Shown: one piece after another, positions 1 through 64,000 of the stretch
How positions within the stretch are numbered: position 1 is the stretch's first letter
Layout: every line of letters starts with the position of its first letter
Assembly (NCBI GenBank): GCA_903828055.1
Contig: CAIKKP010000057.1
Span: 17,588 to 81,587, forward strand
Reading direction: 5' to 3'
From: an uncultured bacterium
Lineage (GTDB): Bacteria; Patescibacteriota; Andersenbacteria; UBA10190; CAIZMI01
DNA: 64,000 nucleotides
Made by a program: the position numbers and the translations under genes
The notes under the pieces: model-generated
Database searches by the model: none
What the model saw: only the letters and a program-made list of their open reading frames with translations
Told to the model about the DNA's origin: nothing

Positions 1-830
1 ATATCAGTAACGATTCAGTGCAAATGTATTTGAGAGAAATTGGTAAAGTTCCGTTGCTTCGTTCCGAAGACGAAGTGGAATTGGCAAAGCGCGCAGAGAA
101 AGGTGACCAAGAAGCACGTAAACGTTTGGCAGAAGCCAATTTGCGTTTGGTGGTTTCGATTGCTAAAAAATATACCGGTCGCAAAAATCTTTCTTTGCTC
201 GATTTGATTCAAGAAGGTAATTTGGGCTTGTTTAGAGCCGTCGATAAATTTGATTATCGTCGTGGATATAAGTTTTCTACATATGGTACTTGGTGGATTC
301 GCCAAGCGATTACACGCGCATTAGCCGATCAGTCTCGTACTATTCGTATTCCGGTGCACATGGTGGAAACAATTAATAAGTTTACCCAAGTTCAACGTCG
401 TTTGCTTCAGGATCTTGGTCGTGACCCATTGCCGGAAGAAATCGCAGTGGAGATGAAACTCCCGGTCGACAAGATCCAACACATCATGAAGATCTCGCAA
501 GAAACGGTGTCTATTGATCAGACGGTTGGTGACGATGAGGAAGACTCAACCCTTGGTGACTTTATTGAAGACGAAGAAGCAGTAACGCCGGAACAAGCCG
601 CCTCCCGTGAAATTTTGAGTGAGCATGTCATGGAAGTATTATCCGACCTCGCCGCTCGTGAACAAAAAATTCTTGAAATGCGTTTTGGTTTGAAAGATGG
701 TATTCATCATACTTTGGAAGAAGTCGGAAAAGAATTCGACGTCACGCGCGAACGTATCCGTCAAATCGAAGCCAAAGCCCTCGAAAAAATCCGCCAACAC
801 CGAACCCTTCGCAAACTTCGAGACTACTAA
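1..830 (+). CDS. rpoD: RNA polymerase sigma-70 factor RpoD, C-terminal part (5-prime end lies outside the window)
   Basis: ORF 18..830, in frame from the window start; conserved sigma regions 2-4 (…[40 protein letters not shown]…; C-terminal [27 protein letters not shown]). Confidence 0.93.
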
Positions 831-840
831 TAAAACACCT

Positions 841-865
841 GTCATTCCCGCCACAAGCGGGAATC
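841..865. repeat. GC hairpin TTCCCGC-cacaa-GCGGGAA just after rpoD; member of a small hairpin family (also at 44925-45008, 50088-50152, 55129-55195)
   Basis: Perfect 7-bp inverted repeat immediately after the rpoD stop. Related copies occur at the other gene ends listed. Confidence 0.6.
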
Positions 866-1013
866 AGTGTGGATTCCGTCTTTGCGAGCCATCCGCCCAA
901 CTGGCGGAGGCGAAGCAATCTTCGAGTGTATTTTTAATGTTGCGAATTTTAAGTTTTTAAGCTACATTCATCCTACTGCGAGGCACTCGCAATGTTCCTT
1001 TTAAGAGTAATAT

Positions 1014-1516
1014 TCCCGGGTAGCTCAATGGCAGAGCAACTGGCTGTTCACTCTGAGCTTGTCGAAGAGTCGGCAAGGTAGAGAGTCGGCAGCTTTACTC
1101 CGTAAGGAGTATCGAAGAACTGGGTGAATTCGGAGAACGCCTCCATTTAAGAACTTCTTTTGCCCGTCGCACATTGTGCGAACGCAGCAATCTCCCGTTG
1201 TTTTTAAATCGGCCAACCCCGAGCCGTGCCTTTGTTAAAAGGAAAGAGGACAGACAAACTGGTTCCGTTGGAACTGGAAGGCCTGCCCTCCGTAGCCTTG
1301 GCGAAGGAGGGTGTAGAGACTATCTCGCAAGAGAGTACTCCGCGTGCAAACGCGGCGGAAGCGCCTAGCTCCATCAACAACGTCTTTGCGAGCCATCATC
1401 TGCAGATGAGGCGAAGCAATCTCGACGTTGAGCGGAGATGATATAGTCCACTCCATTATGAAAATAATGGGTCAAGTGTAACCAGTAGGTTGTCGGTTCG
1501 AGTCCGACCCCGGGAG
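1014..1516 (+). tRNA. Intron-containing tRNA, most likely tRNA-Asn(GUU); exons 1014-1047 and 1479-1516 separated by a 431-nt insertion in the anticodon loop
   Basis: 5-prime exon: TCCCGGG (acceptor), TA, GCTC (D-stem), D-loop, GAGC, A, ACTGG (anticodon stem), CUGU. 3-prime exon: UAA, CCAGT (anticodon stem), AGGTT (variable), GTCGG-TTCGAGT-CCGAC (T-arm), CCCGGGA (acceptor), G (discriminator). The joined loop CUGUUAA gives anticodon GUU. An alternative splice junction would give UGU. Confidence 0.7.
1048..1478 (+). other. Putative group I self-splicing intron in the tRNA anticodon loop (no homing-endonuclease ORF)
   Basis: The insertion starts after the U that closes the 5-prime exon and ends on G1478 (candidate omega-G). 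Candidate P7 strands are GACTA (about 1319) and TAGTC (about 1445). A P9-like hairpin CCATTATG-aaa-ATAATGG lies just before the 3-prime end. GGCAGC (1087-1092) could act as an internal guide pairing with GCUGU of the 5-prime exon. Confidence 0.5.
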
Positions 1517-1527
1517 CAGATAAAAAT

Positions 1528-1557
1528 AAAAGTCCCTAGCATGGGGCTTTTATTTTT
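1528..1557 (+). terminator. Rho-independent terminator after the tRNA
   Basis: AAAGTCCC-tagcat-GGGGCTTT stem followed by a U-tract. Confidence 0.6.
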
Positions 1558-1697
1558 ATCTTCCCAGGAGCAAACAACTGCTTGTTTGTGTGTTGGACTC
1601 GAAGCGCGCAGCGATGTTTTTGTTTGTCCGAAGGACAAGGCAAAAACCGCGAGCGGCGGCCTGCGAGAAATTTCCGTCAGGAAATTTACTTGTAGGC

Positions 1698-1775
1698 GAG
1701 TCCGACCCCGGGAGCTAACGAAAAATACCGCTAAACATGGCGGTATTTTTGTATACCAAGGTCGGGGTTTCGAAC
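1698..1775 (+). repeat. Cassette-array repeat unit U0 (3-prime part only): second copy of the tRNA 3-prime end + terminator + GTCGGGGTTTCGAAC core
   Basis: GAGTCCGACCCCGGGAGC duplicates the tRNA T-stem/acceptor 3-prime end. It is followed by the AAAATACCGC-taaacatg-GCGGTATTTT terminator and by GTATACCAAGGTCGGGGTTTCGAAC, as in units U1-U4. Confidence 0.75.
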
Positions 1776-1803
1776 CAATAAATCACATTAATTATAAACC
1801 GCG

Positions 1804-2214
1804 CTAAGTAGATTTTTGAGATTTCTGGCACTTCGGGCAGATTCCCTCAAGTTCGATTGTGTGGCGTTTAATAATATAGCCGGTAATACGACTCAATTTT
1901 ACTTCGTTAAAGTTAACATCGGATTCTTTAAGATCAGTAAAAGAACCACAGATTTCACATACGATATGATGATGGTGGGGCATATCAGCCCATTCGTATC
2001 TACTACCGCGTTCTCGCCAGTCAATATGTATAATTTTGCTCTCTTTCTCCAAACGGCTGACATTGCGGAAAACAGTTGAATAGGATGTTTTGGGGAGAGA
2101 GATTCTTACATAGTTAAATACTTCCTGCAAAGATATTGGTTTTTGCATTGTTTGAAAGATGTGGGTGATTAGTTTTTTAGTTTTTGTTTCTCTGGGTTTG
2201 ATAATGTGGGGCAT
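1804..2214 (-). CDS. zur: Fur-family transcriptional regulator, probably zinc uptake regulator Zur
   Basis: Winged-helix N-terminus, HHHH-x-C-x2-C and C-x2-C metal sites; divergent from znuACB. The listed start (2232) is TTG; an ATG at 2214 is used here. Confidence 0.8.
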   Translation of the reverse strand: MPHIIKPRETKTKKLITHIFQTMQKPISLQEVFNYVRISLPKTSYSTVFRNVSRLEKESKIIHIDWRERGSRYEWADMPHHHHIVCEICGSFTDLKESDVNFNEVKLSRITGYIIKRHTIELEGICPKCQKSQKST

Positions 2215-2241
2215 AAAAATGATATTAGGCAATAATGCATG

Positions 2242-2264
2242 TTATTGCAAGTTAGTTGCAATAA
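2242..2264. promoter_or_regulatory. Candidate Zur operator: perfect palindrome TTATTGCAA-gttag-TTGCAATAA in the zur/znuA divergent intergenic region
   Basis: 9-bp perfect inverted repeat arms with a 5-nt spacer, between the divergent zur and znuA starts. Confidence 0.5.
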
Positions 2265-2311
2265 GGATTGGTATTTTGTATTATCACCTTATTCAATTTT
2301 TTAATAAACAT

Positions 2312-3313
2312 ATGAGGAAAAATTATCTTATAATTTCTGGTATAGTCCTAATAATTTTAGTTGTTACAATTTTAGGTTTAAGCATGAGACCTAAAGATTT
2401 TCAAAAAAATGAAGGGGGAAAGATAAAAATAGTAACCACTCTATTTCCACTTTATGATTTTGCTAAAAATATTGGCCAGGACAAAGTGGAGATTTCACTT
2501 CTACTACCGCCCGGGGTTGAAGCACACACCTTTGAGCCAAAACCAAGTGATATTGTAAAAATCAATGAATCAGGGCTTTTTGTTTATACCGGAAAATTCA
2601 TGGAGCCATGGGCTGAAGATATTATCAAAGGTGTTACAAACAAAAATGTAAAGGTTGTTGATTCGAGCTTGGGCATAGAAATGATGGCTGAGGCAGAAGG
2701 TGCTCATGAAGGTGAGGCAGAAGGAGCGCATGCAGACGAACATGGCGCCGAAGCAGAAGAAGTCGGTCATGAGCACGGCGGAGTTGATCCGCACATATGG
2801 CTTGATTTTGATAATAATATAATCATGGTTGATAGCATAGTGAAAGCACTCTCAGAAAAAGATCCTACCAACGCTAATTTTTATCAAAAAAATGCAGATG
2901 AATACAAGAATAAATTGGCGCAATTAGATAATCGGTATAAATCCGGATTAACAAAATGCGAAAGCAAGGAGATTGTTTATGGCGGACATTATGCCTTTGG
3001 TTATTTGGGTAAAAGATACGGTTTGGCTTATGAGTCAGCGTATGGTATTTCTCCAGATTCAGAGCCATCAGCACAGGATTTGGCAAAACTCATTGAACAA
3101 ATCAAAAAAGAAAAAATCAAATATGTATTTTTTGAAGAGTTAGTCAGTCCAAAAGTTGCCGAAACCCTTGCCAAGGAAACTGGCACCGGACTGTTGCTTC
3201 TTAACCCGGCTCACAATCTCACCAAAAAAGATTTTGAAAATAATGTTTCCTTTCTCTCTATTATGGAAAAAAACTTAACTAATTTGAAAACTGGGTTACA
3301 ATGTAACAATTAG
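2312..3313 (+). CDS. znuA: Zinc ABC transporter substrate-binding protein ZnuA (His/Glu-rich loop)
   Basis: ZnuA/TroA-like fold with a His-rich insert HEGEAEGAHADEHGAEAEEVGHEHGG. Start chosen at the ATG (2312) that follows the TM/signal segment. Confidence 0.85.
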   Translation: MRKNYLIISGIVLIILVVTILGLSMRPKDFQKNEGGKIKIVTTLFPLYDFAKNIGQDKVEISLLLPPGVEAHTFEPKPSDIVKINESGLFVYTGKFMEPWAEDIIKGVTNKNVKVVDSSLGIEMMAEAEGAHEGEAEGAHADEHGAEAEEVGHEHGGVDPHIWLDFDNNIIMVDSIVKALSEKDPTNANFYQKNADEYKNKLAQLDNRYKSGLTKCESKEIVYGGHYAFGYLGKRYGLAYESAYGISPDSEPSAQDLAKLIEQIKKEKIKYVFFEELVSPKVAETLAKETGTGLLLLNPAHNLTKKDFENNVSFLSIMEKNLTNLKTGLQCNN

Positions 3314-3315
3314 GC

Positions 3316-4068
3316 ATGTCGATTGTTATTGAAGTAGACAATATCACTGTTAGCTACGGTCAGAGTGAGGCAATAAAGAATGTTTCATTCGAGATACAAA
3401 GTGGGGATTTTGTCGGTCTTGTTGGGTCAAATGGTGCAGGTAAAACAACACTGATAAAAGCGTTACTTGGATTGCTTCCAATATCTAGCGGTGAAATAAA
3501 GATTTTTGAGCAGAAAATAAAACAATTTAATCGATGGGATAAAATTGATTATTTGCCTCAAAATATCAAATCCATCAATCCGCTTTTTCCAGCTACGGTT
3601 GAGGAAGTAGTGTTTTTAGGGCTTCTGTCTTCAAAAAAATTTCCTAGGCATTTTTCACCTAATGACAAGTTGAGAGTAGAAGAGACATTGGGCTATATGC
3701 GTATAAACAACTTAAAAGACAAAGCTATATCGGAATTATCCGGGGGACAGCAACAACGAGTTTTGATTGCGCGCGCGCTTGTTTCAAAGCCGGAAATATT
3801 AATTTTAGATGAACCAACGGCGGCTCTTGATTCGAAATCAAGGGACGAGCTCATGAAATTAATCAAAAAACTCAATTGTGATTTTGGTATAACAATAATT
3901 TTGATTACGCATGATACAAATATTGTTTGTGAGTATGCGAGTAAGCTGATGTATTTAGACAGAAGAATGGTATTTTTTGGTGGAGTAAAGGAGTTCTATG
4001 AGAAATATAATCACGGTGAATTGTTGGATGAATATGGGAAACATTTAATTAGTCATCAACTTAAGTAA
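3316..4068 (+). CDS. znuC: Zinc ABC transporter ATP-binding protein ZnuC
   Basis: Walker A GSNGAGKTT, signature LSGGQQQRV, Walker B ILILDEPTAALD. Confidence 0.9.
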   Translation: MSIVIEVDNITVSYGQSEAIKNVSFEIQSGDFVGLVGSNGAGKTTLIKALLGLLPISSGEIKIFEQKIKQFNRWDKIDYLPQNIKSINPLFPATVEEVVFLGLLSSKKFPRHFSPNDKLRVEETLGYMRINNLKDKAISELSGGQQQRVLIARALVSKPEILILDEPTAALDSKSRDELMKLIKKLNCDFGITIILITHDTNIVCEYASKLMYLDRRMVFFGGVKEFYEKYNHGELLDEYGKHLISHQLK

Positions 4069-4883
4069 TGAATATGGACATAATAAGTTTCTTGCAGTAT
4101 TCGTTTATCCAGAAAGCATTCTTTGCAGGATCTTTTGTGGCGGTTACTTGTTCCGTTCTTGGCTTGTTCTTAGTGTTGCGAAAAATGTCGCTGATCGGTG
4201 ATGGGCTTTCTCACGTAAGCTTCGGAGCGATCGCTCTTGGTTTATTTCTTGGCATTTATCCTTTCTATGTTGCTGTGCCGGTAGTGATGCTTGCGTCAAT
4301 TGTGATTTTGAAGATTAGCGAGAAAGCAAAGATTTATGGAGATTCGGCGATTGGTATTGTGTCGGCTGTCGGTATTGCCGGAGGTGTAATTTTAGCTAGT
4401 GTTTCTAAGGGCTTTAATGTCGACCTGTTTAGCTATCTTTTTGGCAACATATTAGCGATCAGTAATACTGAAGTTGTTTTGTCAGTTATACTTTCTTTTG
4501 TTGTTCTTGTGGTTATTTATTTCTTCTACTGGGATTTATTTTCCGCCACATTTGATGAAGAGTATGCCAAAACAACAGGGATAAAGACAAATTTCATTAA
4601 CATACTTCTTACATTGCTCACGGCAGTAACTGTTGTTTTGTCTGTTAAGATGGTTGGAATAATGTTGGTGTCGGCGTTGCTTATTTTGCCTGCGGTTACG
4701 GCGCTTCAGCTGGCTAAAGGTTTCAAGGTGGCCATGATTATTGGGTGTTTTGTATCGTTATTTTCGGTTTTATTTGGCATAACGTTGTCGTTTTTCCTTG
4801 ATTTGCCAAGCGGGGCAACTATTGTGATGATAAATGCGATATTGTTTTTTCTTGCGATTACTTACAAAAAGTTTGTTGCATAG
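4068..4883 (+). CDS. znuB: Zinc ABC transporter permease ZnuB
   Basis: ABC-3 family polytopic permease; start overlaps the znuC stop. Confidence 0.88.
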   Translation: MNMDIISFLQYSFIQKAFFAGSFVAVTCSVLGLFLVLRKMSLIGDGLSHVSFGAIALGLFLGIYPFYVAVPVVMLASIVILKISEKAKIYGDSAIGIVSAVGIAGGVILASVSKGFNVDLFSYLFGNILAISNTEVVLSVILSFVVLVVIYFFYWDLFSATFDEEYAKTTGIKTNFINILLTLLTAVTVVLSVKMVGIMLVSALLILPAVTALQLAKGFKVAMIIGCFVSLFSVLFGITLSFFLDLPSGATIVMINAILFFLAITYKKFVA

Positions 4884-4932
4884 TAGCAATGTGTTCGTAT
4901 TTCACAAAATTTAGAGCATCCAAAGACATCTG

Positions 4933-5081
4933 AACAATAGTGTAGTCAGGGGTGGGGTAAACCGATTTTCTTGGTAAAACTCATCATTCTGGTTCGGTAG
5001 TCCACCGACCCTCGGAGCCGCATCTTAAATAATCGCTAATAATCGCGGTTATTTTTGTATACCAAAGTCGGGGTTTCGAAC
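4933..5081 (+). repeat. Cassette-array repeat unit U1 (full: 5-prime motif + tRNA-3-prime-end-like segment + terminator + GTCGGGGTTTCGAAC)
   Basis: Contains AACAATAGTGTAGTCAGGGGTGGGGTAAAC, then ATTCTGGTTCGGTAGTCCACCGACCCTCGGAGC, the AATAATCGC/GCGGTTATT terminator, and GTATACCAAAGTCGGGGTTTCGAAC. Confidence 0.8.
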
Positions 5082-5130
5082 TGATAATAAATTGGAACTA
5101 TATACAAAATTGTGTTTTAATTAAGTAATC

Positions 5131-5874
5131 ATGAACATCAAACAACAATTCACAACAGTCACACGATTATCAAAAATCGTGGCATCAATATTATTTATTG
5201 CGTTGCCGTTTATTGGTTTTTATTTGGGGATGAAGTATGAAGAATCTATTTTAGCTTATCAGCCGACTATTATTGTTACTCCACAATCCAGAGAATTATC
5301 TCAGTCGCAAGTTGCTCCAATAGATTCGGAAAAACAGAGACAAACTGAAATTGACACTACGGAATGGAAAACTTTAAAAAACAAGTTTGGTTGGAGTATT
5401 AAATATCCACCAACGTGGGAGGCCTCAGGCCAGCACAATGTTATTGCTGAAGACTTTGTTGCACCAATTATCCAAGGACCAAAAGGTTGTTATAAGAATA
5501 AAGCAGAATGTGGAAGCATTCAGGTTGATGTACCATCGGCTATGACAGACATTTATAAAAATGTGTCGCCTAGTCAATACGAACTAGAAAAGTTTAAAAA
5601 TGCCCCGTTCCAAATATTAAAAAATCAAAATGAATCATTAGTCAATGGTAACCCTGCATTCGAAGTGACATATTTGATTAGTAATGATGGTCAATTTCCA
5701 AATGGAAGATATGTTAAGGAAATAGCAATCAAACATAAAGAAGATATTTACGTAATTAGTTATGACGCAGGATCTAATGATTCTTCGGGTAGAGGAATTA
5801 CGGGTTTACCAGAGGATTGGCAGCTTGCTCCTGTTTTTGGGAAAATGCTCTCAACATTGAAATTTTCAGAATAG
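5131..5874 (+). CDS. Hypothetical N-terminally membrane-anchored protein (cassette gene)
   Basis: 247-aa ORF with one N-terminal TM segment; no recognisable family. Confidence 0.6.
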   Translation: MNIKQQFTTVTRLSKIVASILFIALPFIGFYLGMKYEESILAYQPTIIVTPQSRELSQSQVAPIDSEKQRQTEIDTTEWKTLKNKFGWSIKYPPTWEASGQHNVIAEDFVAPIIQGPKGCYKNKAECGSIQVDVPSAMTDIYKNVSPSQYELEKFKNAPFQILKNQNESLVNGNPAFEVTYLISNDGQFPNGRYVKEIAIKHKEDIYVISYDAGSNDSSGRGITGLPEDWQLAPVFGKMLSTLKFSE

Positions 5875-5897
5875 TATTACTATCAATAATTGTGAAA

Positions 5898-6041
5898 ACA
5901 ATAGTGTAGTCAGGGGTAGGGTAAACAAACATGCTTGTTTATAGGCATCATTCTGGTTCGGTAGTCCACTGACCCTCGGAGCATCTGAAATAATCGCTAT
6001 AATTAGCGGTTATTTTTGTATACCCAGGTCGGCCATCGAAC
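5898..6041 (+). repeat. Cassette-array repeat unit U2 (full)
   Basis: Same architecture as U1 (GGGGTAGGG variant; 3-prime core GGTCGGCCATCGAAC). Confidence 0.8.
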
Positions 6042-6132
6042 CAAAATATGGCAGTATTGACATTTTGATTAATTACAATTATAATTCAGTGTTCTTTGTT
6101 GCCTTGTTACCTCAAAATGAAGAGGAAGAAAA

Positions 6133-6489
6133 ATGCCTCAAAAAGTAAGGTTTTGTGTCGACTGCCTAAGCGACGTCGGGGTTAACGCTGTCATTAGTGC
6201 TTTGGGAGAAATGTCTGGTGACAAGTACTGTCCGGGTTTAATGAAGAAAGACGTTAAGAGGCGCAGCGATCGAAAATTGGAGTACAGAGTTAAGTCACAA
6301 CAGGGAATGGTTGATTCTGTCGAACTAGAAGAAGCAAATCCTTGGCGCGTGACTGTCGAAGGTGATGTACAAGCAGTTCGACGTTTCGCAGGGCTAGTCT
6401 GTTTCGTTTGCGGTCCAGAGTATGTGGTGCAGTATGATGGCACCGAGACAACTGCACTACAAGCGTCTCTTCCGGCTGCTACCTCCTGA
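6133..6489 (+). CDS. Hypothetical Cys-rich protein (GC-rich cassette gene)
   Basis: 118-aa ORF with RBS GAAGAGGAAG and its own terminator; roughly 50% GC against a roughly 38% background. Confidence 0.55.
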   Translation: MPQKVRFCVDCLSDVGVNAVISALGEMSGDKYCPGLMKKDVKRRSDRKLEYRVKSQQGMVDSVELEEANPWRVTVEGDVQAVRRFAGLVCFVCGPEYVVQYDGTETTALQASLPAATS

Positions 6490-6512
6490 GACAGAATTGT
6501 CCTGTCCATGCT

Positions 6513-6541
6513 CTCCGACCTCGCAAGGGGTCGGTTTTTTG
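6513..6541 (+). terminator. Rho-independent terminator
   Basis: CCGACC-tcgcaa-GGGGTCGG followed by T6. Confidence 0.7.
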
Positions 6542-6558
6542 TTTACGAAAAATTTCTA

Positions 6559-6703
6559 AACAATAGTGCAGTCAGTGGCGGGGTAACGTAATCTTCTTCT
6601 TAGAATCCATAATTCTGGTTCGGTAGTCCACCGACCCTCGGAGCATCTTAAATAATCGCTAACTACAGCGGTTATTTTTGTATATCCAAGTCGACCATTG
6701 AAC
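6559..6703 (+). repeat. Cassette-array repeat unit U3 (full)
   Basis: AACAATAGTGCAGTCAGTGGCGGGGTAAC … TTCTGGTTCGGTAGTCCACCGACCCTCGGAGC … terminator … GTCGACCATTGAAC. Confidence 0.8.
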
Positions 6704-6770
6704 TAGAGTATTTGTTTTATATCCTGTTGGCTGAATTGATACTAAAAGAAATATCTGACATAATTATTTC

Positions 6771-7229
6771 ATGGAACGAAATGCAAATGGTATTCAGCCT
6801 AGGCCATCCGTTGGCTTGGGAATTTATATATTCAATGAAGAAGGTAAAGTCCTGTTAGGTAAAAGAAAAAGTTCGCATGGGTCAGGTGAATATGCGGCTC
6901 CCGGTGGGCACTTGGAATTTGGAGAATCCTTTGAAGAAGGTTGTAAAAAAGAGGTTAAGGAAGAGACTGATCTAGATATTAGAGAAATTGAATTTTTTGA
7001 TGTTCAAAACAATCTTCGTTATGTAGAAACCAAAGGAAAACATTACGTGACCCTATCATTCAAGGCGCATTTTTTTAGTGGAACACCAAAAGTAACTGAA
7101 CCCGAAAAGTGTGAGTCTTGGGATTGGTATTCTTTGGACGCTTTACCTTCCCCTTTATCTGAGTTTGCTGAGGTTGCATTAGCTAAATTGAGGAGTGGAA
7201 TAGTTGGCGAACCTCATTCAAATTTGTAG
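6771..7229 (+). CDS. NUDIX hydrolase
   Basis: Nudix box GGHLEFGESFEEGCKKEVKEETDL. Confidence 0.85.
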   Translation: MERNANGIQPRPSVGLGIYIFNEEGKVLLGKRKSSHGSGEYAAPGGHLEFGESFEEGCKKEVKEETDLDIREIEFFDVQNNLRYVETKGKHYVTLSFKAHFFSGTPKVTEPEKCESWDWYSLDALPSPLSEFAEVALAKLRSGIVGEPHSNL

Positions 7230-7242
7230 ATATTATTCCCAA

Positions 7243-7389
7243 ACAATAGTGTAGTCAGGGGGGGGTAAACATACGATTCTCTTCTGTGTGCTCATTATTC
7301 TGGTTCGGTAGAGCACCGACCCTCGGAGCATCTGAAATAATCGCTAACTACAGCGGTTATTTTTGTATACAAAAGTTGGGGTTTCGAAC
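7243..7389 (+). repeat. Cassette-array repeat unit U4 (full; G9 run replaces GGGGTGGGG)
   Basis: AACAATAGTGTAGTCAGGGGGGGGGTAAAC … GGTTCGGTAGAGCACCGACCCTCGGAGC … terminator … GTTGGGGTTTCGAAC. Confidence 0.8.
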
Positions 7390-7433
7390 CAGGAATTAAG
7401 ACATTTTTAACAAGATTTTGTCATAATTTTAAT

Positions 7434-7462
7434 TTGACAAGAACTGTCACTTGTGCTATCAT
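7434..7462 (+). promoter_or_regulatory. Sigma-70-like promoter (TTGACA, 17 bp, TATCAT) for the GC-rich two-gene cassette
   Basis: Consensus -35 with a near-consensus -10 at ideal spacing, about 110 nt upstream of the 7573 start. Confidence 0.5.
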
Positions 7463-7572
7463 TCTATGTTCACTATGCAGGTTTTCTGCATCGTGCAACG
7501 GGTTCTTTTCACAAGGAAAACTCAGGCTTGATGTTTTCCAGGCACGCGTTTCAATGAAAGGAGCGCAGGATC

Positions 7573-8157
7573 ATGGCTCAAGGCAAACGAGTCAAAGGCT
7601 TTGTCGTAGGTCACGACAAAAAAGGTCAGATGGAAGTCTGGAAGGTGCGAGTGAAAGACCAGTCTTCTCATCATGATGGAAGTAAGTTCGAGGTTGCATC
7701 CGTGCATCCAGGAGTCGAACTGAAACCGTCAACCGACGTCACGTTTCGAATCGAACCCCTTCAGGTCGAAGGTGAGTTTGTGCTGAAAGCCGTTGATGTC
7801 GCCACTGGAACGGTTACTACCGAACCCAGTCGGCAGCCAGTGCGGAGCAAGTCGGAAGGATCACCCACGATGTTCGTGTGTGTGACCGAAATGGTCAGTA
7901 CTGGTGACGTTAATGTGTTTCTTACAGGATTTGAGGACATCCAAGAGGCTCGATCGCAAATCGATGAGACAACAGAGCGCGTGCTCGGGTTGCTCGGAAT
8001 TGATCTGCAACCGCCGCATCTTGGTTCTGAAGAACTGACAGGTCTCGAAATCATCGAACGTTTGTCCTGGGTGGACACCACGCGCGATGCGATTGAGTAT
8101 TTGTTAGCAGAGGTCTTCAAGTTCGGCCAGACAATCTCCGAAATGAAGGGTCAATGA
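7573..8157 (+). CDS. Hypothetical protein (GC-rich, likely foreign)
   Basis: 194-aa ORF with RBS AAAGGAG; roughly 55% GC; translationally coupled (ATGA) to the next ORF. Confidence 0.6.
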   Translation: MAQGKRVKGFVVGHDKKGQMEVWKVRVKDQSSHHDGSKFEVASVHPGVELKPSTDVTFRIEPLQVEGEFVLKAVDVATGTVTTEPSRQPVRSKSEGSPTMFVCVTEMVSTGDVNVFLTGFEDIQEARSQIDETTERVLGLLGIDLQPPHLGSEELTGLEIIERLSWVDTTRDAIEYLLAEVFKFGQTISEMKGQ

Positions 8158-8909
8158 AAATGAAGGCATGTGTGATCTATCGTAATAACGATCTGTTCGC
8201 TCAGTACGTCGACGCGATTCTGAAAGGGCATGAGGTCTCCGTGCGATACGTAATCCCAGCAGGGGAAGCGTTCGGCGACCACGAAAACGCCATCCTTGAG
8301 GATCTGGCGCGCGCTCTGGCTAACCAAGCGAAAGTGTTGTTCGTCGACTCCACTTGCGGTGATGTGGATCGGGAAGGAAGGATGATCCATATTGATTTGG
8401 ACGGGCTCTTTCAGAGCCAGATTGAGAAGCGTCACCCCAACAACACCGTCGAAGACAACTTCGCGTGGTATGCGCGGCAAGTGGTTGGGGAACGACAAGT
8501 CAAGAAGGTCATCGTCGTCCTTAATCAAATCGCCGACCATGGTTTTGTGGGAAGCAATTCGGGGCCGTCCCGAGGCAATGCTGCTGAGTGGGTCATCAAG
8601 CAGTTGCACGATTTATTTCCGGGTGTTCGGGTTCTGACGATCGCAACGCTTGCGGAAACATTGAAGCAGGCAGAGGATCCCGAGACACTGATCGTTCTTG
8701 ATCGCCATTGTGGAATCAAGGAAGAGATGCCCAATAAGGAGGGTTGGTATCACGCGGCACACAACTGGCTTCACCAGTCGATGCTGTACATCCTGCCTTT
8801 CGAAACTTGCGCATCCCAACTGGCTTCCTGCGGAAAGTGTGCTGAAGCGTTTGATGTCGAGGAAATGCGAAGTGCAGTACAAAAACGCATTGATCGGGTC
8901 AGACGTTAA
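8154..8909 (+). CDS. Hypothetical protein (GC-rich, likely foreign)
   Basis: 251-aa ORF; overlaps the previous stop (ATGA); followed by a strong terminator. Confidence 0.6.
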   Translation: MKMKACVIYRNNDLFAQYVDAILKGHEVSVRYVIPAGEAFGDHENAILEDLARALANQAKVLFVDSTCGDVDREGRMIHIDLDGLFQSQIEKRHPNNTVEDNFAWYARQVVGERQVKKVIVVLNQIADHGFVGSNSGPSRGNAAEWVIKQLHDLFPGVRVLTIATLAETLKQAEDPETLIVLDRHCGIKEEMPNKEGWYHAAHNWLHQSMLYILPFETCASQLASCGKCAEAFDVEEMRSAVQKRIDRVRR

Positions 8910-8944
8910 ACGCAGAGACGATTGAAAAGTGCAGAATTTCTGCC

Positions 8945-8977
8945 CGCCGATACTTCCAAGTGTCGGCGATTTTTTTG
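8945..8977 (+). terminator. Rho-independent terminator
   Basis: CGCCGA-tacttccaagtg-TCGGCG followed by T7. Confidence 0.75.
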
Positions 8978-9000
8978 TTTGAAAAATATCTATTTCTGTA

Positions 9001-9060
9001 GGTAAACATGTCGCGTGTAGAACGGTATTTTGGTTCGAACTTTCTCCGTTCCGGCGAGCC
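9001..9060 (+). repeat. Cassette-array repeat unit U5 (truncated G/H-type variant)
   Basis: GGTAAACATGTCGCGTGTAGAACGGTATTTTGGTTCGAACTTTCTCCGTTCCGGCGAGCC. It matches the 5-prime half of U6 but lacks the terminator and 3-prime core. Confidence 0.6.
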
Positions 9061-9119
9061 CTATCGGATTGCCCCTTCTTGAGATGATGAGATTATAGGG
9101 TTTTAATTATGAGTATCCT

Positions 9120-9174
9120 ATTACGTGGAACCATAATCCACGTAATTGACTTATTACGTGGATTATGATAGAAT
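9120..9174 (+). promoter_or_regulatory. Promoter with palindromic operator (ATTACGTGGA-n7-TCCACGTAAT plus a third half-site) upstream of the AAA ATPase gene
   Basis: Perfect 10-bp inverted repeat at 9120-9129/9137-9146; -35 TTGACT (9146-9151); third ATTACGTGGAT copy in the spacer; -10 TAGAAT (9169-9174), 17-bp spacing. Confidence 0.5.
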
Positions 9175-9183
9175 GTAATTACT

Positions 9184-10320
9184 ATGAATATTCCTCGTTT
9201 TTATCACGATTTAAGCAAGTATATTGAGCCGAATAAAGCATTAATTATTTATGGTCCGCGTCGTGTCGGCAAAACAACACTGCTTAATGAATACTTAAAG
9301 CAAAGCGGGCTAAAATATAAATTGGATTCAGGAGATAATATCAAGATCGCGGAAACACTTTCATCACAGAATTTTGACCTACTTAAAGAATACGCTTCCG
9401 GATACGAACTGATCGCGATTGATGAAGCGCAAAAAATACCAAACGTTGGTATGGGTTTGAAAATACTGGTTGATCAAATTCCTAATATTAAAATAATCGC
9501 TACCGGGTCCTCTTCGTTTGAACTTTCAGGACAAGTTGGTGAACCACTTACGGGAAGAAAAACCACCCTTACGCTTTTTCCAATTTCTCAAACGGAACTT
9601 GGAAATCAAAATAATGATTTTGAGTTGAAAGAAAAGTTATCCGAACGGTTGATATTCGGTTCATATCCGGAAGTGGTAACGGCGAGTATGAAGGAAGAAA
9701 GAACTTTAAAGTTGGAAGAACTCGCACACTCATATTTGCTGAAAGATATTTTGCAAATGGAGAGAGTTAAGGGTTCAAAAGTTTTACTTGATTTATTGCG
9801 TTTGATTGCGTTTCAAGTGGGCAACGAGGTTTCTTTGGCAGAAATTGGATCGCAAATCGGTTTAGACAGCAAAACCGTTGCGCGATATTTAGACTTATTG
9901 GAAAAATCATTTGTGCTTTATAACTTACGGGGTTTTAGTAAGAACTTGCGCAAAGAAATTACGAAGAAAAGTAAGTATTATTTTTATGACAACGGTATTA
10001 GAAACGCGATAATTTCCAATTTCAATGATCTTTCTTCGCGTGATGATGTTGGTGCGCTTTGGGAAAATTTTATGGTAATTGAACGGATAAAAAGAAATGC
10101 TTATGGGAAAGTGTATGCCAATAGTTATTTCTGGCGCACATGGGAAGGGCAAGAGGTCGATTTCGTAGAAGAGCGTGATGGCAAGCTTTTTGGCTACGAA
10201 TTAAAATGGAGTGAAAAAAGTAGAGACAATAATAAGAAGGCTTGGCTTGAGGCATATAAAGAAGCGACTTTTGAAGTGATAAATCCTAAAAATTTCTTGG
10301 ACTTCGTTAGGCTTTCATAG
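9184..10320 (+). CDS. AAA-family ATPase (DUF4143-type)
   Basis: Walker A GPRRVGKTT, Walker B LIAIDEAQ; C-terminal DUF4143-like region. Confidence 0.8.
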   Translation: MNIPRFYHDLSKYIEPNKALIIYGPRRVGKTTLLNEYLKQSGLKYKLDSGDNIKIAETLSSQNFDLLKEYASGYELIAIDEAQKIPNVGMGLKILVDQIPNIKIIATGSSSFELSGQVGEPLTGRKTTLTLFPISQTELGNQNNDFELKEKLSERLIFGSYPEVVTASMKEERTLKLEELAHSYLLKDILQMERVKGSKVLLDLLRLIAFQVGNEVSLAEIGSQIGLDSKTVARYLDLLEKSFVLYNLRGFSKNLRKEITKKSKYYFYDNGIRNAIISNFNDLSSRDDVGALWENFMVIERIKRNAYGKVYANSYFWRTWEGQEVDFVEERDGKLFGYELKWSEKSRDNNKKAWLEAYKEATFEVINPKNFLDFVRLS

Positions 10321-10349
10321 GAAGTGAAATCAATCGAGATCTTTTTGCA

Positions 10350-10552
10350 GGTAAACATGTCGTGAATAGAACGGAATCATTGTTCGAACTTTCTTCGTTC
10401 CGGCGAGCCGCGTAAAAAGATTGCCGAGCAATCTTCACGCGGCCACGTGGGACGTGAGCGCACGCATGCGCTTTTACGTCCTTTACATGGCTGAACAAAT
10501 AATACCGCTAATCATGGCGATATTTTTGTGGAGGGAAGTCGGGTGGCGAACC
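10350..10552 (+). repeat. Cassette-array repeat unit U6 (variant with GC-rich palindromic insert)
   Basis: GGTAAACATGTCGTGAATAGAACGG…TTGTTCGAACTTTCTTCGTTCCGGCGAGCC…; AAATAATACCGC-taatcatg-GCGATATTTTT terminator; GTGGAGGGAAGTCGGGTGGCGAACC core. Confidence 0.7.
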
Positions 10553-10555
10553 ATC

Positions 10556-11137
10556 ATGTATAATCAGTTTATGGAAAATAATTTACTTAAAGTTAAAGAA
10601 GGAATCACGACTATTATTAAAGAATCTCCGATTGCTTCAGATGTTGAACATGCTGAGCGGACGTTAAAATGGTTGCTGGTATTAAAACCTAATGCTGACG
10701 ATGCACTTCAGGTTGCGGCCTACGGGCATGATATTGATAGGGGTGTAACAAAAATAACTAATAAGGATTTGGCGGATATGAAGGATTACGATAAAGATCG
10801 CAAAGAACATTCAGAAAGATCCGCGAGATTTCTTGCGGAATTACTGGTGAAGAATGGACTAAGTAGTGCTTTTATTCAAAAAGTTAAGGCACTTGTTGAA
10901 AAGCATGAGGTTGGAGGAGACGAAGAATCCGATATTCTTAGAGACGCGGATAGTATTGCCTATTTTGACTACAATATTCCTCTTTACCTTCAAAGAAACG
11001 GGGAAGAAAAAGGCAGATATAAAATTAACTACATGTACGATCGCGCATCCGAAGGCGCAAAAATAATAATAAAAACATTAAAGTTTGATGATGAAAACAT
11101 TCAAAAGATTGTCAATGAAGAATTGAACAAGAAATGA
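10556..11137 (+). CDS. HD-domain phosphohydrolase
   Basis: HD motif (AAYGHDIDRG). The ATG at 10556 was chosen because the longer ORF would run into repeat U6. The stop overlaps the next gene's start (ATGA). Confidence 0.7.
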   Translation: MYNQFMENNLLKVKEGITTIIKESPIASDVEHAERTLKWLLVLKPNADDALQVAAYGHDIDRGVTKITNKDLADMKDYDKDRKEHSERSARFLAELLVKNGLSSAFIQKVKALVEKHEVGGDEESDILRDADSIAYFDYNIPLYLQRNGEEKGRYKINYMYDRASEGAKIIIKTLKFDDENIQKIVNEELNKK

Positions 11138-12087
11138 CACCCCTCGATAGAATAAAATACTCAGGAAATATCGATGAATTGATTCATAAAATTTCTGACA
11201 TACACAATGTCGGACACGTAAATAATTTTTCCATTATCGAAACTGGCTATGAGGACTGCAATGTTGTTATTGAAACCAATGAAGGAAAATATTTAACGAA
11301 AATATTTTCGAAAAACCGTAGCAAGGAAGATGTTTTGCGCTATAGCATGATAATGGAGAAGGCGGTTGACGCTGGCGTTAATCATCCAGCCCTTATCAAA
11401 ACACGAGAAGGGGCTTGGGTTGGTCAGGCTGTTGAAGATGTTTTTGAGGTGTTAATGAATTACGTTGATGGAAAAACATTCTATCAATCAGGTTCTATGC
11501 CCAACAAAGAAGAACTTAATGTTGTTCTAGAACAAGCAGCAAAGATTAATAGAATAGACCACCATCCAAAGTATTTATTTGATTCATGGGCTATTTCAAA
11601 TATTCAATCGATGTATGAACGCATAAGGCAATATATTAAGCCAGATGATGCCCAGCTTATTGTGAAGGCAATTGATAATTATTTAAAAATTCCAGTAGCA
11701 GATTTGCCTCATTGTTTTGTGCATGGGGATTTTACTAAAGCCAATGTGTTGAAGGGGAATGATAGCAAAATCTATATTTTGGATTTTTCCGTTTCAAATT
11801 GGTACCCAAGAATGCAGGAACTTGCCGTGATTGCGGCCAATCTTTTACATGACGAAAAACATACTTCGTCCTTGCGTGAAAGATGTGATTTGGTTTATAC
11901 GAATTATAACTTGTTGAACCCACTCACAAAATTAGAGCATGACAATTTGTTTACTTACTCTGTTGCGGGATTAGCAATGGAACTTCTAGGTTCATACCAG
12001 GAGCGATTTATTAATGGCAATGATAATGAAGAAACACGCTTTTGGTATAATCTTGGTCGTGAAGGCTTGCGAGAGGCACTTAATTAA
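11134..12087 (+). CDS. Aminoglycoside/choline-kinase-type phosphotransferase (APH family)
   Basis: Brenner motif VHGDFTKANVL and IYILDFS; protein-kinase-like fold. Confidence 0.75.
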   Translation: MTPLDRIKYSGNIDELIHKISDIHNVGHVNNFSIIETGYEDCNVVIETNEGKYLTKIFSKNRSKEDVLRYSMIMEKAVDAGVNHPALIKTREGAWVGQAVEDVFEVLMNYVDGKTFYQSGSMPNKEELNVVLEQAAKINRIDHHPKYLFDSWAISNIQSMYERIRQYIKPDDAQLIVKAIDNYLKIPVADLPHCFVHGDFTKANVLKGNDSKIYILDFSVSNWYPRMQELAVIAANLLHDEKHTSSLRERCDLVYTNYNLLNPLTKLEHDNLFTYSVAGLAMELLGSYQERFINGNDNEETRFWYNLGREGLREALN

Positions 12088-12093
12088 GTTCAA

Positions 12094-12317
12094 AACAATA
12101 GTGTAGTCAGGGGTGGGTAACCAAACATTCTTCTTCATGAGCATTATTCTGGTTCGGTCCTTCGACACGGCAGGATGAGTACTTCGACTGCGCTCAGCAC
12201 AAGTAGTCCACCGACCCTCGCTACGCCCCGAAGCGAACTTTGTTCTGCTTCGGGGGAGCTAACAAAAAATACCGCTAATCATGGAGATATTTTTGTGGAG
12301 GAGAGTTGGATTCCGAA
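12094..12317 (+). repeat. Cassette-array repeat unit U7 (long form with extra hairpin CCGAAGC…GCTTCGG)
   Basis: 5-prime motif, then GGTTCGGTCCTTCGACAC…GTAGTCCACCGACCCTCGCTACGCCCCGAAGCGAACTTTGTTCTGCTTCGGGGGAGC, terminator, and GTGGAGGAGAGTTGGATTCCGAAC. Confidence 0.8.
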
Positions 12318-12393
12318 CTGAGGCCATTTTTCGCTGTTCGTACTTCAGTGAGTCGGAATGAGGGAAAACTAGTGATAGGTGTACAATTTGACT

Positions 12394-12912
12394 ATGCCAA
12401 AAGTATTAATTGTTACTGGTCCGGGCGGTGCTGGCAAAACAACAATCGCTCAGATGGTCGCGGAGAGATGTGGTTCTATTTATCTGGATGCCGATAGTGA
12501 AGATACAGAGTTTTTTCCTGATGGTGGCCAGTGGTTGCCAGAGAATTCAGAAAAACTAAAAAAAGCGCATGAAAAAATTCTCAATAAGACGAGCGAACTG
12601 ATTGAAAAAGGACACAGTGTTGTTGTTGACTATATTATTTTTGGTCGGTACGCCGAGTTTTTTGATATGTTTCGTAGTCGATTTGGAAGTGGCCTGCTAA
12701 TTAAGGTTCTTTTTCCAACAGAAGCGGTTACCGTTAAGCGGGATAAGGAACGAGATTGTTGGACAACCGGGGAGGAGAGAATAAAAGCTGTTTCTGGAGA
12801 ACTTTGGGATGTAAAAGAAATTGTAGGTAAAGAAAATTTCATAGATACTTCAAATCAGTCCTCTGAGGAAACGTTTAACAAATATTTCTCTAATTGTTTC
12901 AAAGCACCCTGA
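12394..12912 (+). CDS. P-loop kinase (AAA_33 / chloramphenicol-phosphotransferase-like)
   Basis: Walker A VTGPGGAGKTT at the N-terminus; small nucleotide-kinase fold. Confidence 0.65.
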   Translation: MPKVLIVTGPGGAGKTTIAQMVAERCGSIYLDADSEDTEFFPDGGQWLPENSEKLKKAHEKILNKTSELIEKGHSVVVDYIIFGRYAEFFDMFRSRFGSGLLIKVLFPTEAVTVKRDKERDCWTTGEERIKAVSGELWDVKEIVGKENFIDTSNQSSEETFNKYFSNCFKAP

Positions 12913-12914
12913 TT

Positions 12915-13841
12915 ATGTCTAAAAAAGGCAATGCCATCATCGAGTTAGCAGAAAAAAAGATACATGGTTCGATTAAAGACATTACTCAGGTTATTAATAA
13001 AGGCCATATGAATGAAGTTTATCTAGTTAAAACAGATAGACAAAATGTCATATTAAGGGTTAACGAACCATCAAGTTTTGAAAGGTTTAAAAAAGAATGT
13101 TGGTGTGCTGAGGAGGCAGCATTAATGGGTGTTCATACTCCAAAAGCGTTGGAAGTGGGTATTGGTGGTGAACATTCTTTTATTCTATTTGACTACATTG
13201 AAGGAAAGAATGGTGCTGAAATAGTTCAATCTCAAGACTTGTGGTACCAACTGGGTATACAGTTGAAAAAAATACACAATATCAGTGTCAATGGTTTTGG
13301 AGAAGAACTAAGCGATATTAGAAGTGGAAATTTTGATGAATGGAAAAAATATATCGACTACAATATTAATTCGTTAAACAAAGGCGATCAACTTCGTAAA
13401 AGAGGGGTTCTGAATGATGAAAATTCTGCGAAGATACAAAGTTTGCTTAGTTCGTTGCTTGATAAAAAATTCAATTTTGGGTTGTCGCATGGAGATTATT
13501 CATTGGCAAACGTAATTGTTGATAATCGTTCAGTACCAAATATTATTGATTGGGGATGCGCGCAAGCCCACGTAGTACCAGATTACGACTTCGGAATAAT
13601 TATCGATGAAAGTGTTGGAGAAAATACCGAATATTTTAAAGCGTTGTTGAACGGATATGGTATGACAGAATCTGATTATTTAGATATCAAGAATGAAATT
13701 ATGGTTTTGCAGTTGTTGGTTGCATTAGATAAGCTTCGGTGGGCGATGGACAAGAATACCAAACGCATTGAATTTTACGTGGCGCAGGTAACCAAGTTTG
13801 TTAAAAAAAACAACAGTGTAGTCAGAGGCGGGGTAAACTGA
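12915..13841 (+). CDS. Aminoglycoside-phosphotransferase-family kinase (second APH-like cassette gene)
   Basis: SHGDYSLANVIV and IIDWGCA motifs. The C-terminus (…NNSVVRGGVN*) is encoded by a read-through copy of the 30-nt repeat motif (TAG changed to CAG). Confidence 0.75.
   Translation: MSKKGNAIIELAEKKIHGSIKDITQVINKGHMNEVYLVKTDRQNVILRVNEPSSFERFKKECWCAEEAALMGVHTPKALEVGIGGEHSFILFDYIEGKNGAEIVQSQDLWYQLGIQLKKIHNISVNGFGEELSDIRSGNFDEWKKYIDYNINSLNKGDQLRKRGVLNDENSAKIQSLLSSLLDKKFNFGLSHGDYSLANVIVDNRSVPNIIDWGCAQAHVVPDYDFGIIIDESVGENTEYFKALLNGYGMTESDYLDIKNEIMVLQLLVALDKLRWAMDKNTKRIEFYVAQVTKFVKKNNSVVRGGVN
13809..13838 (+). repeat. Repeat 5-prime motif alone (U8), translated as the gene's C-terminus
   Basis: AACAACAGTGTAGTCAGAGGCGGGGTAAAC; no terminator or 3-prime core follows. 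Confidence 0.7.
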
Positions 13842-13922
13842 TTTTCATTTTAATTAGTGCAATTTCATATGCATACACGCGGGGCGTAGACGTCAGAACG
13901 TTTCGTTGTTAAAATCCGCTTA

Positions 13923-15017
13923 ATGGCCACCGAATTTATAAAAGGAATTGAGTTAAGCAGACGGTTTTGTCAAGAAATAGTTAAACCAATCCTTGATTCT
14001 GAGTTTCTGGGATTAAAATATTCTTCGGCCCTTATTGGTTGGGGGTCAGAAGTGTTGGGTTATGATACTGAAATTTCCAGAGATCACCACTGGGGTCCTC
14101 GGTTATTGATTTTATTGAATGAAGAAGATTTTGTGGAATTAAAGGAAAAAATATCTCAAAAGTTATCTGAAAAACTTCCATATGAATTCATGGGCTATTC
14201 CACCAACTTTTCAAATGCAAAAGAACACGGTGTAAGAAGTGCAGAAAAAATAATCAGTGGCCCAGTAAATCACATGATTGAATTTTTTACTATCAAATCC
14301 CTTTGGTTAATGCGTTTGGGTTTTGACCCATATCAAGAGATTTTAAACCATGATTGGTTATCATTTCCTCAACAGAGATTGCTTGCTTTAACAAGTGGCG
14401 AAGTATATTTCGATGGATTAGGTGAATTGGAAGAAGTAAGAAATAAATTTCACTATTATCCCAATGAAGTTTGGCTCTATCTTTTGGCATCGCAGTGGAC
14501 AAAAATCGCACAAGAGCAAGCATTTGTCGGGCGTACAGGTGATGTTGGGGACGAATTGGGATCCCGCGTAGGGGCTTCTCGGCTGGTGCGAGAAATAATG
14601 AAATTGTGTTTCTTGATGGAGAAGAAATATTATCCTTATACCAAGTGGTTCGGCACCGCTTTTGAAAATTTGAATATTGCACCAGTTTTGTCACCAATAT
14701 TATCTCGCGTGTTTTTAGCGACTTCGTGGAAGGAAAGAGAAAAGTATCTTTCTGAAGCATATAAAGTGATTGCGATAGCACATAACTTATTAAAAATAAC
14801 TAAGCCATTATCTACGGAAGTTTCTCTCTATCACGAAAGACCATATTTGGTCATAAGTGCCGATGAATTTGTGAAAGCCATAATTACTGAAATCAAGGAA
14901 GAATCACTAAAAAAACTTCCCGTGATTGGTTCCATTGATCAATTTGTTGATAGCACTGATGTTTTAGATGAACCATTGTTGTGCAGGAAATTGAAGACAG
15001 TGTACGAGAATCCATAG
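13923..15017 (+). CDS. Hypothetical protein (possibly DUF4037-like)
   Basis: 364-aa ORF; family assignment is from memory only. Confidence 0.55.
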   Translation: MATEFIKGIELSRRFCQEIVKPILDSEFLGLKYSSALIGWGSEVLGYDTEISRDHHWGPRLLILLNEEDFVELKEKISQKLSEKLPYEFMGYSTNFSNAKEHGVRSAEKIISGPVNHMIEFFTIKSLWLMRLGFDPYQEILNHDWLSFPQQRLLALTSGEVYFDGLGELEEVRNKFHYYPNEVWLYLLASQWTKIAQEQAFVGRTGDVGDELGSRVGASRLVREIMKLCFLMEKKYYPYTKWFGTAFENLNIAPVLSPILSRVFLATSWKEREKYLSEAYKVIAIAHNLLKITKPLSTEVSLYHERPYLVISADEFVKAIITEIKEESLKKLPVIGSIDQFVDSTDVLDEPLLCRKLKTVYENP

Positions 15018-15029
15018 TATTCAAATTTT

Positions 15030-15434
15030 ATGAACGAAACAACACCATACTCACAACTAATAAAACCATCATGGGCTCCGCCGGGCTGGGTTATTGGGCC
15101 GGCATGGACGGTGCTCTATGCAATTATTGTCGTTTCTTTCGGTACTATTTTTTATAAAGCATTCACCAAGCAAATTCCGTGGGTGGTGGCTCTCCCTTTT
15201 GCACTCAATCTTGTTTTTAACTTTGTCTTTGCGCCAATACAATTCCGCTTGGTAAATAATTTTCTCGCATCGATCGACATCTTGCTCGTCGTCGGCACGC
15301 TCATCTGGGCGCTCTGTGCTGTCTGGCACGCTTCACCTGAGCTCCGCTGGGTGGTCTACGCCAACATTCCATATCTTCTGTGGGGAACATTTGCAACTTG
15401 TGTGCAATTAACAATAACTTATTTAAATAGGTGA
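15030..15434 (+). CDS. TspO/MBR-family tryptophan-rich membrane protein
   Basis: KPSWAPPGWVIGPAWTVLY motif and five TM helices. Confidence 0.7.
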   Translation: MNETTPYSQLIKPSWAPPGWVIGPAWTVLYAIIVVSFGTIFYKAFTKQIPWVVALPFALNLVFNFVFAPIQFRLVNNFLASIDILLVVGTLIWALCAVWHASPELRWVVYANIPYLLWGTFATCVQLTITYLNR

Positions 15435-15551
15435 TGATTAATTTTAGATTTTGTTGGTTTATTTGTCATCATTTACGGATTTGGCCGATGAGTACATTGG
15501 TGGATGGCTAAAATGGCCGGAGAGTGAAAATATCGATGCTATCATTCTGAC

Positions 15552-15875
15552 ATGGGCATTGTTGTTTTTTTGAGACAATTCAAAATTGGACCGTTTGCTG
15601 TTTTCGATTTTGTATTAGCATATATTGGAGTATTTTTTATTGCTCTACTTTTAACAAAGTTGTTTTTAAGACTTAATCTTAAAATTTCACGAGAATCGTG
15701 GCTCTGGTTGACCTTGCCAATATCGGTGTTGTTTCATGCAGTTTTTCAGCAAAACACGCCTTTAATGAAGATTCTATTGAACCCAAATGGTTTTTATGTG
15801 GAAAAGGCGGTATTAATATTTATGCTTTTTATGGGATTGAGAAAGATTCGCTTAGTTAAGGTCGCGAAACAATAG
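15552..15875 (+). CDS. Small hypothetical membrane protein
   Basis: 107 aa, three TM helices; the stop codon is the first TAG of the repeat motif. Confidence 0.5.
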   Translation: MGIVVFLRQFKIGPFAVFDFVLAYIGVFFIALLLTKLFLRLNLKISRESWLWLTLPISVLFHAVFQQNTPLMKILLNPNGFYVEKAVLIFMLFMGLRKIRLVKVAKQ

Positions 15876-15897
15876 TATCGTCAGGGGTGGGGTAAAG
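15868..15897 (+). repeat. Repeat 5-prime motif alone (U9)
   Basis: AACAATAGTATCGTCAGGGGTGGGGTAAAG. Confidence 0.7.
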
Positions 15898-15923
15898 TGA
15901 TTATTTCTGTATAATGTGAACAT

Positions 15924-16475
15924 ATGGCAGATGAATTAATCGATATTGTTGATGAGAACAATAACCTCATTGGTGTCCAGAAGATGAAAAGTGAGGCGCA
16001 TCGGGATGGTTTGTGGCATAGAACGGCGCATCTTTGGTTATATAACTCAAAAGGTGAAATTCTGCTTCAGTTGCGAGCGAAGAATAAAAAGTTGTATCCA
16101 GCATTATGGGATGTTTCCGCGGCTGGTCATATTGGTGCTGGTGAAGAGCCTATTGTCTCCGCGCTAAGAGAAGCGGATGAAGAAATTGGTATTCAACTCA
16201 GAAAGGATCAACTAGATTTCTTTAAAACAAGAAAGGTCATGGCAGTTTATCGAGAAATAAAAAACAATGAATTTTGCTATGTATATTTGGCAAAATATGA
16301 TGGCGGCGCTAAGAATCTAAGGTTGCAGAAGGAAGAAGTGGAAGAAATTAAATTTGTTTCACTTGTTGAATTGGAAGCTAATTTGCGCGAAAAATCGGAA
16401 CATTATGTTCGACATGGGAAATATTGGGATGATGTTATTGCGGAAATCAAAAGAAGGGTATTGATTAAACAATAG
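15924..16475 (+). CDS. NUDIX hydrolase
   Basis: Nudix box GHIGAGEEPIVSALREADEEIGI; the stop codon lies inside the repeat motif. Confidence 0.8.
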   Translation: MADELIDIVDENNNLIGVQKMKSEAHRDGLWHRTAHLWLYNSKGEILLQLRAKNKKLYPALWDVSAAGHIGAGEEPIVSALREADEEIGIQLRKDQLDFFKTRKVMAVYREIKNNEFCYVYLAKYDGGAKNLRLQKEEVEEIKFVSLVELEANLREKSEHYVRHGKYWDDVIAEIKRRVLIKQ

Positions 16476-16700
16476 TGTAGTCAGGGGTGGGGTAAACATA
16501 CATGCTTCTTCATAAGCACAATTCTGGTTCGGTCCTTCGACACAGCTCAGGATAAATACTTCGACGCGGCTCAACATAAATAGTCCACCGACCCTCGCTA
16601 CGTCCCGAAGCGAGCTTTGTTCTGCTTCGGGGGGGGGGGGGGCTAACAAAAAATACCGCTAATCATGGCGGTATTTTTGTGGAGGGGAGTCGGATGCCAA
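16468..16700 (+). repeat. Cassette-array repeat unit U10 (long form; contains a G14 homopolymer)
   Basis: Near-identical to U7; G14 run at 16629-16642; terminator; GTGGAGGGGAGTCGGATGCCAAATTGG. Confidence 0.8.
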
Positions 16701-16740
16701 ATTGGTAGACTAGTTTCCGTTGAGAGCATATTATAAAAAA

Positions 16741-17136
16741 ATGATTACAAAAGAAAAAGTAAAGGAAATAATAGAAATATATAGTGAAGCATGGAAAAAC
16801 CAGGGTGTCGAACAGATATTGACGATCTTTACAAAGGACGCAAAATATCAAGAAGGTTTTTTATCTGAACCAATGGTTGGACACGAGGAGATTAGAAAAT
16901 ATTGGAACAAAAAGGTTGTCCTTGAGCAGAAAAGTATTCAATTCAAACTAGTTAGAATAATGATTGATGGTAATGATTGTTTGGTGGAATGGCACGCTGA
17001 GTTTGATGATCTAGTTTCGGGAGAGCATGTAAAAATGGTTGAAGTCGCATTTCTTGAATTTTTGGGCGATATGGTTTCATCTTTGCGAGAAAATTGGGAT
17101 ACGATCAGAATACCAATCGCTCAAAAAATAGTGTAA
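16741..17136 (+). CDS. SnoaL/NTF2-like (ketosteroid-isomerase-fold) protein
   Basis: About 130 aa with an NTF2-like pattern; the stop TAA falls in the GTGTAATCAGG variant of the repeat motif. Confidence 0.55.
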   Translation: MITKEKVKEIIEIYSEAWKNQGVEQILTIFTKDAKYQEGFLSEPMVGHEEIRKYWNKKVVLEQKSIQFKLVRIMIDGNDCLVEWHAEFDDLVSGEHVKMVEVAFLEFLGDMVSSLRENWDTIRIPIAQKIV

Positions 17137-17154
17137 TCAGGGGTGGGGTAAAAC
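17124..17154 (+). repeat. Repeat 5-prime motif alone (U11); last recognisable unit of the array
   Basis: AAAAATAGTGTAATCAGGGGTGGGGTAAAAC. Confidence 0.7.
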
Positions 17155-17215
17155 AGGCACCAATAAACGTAAAATAATTGGTTGCGTAGATATTGAAAGT
17201 TGATATAGTAAACTA

Positions 17216-17743
17216 ATGAAAATTTATGTTATTCGTCATGGAGAAACAACCGGAGATGTGGAAGATCGCTTCGGTGGTAGTTATGACGATCATTTAACCG
17301 AAAAGGGAAAAAGCCAATTGCAACAGACAGCCACGAGTTTGATTGGTAAAAATATTGAAATTATTTTATCGAGCCCATTGATTCGCGCACGGGAGTCTGT
17401 GGAAATTATCAATGGACAAATAGCTGTTCCAGTTGAAATTATCGATGGGTTGCGCGAAAGACATTATGGTGTACTGACCGGATTGACGAAGGTCGTGGCG
17501 AAAGAAAGATTTCCGGAGGTTGTCGAGAGCCACAAAGATCCGTTGTACACGGATCCGGAAGGTGAAAGTTATGAAGATTTCAATGCAAGGGTGATAAGTA
17601 CTTTTAAGGATATTTCAGCACGAAAATATAAAACAGTCGCTATTGTTTCACATGGTGGACCGATAAAAACGATTTACCGTTTTATTGGTAAGGAACTAAA
17701 TCGACAATTGGGAGATGGAGAAATTTTAGAATTGGAAATTTGA
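17216..17743 (+). CDS. Histidine phosphatase superfamily (phosphoglycerate-mutase-like) protein
   Basis: N-terminal RHGET catalytic motif. Confidence 0.8.
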   Translation: MKIYVIRHGETTGDVEDRFGGSYDDHLTEKGKSQLQQTATSLIGKNIEIILSSPLIRARESVEIINGQIAVPVEIIDGLRERHYGVLTGLTKVVAKERFPEVVESHKDPLYTDPEGESYEDFNARVISTFKDISARKYKTVAIVSHGGPIKTIYRFIGKELNRQLGDGEILELEI

Positions 17744-17746
17744 ATA

Positions 17747-18337
17747 ATGATTACTAATTGTATAATTATCCACGGTTGTCCGTCGGATGCAGAGAAAGCA
17801 ATGGATCCTGAAACCAGAACTTATGATAAACATTGGATTCCTTGGACGGCGAAACAGTTAACAGAAAGTGGAATCGATGTTGCAACTCCGCTAATGCCAG
17901 ATCCGTGGAACCCAGTTTATGAAAAATTCAAAGAAGCATTTGAGAAGTGTGAAATTAACGAAAATACGGTTTTAATCGGTCATAGTTGCGGTTGTGCTTT
18001 TTTGGTGCGTTGGTTGGGAGACAGTAAAAGAAAAGTCGCAAGGCTTATTCTTGTTGCTCCATGGAAAGTGACGGATAAGGATGATGGGTATCGCAAGGAA
18101 TTTTATGAATATCCAATTGATGAAACGATCAAGAATAGAGTTGGCAGAGTTGTGATGTTTACCTCCAACACCGAAGAAGAAGATGGTAAGAAAAGCCTTA
18201 AGTTGTTTAACGATGTTTTAGGCGGAAAAATCGTCGGCTTAGATAATCACGGTCACTACACAATGAATGATATAGGCACAGATGAGTTTCCTGAACTTGT
18301 AAAAGAAGTTTTGGAAGCTGATAGCAAAAATAATTAG
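17747..18337 (+). CDS. Alpha/beta hydrolase (YdeN/serine-hydrolase-like)
   Basis: Nucleophile elbow GHSCG. Confidence 0.7.
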   Translation: MITNCIIIHGCPSDAEKAMDPETRTYDKHWIPWTAKQLTESGIDVATPLMPDPWNPVYEKFKEAFEKCEINENTVLIGHSCGCAFLVRWLGDSKRKVARLILVAPWKVTDKDDGYRKEFYEYPIDETIKNRVGRVVMFTSNTEEEDGKKSLKLFNDVLGGKIVGLDNHGHYTMNDIGTDEFPELVKEVLEADSKNN

Positions 18338-18347
18338 GAAAAATAAT

Positions 18348-19025
18348 GTGGGTATAGACGACACAAAAGCGGAGATTATTGCTAAACGCGGATACAGAAA
18401 AAGTATCAAGGGTGATCAGTATTCTCTTTATCTTTCTAATTATCCGGTTGCGGCGGATTATTTGTCTGAGAGGTTAGAAAACAAGGGTAAAATATTGGTG
18501 GAATTGTGTTGTGGTGTGGGTGTCACCATGCGGGCCGTGGCTAGCAAATTTGAAAAGCTTATCGGAATAGAAATAGACTCAGAAGTACTAGATTTTTGCC
18601 GCCAAAATCTCAAGGCTGCTGGTATAGCGAGTAAGATTGATTTTATTCAAGGGGATATTTCAGATCAAAACATTTTGAAAAAGATCAAGGCAGATGTAGC
18701 CATTTATGATATTCCTTATTGGGTGTCAAAAGAGTTGCCAGATGGAACGAATGTTTTAGACAGGAATCCGGAATTAGGGGTAATGATTGAAAAAATAAGA
18801 AAAAATATTACTCCCAATATTGTAATCTTTGCTCCTCCTTACCTTAAATACAATCTTGTGAGAGAGCAATTTGGAAAGTGTGAATTTCAAAAGATTTTCA
18901 TCAATGGACGATACGACAGGAATTACATATTTCTTGGGAACCTGGTTGAACACAAAGGTGTTACAGAAAAAAGATTGAAATATAGTATAGTTGGTGGTGG
19001 AATAACCAAAAATTCTCCTAATTAG
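18348..19025 (+). CDS. Putative SAM-dependent methyltransferase
   Basis: Motif I ELCCGVGV; alternative GTG start. Confidence 0.55.
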   Translation: MGIDDTKAEIIAKRGYRKSIKGDQYSLYLSNYPVAADYLSERLENKGKILVELCCGVGVTMRAVASKFEKLIGIEIDSEVLDFCRQNLKAAGIASKIDFIQGDISDQNILKKIKADVAIYDIPYWVSKELPDGTNVLDRNPELGVMIEKIRKNITPNIVIFAPPYLKYNLVREQFGKCEFQKIFINGRYDRNYIFLGNLVEHKGVTEKRLKYSIVGGGITKNSPN

Positions 19026-19104
19026 GGCGGTTATTTTTGTAAAATTTAAGTTAGGGTAAATATGAAAAAGTGGTTAGGTCCTAATTTTTATTCTTTGTTG
19101 TATA

Positions 19105-21867
19105 ATGAAGTGGAATAAAATGAGCTTGTTTAAAATCAAAATTAAAATATTCTTTGTTCTCGTTATCTTGGGGCTTCTTTGTTTTCGATTTATACCAAGC
19201 GTTCATGCTGATGGCGAAAACTGGCTTACCGGTTATGGTTATCGAAAAGCCATTACAATAACAGGATCATCGAGTGGAGCCTTAACTAATTATCAACTTA
19301 AGTTTTTATTGAACAAAGGCGCCGGTAGCGATAGCGGTAATACGATTTATCTGGGAACAAATGTCCTTGATAGTTTCAATGACATCCGTTTTGCTACTAG
19401 CGACGGCAACACGGCGCTTGATTATTGGGTACAGTCTGTTTCCGGAATCGTTGCGACAGTGTGGGTGGAAGTGGATAGTGTTCCAGCCAATCCCAGCACA
19501 AAAACGATATATCTTTATTACGGAAAGGCTGGTGCTTCAAGCGCGAGCAATGGCGATAATACTTTCGCGTTTTATGATGATTTCAATGATGACAGTATTG
19601 ATACAAACAAGTGGACTGTTTCCACGGATAATGCCGTACTTGCCTCTTATTCCGAATCTGGCGGTTACGCCCGTTTAACTGGTACAGCATCCGGGTCGTG
19701 GCACTCGGCTTCTTGGGAAGCCAAAAACACATTTGGTCCGGGATACGCGCTTACAGCTTCTCAATATTATTCAGATTTCGTTTTTCCTTCAAACATTACT
19801 GCTCAAATGGGGTTTACCAGCGCCGACTGGAATGATCGTTTGGCGATGAATATTCAGTCTCTTAATTGGGCTTCACCGTCTAATTCATATAAAATTGAAT
19901 CCGCTAAGAGTGGTACCGCAAGTTACTCAAACATCAGCAGTCCACACAATGCTTGGCGCACTTACGATTTTATTTGGACTCCAACTGTAAATAAAATCAT
20001 AATAAATGGAGTAACCGAGGCTACCATAAGTGATACAAGCTATATCTCCACCGATACGGCACTTAATCCAAAAATAATTCTTCAACCAGGAGCGGGAAAC
20101 GGATATGTTTATACGGATTGGTTTATGGTGCGAAAGTATGTGAACAATGAACCCACTGTATCTGCGGGTGCGGAAGCAACGCCTGACTCAACACCTCCCA
20201 CTATCCAAACATATTCTCCCGCCAATAATGCGACCAGTGTTTCATCTACGGCGAATTTGGTATTGGCATTCAATGAAAATATTACGGCGGTAACCGGAAA
20301 AAATATCACCATTAAAAAAGTATCAGACAACTCCGAGATCGAGACAGTTGCCGCTGATGACACCGGAAAAGTGACGATTGTAAACAATACGGCAAGCATT
20401 AATCCGGCTACCGTTTTGGATGATGTCACGCAGTATTATGTTTCAGTGGAAGCCGGCGCTTTTAAGGATTTATTCAATAATTCGTTTGCCGGTATCACCG
20501 ACAGTACAACCTGGAGATTTACCACAAGCGATTCTGCTGCCCCGACCGTAGTTGCTCTCAGTCCGGTCAGTGGGTCTTTCGGGGTGCAGTTAAGTGGAAA
20601 TTTGGCCATTGAATTCAACGAGAATGTGAATGTCGGCAGTGGCAGTGTGAGTATCTTTAATAAGTTCACAGACGTATTGGTGGAAGCGGTAGACGTGACG
20701 AGTGGGCAAGTGACAGGCGGTGGAACTTCGATAATTTCAATAAACCCGACTACAAATTTGGTGTATGCAACGGATTATTATATAAAAATTGATCCTACTG
20801 CTTTTACCGATTCTTCGAGTAACTCCTATTCGGGTATTTCCGATAAAACTTCGTGGGTATTGCAAACAGTGTTAGCTCCTGCATCATCAGTTGAATCAAG
20901 TGTCTCATCGGGTTCACAAAAAAAACTACCGGATCCGGTGCACACGATAGATGTAAATGAGAAGGAGGTAAAAAGTGTAGACAGGAAAATTTTATCAAAG
21001 ATTGAAGTTGAGCAAGATGCGCCGTTTGTGTTGCATGTCAAAGCGCCCGATCCAGATCAGGTAAAAAACGTTGTTGTAACAATAAATAAAAAAACGTACA
21101 AACTTGCCTTGGCAAAGGACAAAAAAGGTAACCCGGAATTTTTCATCAAATTGGCATTGTCAAAACCCGGAAATTATCCATATTCCATTATTTCTGATTA
21201 TGGTTCAACGGTTCGTCGTGCAAAAGGTGAGGTTATTATTAAAAAGAAAGCAGTAGCTGTAATATTGCCTTCCCCAAAACCAATTTATTCAAAGCAAAAT
21301 ATTGTGAAAGAAAAGCCTTTTCTCATAAAGCAAAAACCAACTGCTAATAATGTTGTTGAGAAAAGCAAGATTGAGAAAAAGACGGAAGTTGCGCCAACTG
21401 TTCCGACGATGATAACCACTGTACCCGAATCTTCGCTTGAGATACCAACTGAAAAGATACCCAATGAAACATGGATCGATCTCACCTTCAATCTGTTTAA
21501 AACAACCGGGTCAAAAACAAGTTCGATGATTTCCAATACGTCTCGCTCGTTTGTTGGATTATTTGTAGGGACGGGAGAAAAAATAGCGAAATTATTTGAA
21601 AAAAATCCCGCGCATGTTTATCGAAAAGTGACTGTGAAGTTGACTTCGGAGGAGGGGACGCCTCTTATTGGTGCGACGGTTACTATTTCGTCGGAACCGC
21701 AGACGGCTGTTAGTGATAGTGACGGAAAGGTTCAGTTTGAAAACATTGAAGCGGGAAAACATCAATTGAAAGTTGATTATCAGGGATATTCAACCAAACA
21801 AGCATTATCAATAACCGAACCTGTTACAGAAGTAACAATTAATATCACGGCGGTTTTTAAAAAATAA
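19105..21867 (+). CDS. Large secreted/surface protein (DUF2341 + concanavalin-like N-region, Ig-like repeats, conserved C-terminal domain)
   Basis: N-terminal TM/signal; repeated roughly 90-aa Ig-like modules (…NITAVTGKNITIKK…); the C-terminus is paralogous to that of 31561..34023. Confidence 0.8.
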   Translation: MKWNKMSLFKIKIKIFFVLVILGLLCFRFIPSVHADGENWLTGYGYRKAITITGSSSGALTNYQLKFLLNKGAGSDSGNTIYLGTNVLDSFNDIRFATSDGNTALDYWVQSVSGIVATVWVEVDSVPANPSTKTIYLYYGKAGASSASNGDNTFAFYDDFNDDSIDTNKWTVSTDNAVLASYSESGGYARLTGTASGSWHSASWEAKNTFGPGYALTASQYYSDFVFPSNITAQMGFTSADWNDRLAMNIQSLNWASPSNSYKIESAKSGTASYSNISSPHNAWRTYDFIWTPTVNKIIINGVTEATISDTSYISTDTALNPKIILQPGAGNGYVYTDWFMVRKYVNNEPTVSAGAEATPDSTPPTIQTYSPANNATSVSSTANLVLAFNENITAVTGKNITIKKVSDNSEIETVAADDTGKVTIVNNTASINPATVLDDVTQYYVSVEAGAFKDLFNNSFAGITDSTTWRFTTSDSAAPTVVALSPVSGSFGVQLSGNLAIEFNENVNVGSGSVSIFNKFTDVLVEAVDVTSGQVTGGGTSIISINPTTNLVYATDYYIKIDPTAFTDSSSNSYSGISDKTSWVLQTVLAPASSVESSVSSGSQKKLPDPVHTIDVNEKEVKSVDRKILSKIEVEQDAPFVLHVKAPDPDQVKNVVVTINKKTYKLALAKDKKGNPEFFIKLALSKPGNYPYSIISDYGSTVRRAKGEVIIKKKAVAVILPSPKPIYSKQNIVKEKPFLIKQKPTANNVVEKSKIEKKTEVAPTVPTMITTVPESSLEIPTEKIPNETWIDLTFNLFKTTGSKTSSMISNTSRSFVGLFVGTGEKIAKLFEKNPAHVYRKVTVKLTSEEGTPLIGATVTISSEPQTAVSDSDGKVQFENIEAGKHQLKVDYQGYSTKQALSITEPVTEVTINITAVFKK

Positions 21868-21940
21868 ACGTTGTGGATATTGTTAATTAAACAATGGTGT
21901 AGGCAAAAGTTTGGTAATATAATTTTCTAAAATTATTTCA

Positions 21941-23344
21941 TTAGCGCATTGAGCGGCCTTGGGTGTCCTTCAGCCACTGAATGGTGCCGCCTAGTTTCTC
22001 AGGGGTATTCTTATCCGTGTTGATGCGATTGAACCAATAATCTTTTTCATCCTCGTTCGCATCGCGTTGGTGGGTAAAATAGAAAAAATAAGGAAACCAT
22101 TTATTTTCCAGGACGGAGCTGTCGAGTTCCGCGTTTAATGGTGTGCGGGCCGGATTGTTTCCCGACTTTTTCGCGCCCTTCATTGCATTCAGCAGTTCAG
22201 CTTTGTTTTTTACTTCGCCGTTGTATGCATAATCCACCCAAAACTGATTGTCATTCACCGACGGGTCACGATCGAAAACGCTCATAAAAATATTATTCAT
22301 ATCGGCAATGAGTGCGCGGATTTCCGGTCGCACGCGGGTTAGGTTATGTGCCGTATTAGGGGCAGATTTTGCGCCACTTGTTGTACTGCTGTTTGTGTTT
22401 GGGGCAATTGTATTTTTGAATGCTCGCACGTCTTCTCCGGTTGCGTATTTGGTGAAAATTTCGGGGTACTCTTTTCTCGCCTGATTTGCCCCACTCATCG
22501 CATTTAAAATTTCAGGACTGGCAATTTTTCTTCTTTTTCCTCCTTGCATCAAGTAAACATCTTTTCCAATTCCAATAAACCAGCCATCCGGATATTTGTC
22601 GATGTTTACACCACGACGTAGTGTCGCCAGTTGCGCTGACGACAAAGCAACGCGCTGGCTCTCATCCGGATTTCCGTCGGCTTCATAGAAGCGGTCTTTG
22701 AGGTATAAATGTTTTTCAATTTTTCCATCACCGGCTTCCGTTGTCTTCCACATTCGTCCACCGTGATAATGTCCGTCGTAAAATACAAATCCGCCAGGGA
22801 TTGATTTTCCATCCAAGGGTTTGCCGGTAGAGAATTGGGTCAGGTGCGCATCAGTGGTGGCGTATAGATTATTTGCGGGGAATTTTAATGTGGCGCGAGC
22901 CGTGGTCGACAATTCTCGTTTTCTCATTTTGTCATCAATGAAATACTGTTTCCCCGAAGATCCTTTTAAAACCTTCCCGACGTAAATTTTATTGACAGCA
23001 TTACCTTGCGGGTAGCGGGCAAAATCCTCCGTTGAAATAGTGCGGATAATGTCGCGTTTGAAAAAATGATTTTCGCCAAGCCAGCGGTCCAAAATACTGT
23101 TCAAAATTAAAGTCGTTTTACCGTCGCGAATTTGGTAAACATTATTGTTTGTGGCTTTTTTTACTAATGTGCCGTTTGGCAGGAAATTGGGATTATGGTT
23201 TGAAGGGTAGAATTTTTTATCAACCCTGAAACCGCTTGGGGTCTTCGTCGTCGCGACACCTTGTACTGTTCCACCGGCAAAAGAATCGGAGGCGGAGATA
23301 ATCGTACCAACCAGCAATGCGCCTAAAAATAATTTGTTCCTCAT
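21941..23344 (-). CDS. Hypothetical secreted protein (DUF4214-like C-terminal repeats)
   Basis: Start chosen at MRNKLF… (signal peptide); the upstream extension of the raw ORF lacks support. Confidence 0.6.
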   Translation of the reverse strand: MRNKLFLGALLVGTIISASDSFAGGTVQGVATTKTPSGFRVDKKFYPSNHNPNFLPNGTLVKKATNNNVYQIRDGKTTLILNSILDRWLGENHFFKRDIIRTISTEDFARYPQGNAVNKIYVGKVLKGSSGKQYFIDDKMRKRELSTTARATLKFPANNLYATTDAHLTQFSTGKPLDGKSIPGGFVFYDGHYHGGRMWKTTEAGDGKIEKHLYLKDRFYEADGNPDESQRVALSSAQLATLRRGVNIDKYPDGWFIGIGKDVYLMQGGKRRKIASPEILNAMSGANQARKEYPEIFTKYATGEDVRAFKNTIAPNTNSSTTSGAKSAPNTAHNLTRVRPEIRALIADMNNIFMSVFDRDPSVNDNQFWVDYAYNGEVKNKAELLNAMKGAKKSGNNPARTPLNAELDSSVLENKWFPYFFYFTHQRDANEDEKDYWFNRINTDKNTPEKLGGTIQWLKDTQGRSMR

Positions 23345-23417
23345 ATTTTGAATTATCGCATATAGCAAAGTCAACGGCAAAAGCCTCTTGATTTTATTCG
23401 AAGTGTATAATGTGGTT

Positions 23418-23765
23418 ATGGCCACATCTCAATCAACTGTCGATTTCATTTTGGACCAATTAGTGAGAGAGGGACGGGCGAGAGCGAAAAAAATGTTTGG
23501 TGAATATGCTTTGTATTTTGACGACAAGGTTGTCGGTCTCGTGTGCAACGATACTTTGTATATTAAAATTACCGAACAGGGAAAGGAATTTGTCGGAAAA
23601 TATTATAAAGAAGGATATGCTTATCCTGGCGCGAAAGTTTCAATGGAGATTGATGGTGGACAAATGGAGGATCGCGAGTGGCTCTGTAATTTGGTCCGTA
23701 TTACATCAGAAAATGTGCCTTTTCCTAAACCAAAGAAATCCAGGAAAAGAAAGAGTCCCAAGTAA
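23418..23765 (+). CDS. TfoX N-terminal-domain protein
   Basis: …FGEYALYFDDKVVGLVCNDTLYIK… matches the TfoX_N pattern. Confidence 0.55.
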   Translation: MATSQSTVDFILDQLVREGRARAKKMFGEYALYFDDKVVGLVCNDTLYIKITEQGKEFVGKYYKEGYAYPGAKVSMEIDGGQMEDREWLCNLVRITSENVPFPKPKKSRKRKSPK

Positions 23766-23875
23766 TAATTAAATAGAGTTTTGTAGTTAAAAACGCGAGA
23801 GCGGGAATAAATAAACCTGGGTCTCAAGTGGAATAGTTCTGTTGCATTGGGTTATTTCTGAGCTATTATTGTCAA

Positions 23876-24976
23876 ATGATTACGGCTACTGGAAAACTTG
23901 AAGTTTTTGGGTATGATGCATTTTTCGAGTCAGGTAGAGTTGAATTGGGGTTGCTTGATTGTGAGGTGGCGCGGGTTACCGTGATGAGTCGTGGGCAATA
24001 CAAAGTTATTGGTAAGAATGGCGAGTTTTTGGCAAAAATTACTGGTAAGATGATGTTTACCGCTAACGCCACGGAGGATTATCCGGCAGTTGGAGATTGG
24101 GTGGCGATTAAAGAACTGGAAAACAAACAAGCAGTAATAAAAGCAGTGCTCCCACGTAAGACTATAATAAAAAGAAAGTACGGAGATAAGAACCAGGCCG
24201 GCGACAAAAATGAAACGCAAATTATCGGAGCTAACATTGATGAAGCATTTGTTGTTGAATCGACCGATCGCGATTTTAATCTTAATCGTTTTGAAAGATA
24301 TTTTGTCATTTTGAGTGAAGCGGGCGTTAAGCCGGTGATCGTGTTAAACAAGATTGATTTAATTTCGAAAGAAGAGCTTGAGATAAAATTGGTTGAACTT
24401 AAAGAAAGATTTAAAAACGTTATGGTTATTGCCACTAGCACTATTGATGATAGCGGGCTTGATACCTTGATGACGTATTTATTGCCTGGCAAGACTTATT
24501 GTTTTCTGGGCTCTTCCGGTGTTGGAAAATCCACTTTGATAAATAAACTGATTGGGAAATATGTTGCTTCGACGGCAGAAATTAGTGAACAATCCAAAAG
24601 GGGGAAGCACATAACGACAATGCGCAATATGTATTTTTTAAAAAACGGCGCAATAGTGATCGATAATCCCGGCATGAGAGAGATTGGAATCATTGCCGGT
24701 GACGCTGATAGCGTATTTGGAGAAATTGCGGTTTTGGCCGGGCAATGCAAGTTTAAAGATTGTACTCATACTCAGGAACCGGGATGCAGAGTTCTTGAGG
24801 AGTTAAGTGATGGAAAATTAAATGAAGAAAAATATTCAAATTACCTGAACCTAAAAAAAGAAACTGATAATTCGCAGATGTCGAATTGGGAAAAAAGAAA
24901 AGCGGACCGTGACTTTGGAAAGTTCATCAATAAAGCCAAGAAAGATTTGAAGAAATTTAAGGGTGGCGGAGTGTAG
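23876..24976 (+). CDS. rsgA: Ribosome small-subunit biogenesis GTPase RsgA (YjeQ)
   Basis: Circularly permuted GTPase: NKIDL (G4), then GSSGVGKST (G1), then DNPG (G3); C-terminal Zn motif CKFKDCTHTQEPGC. Confidence 0.88.
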   Translation: MITATGKLEVFGYDAFFESGRVELGLLDCEVARVTVMSRGQYKVIGKNGEFLAKITGKMMFTANATEDYPAVGDWVAIKELENKQAVIKAVLPRKTIIKRKYGDKNQAGDKNETQIIGANIDEAFVVESTDRDFNLNRFERYFVILSEAGVKPVIVLNKIDLISKEELEIKLVELKERFKNVMVIATSTIDDSGLDTLMTYLLPGKTYCFLGSSGVGKSTLINKLIGKYVASTAEISEQSKRGKHITTMRNMYFLKNGAIVIDNPGMREIGIIAGDADSVFGEIAVLAGQCKFKDCTHTQEPGCRVLEELSDGKLNEEKYSNYLNLKKETDNSQMSNWEKRKADRDFGKFINKAKKDLKKFKGGGV

Positions 24977-25055
24977 TTGTGGTATTAAAAGTGTGCTAAG
25001 TTTGTAACCAAGAAGGGGTAAATCGTTCGACAATTAACTAATATAAAAATAAATA

Positions 25056-25664
25056 ATGAATAAAAAAACATCGTTACTAGTTTTGGCCTTAATAGTCATT
25101 TTGGCTGGAGGTTATATATATTACCAGTTTGCCTTTTCTGGCTCACAAAATTCAAAAAGGATGAATGGTGGTAATAATCAAAATGGGGTAGGCAACATTA
25201 ACAAGGGAAATTGTTCATCTGACGAGTGTTTGGCGGTAAGCAATTTTGACTATCCGGTCGCCGGCTTGTCTGAAGAAGCGAAGGTTGCTCTTGGCAAAGC
25301 AATTGATGATGAATTTAAGGCGCATGCCGTTTATCAAAACGTCATAAATAAATTCGGAATGGTTAGGCCGTTCTCGATGATTATTCGGGCGGAGGAACAA
25401 CACATATCTTCGCTCAAATCATTGTTTGATAAGTATGGTTTGCAAATTCCAGAAGATGTGTGGATTAGTGGCAAGATTTTAATTCCAACTACTCTTCAGC
25501 AAGCTTGCCAAACAGGAGTTGACGCGGAAATTGCAAACGCCAAACTGTATAAAGACGAGCTACTTCCAAGCGTTACCGATTACGTAGATATTACCGGTGT
25601 CTTTACGAGTTTAATGAACGCATCTGAACAAAAGCATTTGGTGGCGTTTGAAAAGTGTAATTAA
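25056..25664 (+). CDS. DUF2202 (ferritin-like) domain protein with N-terminal TM
   Basis: The C-terminal 120 aa fit a ferritin-like DUF2202 pattern (EE…H…E). Confidence 0.55.
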   Translation: MNKKTSLLVLALIVILAGGYIYYQFAFSGSQNSKRMNGGNNQNGVGNINKGNCSSDECLAVSNFDYPVAGLSEEAKVALGKAIDDEFKAHAVYQNVINKFGMVRPFSMIIRAEEQHISSLKSLFDKYGLQIPEDVWISGKILIPTTLQQACQTGVDAEIANAKLYKDELLPSVTDYVDITGVFTSLMNASEQKHLVAFEKCN

Positions 25665-25675
25665 AGAACGAGGAA

Positions 25676-25710
25676 TAAAAAAATACCGCTCAAGGCGGTA
25701 TTTTTTTTAT
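25676..25710 (+). terminator. Rho-independent terminator
   Basis: AAAAATACCGC-tcaag-GCGGTATTTTTTTT. Confidence 0.8.
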
Positions 25711-25742
25711 TCGGGATTGGTGTTATTTAGACCTTTTTATCG

Positions 25743-25934
25743 TTACATTGCGTCCGTATTTATTCCGAGAAGTTTGTAGAGCAGGCAAAAACCGGTGATG
25801 GCTGTGAATAACATAATTGCGGCCAGGACATAAAGAACGATTTGGATAATCCCTGTAGTGAACAAGGCGATGATAAATATAACAACCGCAGCGATTACGC
25901 GAATTATTCGATCTGTTGAGCTTTCGTTTTTCAT
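25743..25934 (-). CDS. DUF2892 (YgaP-like) small membrane protein
   Basis: Start placed at MKNESS…; the longer raw ORF would overlap the upstream gene. Confidence 0.6.
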   Translation of the reverse strand: MKNESSTDRIIRVIAAVVIFIIALFTTGIIQIVLYVLAAIMLFTAITGFCLLYKLLGINTDAM

Positions 25935-25965
25935 TTTAGGTATTCTTATGGTTAATAGATTCAGT

Positions 25966-26226
25966 CTACGCTTTTTGTAGCAATAGTTCTGTAAGCTGGG
26001 TTCGGTCGAATCCGACCACATAAACCGGCTCGCCTTCAGCGTATGTAAGTTCAGTGACTGGCACACCCATTTGTTGTGTTTTGCTTACCATTTCTCGGGC
26101 AGCATCTTCGTTGGTGTCTACGTAAACAATCTCGTGTTTAATGTTATTTTCGTCTAGCCACGATTTTTCCATTTTGCAATATGGACAGGAAAGAGTGGAG
26201 TAAATTTTTACGTTTGTTGGTTGCAT
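25966..26226 (-). CDS. Glutaredoxin-like (NrdH/Grx) protein
   Basis: CPYC active site; 86 aa. Confidence 0.8.
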   Translation of the reverse strand: MQPTNVKIYSTLSCPYCKMEKSWLDENNIKHEIVYVDTNEDAAREMVSKTQQMGVPVTELTYAEGEPVYVVGFDRTQLTELLLQKA

Positions 26227-26230
26227 ATAA

Positions 26231-26497
26231 TTATTTATTATTGATAAAAGTTAAGATTGAATGAGCAATTTTTGCTGTCTTCGCACTGGCGAGGGAATAG
26301 TGGATTTCTGCGCCATTGCGCTTAGTTTTCACTAATCCAGATTTTCTTAGTTTCGCAAGATGCTGCGAGACTGCAGACTGCGAAAGAGTGCAGGTGTTAA
26401 TTAGTTCCTGTACGTTCTTTCCTTTTTTGCTTAAGCAACTGATTAGTCGCAAACGAACGGGGTTTGCAATAGTTGCGAGCAGCTGTTTGTCATCCAT
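26231..26497 (-). CDS. ArsR/SmtB-family transcriptional regulator
   Basis: Winged HTH with …CTLSQSAVSQHLAKLRKSGLV…. Confidence 0.8.
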   Translation of the reverse strand: MDDKQLLATIANPVRLRLISCLSKKGKNVQELINTCTLSQSAVSQHLAKLRKSGLVKTKRNGAEIHYSLASAKTAKIAHSILTFINNK

Positions 26498-26604
26498 AAA
26501 TACATATTAGCAGGTGCTAATATATTGTCAAGTGAAAGTAAAAACGAGGGTTGGTTGTATTAGGGGCGCAATGAAGAAAAACATTATGAAGGGAGGTGAA
26601 ATAG

Positions 26605-26979
26605 ATGAATAAAACATTATTGGGGCTAGGAGCTTTGGCTCTATTGGCTGGTGGAGTGGCAATGACGCTTCCGAGCGTGGCAAGCGCGTATCGTGGCGAC
26701 CCAAATATTAAGGGTCCAAATTATACGGCTGAGCGCCATACGGCGATGGAAGCCGCCTTTGAGAAAGGAGACTACAATGCCTGGAAAAATTTAATGCAGG
26801 GTCGTGGTCGCGTTACACAAGTTGTAACTAAGGATAATTTTTCAAAGTTTGCTCAAATTCACCAATTGACCGAAGAAGGCAAGACAGCTGAGGCACAGAA
26901 AATTCGTCAAGAACTTGGCTTGGGATTGCAAAACGGAACGGGAAAAGGAATGGGAATGGGACAGAATAGAAACCGTTAA
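26605..26979 (+). CDS. Small secreted hypothetical protein
   Basis: Signal peptide; Gly/Met-rich C-terminus. Confidence 0.5.
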   Translation: MNKTLLGLGALALLAGGVAMTLPSVASAYRGDPNIKGPNYTAERHTAMEAAFEKGDYNAWKNLMQGRGRVTQVVTKDNFSKFAQIHQLTEEGKTAEAQKIRQELGLGLQNGTGKGMGMGQNRNR

Positions 26980-27050
26980 TCTGTAAGAAAATTGGGGTTG
27001 TGCCTTGGTGTTAAACCGAGGCACAATACCCAAATGGCGACTATGAGTCT

Positions 27051-27596
27051 ATGATTGAGTACGAAGAAAAAACCGATGAAGAATTAGTGGAAATTATTCG
27101 GTCGGTAGATCGAGAATTATTTTCAGTGATTATTGATCGGTATGAAAAAAAATTATTTAGATATGCGTTTAACCTGATTAAGAATGAGTTAAAAGCATCT
27201 GACATCGTACAAGAGGCATTCATCAAGTCTTTTATAAACCTCAAGGGCTTTGATACAAAAAAGAAGTTCTCGAGCTGGATCTATCGCATTGTTCATAACG
27301 AAGCAATGAATAGTGTAAAAAAATATCGCAAGGAGGTACCAATTCTGGATGATATGGATTTTCAGAGTAATGAAAACATTGAAAAAGATTTTGAAAAGAA
27401 AGAAATTAGTGAAGAAGTAGTGCAGTGTATGGATCAGTTGCCGTTAATGTATGCGGAACCGCTCGCGTTATATTATTTTGAAGATAAAACATATGATGAA
27501 ATTAGTGATATTTTGCACATCCCGCCCGGGACTGTTGCGATTCGCATTAAGAGATCGAAGATTATTATGAAAAAAATATGTCAAACGAAGAGATAA
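27051..27596 (+). CDS. ECF-type RNA polymerase sigma factor (sigma-70 family)
   Basis: Region 2 (…SWIYRIVHNEAMNSVKK…) and region 4 HTH (…TYDEISDILHIPPGTVAIRIKR…). Confidence 0.8.
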   Translation: MIEYEEKTDEELVEIIRSVDRELFSVIIDRYEKKLFRYAFNLIKNELKASDIVQEAFIKSFINLKGFDTKKKFSSWIYRIVHNEAMNSVKKYRKEVPILDDMDFQSNENIEKDFEKKEISEEVVQCMDQLPLMYAEPLALYYFEDKTYDEISDILHIPPGTVAIRIKRSKIIMKKICQTKR

Positions 27597-28054
27597 AAAT
27601 TAAAGACGCGGTGATGGAAAAAATTCGTCACGATGAAATAAAAATGCGCCCAACTATTTACTATATCGGCGGGTCGATTTTAATGCTTGTTGGGCTGGTT
27701 GCGTCGGTTGTGCTATCTGTTTTCCTGGTGAGCTTGGTCCAATTTTCTTTACGTTCTCATGGACCAATGGGTCAGTATCGCTTAGATCAGTTATTGGGAA
27801 GCTTTCCTTGGTGGACGATTCCGGTTGCAGTGGTGGGATTAGTTGCCGGAGTTATCATCTTACGTCGTTACGAGGTTGTCTATAAGCACAATGCGTGGTT
27901 GGTAGTTTCCGGATTCATTTTGTCTGTGTTGTTGGCTGGGATATTAATCAACTTAACCGGTTTGGATAATATTTGGTTAAAACGCGGTCCGATGCGGGGA
28001 ATGCTGAGAAACAATAGTCAAACACAGACTTTTGAGGATTTTAGAAGAAGATAG
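27578..28054 (+). CDS. Membrane protein, putative anti-sigma factor partner
   Basis: Overlaps the sigma gene's end; three to four TM helices. Confidence 0.5.
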   Translation: MSNEEIKIKDAVMEKIRHDEIKMRPTIYYIGGSILMLVGLVASVVLSVFLVSLVQFSLRSHGPMGQYRLDQLLGSFPWWTIPVAVVGLVAGVIILRRYEVVYKHNAWLVVSGFILSVLLAGILINLTGLDNIWLKRGPMRGMLRNNSQTQTFEDFRRR

Positions 28055-28105
28055 TAGTATGATGGCGAACTCACGGGATAAGCATTAATTTTTTTCGTTA
28101 ATTAG

Positions 28106-28375
28106 ATGAAAATAAAAGTGTACGGATCAGGTTGTTCTACATGTAAAAGTCTTTTCGAACGCGTAAAGAAGGTAATCATTGAAAACGAAATAACTGCTGA
28201 GGTGGAACATATTACCGATGTTCAAGCAATGATCGATATGGGTTTTATTCAAAGCCCGGCGCTTGTGATTGATGGGGTACCGGTTTTGGCCGGCCATATT
28301 CCCAGTGAGGAACAAATATTAGAAATAATTAAACTGAATAAGGAGACTGACATCAATCGGGAGGAAAAACAGTAA
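28106..28375 (+). CDS. Thioredoxin-family small redox protein (CxxC)
   Basis: GCSTCK motif; 89 aa; directly precedes a DUF318 permease (a recurring gene pair). Confidence 0.7.
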   Translation: MKIKVYGSGCSTCKSLFERVKKVIIENEITAEVEHITDVQAMIDMGFIQSPALVIDGVPVLAGHIPSEEQILEIIKLNKETDINREEKQ

Positions 28376-29346
28376 TGCGCATGAATATTTTTTATCCTGT
28401 TCAGTTTTTTGCGGATTTTCTTGTTTACCGTTTGATTAATCTTGATCCGGCTTCTCGTTTGGGTGAAGTGGTAAACTATTTTGTTTTTGACTCGGTAAAA
28501 ATATTGTTGATGCTATTGGTAATTATTTTTATTGTTTCTCTGCTTCGTACTTTTATTCCACCCGAACGAACCAGGCAGATATTGTCTGGAAAGAATACTC
28601 TGTTGGGCAATCTAACAGCTGCGCTCTTTGGCATTATTACTCCTTTTTGTACCTGTAGTGCGATCCCGCTCTTTTTGGGTTTTATACAGGCGGGCGTCCC
28701 GCTTGGTGTGACATTTTCTTTTCTGGTTTCATCGCCAATGATTAACGAGGTTGCGCTCGTTCTGTTGCTTGGTTCATTTGGACCCAAGGTGGCGTTGATT
28801 TATGTCACAAGTGGCTTGATAATCGCGACATTATCAGGATATATAATTGGTAAAATGAAGTTGGATGGTTTGGTGGATGATTCTGTTCTCAGTCAGACAA
28901 GGCCAGCGCAGTTTTATGGTTTCAAACAAAGTTGGAAACAAAGAGTAGTATATTCGTGGGCATATTCTCTCGGGATTCTAAAAAAGGTTTTGCCATATGT
29001 TTTGGTCGGTATTGCGCTTGGCGCATGGATTCATGGATACGTGCCCGCAGAGTTTTTGGCGCGTTGGGTGGGTGGTAACAATTGGTATGCCGTGCCACTG
29101 GCAACATTAATTGGTGTTCCGCTTTACTCAAATGCCGCCGGGGTTATACCGCTCGTTAGTGTGCTTACAGAGAAGGGAGTCGCGATGGGCACGACACTCG
29201 CATTCATGATGGCCGTGACAGGGCTTTCGCTTCCCGAGTTTATGATTTTAAAGAAAGTAATGAAAACCAAACTCCTTGTAATTTTTGCTACCATAGTGGC
29301 GATAGGGATTATTTTTACGGGTTATCTTTTTAACGCAATTCTTTAG
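28375..29346 (+). CDS. DUF318/UPF0718 family permease
   Basis: Polytopic membrane protein with a CTCS motif; start overlaps the previous stop. Confidence 0.7.
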   Translation: MRMNIFYPVQFFADFLVYRLINLDPASRLGEVVNYFVFDSVKILLMLLVIIFIVSLLRTFIPPERTRQILSGKNTLLGNLTAALFGIITPFCTCSAIPLFLGFIQAGVPLGVTFSFLVSSPMINEVALVLLLGSFGPKVALIYVTSGLIIATLSGYIIGKMKLDGLVDDSVLSQTRPAQFYGFKQSWKQRVVYSWAYSLGILKKVLPYVLVGIALGAWIHGYVPAEFLARWVGGNNWYAVPLATLIGVPLYSNAAGVIPLVSVLTEKGVAMGTTLAFMMAVTGLSLPEFMILKKVMKTKLLVIFATIVAIGIIFTGYLFNAIL

Positions 29347-29414
29347 TTGGTAAGTGATTTGGTTTGATGATTAACTGAGGATGTAATTTATAACTAATCC
29401 AGTATAATCACCGT

Positions 29415-30884
29415 ATGGCTAAGACAATAAAGGATTTAGTTCTCCGTTTGCGTGGACATCAAGGTAATTTGATTGCCGGAGTCTTGTTGTTAATAATGTT
29501 GTTGATACTACTTTCGCCGACGTTCAAGAGCAGACGGTCGGTTGAAGTGCTTTCAAAAAGCGAACCTTTTGTTTTGGTGCCAAAAGTGCCTGTTGCGAAT
29601 AAAGTGCTGGTTCCGGTTGGGAAGATTGATTATTTTTTCGTTTGGGTTGACGAGGGGGTGGCGGAAAATAAATTAAAGCCGGTCGATTTTGAATCAGTGG
29701 AGCTGGCCGTGATTGCACCTGATGGACGCAATTTACTTAAGGTGACAAAACCAAAACTAATTAAGCGGGAGGATAATGCGGCGTTGCAGTTTTCTTTTCC
29801 CACGATTAGCGTTGACGACGCCGAAATATACTCACTTGTTTTGGAGCAGACCGGAAATGGAAAAATAAAAGTGCGAATACCAAATAATGACCAAATCAAA
29901 AGCGGTGAAACAATAGCCATCGCACTGCAATTAGCCGAAAGAAAAAATTGGTTAACTTCGATGCTTGATAAAATTTACTCCGAAAATATCGCGAAGGATG
30001 ATATTTCAATGTATTTACATCGCGGGTTGCAGATTGTGCAAGGGAAAAATCCATATTCGTGCGCGATTGAGACGACGGAAGCGTGTATGGGGTATCCGGC
30101 GCATTTACCAGGGATGTATCTGGTGGCGGCCGGTTTCGCAAAATTCGGGGTTGATGATTTAGTGAGGTGGGCACAAGTGTGGCGGCCGATTATGATTCTA
30201 ACCTGGCTCAGTATTGGGGCCATACTGGCAATTTATTCTTATCGAAAAGGACGACCAATTTTGGCCGTAGCCATTTTAGGTTTTTGGTTGTTTAATCGGT
30301 GGTCGGTGAATGTGGCCCAAATTGCTCATACGGATTTTCTTGGTGTTTTGTTTTTGCTATTAGCAATTATCTTGGTGAATCGAATGCCGGCCTTGGCAGC
30401 CTTGTTCCTTGGAATTTCTATTTCTGTAAAACAGCTTGCTATTTTGATTGTTCCTATTTTCATTGTCTATTTGTGGCGCCATAAAAAAGTGAAATTCTCC
30501 AAATTATTTTTACATCTTGTTCTCGTATTTATTGTTCCTGCCCTGATTACGTTACCGTTTTTTATTAATGATCCAAGTGCTGTTACGAAGGCGCTTCTAA
30601 ATGTTACTGAACGCTCGGCGCAATCAGTGCATGGCTTCGCGCCATCAATGGATCAGTTGCTGGATGTGACAAATAATAGCAAATCGTTTCTGATGCTGTT
30701 TATCGTTGGTGCTGTTTATGTTGCGGGCTGGCGGAAAGAAGTTAATTTAGTTGCGGGAACATTACTAATTATGGCGATTGTTATGGGCTTCACATCCGTA
30801 TTGTACAACCAGTATTTTGTCTGGCTACTTCCGTTTATCGCTTTAGTCGTGGTCGATTTTAGTGTGCGAGATAAGTTTGATTGA
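29415..30884 (+). CDS. Polytopic membrane protein (possible GT-C/DUF2029-like glycosyltransferase)
   Basis: N-terminal TM, then a roughly 230-aa extracytoplasmic region, then at least eight TM helices. Confidence 0.5.
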   Translation: MAKTIKDLVLRLRGHQGNLIAGVLLLIMLLILLSPTFKSRRSVEVLSKSEPFVLVPKVPVANKVLVPVGKIDYFFVWVDEGVAENKLKPVDFESVELAVIAPDGRNLLKVTKPKLIKREDNAALQFSFPTISVDDAEIYSLVLEQTGNGKIKVRIPNNDQIKSGETIAIALQLAERKNWLTSMLDKIYSENIAKDDISMYLHRGLQIVQGKNPYSCAIETTEACMGYPAHLPGMYLVAAGFAKFGVDDLVRWAQVWRPIMILTWLSIGAILAIYSYRKGRPILAVAILGFWLFNRWSVNVAQIAHTDFLGVLFLLLAIILVNRMPALAALFLGISISVKQLAILIVPIFIVYLWRHKKVKFSKLFLHLVLVFIVPALITLPFFINDPSAVTKALLNVTERSAQSVHGFAPSMDQLLDVTNNSKSFLMLFIVGAVYVAGWRKEVNLVAGTLLIMAIVMGFTSVLYNQYFVWLLPFIALVVVDFSVRDKFD

Positions 30885-30956
30885 TTTTTTCAGTCGTTGA
30901 TTTATGGGAAAAATTAAAGTTTGTATTCTCAAAAAAATAGGTGTTAAAATAAAGAG

Positions 30957-31511
30957 ATGAGGAAAGTGGTATTGGCGAGCATGAATATTGTCTTGATGGT
31001 AGCTTTTATAATTGTTGCTAAACCGGTTTTTGCGCACCGTTCCGGATGCCACAATTTGCACACATGTCCTTCGGATAACAAAACATATGTTTGTGGCGAT
31101 TTGGGGTATCCGTGTGATGGATCTACGAGCGCGGAGAAAATTTCAATTAAACAAATTAGTGTTCCCCTGGTTATTGAAAAAGCATTTCTTGATACTTTTG
31201 GCCGTAAACCAACTGACTTCGAAAGTGCTTATTGGAAAAATCGTTTTCGCAACGATAAAGATGGTTTGTATAAAATACGGAGAACCATGAAGTGGTATGA
31301 ATCGGTTGGCTCTTTTGGACCGAAAGTTTCTGTGAGTGTTGCGAAGGCAAGACTTGTAAAAAACATGAATTCTATTTTTGCCAGTGTCTATGGTCGACAG
31401 CCTTCTGAATCTGAGAATAAGTATTGGTTAACGAGGTTAATCGACAAAACAACGGAGGAGACTTTAGTAAACACGATGCAGTATCATCGCGTAAACAATT
31501 TGGTTCACTAA
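30957..31511 (+). CDS. Secreted hypothetical protein (DUF4214-like repeats)
   Basis: Signal peptide; repeated …FGR.P…YW..R… pattern. Confidence 0.55.
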   Translation: MRKVVLASMNIVLMVAFIIVAKPVFAHRSGCHNLHTCPSDNKTYVCGDLGYPCDGSTSAEKISIKQISVPLVIEKAFLDTFGRKPTDFESAYWKNRFRNDKDGLYKIRRTMKWYESVGSFGPKVSVSVAKARLVKNMNSIFASVYGRQPSESENKYWLTRLIDKTTEETLVNTMQYHRVNNLVH

Positions 31512-31560
31512 TGTGTTTGCAAAAATTTTAAAAACAAATAATTTTGCTATACTGTAAAAG

Positions 31561-34023
31561 ATGTGTTTGCGAGATAAAAAGGTCTTAGTGATAAGGGAAT
31601 TATTTACCCTATTTTTTGTCGTGAGTGTGTTTTTGGGATTGTCTGCAAAACAGGTATCAGCCGCGGACTGGACCGGAGAGTATTGGAATCTGTCCGCGTT
31701 TTCCGGTGCATCTCCCGCATTTCCAAGTGGGGTGCCAACATTAACCCGCACCGATTCAACGATAAATTTTGATTGGGGGATGGGGTCGCCTGATTCGTCT
31801 ATTAATGTTGATGATTTTGCGACACGTTGGACAAAGACATTGGATATGGCGGGTGGTTCATATACATTTACAACCAATTCTGATGATGGAGTACGCTTTT
31901 ATATGGATGGTAATTTATTACTTTCGTCTTGGATCGATCAGGCGCCGGCCGTAAATAGTGTAACGACTACTGTTACGGCGGGCAGTCACACATTAAAAGT
32001 TGAATATTATGAAAACGGCGGTGGGGCCGTTATACAATTTTCCTATGATTCTCCGCCGGGAGTTTCTTCTTTTTCGCCGGCCACCGGGGCAACCGGTGTA
32101 GTCCCAACTTCCAACTTGGTTGTAACATTTAGTGAAAATATTACGGCGGTATCGGGAAAGAATATTGCAATTAAGAAAACCGAAGACGATACGACAGTGG
32201 AAACAATTTCTGCCAACGATACCGGGAAAGTGTCAGTGAGTGGCGCTATTGCAACAATTAATCCGGCCACCGTATTATCTGATTTGACGGGGTATTATGT
32301 ACTGATTGACAGCGGAGCATTCAAAGACAGTGCCAATAAAATTTTTGCCGGAATTTCCGCAAAAACAGATTGGGCTTTTACGACGGCCGATACATCCGCT
32401 CCGCTTGTTTCCATCCTTACTCCTGCCAATTCCGCAACTTCGGTAGCTCCATCGGCAAATTTGGTTTTGGCATTTAATGAAAATATTACAGCGGTTGCCG
32501 GTAAAAACATTACGATCAAAAAGAAGTCCGATGTGTCGGATGTGGAAGTAATTTCCGCCAATGACACCGGAAAAGTGACGGTAAGCGGAAATACGGCAAG
32601 TATCAATCCCGCAACAGTCTTGGATGATCTGACACAATATTATGTCTTGACGGACAGCGGTGCTTTTAAAGACACGGCAAACAATTCCTTTGCCGGTATA
32701 GCTGATTCAACTGTTTGGGGGTTTACCACGGCAGATTCTACCGCGCCGACTGCGGTGGCGTTGGTGCCGGTTAGTGGGAGTTTAGGTGTGACCCTTGGCG
32801 CGAATCTTTCGATTGAGTTTAATGAGCCGATAGTTGTCGGTGCAGGCAATGTGCGGATATTTGCGAAAAATTCTGACGTTGAAATTGCAACAATTGATGT
32901 TACCGGTGCCGGAGTGACAAATAATGGTTCGGGAATAATCGCTATCAATCCGTCTGCTGATTTGCAGTATCAAACAGATTATTACGTAAAAATTGATGGA
33001 ACAGCTTTTGTTGATACTGCGAGTAATGCTTACGCAGGAATTTCCGATAAAACAACTTGGGTGTTTACAACCGTTGTGGCGCCGGCTGTGGTATTGGATG
33101 GCAACAACGGGTCTGGTGATAAACAAGAAAACGAACGACCTGATCCGGTACAATCTCTAGCTTCTTTTGAAAATAAAGCAGTTAGTTCAACGGGGGAGGT
33201 GCCAAAAATCGAAGTTGTTACCGGCGAGAAATTTGTATTAAAAATCAAAGCCCCGGATTCTGATCAAGTAAAATCTGTTGTGGTAAAAATTGACAATAAA
33301 GCATATCGTCTTGTTCTTGATAAGAACGATCCTAAAAATCCTTTTTTTGCAATTAAATTACTGCTTGATAAACCTGGAAAATATTCGTATAGCGCAGTGA
33401 CGGATTATGGTTCAACGGTGCGCAGGAGTAAGGGCGTGGTTTTGGTGGGAGAAAAAAAGAAAGAAATTGTTGCAACTCCAAAACCGCGGGTGGTGGTAAA
33501 AAAAGAAAAAACTAAAATTGCTGTTGATAAGCCAACGGCTGTTTCGCTAAATAAAACCGAATCAGTTACGGGCAAAAATTTAGTTGCCATCCCACAATCG
33601 GCACCCAAGACGGTTAAAGAAGTCGTGTCAAAAATTTCTTGGTTTAATCGCACGGTATCTAAAATTTCTTCTGCCTCGCGAGTAGTAACTGGTTTTGTTA
33701 GTGGTAGTGGAAATAAAATAGTCAGTCTTTTCGAGAAGAAGCCGGCTCACATTTATCGAACAGTCACTGTAAAGCTGGCGACGGCTGAAGGTGTCCCGCT
33801 GGTGGGCGCAACGGTCACGTTGTTTTCTGATCCAAAAACATCAGTTTCTAATCAGGATGGAAAAGCAGAGTTTCATGATATAGAAGCGGGGAAACATAAA
33901 TTGCAGATCGATTATCAGGGTTACAAGAGCAAACAATCACTTGAGATCACGGAACCCGTTACGGAGGTAACGATTAATGTAACTGCAAACTTAAATAAGG
34001 GTTGGCGTTTTCTAGGATTTTAG
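31561..34023 (+). CDS. Large surface protein with N-terminal PA14 domain, Ig-like repeats and conserved C-terminal domain
   Basis: PA14-like region (FATRWTKTLDMAGGSYTFTTNSDDGVRFYMDGNLLLSSW); Ig-like modules and C-terminus are roughly 60-75% identical to 19105..21867. Confidence 0.8.
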   Translation: MCLRDKKVLVIRELFTLFFVVSVFLGLSAKQVSAADWTGEYWNLSAFSGASPAFPSGVPTLTRTDSTINFDWGMGSPDSSINVDDFATRWTKTLDMAGGSYTFTTNSDDGVRFYMDGNLLLSSWIDQAPAVNSVTTTVTAGSHTLKVEYYENGGGAVIQFSYDSPPGVSSFSPATGATGVVPTSNLVVTFSENITAVSGKNIAIKKTEDDTTVETISANDTGKVSVSGAIATINPATVLSDLTGYYVLIDSGAFKDSANKIFAGISAKTDWAFTTADTSAPLVSILTPANSATSVAPSANLVLAFNENITAVAGKNITIKKKSDVSDVEVISANDTGKVTVSGNTASINPATVLDDLTQYYVLTDSGAFKDTANNSFAGIADSTVWGFTTADSTAPTAVALVPVSGSLGVTLGANLSIEFNEPIVVGAGNVRIFAKNSDVEIATIDVTGAGVTNNGSGIIAINPSADLQYQTDYYVKIDGTAFVDTASNAYAGISDKTTWVFTTVVAPAVVLDGNNGSGDKQENERPDPVQSLASFENKAVSSTGEVPKIEVVTGEKFVLKIKAPDSDQVKSVVVKIDNKAYRLVLDKNDPKNPFFAIKLLLDKPGKYSYSAVTDYGSTVRRSKGVVLVGEKKKEIVATPKPRVVVKKEKTKIAVDKPTAVSLNKTESVTGKNLVAIPQSAPKTVKEVVSKISWFNRTVSKISSASRVVTGFVSGSGNKIVSLFEKKPAHIYRTVTVKLATAEGVPLVGATVTLFSDPKTSVSNQDGKAEFHDIEAGKHKLQIDYQGYKSKQSLEITEPVTEVTINVTANLNKGWRFLGF

Positions 34024-34043
34024 ACGATCAGGTATTTTTTAAC

Positions 34044-34610
34044 ATGACGTCAGTTACTCATCAACTTGTTGCGCTTACTGCGGGGTCGCTTGTGTTGGTT
34101 ACTCACCCGCAAACAAGTGGGCCCGCTTTGGCCACAATTGTTGTTATTGCTGTTATGGTCGGAGCGCTAACGCCGGACCTAGATCAGCCGGCTGCTAATT
34201 TAGGAAATCGGTTGTTGGGTGCGCGTGTGGTGGGGAAAATTGCCAATCAATTTTCCGGAGGACATCGGCATTTTACCCATTCAATTTTGGGGCTTTTGGC
34301 CATCGGTTATGGTTTGCATTGGATAATCAATCATTGGCTGGCACCCGGCATGGCAAATAGTGCGCAATTTGTGTGGTGGGCGTTTATGATTGGTTATGTC
34401 AGTCACATCGTCGCGGATACTTTTACTGATCGCGGGGTACCGTGGTTGTGGCCATTGCCGTGGCATTTTCAAATTCCGCCCGGTCCAGCCGTTTTTCGTG
34501 TGACAACGGGGAGTTTTGTAGAGGTGTTGATTTTGCGCGGTGGGTTGATTATTTTTCTGGCGATTTTATTAAGATCTAACATGGCTATCTTTCTGAATTT
34601 TTGGAAATAA
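34044..34610 (+). CDS. Membrane-bound metal-dependent hydrolase (DUF457/YdjM-like)
   Basis: HSILG…SHIVADTFTDRGVPWLWP motifs; start placed at MTSVTHQ. Confidence 0.6.
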   Translation: MTSVTHQLVALTAGSLVLVTHPQTSGPALATIVVIAVMVGALTPDLDQPAANLGNRLLGARVVGKIANQFSGGHRHFTHSILGLLAIGYGLHWIINHWLAPGMANSAQFVWWAFMIGYVSHIVADTFTDRGVPWLWPLPWHFQIPPGPAVFRVTTGSFVEVLILRGGLIIFLAILLRSNMAIFLNFWK

Positions 34611-34645
34611 AACTGGATTACGATATACTTAAATCAAACAAATAT

Positions 34646-35125
34646 ATGAAAAGACCAATTACCCTGGAACAACATAAGAAAACTAAAAAAGAGATTGAAA
34701 ACATGAGCGTAAGGGTTTTGAGTGTTAATGAGCGCGCGTTGAATCGATTAAGTGATATCTTAGGATCGTCTTGGACGGTGTATTTATTCACGCTTATTGC
34801 TATTGTGGCGCTTACACAGGTTAGAACGTTAATGGAGTTGATTCAGTGGTTTAGTCAAACTTTAGTACAGTTTGTTGCATTAGCGATTATTCAGGGACAT
34901 TCCAATTTACAAAGCAAAAAAGATGAAAGACGAACAAAAATGATGGTTAAGATCTTTGCTGAAAATGAACGTGATATTCATCATTTATTGCGTCATCAAG
35001 ATTATCAGAATCAGCAAATCGATAGGCTTCTGAAAGAAATTAAGTCTATCAAAGTCGTTGCGAAATCGAAACCGTCAGATAAAATTGAATCGAAAGAAGA
35101 GCCAAAAGAATCTTCTGAAAATTAA
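34646..35125 (+). CDS. Hypothetical membrane protein (DUF1003-like)
   Basis: Two TM helices plus a coiled-coil C-terminus; ATG at 34646 chosen over the TTG at 34601. Confidence 0.45.
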   Translation: MKRPITLEQHKKTKKEIENMSVRVLSVNERALNRLSDILGSSWTVYLFTLIAIVALTQVRTLMELIQWFSQTLVQFVALAIIQGHSNLQSKKDERRTKMMVKIFAENERDIHHLLRHQDYQNQQIDRLLKEIKSIKVVAKSKPSDKIESKEEPKESSEN

Positions 35126-35163
35126 AAAACCGCCAAGTGATACTTGGCGGGGTTCCGGTGTTG

Positions 35164-36324
35164 TTATCGGGGGAGGTTTGCAAGGAGATCGACTTTTTGA
35201 GGCTCTTCTCCCTGTTTAATGACGGAGTAGAAGCGACCATCGTGCAGATCACTGAGGATGTTGAGGAAAACATGAATGGCGTAACGGATCACCATTATGT
35301 AATCTTGCGCATCGCATTCGCGAACCATAGTTTCAAGAGTCTCTTGTTGATGTTTTGACCATGTGACCTGAATCGGCCGATCTCCCGGTGGTGTGCCTGG
35401 TTGTTGATGTGATAGGCCTCCAAGGTATATACCTCCCATCGAGTAGTCTCCCGCACTGCAGACGATGCGGTATCCTTGTTTGTGCCAAGACATTAATTCC
35501 GCAAAAACATTCACTGTTGCGTGGACGATCGTTTCGAGTGTTGGCAATGTCGGTGCTAGTGATGCCCCTTCTGCGTACATGGCAATTTGTTCCAGAATAA
35601 TTCGATCGCGTCGATAGAGTGGCAACATTTCCGTTTTGTAGTCGGCGTCGACCGCACTGATTCGGAATTGGCAGGTGGGTGTGCCCCACCAGATTTTTTC
35701 ACGACATCGACGAGGGTGGCGTGGTACTTGTTCAAGTGTATGACTCAGTGAAAGACCGTAATCAAACTCGCCTTCATACAAAGTAATGTACGCTACTTCG
35801 TTCTTGTAATTCCGATCATTGAATCGGGAACTCCCCAAAAGGATGGCACGACCGAACGAAACCAGAGCTGGTTTTTGAGCGAGCAGTGCTACACCCTCAT
35901 CGATTGTCAATTGGGAACGGTGTGGTGTTTTTACTGAAAGCCCACCGCTGTCAGGAAATTGGATTTTTGTGTTTTCTCCGTCCTCGACATCAATCAGCAG
36001 ATACCAGTTTGTTGGTGGTAATTTGACTACAGTGTTTAGATCTTTTGGGTCAAAGCTCCTAATACTCTCTTCCCAATTTCGCTGGTTGATGACTTGTAAT
36101 TGATCAGGCAAAGGCATTTTTTCGTCAGTGATCACCAGTAAGATAGGTAAATTCTTTTCCGGGATTTCGATGTCGACAATTCGTGAAAGTTGGTTGCGCA
36201 ACGGTTGGAGCGCATCCTTAAACTCATCGGTTGTCATGCCGAGTGCTTGCGGATAACCGAGTACGATCAATTGGTTCATCTGGTTTGTGAATTTGGCGTT
36301 AAGAGAAGTGAGTAGCCATTTCAT
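35164..36324 (-). CDS. Hypothetical protein (moderately GC-rich)
   Basis: Start chosen at MKWLLTSL, which has an AAGGAGA RBS 7 nt upstream. Confidence 0.6.
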   Translation of the reverse strand: MKWLLTSLNAKFTNQMNQLIVLGYPQALGMTTDEFKDALQPLRNQLSRIVDIEIPEKNLPILLVITDEKMPLPDQLQVINQRNWEESIRSFDPKDLNTVVKLPPTNWYLLIDVEDGENTKIQFPDSGGLSVKTPHRSQLTIDEGVALLAQKPALVSFGRAILLGSSRFNDRNYKNEVAYITLYEGEFDYGLSLSHTLEQVPRHPRRCREKIWWGTPTCQFRISAVDADYKTEMLPLYRRDRIILEQIAMYAEGASLAPTLPTLETIVHATVNVFAELMSWHKQGYRIVCSAGDYSMGGIYLGGLSHQQPGTPPGDRPIQVTWSKHQQETLETMVRECDAQDYIMVIRYAIHVFLNILSDLHDGRFYSVIKQGEEPQKVDLLANLPR

Positions 36325-36476
36325 AACTATTCTCCTTGCAGATTGTGAAAGAACAAACAGAAACAATCGGTACGCTACAAGGATTGCTTTTTCGTGCAAT
36401 AAGGTCTATAAATAAAGACAAGCTGGAAGCAATAATACTAATAATCAGCCAATATAAGCCAATTAATACTATTAAA

Positions 36477-37241
36477 ATGTTGTCGAAAAATATGTACGAA
36501 AAGGATTTGATTGCCGTAGGTCTCGATGAAAAACAAGCCAAAGTATATTTGGCATCTTTGGAATTGGGTCCGGCCTCAGTTCCTGTGATTGCTCGTTAGG
36601 CCGGTATTAAGCGTACAACTGCCTATGGCATCCTTGATGAGTTGGTCACGCAAGGTTTGGTAAATACCGGTTTTAAGAAGAAAACTAAATTATTTATTGC
36701 GCAGGATCCAACGCAATTGGTTTCCATTCTCAAGGAACGACAACGAAAGATTGAGAGTATTTTGCCAGAGCTTTCTGATTTGTATTCTACAAACAACGTG
36801 CGTCCCAAAATTACTTATTTTGAAGGGCGCGATGGCGTGCGGAAAATTTATGACGATATTCTGGATTGTCGCGAGAAACAAGTTAAGCAGATCGTCAAAG
36901 CACGCGATCACGCAATTGCGGTCGGTGAGGATTTTATTAATGAGTATGTAAGGAAGCGCGTATTACGCGGCATTACGGCATATGATTTACATCCCAAATC
37001 TGGAGATATTTATACCGCTGAACGGGGCATGGAAAATTCCAAACTAAAACGTTTTGTCCGTTATTTACCCCCGTCGGTTTTCTATGCGTCGATGATTATG
37101 ATTTATGACAATAAAGTGGCGATGGTTTCCACCAAGAAAGAAAACTTCGGTTTTATTATGGAGAGCAGGGAGTTTGCAAGTACTTTGGGTGCGTACTTTG
37201 ACCTAATGTGGAAACTTGGGTCGACTATGCCGGAAGCGTAG
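36477..37241 (+). pseudogene. TrmB-family transcriptional regulator interrupted by one in-frame TAG (36597-36599)
   Basis: N-terminal HTH …KQAKVYLASLELGPASVPVIAR-[TAG]-AGIKRTTAYGILDELVTQGLV… continues in the same frame into the TrmB C-terminal domain (ORF 36642..37241). Confidence 0.6.
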
Positions 37242-37307
37242 GCTGTGGTTTGACTTTATTGGGAGCAATGAACAGAATGAGTTATAACCTTAAATAAATC
37301 TACATAT

Positions 37308-57901: not shown

Positions 57902-58598
57902 ATTGTTTTACTTGATGGTGACGAAGAGGTATTTGCTTGATATCTTCACTGATTAGGCCGTCGCGCAGAGTGACAACACGGCTTGCGTGCGCGGCGATAT
58001 CGTGTTCGTGTGTGACCATCACAATCGTATTTCCTTCGCCGTGTATTTTTCCAAAGAGGTGCATTATTTCGTCGCTCGTGACTGTATCCAAATTGCCGGT
58101 TGGCTCATCGGCTAAAATTAAACGCGGTTTGGTAATGAGTGCACGGGCAATGGCAACGCGTTGCATTTGTCCGCCGGAAATTTCATTGGAGCGACTTTCG
58201 GCTTTATCTTTTAATCCTACTAACTCTAGTACTTTGCGTGCCTTTTCTATTCGGTTTGGGTCGTTAATATAGGCCAGTGGTAACGCTACGTTTTTAAGGA
58301 TGCTCATTCTGGGTAATAAATTAAACGCTTGAAAAACGAAACCGATTTTTTCATTGCGAATTTCGGAGAGCTGATCATCGTCAAGATTTTGTACCTGTTG
58401 ACCATCTAAAATATATTCGCCGGAGGTGGGAATATCCAATGCGCCGATGATATGCATCATTGTGGATTTGCCGGAACCGGACGGGCCCATTATTGCCACA
58501 AACTCGCCTTCAGAAATATGCAAATTGACGCCACGCAATGCTTGCGAAATTGTTTCGCCTTGCGAATAGTTTTTTTTAATGTTCGTGAGAGTAATCAT
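57891..58598 (-). CDS. MacB-like ABC transporter ATP-binding protein
   Basis: [36 protein letters not shown]. Confidence 0.9.
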
Positions 58599-60001
58599 CT
58601 TCCTCCGAAACCGCCCATGCCTCCACCACGATTTGATCCTCCAAATAGGGAAGTTGCGCTACCTGTTCCGGTTGTGCCTGTGCTTGTAGTTGTACCTGTA
58701 GTGATGACGTCTCCTTCCGAGAGTCCGCTGACAATTTCCGTTTCCAAGTCGTTGCTTAAGCCAATGGTGACATTTGTCGGGGTGGTGACACCGTTTTTCA
58801 TTACACTGACAGTTGCTTGCGTTCCTTGAGTTTTCACGGCGCCGTTTGGTGCCAACAAAACACGATCCTTACGATTGGTGATAATAGACGCGCTTGCTGA
58901 CATTCCGGGGCGCATGGCAGGATCGATATTTTCCAAAACAACTTCTACATTGTAGTTGGTAACACCGGAACTGGTGGTGCCGATTGTATCCATATTGATA
59001 ACATGGCCGGCAAAAGTTTTATTTGGTAGGGAATCAAAAGTTAATGTCGCTGGTGCATCGACTTTAATATTTGGTATATCAACTTCGCTGATTGCAACCG
59101 TCACGCTAAGATTTGTCGGATTGAAAATTGATAAAATAGTGGAGCCTGAACTGGTGGAGGAACCGGAACTTGAAGAATTACTGGATTGTGTTCCAATAAT
59201 TGACCCAACTTCCAGTGCCATATTTACTATTTGTCCGGCGATAGGAGCCGTGACTGTTTGGTTTGATAATTCTTGGAAAGAAAGAGCGGAAGAAGTTAAG
59301 TTGGCTTGCGCGGCCGAAAGTGACAGTTGCGCGCTTTTGGTTTTAAGTGATGCGGAAGTGGCGTCGCGTTGGGATGAAGATAAACTACTTTGCGCGGTGA
59401 TGACACTTTGTCGCGCCTTCAGTTGGGCGGATGAAAGACCAAGCTTGGCAATTGCTTCACCGGTTTGGGCGGATAAAATATCTAAATTATTATTTACCGT
59501 TGCGTCCATCGCATCAACAATTGTTTTCTGAGCGTCTTTGACGCTTTTTTTGGCGTCGATTTGCGCGGCTTTAAGACTAAGTTGACTTGCGTTTAAATTG
59601 TTTTTCAAAATTTGTTCGTTGGCGAGTGCGTCTTGTGCTTGCTGTTGGGCACTGATAAGACTGGCCTGCGAAGAGAGGTAACTGGCACGCGCCTTGGCGA
59701 TATCCGAAGCCGAAGCAAGCGACTTAAAATGAAAAAGTGCTTGGCCAACCGTTACCGTATCGCCACTTTTTACAAACAATTGATCAATGATTCCGTAGCT
59801 TGGCGCAGTAACACCGGCGAGTGTTTGCGGGGCGAGTGAACCGCTACCACTTACCGAGGTAACAAGTGTACCGATGGCGACGGTGGTAGTTTGTGGCGCC
59901 ACAGTTGTTTTAGAGGTGCTGTTTTTGTACCAAAAATAACCGCCTATTAAAATTACAATGACGATGCCGATGATCCAATACTGTTTTTTATGGATTTTCA
60001 T
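58595..60001 (-). CDS. HlyD/MacA-family periplasmic adaptor (membrane-fusion protein)
   Basis: N-terminal TM, long coiled-coil, beta-barrel; Gly/Thr-rich C-terminal tail. Confidence 0.8.
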   Translation of the reverse strand: MKIHKKQYWIIGIVIVILIGGYFWYKNSTSKTTVAPQTTTVAIGTLVTSVSGSGSLAPQTLAGVTAPSYGIIDQLFVKSGDTVTVGQALFHFKSLASASDIAKARASYLSSQASLISAQQQAQDALANEQILKNNLNASQLSLKAAQIDAKKSVKDAQKTIVDAMDATVNNNLDILSAQTGEAIAKLGLSSAQLKARQSVITAQSSLSSSQRDATSASLKTKSAQLSLSAAQANLTSSALSFQELSNQTVTAPIAGQIVNMALEVGSIIGTQSSNSSSSGSSTSSGSTILSIFNPTNLSVTVAISEVDIPNIKVDAPATLTFDSLPNKTFAGHVINMDTIGTTSSGVTNYNVEVVLENIDPAMRPGMSASASIITNRKDRVLLAPNGAVKTQGTQATVSVMKNGVTTPTNVTIGLSNDLETEIVSGLSEGDVITTGTTTSTGTTGTGSATSLFGGSNRGGGMGGFGGR

Positions 60002-60005
60002 TAAA

Positions 60006-60572
60006 TTAATTCTTGAGTGGAATAGCTGGACTGGTGCTCGCGCTTGGCGTTGGTGGGGTATTATTCAGTATCCTGATCAATGAAGCATCAATTTGACCGT
60101 TGCCGGCGGGTCTGCCAAAAATTGCGATTTTTTGACCTTGTTGTAAATCGGAAGCTGAACCTTTACCGTTATTGTTTTGAATTACAGTTGAATTTGAAAT
60201 GCTAATCACTTGCTCAACATTGCCATCATTATCTTGGATAGAAACGGAATTGCCGTTGATTGATAAAATAGTTCCCAAAATCGCGTGTGAACGAATTGGC
60301 CCGGGCTTATCTTGTCGCATCATTCCGCGTGGTTCGCGTCCTTGATCGCCAAAAAAGTTCTGTTGATAATTGTTTTGCCAGCGGGTTGAGTGACGAATGC
60401 GCGCGCGCTCAAAAGCTTGTCCACTGATAAAACCCAAAAGCAATAGCGCAATAACACCGCAGACAAAAATAGTCCGGTGCGAGATTTGTTTGTGAAGGTG
60501 TTTGATTGGTGGTAGTGCCGGTTGTGATTGTTCCGGTTTAACTTCGCTGGTTGTTTGGATAGTTTCGGTCAT
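60006..60572 (-). CDS. N-terminally anchored hypothetical protein (paralog of 56159..56569)
   Basis: Similar beta-rich C-terminal domain. Confidence 0.55.
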   Translation of the reverse strand: MTETIQTTSEVKPEQSQPALPPIKHLHKQISHRTIFVCGVIALLLLGFISGQAFERARIRHSTRWQNNYQQNFFGDQGREPRGMMRQDKPGPIRSHAILGTILSINGNSVSIQDNDGNVEQVISISNSTVIQNNNGKGSASDLQQGQKIAIFGRPAGNGQIDASLIRILNNTPPTPSASTSPAIPLKN

Positions 60573-60578
60573 GATATT

Positions 60579-60983
60579 TTAAATAAATTTAAGATGTAAA
60601 ATATGTTGGCGTTCTTGTTTTTTCAGTGATGCCAGCCAGCCAAGCGCCGTGGTCGCGCCAAAAATTAGCGCTAAACTGCCAAACGGTAGGTTTTCCATTA
60701 GTCCCCACAGCATGTCTGTTGGTCGAATGGCATTAAAGTTGGCAACGGCTGTTTGCACAATTTCAAAAATACCGCTGGTGCTAATGGCTTGCCAGCCGGT
60801 AGCTAGTCCCACTGTTACCGCCAAAGTGGAGACGGTTAGGCCGATTGCCCAAAAACGACGTGAAAGTATTTCCTCTTGGTGCTGTGCGGATTTAACGGCG
60901 AAAAGCACCCGTTGTTCCAGCCCGGCCGGAACCGAGGTTTCTTTGAAAATTACCGCCAGTTTTTCGCGTTCAGATTTAGTCAT
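60579..60983 (-). CDS. Membrane protein, putative anti-sigma factor
   Basis: Overlaps the sigma gene's end; three TM helices. Confidence 0.5.
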   Translation of the reverse strand: MTKSEREKLAVIFKETSVPAGLEQRVLFAVKSAQHQEEILSRRFWAIGLTVSTLAVTVGLATGWQAISTSGIFEIVQTAVANFNAIRPTDMLWGLMENLPFGSLALIFGATTALGWLASLKKQERQHILHLKFI

Positions 60984-61644
60984 TACTCTTTAATACGATA
61001 TTGGGTGCATTGGAGGGTTCATTTTTTGTTTCTCTTTTTAATCCCTCCCAACCTCCCTTTGAATAAAGGGAGGAGACGTCTTTTGATTTGTCATTTTTGG
61101 TTTTTGCTTCTCGAAACGCCTCGCGGGCGCGTCGCAAACGTGTGCGAATCGTCTCCTCCGGTTTTTTGAGAATTACGGCAATTTCCGGCACGGTCAGTTC
61201 ATCTAAATAATGAAGTGTGAGTACCTCTTTTTCACTGTCGGATAACAAGGAAAGAAGTGTGCTCACCAATACCGCGTTCTCATTTTTTTCTGCCAGTTCT
61301 TTTGGTGAAGCATTTTTAGTGGGAGTATTTTCCAACTGAAATTGTTCTGTTTCCGAGAGAGATGAAAAGGGTAAAGTTTTTTTCTTTCGAAAATAATCAA
61401 AAGCGCAGTTACGTGCAATCCGTAACAGCCACGGTTTAAACGTTTTTTGTACATCAAAAAGATGGATGTTTTTCCACGCTCTTATAAAAGATTCCTGGGA
61501 TAATTCTTCGGCATTCTCCTTATTACCCACAAGTCGATGGAGATAACGGTAAACTAAAGGCAAATATTTTACTACCATAATATCGAAGGCTGCTTTTTCG
61601 CCTTTCTGGATTTTCATCAATAAAATAGTGTCTTCTTGGTCCAT
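60976..61644 (-). CDS. ECF-type RNA polymerase sigma factor
   Basis: Region 2 ESFIRAWKNIHLFD…WLLRIARNCAFDYFRKK; region 4 HTH. Start placed at MDQEDT. Confidence 0.8.
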   Translation of the reverse strand: MDQEDTILLMKIQKGEKAAFDIMVVKYLPLVYRYLHRLVGNKENAEELSQESFIRAWKNIHLFDVQKTFKPWLLRIARNCAFDYFRKKKTLPFSSLSETEQFQLENTPTKNASPKELAEKNENAVLVSTLLSLLSDSEKEVLTLHYLDELTVPEIAVILKKPEETIRTRLRRAREAFREAKTKNDKSKDVSSLYSKGGWEGLKRETKNEPSNAPNIVLKSND

Positions 61645-61807
61645 ACGGTTGCCAGTATGAGGCGATTCGCGACTGCAGACAAGACAATTATGATTCAAAC
61701 ATATATGGCCTATTGGCAGTTTTATTTATGATTGGTCGAAATATTAATATTATTTATGGTTTATGGAATAATATTTAAACAGTAAAACAAGGTGCTATAA
61801 TTGTGGA

Positions 61808-63724
61808 ATGAATAGATTACTCAAGTTTGCGGGCGTGTTAGCGGCCTTTCTGAGCCTGTTTTCTTGCAGTGTGGCACGAGCGCAGATTGAAAATTCGGAA
61901 AAGATTTTGAATTTTAAAAGCGATATTGTAGTTAATAAAGACGCTTCGTTGGAAGTTAAAGAGACGATAACCGTCAATGCTAATGGTGATCGGATTATTC
62001 ACGGCATTTATCGCGATTTTCCGACAAGATATAAGACTTTGGCCGGTAAAAGCATAAAAGTTGATTTTAAAGTCATTAGTGTGCAAAGAGACGGTAATGA
62101 TGAAGATTTTCATACAGAAAAAATATCCAACGGAGTAAGGGTATATTTCGGGAATGCAGATGTGAATGTGGATCAAGGGGAACACACATATGTTTTCTTG
62201 TATAAAACCAACCGGCAAATAGGTTTTTTTGAAGATCATGATGAACTTTACTGGAACGTCACGGGAAATGGTTGGGTTTTTCCAATTGAAAAAGTAACAG
62301 CAAATGTTTTTTTACCGGACGGTATTGATTCAAAAAATATTAAATTAGCGGGTTATACCGGGGAGCAAGGCGCAACTAATTCCGACTTTAATAGTTCGCT
62401 TGAGCGAGGCGGGGCCACATTCGTCTCCACCATTCCTTTAAAAAAAGAAGAAGGTCTCACTGTTGTCGTCGTTTGGCCAAAAGGGTTTGTTGCTCCGCCG
62501 AGTAGTGAGCAAAAAATGCTGGAAATGTTGCAGGAAAACATGGGAGCAATTGTCGGTATTGCGGGAATTATTATTATTCTTTTTTATTATGTTCGTGTTT
62601 GGCAAAGGATCGGGCGTGATCCCAAAAAGGGCGCGATTATTGCTCAATATGATCCTCCGCGTAATCTTTCTCCTTCCGCTCTGTCATACGTTTCGAAAAG
62701 GGGTTATTCAAACGAAACTTTTGTTTCGGCAATATTATCCTTAGCCGTAAAAGGTAACCTTGTAATAAAGGAAAACGAAAATAAATATGAACTGCAAAAA
62801 ATTGATACCGCACGGAAAATTTTTGCAAATGATGAAGAAGTGGTGTTTGAAAAACTATTTAACAACAGGGTTTCTCTGGAATTAGAGCAGGCAAATCATA
62901 GTATTTTAAGTAGTGCGATAACAGCTTTAAAAAACGAGCTGAAAAATAATTTGGGAAATTATTTTAAATGGAATTTAGGATACATATCTTTTGGAATATT
63001 TCTTTCCCTCTTGTTTTTTATTCCAACGGCCGCTTTTTTTGCGTCTTTATCCGACCGGCTCGGGTTTTTCTCGATGTGGCTGTCTATTTGGACGATCGGA
63101 GTTATTGCAATTTCCGCGGGAGTATTTTCCGCTTGGAAAAAGACTAATGCGGGAATTATGGCAAAATTTGTGGCAAGCGCGATTACTTTATTTGCGGTGC
63201 CTTTTTGGTTTGCGCAAATTTTCGTATTAGCTCTTGTCTATAAAGAATCGCCGATTTTCCTTTTTATCTTTCTGCTGTTCTGGGTGATTAATATTGTATT
63301 TGTGCTATTGCTTCCGTCTAGAACGTCGGATGGACGCATGTTGATGGATGAAATCGAAGGTTTTAGATTGTTTCTCTCCGTTACGGAAAAAGATCGGTTG
63401 AATTTCCATAATCCCCCCGGCAAGACGCCGGAGCTTTTTGAAAAGTTTCTGCCTTATGCGCTTGCCTTGGGCGTGGAACATAAATGGGCGGCGCAATTTG
63501 CGGAAATGTTTGCAGGATTGAGTGCACGGGGAACAGGATATTCTCCCACATGGTATGCAGGAAACAACTTTAACGCCCTGAACATGTCCAGTACGATTGC
63601 TTCTTTTAGTAATTCATTTTCCGGCGCAATATCGTCATCGTCGATGGCGCCAGGTTCGAGTTCCGGTTTAAGTGGCGGTTCTTCCGGTGGAGGAGGAGGG
63701 GGCGGTGGCGGCGGTGGCTGGTAG
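61808..63724 (+). CDS. DUF2207-family membrane protein with Gly-rich C-terminal tail
   Basis: Signal peptide, extracellular DUF2207 domain, several TM helices; ends …[21 protein letters not shown]. Confidence 0.75.
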
Positions 63725-63868
63725 AACAAATGCACCATTAGTATGATAAATGTCCTTAAGGCCTCGTTCACAAATAAATTCCCCATCTTACGCTCACTGC
63801 ATCTTTGACCATAGTTGCGCATTCTGGATGAACTCCAGGCTCTTTCTTGATTAATTGCTTGGGGACTG

Positions 63869-64000
63869 TCAACTTAATTGTGTCTGCTTCTCCGTTTCGT
63901 TTAAATATTTAAAATTTGGAATCGGATATTTCATAAAGTTTTTTTCTTCAAATTCTTTAATAATCATAAATACATAATCAAGTAAATATTCAGGGCTCTC
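63869..64000 (-). CDS. C-terminal fragment of a reverse-strand gene continuing beyond the window
   Basis: Open frame from the window end to TGA at 63869-63871 (…ESPEYLLDYVFMIIKEFEEKNFMKYPIPNFKYLNETEKQTQLS*). Confidence 0.35.
   Translation of the reverse strand, partial: ESPEYLLDYVFMIIKEFEEKNFMKYPIPNFKYLNETEKQTQLS

Follow-up and report, generated by a model that had tools for sequence, protein, structure and literature searches.

Introduction

Group I introns of subgroup IA that interrupt tRNA-Asn genes between nucleotides 35 and 36 have already been published from Patescibacteria, as the Asn.4Ug class (Williams, 2020, 10.1101/2020.01.27.920355; Nakagawa et al., 2026, mSystems, PMC13011429). 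Twenty-five of the 28 introns at position 35/36 were assigned to subgroup IA, and no Patescibacteria tRNA intron was assigned to IC (PMC13011429). For one homologue, in GCA_016700035.1, self-splicing at 35/36 was demonstrated in vitro with an omega-G to C control (PMC13011429).

Bacterial introns of subgroup IC3 are found in tRNA-Leu(UAA) at 34/35 (cyanobacterial), tRNA-fMet at 33/34, tRNA-Arg(CCU) (Agrobacterium) and tRNA-Ile(CAU) at 36/37 (Azoarcus). Phage-type IA introns, such as those of T4 td and nrdB, lie in protein-coding genes, often with GIY-YIG or HNH genes in other loops, and have P7.1/P7.2 helices between P7 and P3'.

We analysed a 64,000-nucleotide stretch of DNA (the window), in which positions 1014-1516 are, with high confidence, a Patescibacteria tRNA-Asn(GUU) gene in which a 431-nt group I intron of IA-like architecture separates U35 from U36 of the anticodon. 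With the Asn.4Ug class this copy has in common the host phylum, the host tRNA and the 35/36 position, the U-1/omega-G rule, a P1 made of CUGU with GCAG, the core blocks GGUGAAUU, AGAGACUA and GAUAUAGUCC, and a characteristic miscall by ARAGORN as Thr(UGU) at 33/34. It differs from that class in its extra length, which is due to four hairpin expansions (in L1, P5, P6 and P8) rather than to an ORF; at 431 nt, it falls between the introns in our sample that lack a homing-endonuclease gene (HEG; 214-335 nt) and those that carry an HNH gene (540-596 nt). Core identity to 68 other members is 54-68%, the intron sequence was not found in the searched part of the PMC13011429 supplement, and the window copy is a new, divergent member of the tRNA-Asn 35/36 class.

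Like the IC3 introns, the window intron is of the self-splicing-ribozyme type, sits in the anticodon loop of a bacterial tRNA and draws on loop bases for its P1, usually without an ORF; the IC3 introns differ from it in insertion position and host tRNA, and lack its two hairpins between P7 and P3'. Those hairpins are where the phage-type IA introns have P7.1/P7.2, although the window intron is not in a protein-coding gene and has no endonuclease gene in its loops. At the level of the motif, 87 IMG/VR viral contigs contain AGAGACTATC...GAAGCGCC of the core, and a blastn search of 1000-1530 against a phage collection gave no match.

Results

The tRNA locus

The tRNA lies just downstream of rpoD. 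The best full-length relatives of the encoded RpoD come from Ca. Andersenbacteria and other Patescibacteria metagenome-assembled genomes, at 66-68% identity; judged by such sequence relationships, the host is a Patescibacterium nearest to Ca. Andersenbacteria. The rpoD-tRNA-Asn arrangement is found in 31 related loci, 22 of them intron-less and nine intron-bearing. The parts of the gene, all on the + strand, are as follows.

1014-1047, +: tRNA-Asn 5' exon, nucleotides 1-35 (acceptor 5' strand, D arm, anticodon stem 5' strand, loop C32 U33 G34 U35); from the sequence, ARAGORN on spliced and unspliced forms, and identity to an intron-less orthologue
1479-1516, +: tRNA-Asn 3' exon (U36 A37 A38, anticodon stem 3' strand, variable loop, T arm, acceptor 3' strand, discriminator G1516); from the sequence, ARAGORN and the same orthologue
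1014-1020 with 1509-1515, +: acceptor stem, read from the sequence
1023-1037, +: D arm, read from the sequence
1039-1043 (ACTGG) with 1482-1486 (CCAGT), +: anticodon stem, read from the sequence
1492-1508, +: T arm GTCGG-TTCGAGT-CCGAC, read from the sequence
1521-1560, +: intrinsic-terminator-like hairpin and T run immediately behind the tRNA (stem 1534-1546, then CTTTTATTTT)

C32 U33 G34 U35 correspond to 1044-1047 and U36 A37 A38 to 1479-1481. Taking out 1048-1478 (431 nt) leaves the loop CUGUUAA, and ARAGORN calls the hand-spliced sequence tRNA-Asn(GUU). CCA is not encoded after the 3' exon, where the DNA reads on as CAG, so that only its first C (C1517) is present.

The splice junction is fixed by a related species (locus L053) that has the same tRNA-Asn(GUU) gene without an intron. 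Its sequence is identical at 73 of 73 nucleotides to 1014-1047 joined to 1479-1517; the gene lies downstream of rpoD, from which an unrelated gene separates it, and the RpoD proteins are 97% identical over the 197 C-terminal residues present on its contig (80% for the DNA). Because this intron-less orthologue equals the spliced product, it establishes both the 1047|1479 junction and the Asn identity. Mature tRNAs are likewise identical within a second set of loci with and without the intron (L014 and L027 with; L015, L038 and L048 without) and within a third (L037 with; L034 without). The last base of the 5' exon is thus U1047 and the last base of the intron is G1478 (omega-G). We also considered a junction shifted by one base (1049-1479), which gives the same mature tRNA, and rejected it since the intron would then have U instead of G as its last base. 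The original prediction, which had proposed a complete cloverleaf outside the insert, a probable Asn(GUU) identity, an intron placed in the anticodon loop, and an exon-final U with an insert-final G, is borne out on each of these points.

In its intron mode, which had been suggested as a check, ARAGORN did find an intron-bearing tRNA, but reported it as Thr(tgt) i(33,431), that is, a tRNA-Thr(UGU) with an intron at 33/34 (1046-1476). This registration, too, gives an exon-final U (1045) and an intron-final G (1476). Nonetheless, it has almost no chance of being correct: the intron-less orthologue, which matches the 35/36 product over 73 nt, has the loop CTGTTAA and not CTTGTAA, and the U1-A72 pair and G73 agree with the tRNA-Asn genes of the 22 related loci that lack the intron. 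Moreover, the same two-base miscall by ARAGORN/tFind has been documented, with position 35/36 confirmed by sequencing of spliced products (PMC13011429). The pairing within P1 points the same way. In the covariance-model alignment, P1 consists of 1044-1048 with 1088-1092, and contains a wobble pair between U1047 (U35) and G1089; U33 forms a Watson-Crick pair with A1091, and the conserved U·G wobble is made by U35. We re-derived P1 across the family from the exon ends, since the model cannot bridge the 330-nt ORF of HEG-bearing introns and so mis-registers P1 in alignment A2. The exon CUGU/GCAG pairing is kept in nearly all of the 67 distinct members examined, and in 61 of the 67 the first intron base is paired with the nucleotide immediately 5' of GCAG (GC in 38, CG in 10, AU in nine, GU in three and UG in one). 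Covariation of the pair beside CUGU/GCAG puts the U·G wobble at U35 and not at U33; we therefore retain the Asn(GUU) registration, with the ARAGORN call being a mis-registration by two bases.

The insert is a group I intron

Default scans of the window are blind to this gene: ARAGORN in its default mode reported no tRNAs, and Rfam at gathering thresholds gave no match in the window to any family. The latter is explained by the score of RF00028, which aligns with the insert over its full length at 44.1 bits (E = 8.3e-10), below its gathering score of 50. About 215 nt of insertions in the loops accompany this shortfall; for comparison, cut-offs of 18-20 bits were applied to tRNA-embedded introns by Williams (2020, 10.1101/2020.01.27.920355). 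A family covariance model (R1), built from 24 short homologous introns with the window copy left out, has a sole match in the 64-kb window, at 1041-1480, which is full length and scores 140.1 bits (E = 1.5e-44). A covariance-model scan had been named as the test of group I identity; the insert matches both models over their full length, with RF00028 scoring under its gathering threshold, and 1048-1478 is a group I intron.

The structural elements of the intron, all on the + strand, are as follows.

1048-1478, +: group I intron, 431 nt, with IA-like hairpins in the P7.1/P7.2 position and omega-G at 1478 (RF00028, R1, counts of pairs and invariant positions)
1044-1092, +: P1, C1044-U1047 and U1048 with the internal guide G1088-G1092 (covariance-model alignment, family pairing)
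1049-1087, +: L1 hairpin insert, 39 nt (L1 fold)
1096-1111, +: P2 hairpin UACUCC-GUAA-GGAGUA with a GNRA loop (all six pairs covary across the family)
1120-1126, +: P3 5' strand, partner 1362-1368 (family covariation, alignment)
1362-1368, +: P3 3' strand CGCCUAG (family covariation, alignment)
1130-1135 with 1217-1222, +: P4, one A·C mismatch (covariance-model alignment, fold)
1139-1141 with 1211-1213, +: P5, with a 69-nt hairpin extension at 1142-1210 (covariance-model alignment, fold)
1223-1225 and 1229-1231 with 1305-1307 and 1310-1312, +: P6/P6a, with a 73-nt extension at 1232-1304 (covariance-model alignment, fold)
1318-1322, +: putative P7 5' strand GACUA of the guanosine-binding helix (family-invariant; RF00028 consensus AGACUA...GAUAUAGUC)
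1444-1448, +: putative P7 3' strand UAGUC, inside the conserved GAUGAUAUAGUCC (RF00028 and family alignment)
1323-1334, +: hairpin UCUC-GCAA-GAGA in the P7.1/P7.2 position (4-pair helix, 97% paired in the family)
1338-1357, +: hairpin in the P7.1/P7.2 position with a GCAA loop and one U·C mismatch (7-pair helix, covarying at seven of seven pairs)
1369-1437, +: P8, 1369-1373 with 1433-1437, and a 59-nt extension (covariance-model alignment, fold)
1453-1470, +: P9 hairpin with a GAAA loop (RF00028 and family alignment)

In the window copy, 51 of the 54 modelled pairs are canonical, leaving three mismatches in the core, and 73 of the 76 near-invariant family positions are retained; P1, P7, J8/7 and omega-G are all intact. 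The A-rich internal loop of P6, which is usually invariant, is changed at 1226, 1227 and 1309. Across 68 distinct members of the family, 95.2% of cells hold standard pairs (72% when shuffled and 37-47% when slid), a level somewhat inflated by the fitting of the alignment to the model, although the slid and shuffled controls argue that this is not the main cause. The covariation score for the same members is 0.612, as against 0.186 for shuffled and 0.11 or less for slid alignments, and compensatory changes are found at 41 of the 54 pairs.

Both the P7 and the P9 candidates of the original prediction lie where the RF00028 and family-model alignments put these helices. The P7 strands sit in the family-invariant blocks AGAGACUA and GAUAUAGUCC; the helix itself is invariant, such that covariation is silent on its pairing, and we infer from the conserved sequence that 1318-1322 would pair with 1444-1448. 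The two hairpins in the P7.1/P7.2 position suggest that the intron belongs to subgroup IA.

The roughly 215 nt of extra sequence lie in L1, P5, P6 and P8, and the insertions fold as self-contained hairpins at loop tips. A hairpin repeat within the P8 extension, at 1382-1422, also occurs at 878-921. We considered whether it might be a dispersed element, but there are only two copies, at most 550 nt apart, and none in the loci examined from other organisms.

That the insert is some other kind of element altogether (an IS or MITE, an IStron, a group II intron or an archaeal-type intron spliced by proteins) is barely conceivable. The recurrence of the P8 hairpin repeat 500 nt upstream means that part of the insert may have a history of its own. 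By contrast, the group I model matches over the full length of the insert, and no other Rfam family was matched in the window; no ORF encodes a transposase, TnpB or a reverse transcriptase, we saw neither a better non-group-I match nor terminal inverted repeats flanked by target-site duplications at 1047/1479, and the position is 35/36 rather than 37/38.

Absence of an endonuclease gene

The longest Met-initiated sense ORF within the intron is 11 aa, and the five ORFs overlapping it (58-73 aa) gave no match in Pfam, in keeping with the earlier observation that no homing-endonuclease ORF is to be seen. In long relatives, L1 contains a gene for an HNH-like protein of some 105 aa, which scores 20.2-20.3 bits with PF01844 (cut-off 21.4), and the relatives that we collected range from HNH-bearing introns through internally deleted HEG remnants to HEG-free forms. 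Since it has no homing-endonuclease gene, the window intron is probably immobile.

A proposed route to the mature tRNA

We propose that the precursor would be transcribed and that the intron would fold into its P3-P9 core. C32-U35 would pair with the internal guide GCAG (1089-1092) to form P1, with U35 (1047) wobbling with G1089. A free guanosine, bound in P7, would attack the bond after U1047; G1478 would next occupy the guanosine site in P7, and the freed 3'-OH of U35 would attack after G1478, joining U35 to U36 and restoring the loop CUGUUAA. RNase P, 3' trimming and CCA addition would then complete the tRNA.

Given that the core is conserved and that a homologue has been spliced in vitro in published work, we infer that the window copy splices. 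The validated intron of GCA_016700035.1 matches the profile of the window-intron family from end to end (nhmmer, E = 1.7e-37). An alternative possibility is that the intron is in decay and no longer able to splice, which would make the locus a tRNA pseudogene, with the cell using another tRNA-Asn gene. The R1 score of 140 bits is low for the family (most members score 170-235), three invariant bases of the P6 loop have been lost, there are four large peripheral insertions, and there is no HEG. We nevertheless regard decay as very improbable. All core helices are kept, with mismatches at three of 54 pairs, and P1, P7, J8/7 and omega-G are intact; the insertions are at loop tips, which often accommodate extensions in group I introns; and the exons are 100% identical to those of an orthologue that looks functional. 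In addition, Patescibacteria genomes mostly have one tRNA-Asn according to the counts in the consulted part of the supplement, and it is rare for a genome to combine copies with and without an intron for a single anticodon (PMC13011429). A splicing-competent intron thus remains our preferred reading of the window copy.

The tRNA 3' end and a downstream gene array

The original prediction had also regarded the tRNA as an attB-like anchor for a cassette array further downstream. This array, at about 4.9-22 kb, consists of small accessory enzyme genes on one strand that are bounded by repeats; its unit of about 160 nt comprises Box A (AACAATAGTGTAGTCAGGGGTGGGGTAAAC), Box B, Box C, a terminator and a tail. 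Two features between the tRNA and the array bear on the proposal.

1697-1715, +: exact copy of the tRNA 3' end, 19 of 19 nt (equal to 1499-1517) (repeat search, families D5, D6 and D15)
1721-1750, +: second terminator, followed by the tail GTATACCAAGGTCGGGGTTTCGAAC, within 1697-1780 (both common to the repeat units of the downstream array)

The 19-nt copy is a direct repeat, 198 nt downstream of the tRNA 3' end, and the terminator and tail follow it as they do at the array units, which counts in favour of the proposal. Box C of the units (AGTCCACCGACCCTCGGAGC) looks like a tRNA-Asn 3' end, its acceptor strand CCTCGGA matching that of other Patescibacteria, and the array genes are of an accessory kind and on one strand, all of which would fit a tRNA-Asn 3' end that serves, or once served, as a site-specific recombination site anchoring the array. 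Other observations count against it. The roughly 50 ORFs scanned across the 64 kb gave no integrase or recombinase domain; znuABC and fur sit between the tRNA and the first full unit; and the other contigs in which one of the array genes occurs all have the same gene order, with every contig carrying the NUDIX gene having the same neighbours, although a look-up by exact protein identity samples near-identical strains only. We also tried two known identities for the units. They are not tRNA-like genes, since permissive ARAGORN yielded scattered noise and there was no Rfam match, and they do not appear to be integron attC sites, with no RYYYAAC/GTTRRRY cores seen by eye. We consider it doubtful that the tRNA-Asn 3' end acts or acted as such an anchor.

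The resemblance to known systems is partial. As in tRNA-anchored islands and integron cassette arrays, there is a direct repeat of a tRNA 3' end, and small accessory genes on one strand are each followed by a conserved repeat unit. Unlike islands and integrons, the window array has no detected integrase or IntI, no attC R''/R' cores, a terminator within its units, and no observed variation between contigs, these being from near-identical strains. A more specific version, in which the array would be integron-like and made of single-gene cassettes, each closed by one of the units, and would have been founded by recombination at the tRNA-Asn 3' end, with Box C mimicking that end and no integrase visible, is improbable in our estimation. 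If it were true, the intron-bearing tRNA would both host a ribozyme and provide the attachment point for a gene-capture system of a new kind.

Discussion

The window copy leaves the known working of tRNA-Asn 35/36 introns unchanged, and adds to them a divergent, HEG-less and expanded member from an Andersenbacteria-related lineage. Given that a related species has an identical tRNA minus the intron, gain or loss of the intron has left the exons unaltered in sequence.

Published work on Patescibacteria has already raised the problem that such introns pose for completeness estimates and annotation. The window copy would be an instance of it: default ARAGORN and Rfam gathering thresholds are both blind to the gene, and the intron mode of ARAGORN misnames the amino acid, such that a genome of this kind would be scored either as lacking tRNA-Asn or as bearing a spurious tRNA-Thr.

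A split tRNA-Asn gene interrupted by a group I intron

The 431-nt insert at 1048-1478 is very probably a group I intron lodged between nucleotides 35 and 36 of tRNA-Asn(GUU), whose exons lie at 1014-1047 and 1479-1516. The original prediction had proposed a complete cloverleaf with an insert in its anticodon loop, and the pairing of the stems in the sequence bears this out:

1014-1020 / 1509-1515, + strand, acceptor stem TCCCGGG / CCCGGGA
1023-1037, + strand, D arm
1039-1043 / 1482-1486, + strand, anticodon stem ACTGG / CCAGT
1492-1508, + strand, T arm GTCGG-TTCGAGT-CCGAC
1516, + strand, discriminator G

Deleting 1048-1478 reproduces the predicted loop CUGUUAA, and ARAGORN identifies the hand-spliced DNA as tRNA-Asn(GUU). 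Only the first C of the CCA end is encoded in the window. Routine annotation passes over the gene: ARAGORN in default mode reports no tRNAs in the 64-kb window, and Rfam gives no matches there at gathering thresholds. The group I model RF00028 aligns along its full length to 1053-1470 in E-value mode (E 8.3e-10), but at 44.1 bits it falls below the gathering score of 50; ARAGORN in intron mode finds the split gene, but calls it Thr(UGU) and sets the intron at 33/34, too far upstream by two bases.

Intron-less orthologues and the splice junction

The 3' part of rpoD (18-830) lies upstream of the tRNA, and fur (minus strand) and znuABC lie downstream (ORF/domain scan). Several metagenome contigs carry identical DNA, in which the tRNA is preceded by dnaG and a 451-aa rpoD. 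Compared with GTDB species representatives, this 451-aa RpoD has its best relatives in Patescibacteria, with Ca. Andersenbacteria MAGs providing the closest full-length proteins (66-68% identity). Major-vault-protein domains, unexpected in a Patescibacterium, were also seen in a 574-aa ORF at 45358-47082 on the + strand (MVP_shoulder, E 1.9e-19; Vault_3, E 3.8e-14).

Among 84 loci searched with ARAGORN, 31 related loci have tRNA-Asn near rpoD, almost always downstream and on the same strand; nine carry the intron and 22 do not. The locus L053 is the most informative comparison, with rpoD DNA 80% identical to that of the window and an RpoD 97% identical across the 197 C-terminal residues on its contig. 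Its intron-less tRNA-Asn(GUU) (L053:1919-1993), separated from rpoD by an unrelated gene, encodes CCA and is identical at 73/73 nt to window positions 1014-1047 plus 1479-1517. Similarly, the mature sequence is the same in intron-containing L014 and L027 as in intron-less L015, L038 and L048, and the same in intron-containing L037 as in intron-less L034. Because intron-less alleles have the identical spliced sequence, the mature loop is CUGUUAA, which rules out the tRNA-Thr(UGU) 33/34 reading. An intron shifted by one base, to 1049-1479, would yield an identical product but end in U.

We derived P1 from the true exon ends rather than from the model alignment, because the covariance model described below cannot bridge L1 loops that contain an ORF. 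Across 67 distinct introns, the exon-terminal CUGU almost always pairs with a conserved GCAG immediately 5' to P2, and intron base 1 is paired in 61 of them with the nucleotide preceding that GCAG (GC 38, CG 10, AU 9, GU 3, UG 1). These pairings, with their covarying neighbour, place U35 in a U·G wobble and pair U33 with A; this register agrees with the intron-less allele. The wobble in the window is U1047·G1089 and omega-G is present, consistent with the group I splice rules invoked in the original prediction.

A conserved fold with unusual expansions

Homologous introns were sampled by scanning metagenomes for the core motif AGAGACTATC-N15-45-GAAGCGCC, which yielded at least 120 loci and favours introns that share the P7 to P3' sequence of the window. 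Over all loci plus the window, at least 87 split tRNAs were called by ARAGORN in its intron mode, at least 72 of which fit Asn 35/36; among the loci listed, 69 Asn calls remain once three contigs identical to the window are removed. The other split tRNAs with the core motif among these loci are 11 Phe, two Asp, one Tyr and one His:

tRNA-Phe(GAA): L105, L119, L126, L137, L141, L151, L171, L176, L180, L199, L200
tRNA-Asp(GUC): L123, L143
tRNA-Tyr(GUA): L150
tRNA-His(GUG): L191

The His(GUG) call may represent a site absent from the available text of Williams (2020) and Nakagawa et al. (2026). The core motif also occurs in 87 viral contigs from IMG/VR (L205-L291), which may represent copies carried by phages or CPR contigs that were misclassified; one of them has an intron-split tRNA-Asn of the same family (L280:1217-1530).

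The fold predicted by RNAalifold from an alignment of 24 short members has 54 pairs, of which 38 show compensatory changes, forming P1, P2, P3, P4, P5, P6/6a, P7.1 and P7.2 hairpins between P7 and P3', P8 and P9. The covariance model built from this alignment matches the window once, at 1041-1480 (140.1 bits, E 1.5e-44). In the alignment of 69 introns, 95.2% of cells form pairs, versus 72% after shuffling and 37-47% with partners slid, and the covariation score is 0.612, versus 0.186 after shuffling. Fitting this alignment to the model biases these values towards the structure, but they still exceed the slid controls by a wide margin. The window intron has canonical bases at 51/54 modelled pairs and retains 73/76 near-invariant positions, with all three exceptions in the P6 internal loop.

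Intron lengths among the members listed are bimodal: 214-335 nt without an ORF, and 540-596 nt mostly with an ORF of ~105 aa in L1. This HNH-like ORF (PF01844, 20.2-20.3 bits versus a cut-off of 21.4) is found in L005, L007, L011, L027, L040 and about 20 metagenome loci, and internally deleted remnants persist in L023, L037 and L039. In most copies, the guide sequence ACGCAGCUU overlaps the final codons of the ORF (..T Q L P), and hence the same bases serve both protein coding and P1 pairing. Sense ORFs in the window intron do not exceed 11 aa, and Pfam gave no match for the ORFs that overlap it, in line with the predicted absence of a homing-endonuclease ORF. Relative to the model, it is expanded in L1 (38 nt versus 7) and in the P5 (+58), P6 (+65) and P8 (+54) loops, with all four insertions folding as self-contained hairpins. 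The P8 insertion holds GTCTTTGCGAGCCATC-[stem-loop]-GGCGAAGCAATCT (1382-1422), a second copy of which lies in the rpoD-tRNA spacer (878-921) with identical flanks and a different middle, both middles being self-complementary; we found no further copies in the window, and none in other organisms' loci.

The window contains the exons, the junction, P1 with its U·G wobble and omega-G, and the conserved core is intact. We propose that the precursor would self-splice by the standard two-step guanosine-initiated pathway, joining U35 to U36, and that end processing and CCA addition would follow; CCA addition is invoked because the first C alone is encoded. This copy is likely splicing-competent, a prediction we make less firmly than the intron assignment because the P6 loop is altered and the expansions are large.

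The downstream array

The original prediction also cast the tRNA as an attB-like anchor of a downstream cassette array. The array itself is real. Box A (AACAATAGTGTAGTCAGGGGTGGGGTAAAC) occurs ten times between 4.9 and 22 kb (4933, 5897, 6559, 7242, 12094, 13809, 15868, 16468, 17124 and 21890; array span 4925-22000), each copy abutting or overlapping the stop codon of the same-strand upstream gene. Full units extend Box A with Box B (ATTCTGGTTCGGT) and Box C (AGTCCACCGACCCTCGGAGC) as well as a terminator and conserved tail (GTATACCAAGGTCGGGGTTTCGAAC), and the genes encode small accessory enzymes (NUDIX, APH, SnoaL, TspO, methyltransferase and others). One unit contains a run of ~14 G (16629-16644) in place of the GGGGG of its sister unit at 12252; this may reflect an assembly artefact or a tract prone to slippage.

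The resemblance to the tRNA 3' end is also real: the 19 nt at 1499-1517 recur without a change 198 nt downstream, within 1697-1780, and are followed there by a second terminator and the tail, as at unit ends. This segment may be a partial unit or the remnant of an old duplication of an att site. Against an anchor, about 50 ORFs scanned in the window include no recombinase domain, the units have no Rfam match and are not tRNA-like in permissive ARAGORN searches, and gene order is unchanged in all other contigs matched by exact protein identity to an array gene. We regard a recombination role for the tRNA 3' end as a hypothesis.

Relation to the published class

The original reading of the split tRNA and its intron was correct; the class has already been described. 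Williams (2020; bioRxiv 10.1101/2020.01.27.920355) increased the types of bacterial tRNA known to be interrupted from 4 to 21. Nakagawa et al. (2026; mSystems, PMC13011429) assign nearly all Patescibacteria tRNA introns of this class to subgroup IA, describe HNH genes in some tRNA-Asn copies, note that ARAGORN and tFind call tRNA-Asn 35/36 introns Thr(UGU) 33/34, and report precise self-splicing in vitro, with an omega-G to C control. Our family profile matches their validated intron over its whole length (nhmmer E 1.7e-37), and the available part of their supplement contains no match to the window intron. Core identity between the window intron and any other member listed is 54-68%. We therefore place the window intron in a published class, as a new and divergent member. 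Its significance is modest, and lies in an annotation blind spot, a divergent and expanded member, and a related species that lacks the intron.

Follow-up and report, generated by a model that had tools for sequence, protein, structure and literature searches.

The region from a tRNA-Asn gene to ~21.9 kb of the window (the whole 64-kb stretch of DNA analysed) is probably a flexible genomic island of ~20 kb in which cassettes accumulated serially at a tRNA hotspot. We put at about 45% the probability that it arose as small self-expressing gene blocks inserted again and again, in a fixed orientation, at the tRNA-Asn integration hotspot. An earlier sequence-only reading had described unrelated accessory blocks lying in one orientation at the tRNA and separated by a repeat, and we found this repeat almost nowhere else. 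Its gene list agreed with our Pfam assignments. Its ~14 single-gene cassettes resolved into ~11 blocks of mutually unrelated accessory genes, several with 2–4 genes, and its array end at 17160 moved outward, since decayed units at 18972–19026 and 21884–21974 carry the array to 21.9 kb. The features are as follows.

1014–1516, +: tRNA-Asn(GUU); exon 1 1014–1047, group I intron 1048–1478, exon 2 1479–1516
1518–1696, +: gene-less spacer between the tRNA and the copy of its 3' end; terminator hairpin 1527–1560, terminator-like site 1534–1546
1697–1776, +: U0; 19-nt tRNA copy 1697–1715, TAAC, terminator B 1725–1749, end motif GGTCGGGGTTTCGAACC; repeat family D12, nhmmer against the unit right half E 1.9e-12
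1804–4883: block 1; zur 1804–2232 (−), znuA, znuC and znuB 2159–4883 (+); Pfam FUR, ZnuA, ABC_tran, ABC-3
4933–5081, +: U1, full unit, 110 bits; motif 1 4933–4962, variable hairpin, mimic ending GGAGC at 5018, terminator A 5028–5057, end motif to 5081
5131–5874, +: PsbP_2-like cassette gene (Pfam PF18933)
5897–6045, +: U2, full unit (repeat families, motif, covariance model)
6057–6540, +: cassette with a 118-aa ORF of unknown function (6133–6489, GC 49%); perfect sigma-70 promoter match 6057–6085, own terminator 6515–6534
6559–6707, +: U3, full unit (repeat families, motif core, covariance model)
6736–7229, +: NUDIX cassette; promoter-like site 6736–6764, gene 6771–7229
7243–7389, +: U4, full unit (repeat families, motif core, end motif, covariance model)
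7434–8985, +: high-GC two-gene cassette; promoter match 7434–7462, ORFs 7573–8157 and 8154–8909 (GC 51–52%), own terminator 8945–8968
8993–9060, +: U5, variant left half, ..GGTAAAC..GGTTCGAAC..CGGCGAGCC; repeat family D7
9146–10320, +: AAA_14/DUF4143 ATPase cassette; promoter-like site 9146–9174, gene 9184–10320; PADLOC candidate PDC-S01
10342–10553, +: U6; variant left half 10342–10409, 75-nt GC-rich insert, terminator B and end motif 10485–10553; repeat families D7 and D4
10556–12087, +: DUF4202/HD protein and APH-type kinase block (Pfam; gene start adopted from the L001 call)
12094–12320, +: U7, two hairpins inserted, terminator B; families D3, D4 and D6; 65 bits
12388–13841, +: AAA_33 P-loop kinase and APH/fructosamine-kinase-like block (Pfam); the latter gene reads through motif 1, which encodes its C-terminus NNSVVRGGVN
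13809–13852, +: U8, motif 1 and part of the variable region; 44 bits
13923–15875, +: DUF4037 protein, TspO and 107-aa ORF block (Pfam); the stop of the 107-aa ORF is the first TAG of motif 1
15868–15906, +: U9, motif 1 only (motif search, covariance model)
15924–16475, +: NUDIX (IPP-isomerase-like) cassette gene; stop codon within motif 1
16468–16704, +: U10, two hairpins inserted, terminator B; poly-G tract 16630–16643; 70 bits
16741–17136, +: SnoaL_2/NTF2-like cassette gene; stop codon within motif 1
17124–17153, +: U11, motif 1 only (motif search, covariance model)
17216–19025, +: His_Phos_1, Ser_hydrolase and methyltransferase block (Pfam)
18972–19042, +: U12, decayed motif 1 and A-type terminator 19018–19041; covariance model E 0.0027; family D5
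19105–21867, +: large surface-protein gene (DUF2341, Big_5, CarboxypepD_reg)
21884–21974, +: U13, decayed motif 1, last copy, preceding the first minus-strand gene; covariance model E 2e-5

The full unit was ~150 nt long on the plus strand and had five successive parts: a 30-nt motif (motif 1) overlapping or adjoining the stop codon of the preceding gene, a short variable hairpin, a mimic of the tRNA T-arm and acceptor 3' end whose last bases are GGAGC, an intrinsic terminator, and the mimic's arms in inverted copy. Flanking the terminator as an inverted repeat, the arms (GGTTCG..CCGACC and GGTCGG..CGAACC) are complementary over 5–11 bp. All twelve positions at which the sequence-only reading had placed a copy held a unit or part-unit on the plus strand, far beyond chance. 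Its four-part layout held for the only units with all parts present (U1–U4) and failed elsewhere, where we found variant left halves (9001 and 10350), hairpin insertions (12094 and 16468), or motif 1 alone (15868, 17124 and, with part of the variable region, 13809). Motif 1 was the best-conserved part: with ≤3 mismatches it matched 6 times in the window against 0 expected, and its 17-nt core 9 times against 0.07, all on the plus strand between 4933 and 17143. GTCCACCGACCCTCG was present 6 times, and the end motif had 3 close copies (1746, 5052 and 7360). Beyond U0, 13 copies (11 by covariance model, U5 and U6 by repeat family) lay on the plus strand at 4.9–22 kb, clustered at block ends, and the remaining 42 kb of the window held none. 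Covariance-model scores from the tRNA-proximal to the distal end were 110, 109, 109, 101, 65, 44, 34, 70, 29, 20 and 28 bits, those of U1–U4 being inflated because the model was built from them; units become poorer the farther they lie from the tRNA. A terminator resembling that of the unit also occurs outside the array, at 25682.

The sequence-only reading had suggested a search of other genomes, and this placed the repeat beside different genes in two other organisms. A motif-pattern search recovered one genome among 185,579 species, with a single locus, and one metagenome contig. Copies in L008 stand beside ferredoxin, unknowns and a high-GC gene, and those in L009 beside small unknown ORFs and a CAP-domain protein. 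With three carrier organisms only, the generality of the unit cannot be judged.

The anchor was indeed an intron-containing tRNA. Rfam Intron_gpI matched 1053–1470 (E 1e-9; 44 bits, under the gathering score of 50), and the joined exons equal the 72-nt intron-less tRNA-Asn(GTT) called by ARAGORN in relatives L012 and L014. ARAGORN alone missed the split gene in the window. Intron-less copies occupy the equivalent place in related genomes. A separate mini-hairpin repeat family active in this lineage also occurs within the tRNA intron. At 1697–1715, 178 nt past the tRNA, 19 nt of its 3' end are repeated exactly, and a unit right half follows directly. The tRNA resemblance described for the full unit is strong only in U0 and one L008 copy. 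U0 matched the tRNA 3' end at 20/26 positions. The internal mimic matched it at 17/26 ungapped, a strength reached ~0.5 times per shuffled window, and the mimic's similarity, taken alone, is statistically marginal. The mimic could not restore a working tRNA-Asn.

On the left side of G(G/C)GAGC we found four kinds of sequence and on its right another four, paired in several ways as hybrid units. Kinship breaks at GAGC| and not at the GGTTCG cores proposed earlier, which suggests that the recombination joint lies there. U5 was 85% identical to 10342–10409, with similarity stopping at GAGCC, and these two 68-nt direct copies of a half-unit bracket the AAA_14 block (9061–10341). A unit of L008 is split by a 1.1-kb high-GC gene directly 3' of GGAGC. 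Both the flanking duplication and the split unit are Campbell-type signatures. On the insertion reading, each block would import, or be captured beside, a composite boundary unit. Its left half (motif 1, hairpin, mimic ending GGAGC) would close the upstream block, and its right half (intrinsic terminator and inverted arms) would insulate transcription ahead of the next block's promoter. The joint would fall at or adjoining GAGC|, a position equivalent to the tRNA end, and the recombination enzyme would act in trans. We infer that insertion was site-specific and added one block at a time, that blocks closer to the tRNA are the newer ones, and that single cassettes are mobile.

Several results count against the insertion reading, the marginal mimic among them. 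A clean site-specific scheme does not predict three units reduced to motif 1, and a terminator-bearing repeat could persist for expression reasons alone. As claimed earlier, the window encodes no recombinase: none of ~60 ORFs scanned had a recombinase domain. The 64-kb window and the 8 kb of L008 contained neither a tyrosine or serine recombinase nor an HUH transposase, nor remnants of these; L008 had only an rve-type IS transposase there. We saw neither an excised circle nor the suggested presence/absence polymorphism among 13 same-population contigs from several samples; their arrays were identical apart from poly-G length (13–15 G in U10, depending on assembly). Successive integration at a tRNA site is partly supported: Campbell-type signatures, unit reuse and a hotspot in relatives speak for it, and the lack of any integrase, circle or polymorphism in this material speaks against it.

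The island was missing from six related genomes. In all relatives fetched by RpoD other than L023, whose contig ends inside the intron, tRNA-Asn lay right after rpoD with differing downstream DNA, and no unit or array-gene homologue was found at the locus. In relatives the locus has proved to be an integration hotspot; elements with a large serine recombinase occupy the tRNA in three of the six genomes (L010, L011 and L022), and the L022 recombinase ORF terminates within tRNA exon 2. L010, L011 and L024 have an analogous spacer (~125 nt), after which comes a partial, decayed tRNA 3' end. These elements and this layout are also what one would cite for the quite unlikely reading that the island is debris of successive larger integrase-carrying elements, prophages or tycheposon-like, each having lost its integrase and backbone and left behind cargo with a partial-tRNA scar; partial tRNAs and decayed elements are indeed scattered through tycheposon islands (bioRxiv 10.1101/2020.12.28.424599). 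However, no integrase, terminase or replication-gene fragments were found within the island, block size is very small (964, 662 and 685 nt from one unit start to the next), serine-recombinase scars are not expected as 150-nt repeats, and a tRNA has no counterpart of the conserved motif 1 or of the terminator.

Tycheposons build tRNA-anchored flexible genomic islands in Prochlorococcus, and newer insertions are thought to displace older ones outward (bioRxiv 10.1101/2020.12.28.424599). Their islands resemble the present one in the proximal full tRNA, internal partial tRNA-like repeats, decayed remnants and niche-type cargo including zinc uptake, as well as in tyrosine or large serine recombinases at the tRNA, here in relatives only (bioRxiv 10.1101/2020.12.28.424599). 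The present island differs in having no integrase or replication module, blocks down to 0.66 kb, a 150-nt composite repeat with a non-tRNA 30-nt motif and terminator, and a Parcubacteria-type host.

The unit may instead act mainly at the RNA level, as a structured 3'-UTR element and terminator that ends and insulates transcription units, perhaps with a tRNA-like processing or stability signal, and spread by duplication, gene conversion or ordinary homologous recombination. It would then be no site of recombination. We consider this reading possible but doubtful. Every full unit had a hairpin and T-run with G.U pairs functional on the plus strand only, the plus strand folded more stably than the minus strand in 8/10 units, motif 1 overlaps or adjoins stop codons, promoter-like sites come after the units, and there is the similar terminator beyond the array. 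Stems of the inserted hairpins stayed paired despite base changes (CCCCGAAGC/GCTTCGGGG vs CCCTGAAGT/ACTTCGGGG and CCCCTGAAGC/GCTTCAGGGG). Yet an RNA module should be spread genome-wide, and the unit was missing from 42 kb of this contig and confined to one locus in L008. No structure of the unit showed significant covariation, no Rfam family or tRNA model matched it, and its best-conserved part, motif 1, stands without the terminator. By GC skew the plus strand here is the lagging-strand template, so the strand asymmetry cannot discriminate between RNA and single-stranded DNA.

Modular units with nested small hairpins, each terminating in GGGAGC or GGGGAGC, inverted-repeat arms around the terminator, and one strand for all copies as in single-strand transposition would also suit non-autonomous selfish repeats (MITE, REP or PATE type) that have subterminal hairpins, depend on a transposase encoded elsewhere, and home to a short target such as GAGC or to terminators; the genes between them would be ordinary island genes and not cassettes. 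The separate mini-hairpin family is likewise active in the lineage. This reading is unlikely: unit ends had no target-site duplications or conserved terminal inverted repeats, the window held no Y1/HUH or other transposase, and viral, phage and plasmid collections gave no unit matches. Copies are limited to one island and regularly placed, one per gene-block end, with stop codons within motif 1. Correia/NEMIS, ERIC and REP/BIME elements are transcribed palindromic intergenic repeats with terminator activity. They resemble the unit in length (~100–150 nt), inverted arms, position in 3' regions, transcription, and terminator or processing capability, but they are dispersed genome-wide in tens to hundreds of copies and both orientations, whereas the unit keeps to a single island and a single strand.

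Chromosomal integrons and CALIN arrays consist of unrelated genes pointing the same way, with a similar structured repeat behind each gene, as in VCR-type homogeneous attC arrays, and integrons recombine the bottom strand. The array shares ORF ends running into the repeat and a species- or lineage-specific repeat family. The integron analogy drawn earlier held for the one-orientation accessory array with its boundary repeat and failed on promoters, terminators and attC. That the array is itself a classical integron, or an attC cluster lacking an integrase (CALIN; Cury et al. 2016 reportedly treat both), is very improbable, even with stop codons inside some repeats and no integrase nearby, as in CALIN. 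RYYYAAC and GTTRRRY cores (R''/R') were missing, as were intI or any IntI-type gene, attI and Pc; folding favours the coding strand rather than the bottom strand; several blocks are multi-gene; and the site resembles a tRNA 3' end. The cassettes had also been called promoterless, but the best sigma-70 matches in the region lay between a unit and the next ATG, and with own promoters and a terminator in every full unit, integron expression logic is inapplicable.

A phage moron is a single accessory gene that has inserted among others and brings its own promoter and terminator. The blocks are likewise self-expressing accessory genes placed among others, but morons have no conserved separating repeat and are not arrayed at a tRNA. 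Two cassettes stood out in composition as claimed, with GC of 49–52% (6133–6489 and 7573–8909) against 35–40% for other array genes, a mixture that speaks for the insertion reading. Proteins of the 7434–8985 cassette had only two distant homologues in the protein collection, at 38–39% identity.

Motif 1 (AACAATAGTGTAGTCAGGGGTGGGGTAAAC), the conserved 30-nt start of the repeat unit, had six matches at ≤3 mismatches against none expected, and its 17-nt core had nine against 0.07 expected, all on the + strand within 4933-17143. Repeat search, nhmmer profile and covariance model together recovered all twelve positions (U0-U11) proposed in the earlier, sequence-only reading of this DNA, and its description of a repeat family at gene boundaries in a single, + orientation was thereby borne out. 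The covariance model added two decayed units, at 18972-19026 (E = 0.0027) and 21884-21974 (E = 2e-5), and found none in the other 42 kb of the window. With these copies the array extends past 17160, where it had been thought to stop, to 21.9 kb, where the co-oriented gene block ends. The mimic and the last part listed below, numbered second and fourth in the sequence-only reading, recur as first described. The unit has the following parts:

Part 1: motif 1, 30 nt, at or over the stop codon of the upstream gene
Part 2: variable stretch of ~23 nt with a short hairpin
Part 3, the T-arm/acceptor-3'-like "mimic": ATTCTGG-TTCGG-TAGTCCA-CCGAC-CCTCGGA-GC
Intrinsic terminator, type A: ATCT..AATAATCGC..GCGGTTATTTTTG
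Intrinsic terminator, type B: TAAC..AATACCGC..GCGGTATTTTTG
Last part: GTCGGGGTTTCGAACC, its arms an inverted repeat of the GGTTCG..CCGACC of the mimic

Only U1-U4 are complete (~80% mutual identity); the others depart from the full set:

U0: true tRNA 3' copy joined to the right half (terminator plus inverted arms)
U5, U6: a common left half unlike that of other units
U7, U10: two inserted hairpins each
U8, U9, U11: motif 1 alone kept

Three ORFs end within motif 1 and one kinase gene reads through it. In the latter, an APH-type kinase ORF at 12915-13841, motif 1 is crossed in the only open frame with a stop just after, giving the C-terminus NNSVVRGGVN. Every full unit holds a predicted terminator, recognised on sequence by a GC-containing hairpin with a T-run behind it on the transcribed strand. 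Beyond the array, a bidirectional terminator at 25682-25704 has the same stem as terminator B (AATACCGC..GCGGTAT). We rejected the terminator stem as a genome-wide uptake-like word; its matches outside the array were coding DNA without hairpins, except the one at 25682.

The array was said to be anchored at a tRNA split by an intron. ARAGORN called no tRNA in the window, and Rfam gave no match there at gathering thresholds. A relaxed Rfam scan placed a group I intron at 1053-1470 (Intron_gpI, 44.1 bits, E = 1e-9, below the gathering score of 50) between two exons:

1014-1047: tRNA-Asn(GUU), exon 1
1479-1516: tRNA-Asn(GUU), exon 2, giving 72 nt when joined

Once joined, they match without a difference the intron-less tRNA-Asn gene that ARAGORN called in the corresponding position, after rpoD, in relatives L012 and L014. 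The predicted core fold, and exons that would join into a functional tRNA, bear out a group I intron in a tRNA as the anchor. The intron (431 nt within 1014-1516) sits in the anticodon loop; among L010, L011, L012, L014, L022 and L024, related loci fetched through RpoD, it is missing in two and of other lengths in four, so both whether it is present and how long it is vary within the lineage. The rpoD-tRNA spacer (880-920) and the intron (1384-1421) each hold a copy of a mini-hairpin repeat, CTTTGCG..palindrome..GAAGCAATC, that is also present in the relatives L011, L012, L022, L023 and L024.

Copies of the tRNA 3' end had been proposed for the repeat as a whole. In U0 this is literally so, with an exact 19-nt copy that is the sole + strand match of ≥18/26 in the window apart from the tRNA itself (a - strand match of 18/26 at 7705 was taken as chance). 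A unit copy in L008, a locus of another organism, carries AGTTCGAGTCCGATTGCGGGAGC, which matches the tRNA at 19/23. In full units, however, the mimic aligns ungapped to the T-stem, T-loop, T-stem, acceptor 3' strand and discriminator at only 17/26, a strength that occurs ~0.5 times per shuffled window and twice by chance in this one, and it keeps the stems and not the loop. Position lifts this likeness above chance: the GAGC at the end of the mimic abuts the same right half as the true tRNA copy does in U0. Derivation of the mimic from the tRNA 3' end is likely but not proven. Rfam gave no tRNA match even at E = 10, and neither ARAGORN nor Rfam fitted the unit to a cloverleaf or model. Two further derivations were discarded. 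The left half is 72 nt long in U1-U3 and the L008 copy L8A, and its TCAGGGG could pair with CCTCGGA; a pseudo-tRNA origin did not hold up to shuffling and was set aside as unproven, the 5' 47 nt being no more tRNA-like than shuffles and 29/73 identity being common across the window. An origin from the intron 3' end plus exon 2 gave short matches only (TAGTCCAC and G|TAAC).

The sequence-only reading placed the break points at GGTTCG cores; we found that kinship between units stops instead at G(G/C)GAGC. Four kinds of sequence can precede this point (true tRNA copy, mimic, GC hairpin, cassette end) and four can follow it (TAAC with terminator B, ATCT with terminator A, CATGAAG hairpin module, cassette DNA), several of the pairings occurring in both genomes. 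Two 68-nt copies of the variant left half bracket the AAA_14 block, and their likeness ends at GAGCC. In L008 a 1.1-kb high-GC gene, starting immediately 3' of GGAGC, lies between the left half of a unit (5353 to 5256) and its right half (4133 to 4056). Such breaks are the marks expected of a recombination joint, which we place provisionally at G(G/C)GAGC.

RNAalifold predicted a two-step hairpin in the mimic, all of its pairs invariant. Hairpin stems stayed paired despite base changes. Two alternative long-range helices showed no significant covariation. Long-range helices between motif 1 and the mimic, or between the two inverted arms, were rejected on this ground, G.T and A.C mismatches being about equally common. 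In most units the + strand folds more stably than the - strand. By GC skew the + strand is also the lagging-strand template, so RNA and single-stranded DNA are not separable here. The strand preference and the terminators would suit a unit acting mainly as an RNA-level terminator and insulator module; we regard that as possible though doubtful. A selfish hairpin repeat seems unlikely. The strict strand bias, and the presence of hairpins close to the GAGC joint on either side, would fit PATEs of the IS200/IS605 type or REP/RAYT elements. No Y1 HUH transposase was found within the window. The units differ from MITEs in having no terminal inverted repeats (their arms are internal, with only 5-11 bp of complementarity), no flanking target-site duplications, and copies confined to one locus rather than dispersed.

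Pfam agreed with the accessory gene list first drawn up for the array. Most array genes have 35-40% GC, against 49% at 6133-6489 and 51-52% at 7573-8909, in accord with the two high-GC cassettes reported earlier. Homologues of the high-GC cassette at 7434-8985 were only two, at 38-39% identity, on short contigs that held no units. The AAA_14/DUF4143 ATPase (9184-10320) matches the PADLOC phage-defence candidate PDC-S01 (E = 3e-149). The strongest sigma-70-like matches within 800-19500, called by consensus match only, each lie past a unit and ahead of the start codon that follows:

6057-6085: sigma-70-like match, 12/12 consensus
7434-7462: sigma-70-like match, 11/12 consensus
6736-6764: sigma-70-like match, 10/12 consensus
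9146-9174: sigma-70-like match, 10/12 consensus

With a terminator per full unit and these promoter-like sites, the blocks look like independent transcription units and not the promoterless cassettes that had been supposed. The -10 boxes near 6736-6771 and 9146-9184 end just 7-10 nt upstream of the ATG, and most array genes have no visible Shine-Dalgarno sequence, which suggests leaderless or near-leaderless mRNAs in the array.

The likeness to integrons held in part. As in integrons and CALINs, co-oriented ORFs are each followed by a site. An IntI-type tyrosine recombinase is absent beside the array (a CALIN does not require one), and, by eye, GGTTCGG, TCGAACC and GGGGTAAAC do not fit the attC cores R'' RYYYAAC and R' GTTRRRY, the GTTTAC partner being missing in the units. 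Integron cassettes are mostly promoterless and read from a common promoter, whereas the blocks here have promoter-like sites and terminators of their own. Three of the four defining features tested are lacking, so the resemblance to integrons is one of function only. That the array is truly an integron or CALIN is highly improbable.

The array contig was found 100% identical in several assemblies of one lake data set. Presence/absence polymorphism of cassettes, expected on the earlier reading, was not seen among 25 contigs from two array-linked protein look-ups, all with one order. Thirteen contigs with the gene downstream of the array also kept the order, and only the poly-G in U10 varied (13-15 G). 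This tract, at 16630-16643, has 13, 14 or 15 G between assemblies, either as real length variation or as homopolymer error. A degenerate motif 1 pattern hit one genome (L008, a single locus) among 185,579 species representatives, and one metagenome contig (L009). These two loci share no DNA with the window except the units, which border other genes there. Motif 1 was absent from viral, phage and plasmid collections (viral contig scan; blastn against phage/plasmid records), and a profile from six-frame unit translations, meant for spurious or read-through ORFs elsewhere, gave no match at E up to 10. In L008, the minus-strand ORF at 5933-5340 is interrupted by an in-frame TAG, after which the frame stays open for 37 codons up to the first motif 1 TAG; read-through, an error or a pseudogene could account for this.

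By its RpoD homologues, the organism belongs with Parcubacteria/Andersenbacteria-like candidate-phyla-radiation (CPR) bacteria. In six relatives (RpoD 83-95% identical) the corresponding position also holds tRNA-Asn, with no unit or array-gene homologue at the locus. In every relative that could be checked tRNA-Asn follows rpoD and the downstream content differs, so that, as in tRNA islands, an intact tRNA borders a region variable between relatives. Large serine recombinase elements occupy the same tRNA in three of the six, with these genes adjoining tRNA-Asn:

L022, 11194-12717: large serine recombinase; the ORF ends within tRNA exon 2, and its last 15 codons are the exon 2 reverse complement
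L010, 16171-17463: large serine recombinase
L011, 5810-7026: large serine recombinase

The island could on this pattern be debris of larger integrase-carrying elements. We think this quite improbable; tblastn with the recombinases of the relatives matched only the overlap with the tRNA and no remnant. The integrase, tyrosine or large serine, that tRNA islands carry inside the element is missing in the window, and a domain scan of its ORFs found no Phage_integrase or other recombinase domain, upholding the earlier statement. Terminase and ParB-methylase genes are also nearby in L010 and L011. At L010 13359-13520, L011 3750-3905 and L024 9926-10078, a terminator-bearing spacer of ~125 nt separates the tRNA from a partial, decayed tRNA 3' end (AGTTCGAGTCCGGAATACCCGGGGATCGGAC), the same layout as the tRNA, 178-nt spacer and U0 of the window; right after the partial end the three differ from each other.

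Our preferred reading, at a probability of roughly 0.45, is a flexible island at a tRNA-Asn hotspot that grew as small self-expressing blocks were inserted one after another in a single orientation, with the unit as boundary or attachment element. The inserting enzyme would be encoded elsewhere. Unit quality, as covariance-model score, drops with distance from the tRNA, which fits growth at the tRNA end; the scores of U1-U4 are inflated because the model was built from them. Among described systems, the tycheposon-shaped Prochlorococcus island comes nearest. The architecture is genuine and rare, from a little-known lineage, and adds a further variant to tRNA-anchored islands or cassette arrays; its mobility, and any mechanism for it, are putative. 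We would entertain only tentatively a stand-alone CPR gene-capture system of serial self-expressing cassettes with a tRNA-3'-mimic site, a joint at GAGC| and a trans-acting non-IntI recombinase or single-strand transposase. A cassette would then comprise promoter, gene and conserved 30-nt end motif, and the integron principle would have been invented independently, from a tRNA attachment site.

How Parcubacteria-type bacteria, with their tiny genomes, come by accessory genes is poorly understood. Should the unit be a genuine recombination site, it would define a compact cassette system distinct from integrons, searchable by its signature of the 30-nt motif and ...GGAGC, and would connect integration at tRNAs with cassette arrays. 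The terminator module with its tRNA-like arm is 90-100% conserved between organisms with no other common DNA, and even if it acts only in RNA such a unit would be a new regulatory element. Elsewhere, the window carries a TfoX_N competence-regulator-like gene (23388-23765) and a major-vault-protein-like gene with Vault, Vault_3 and MVP_shoulder domains (45358-47082).
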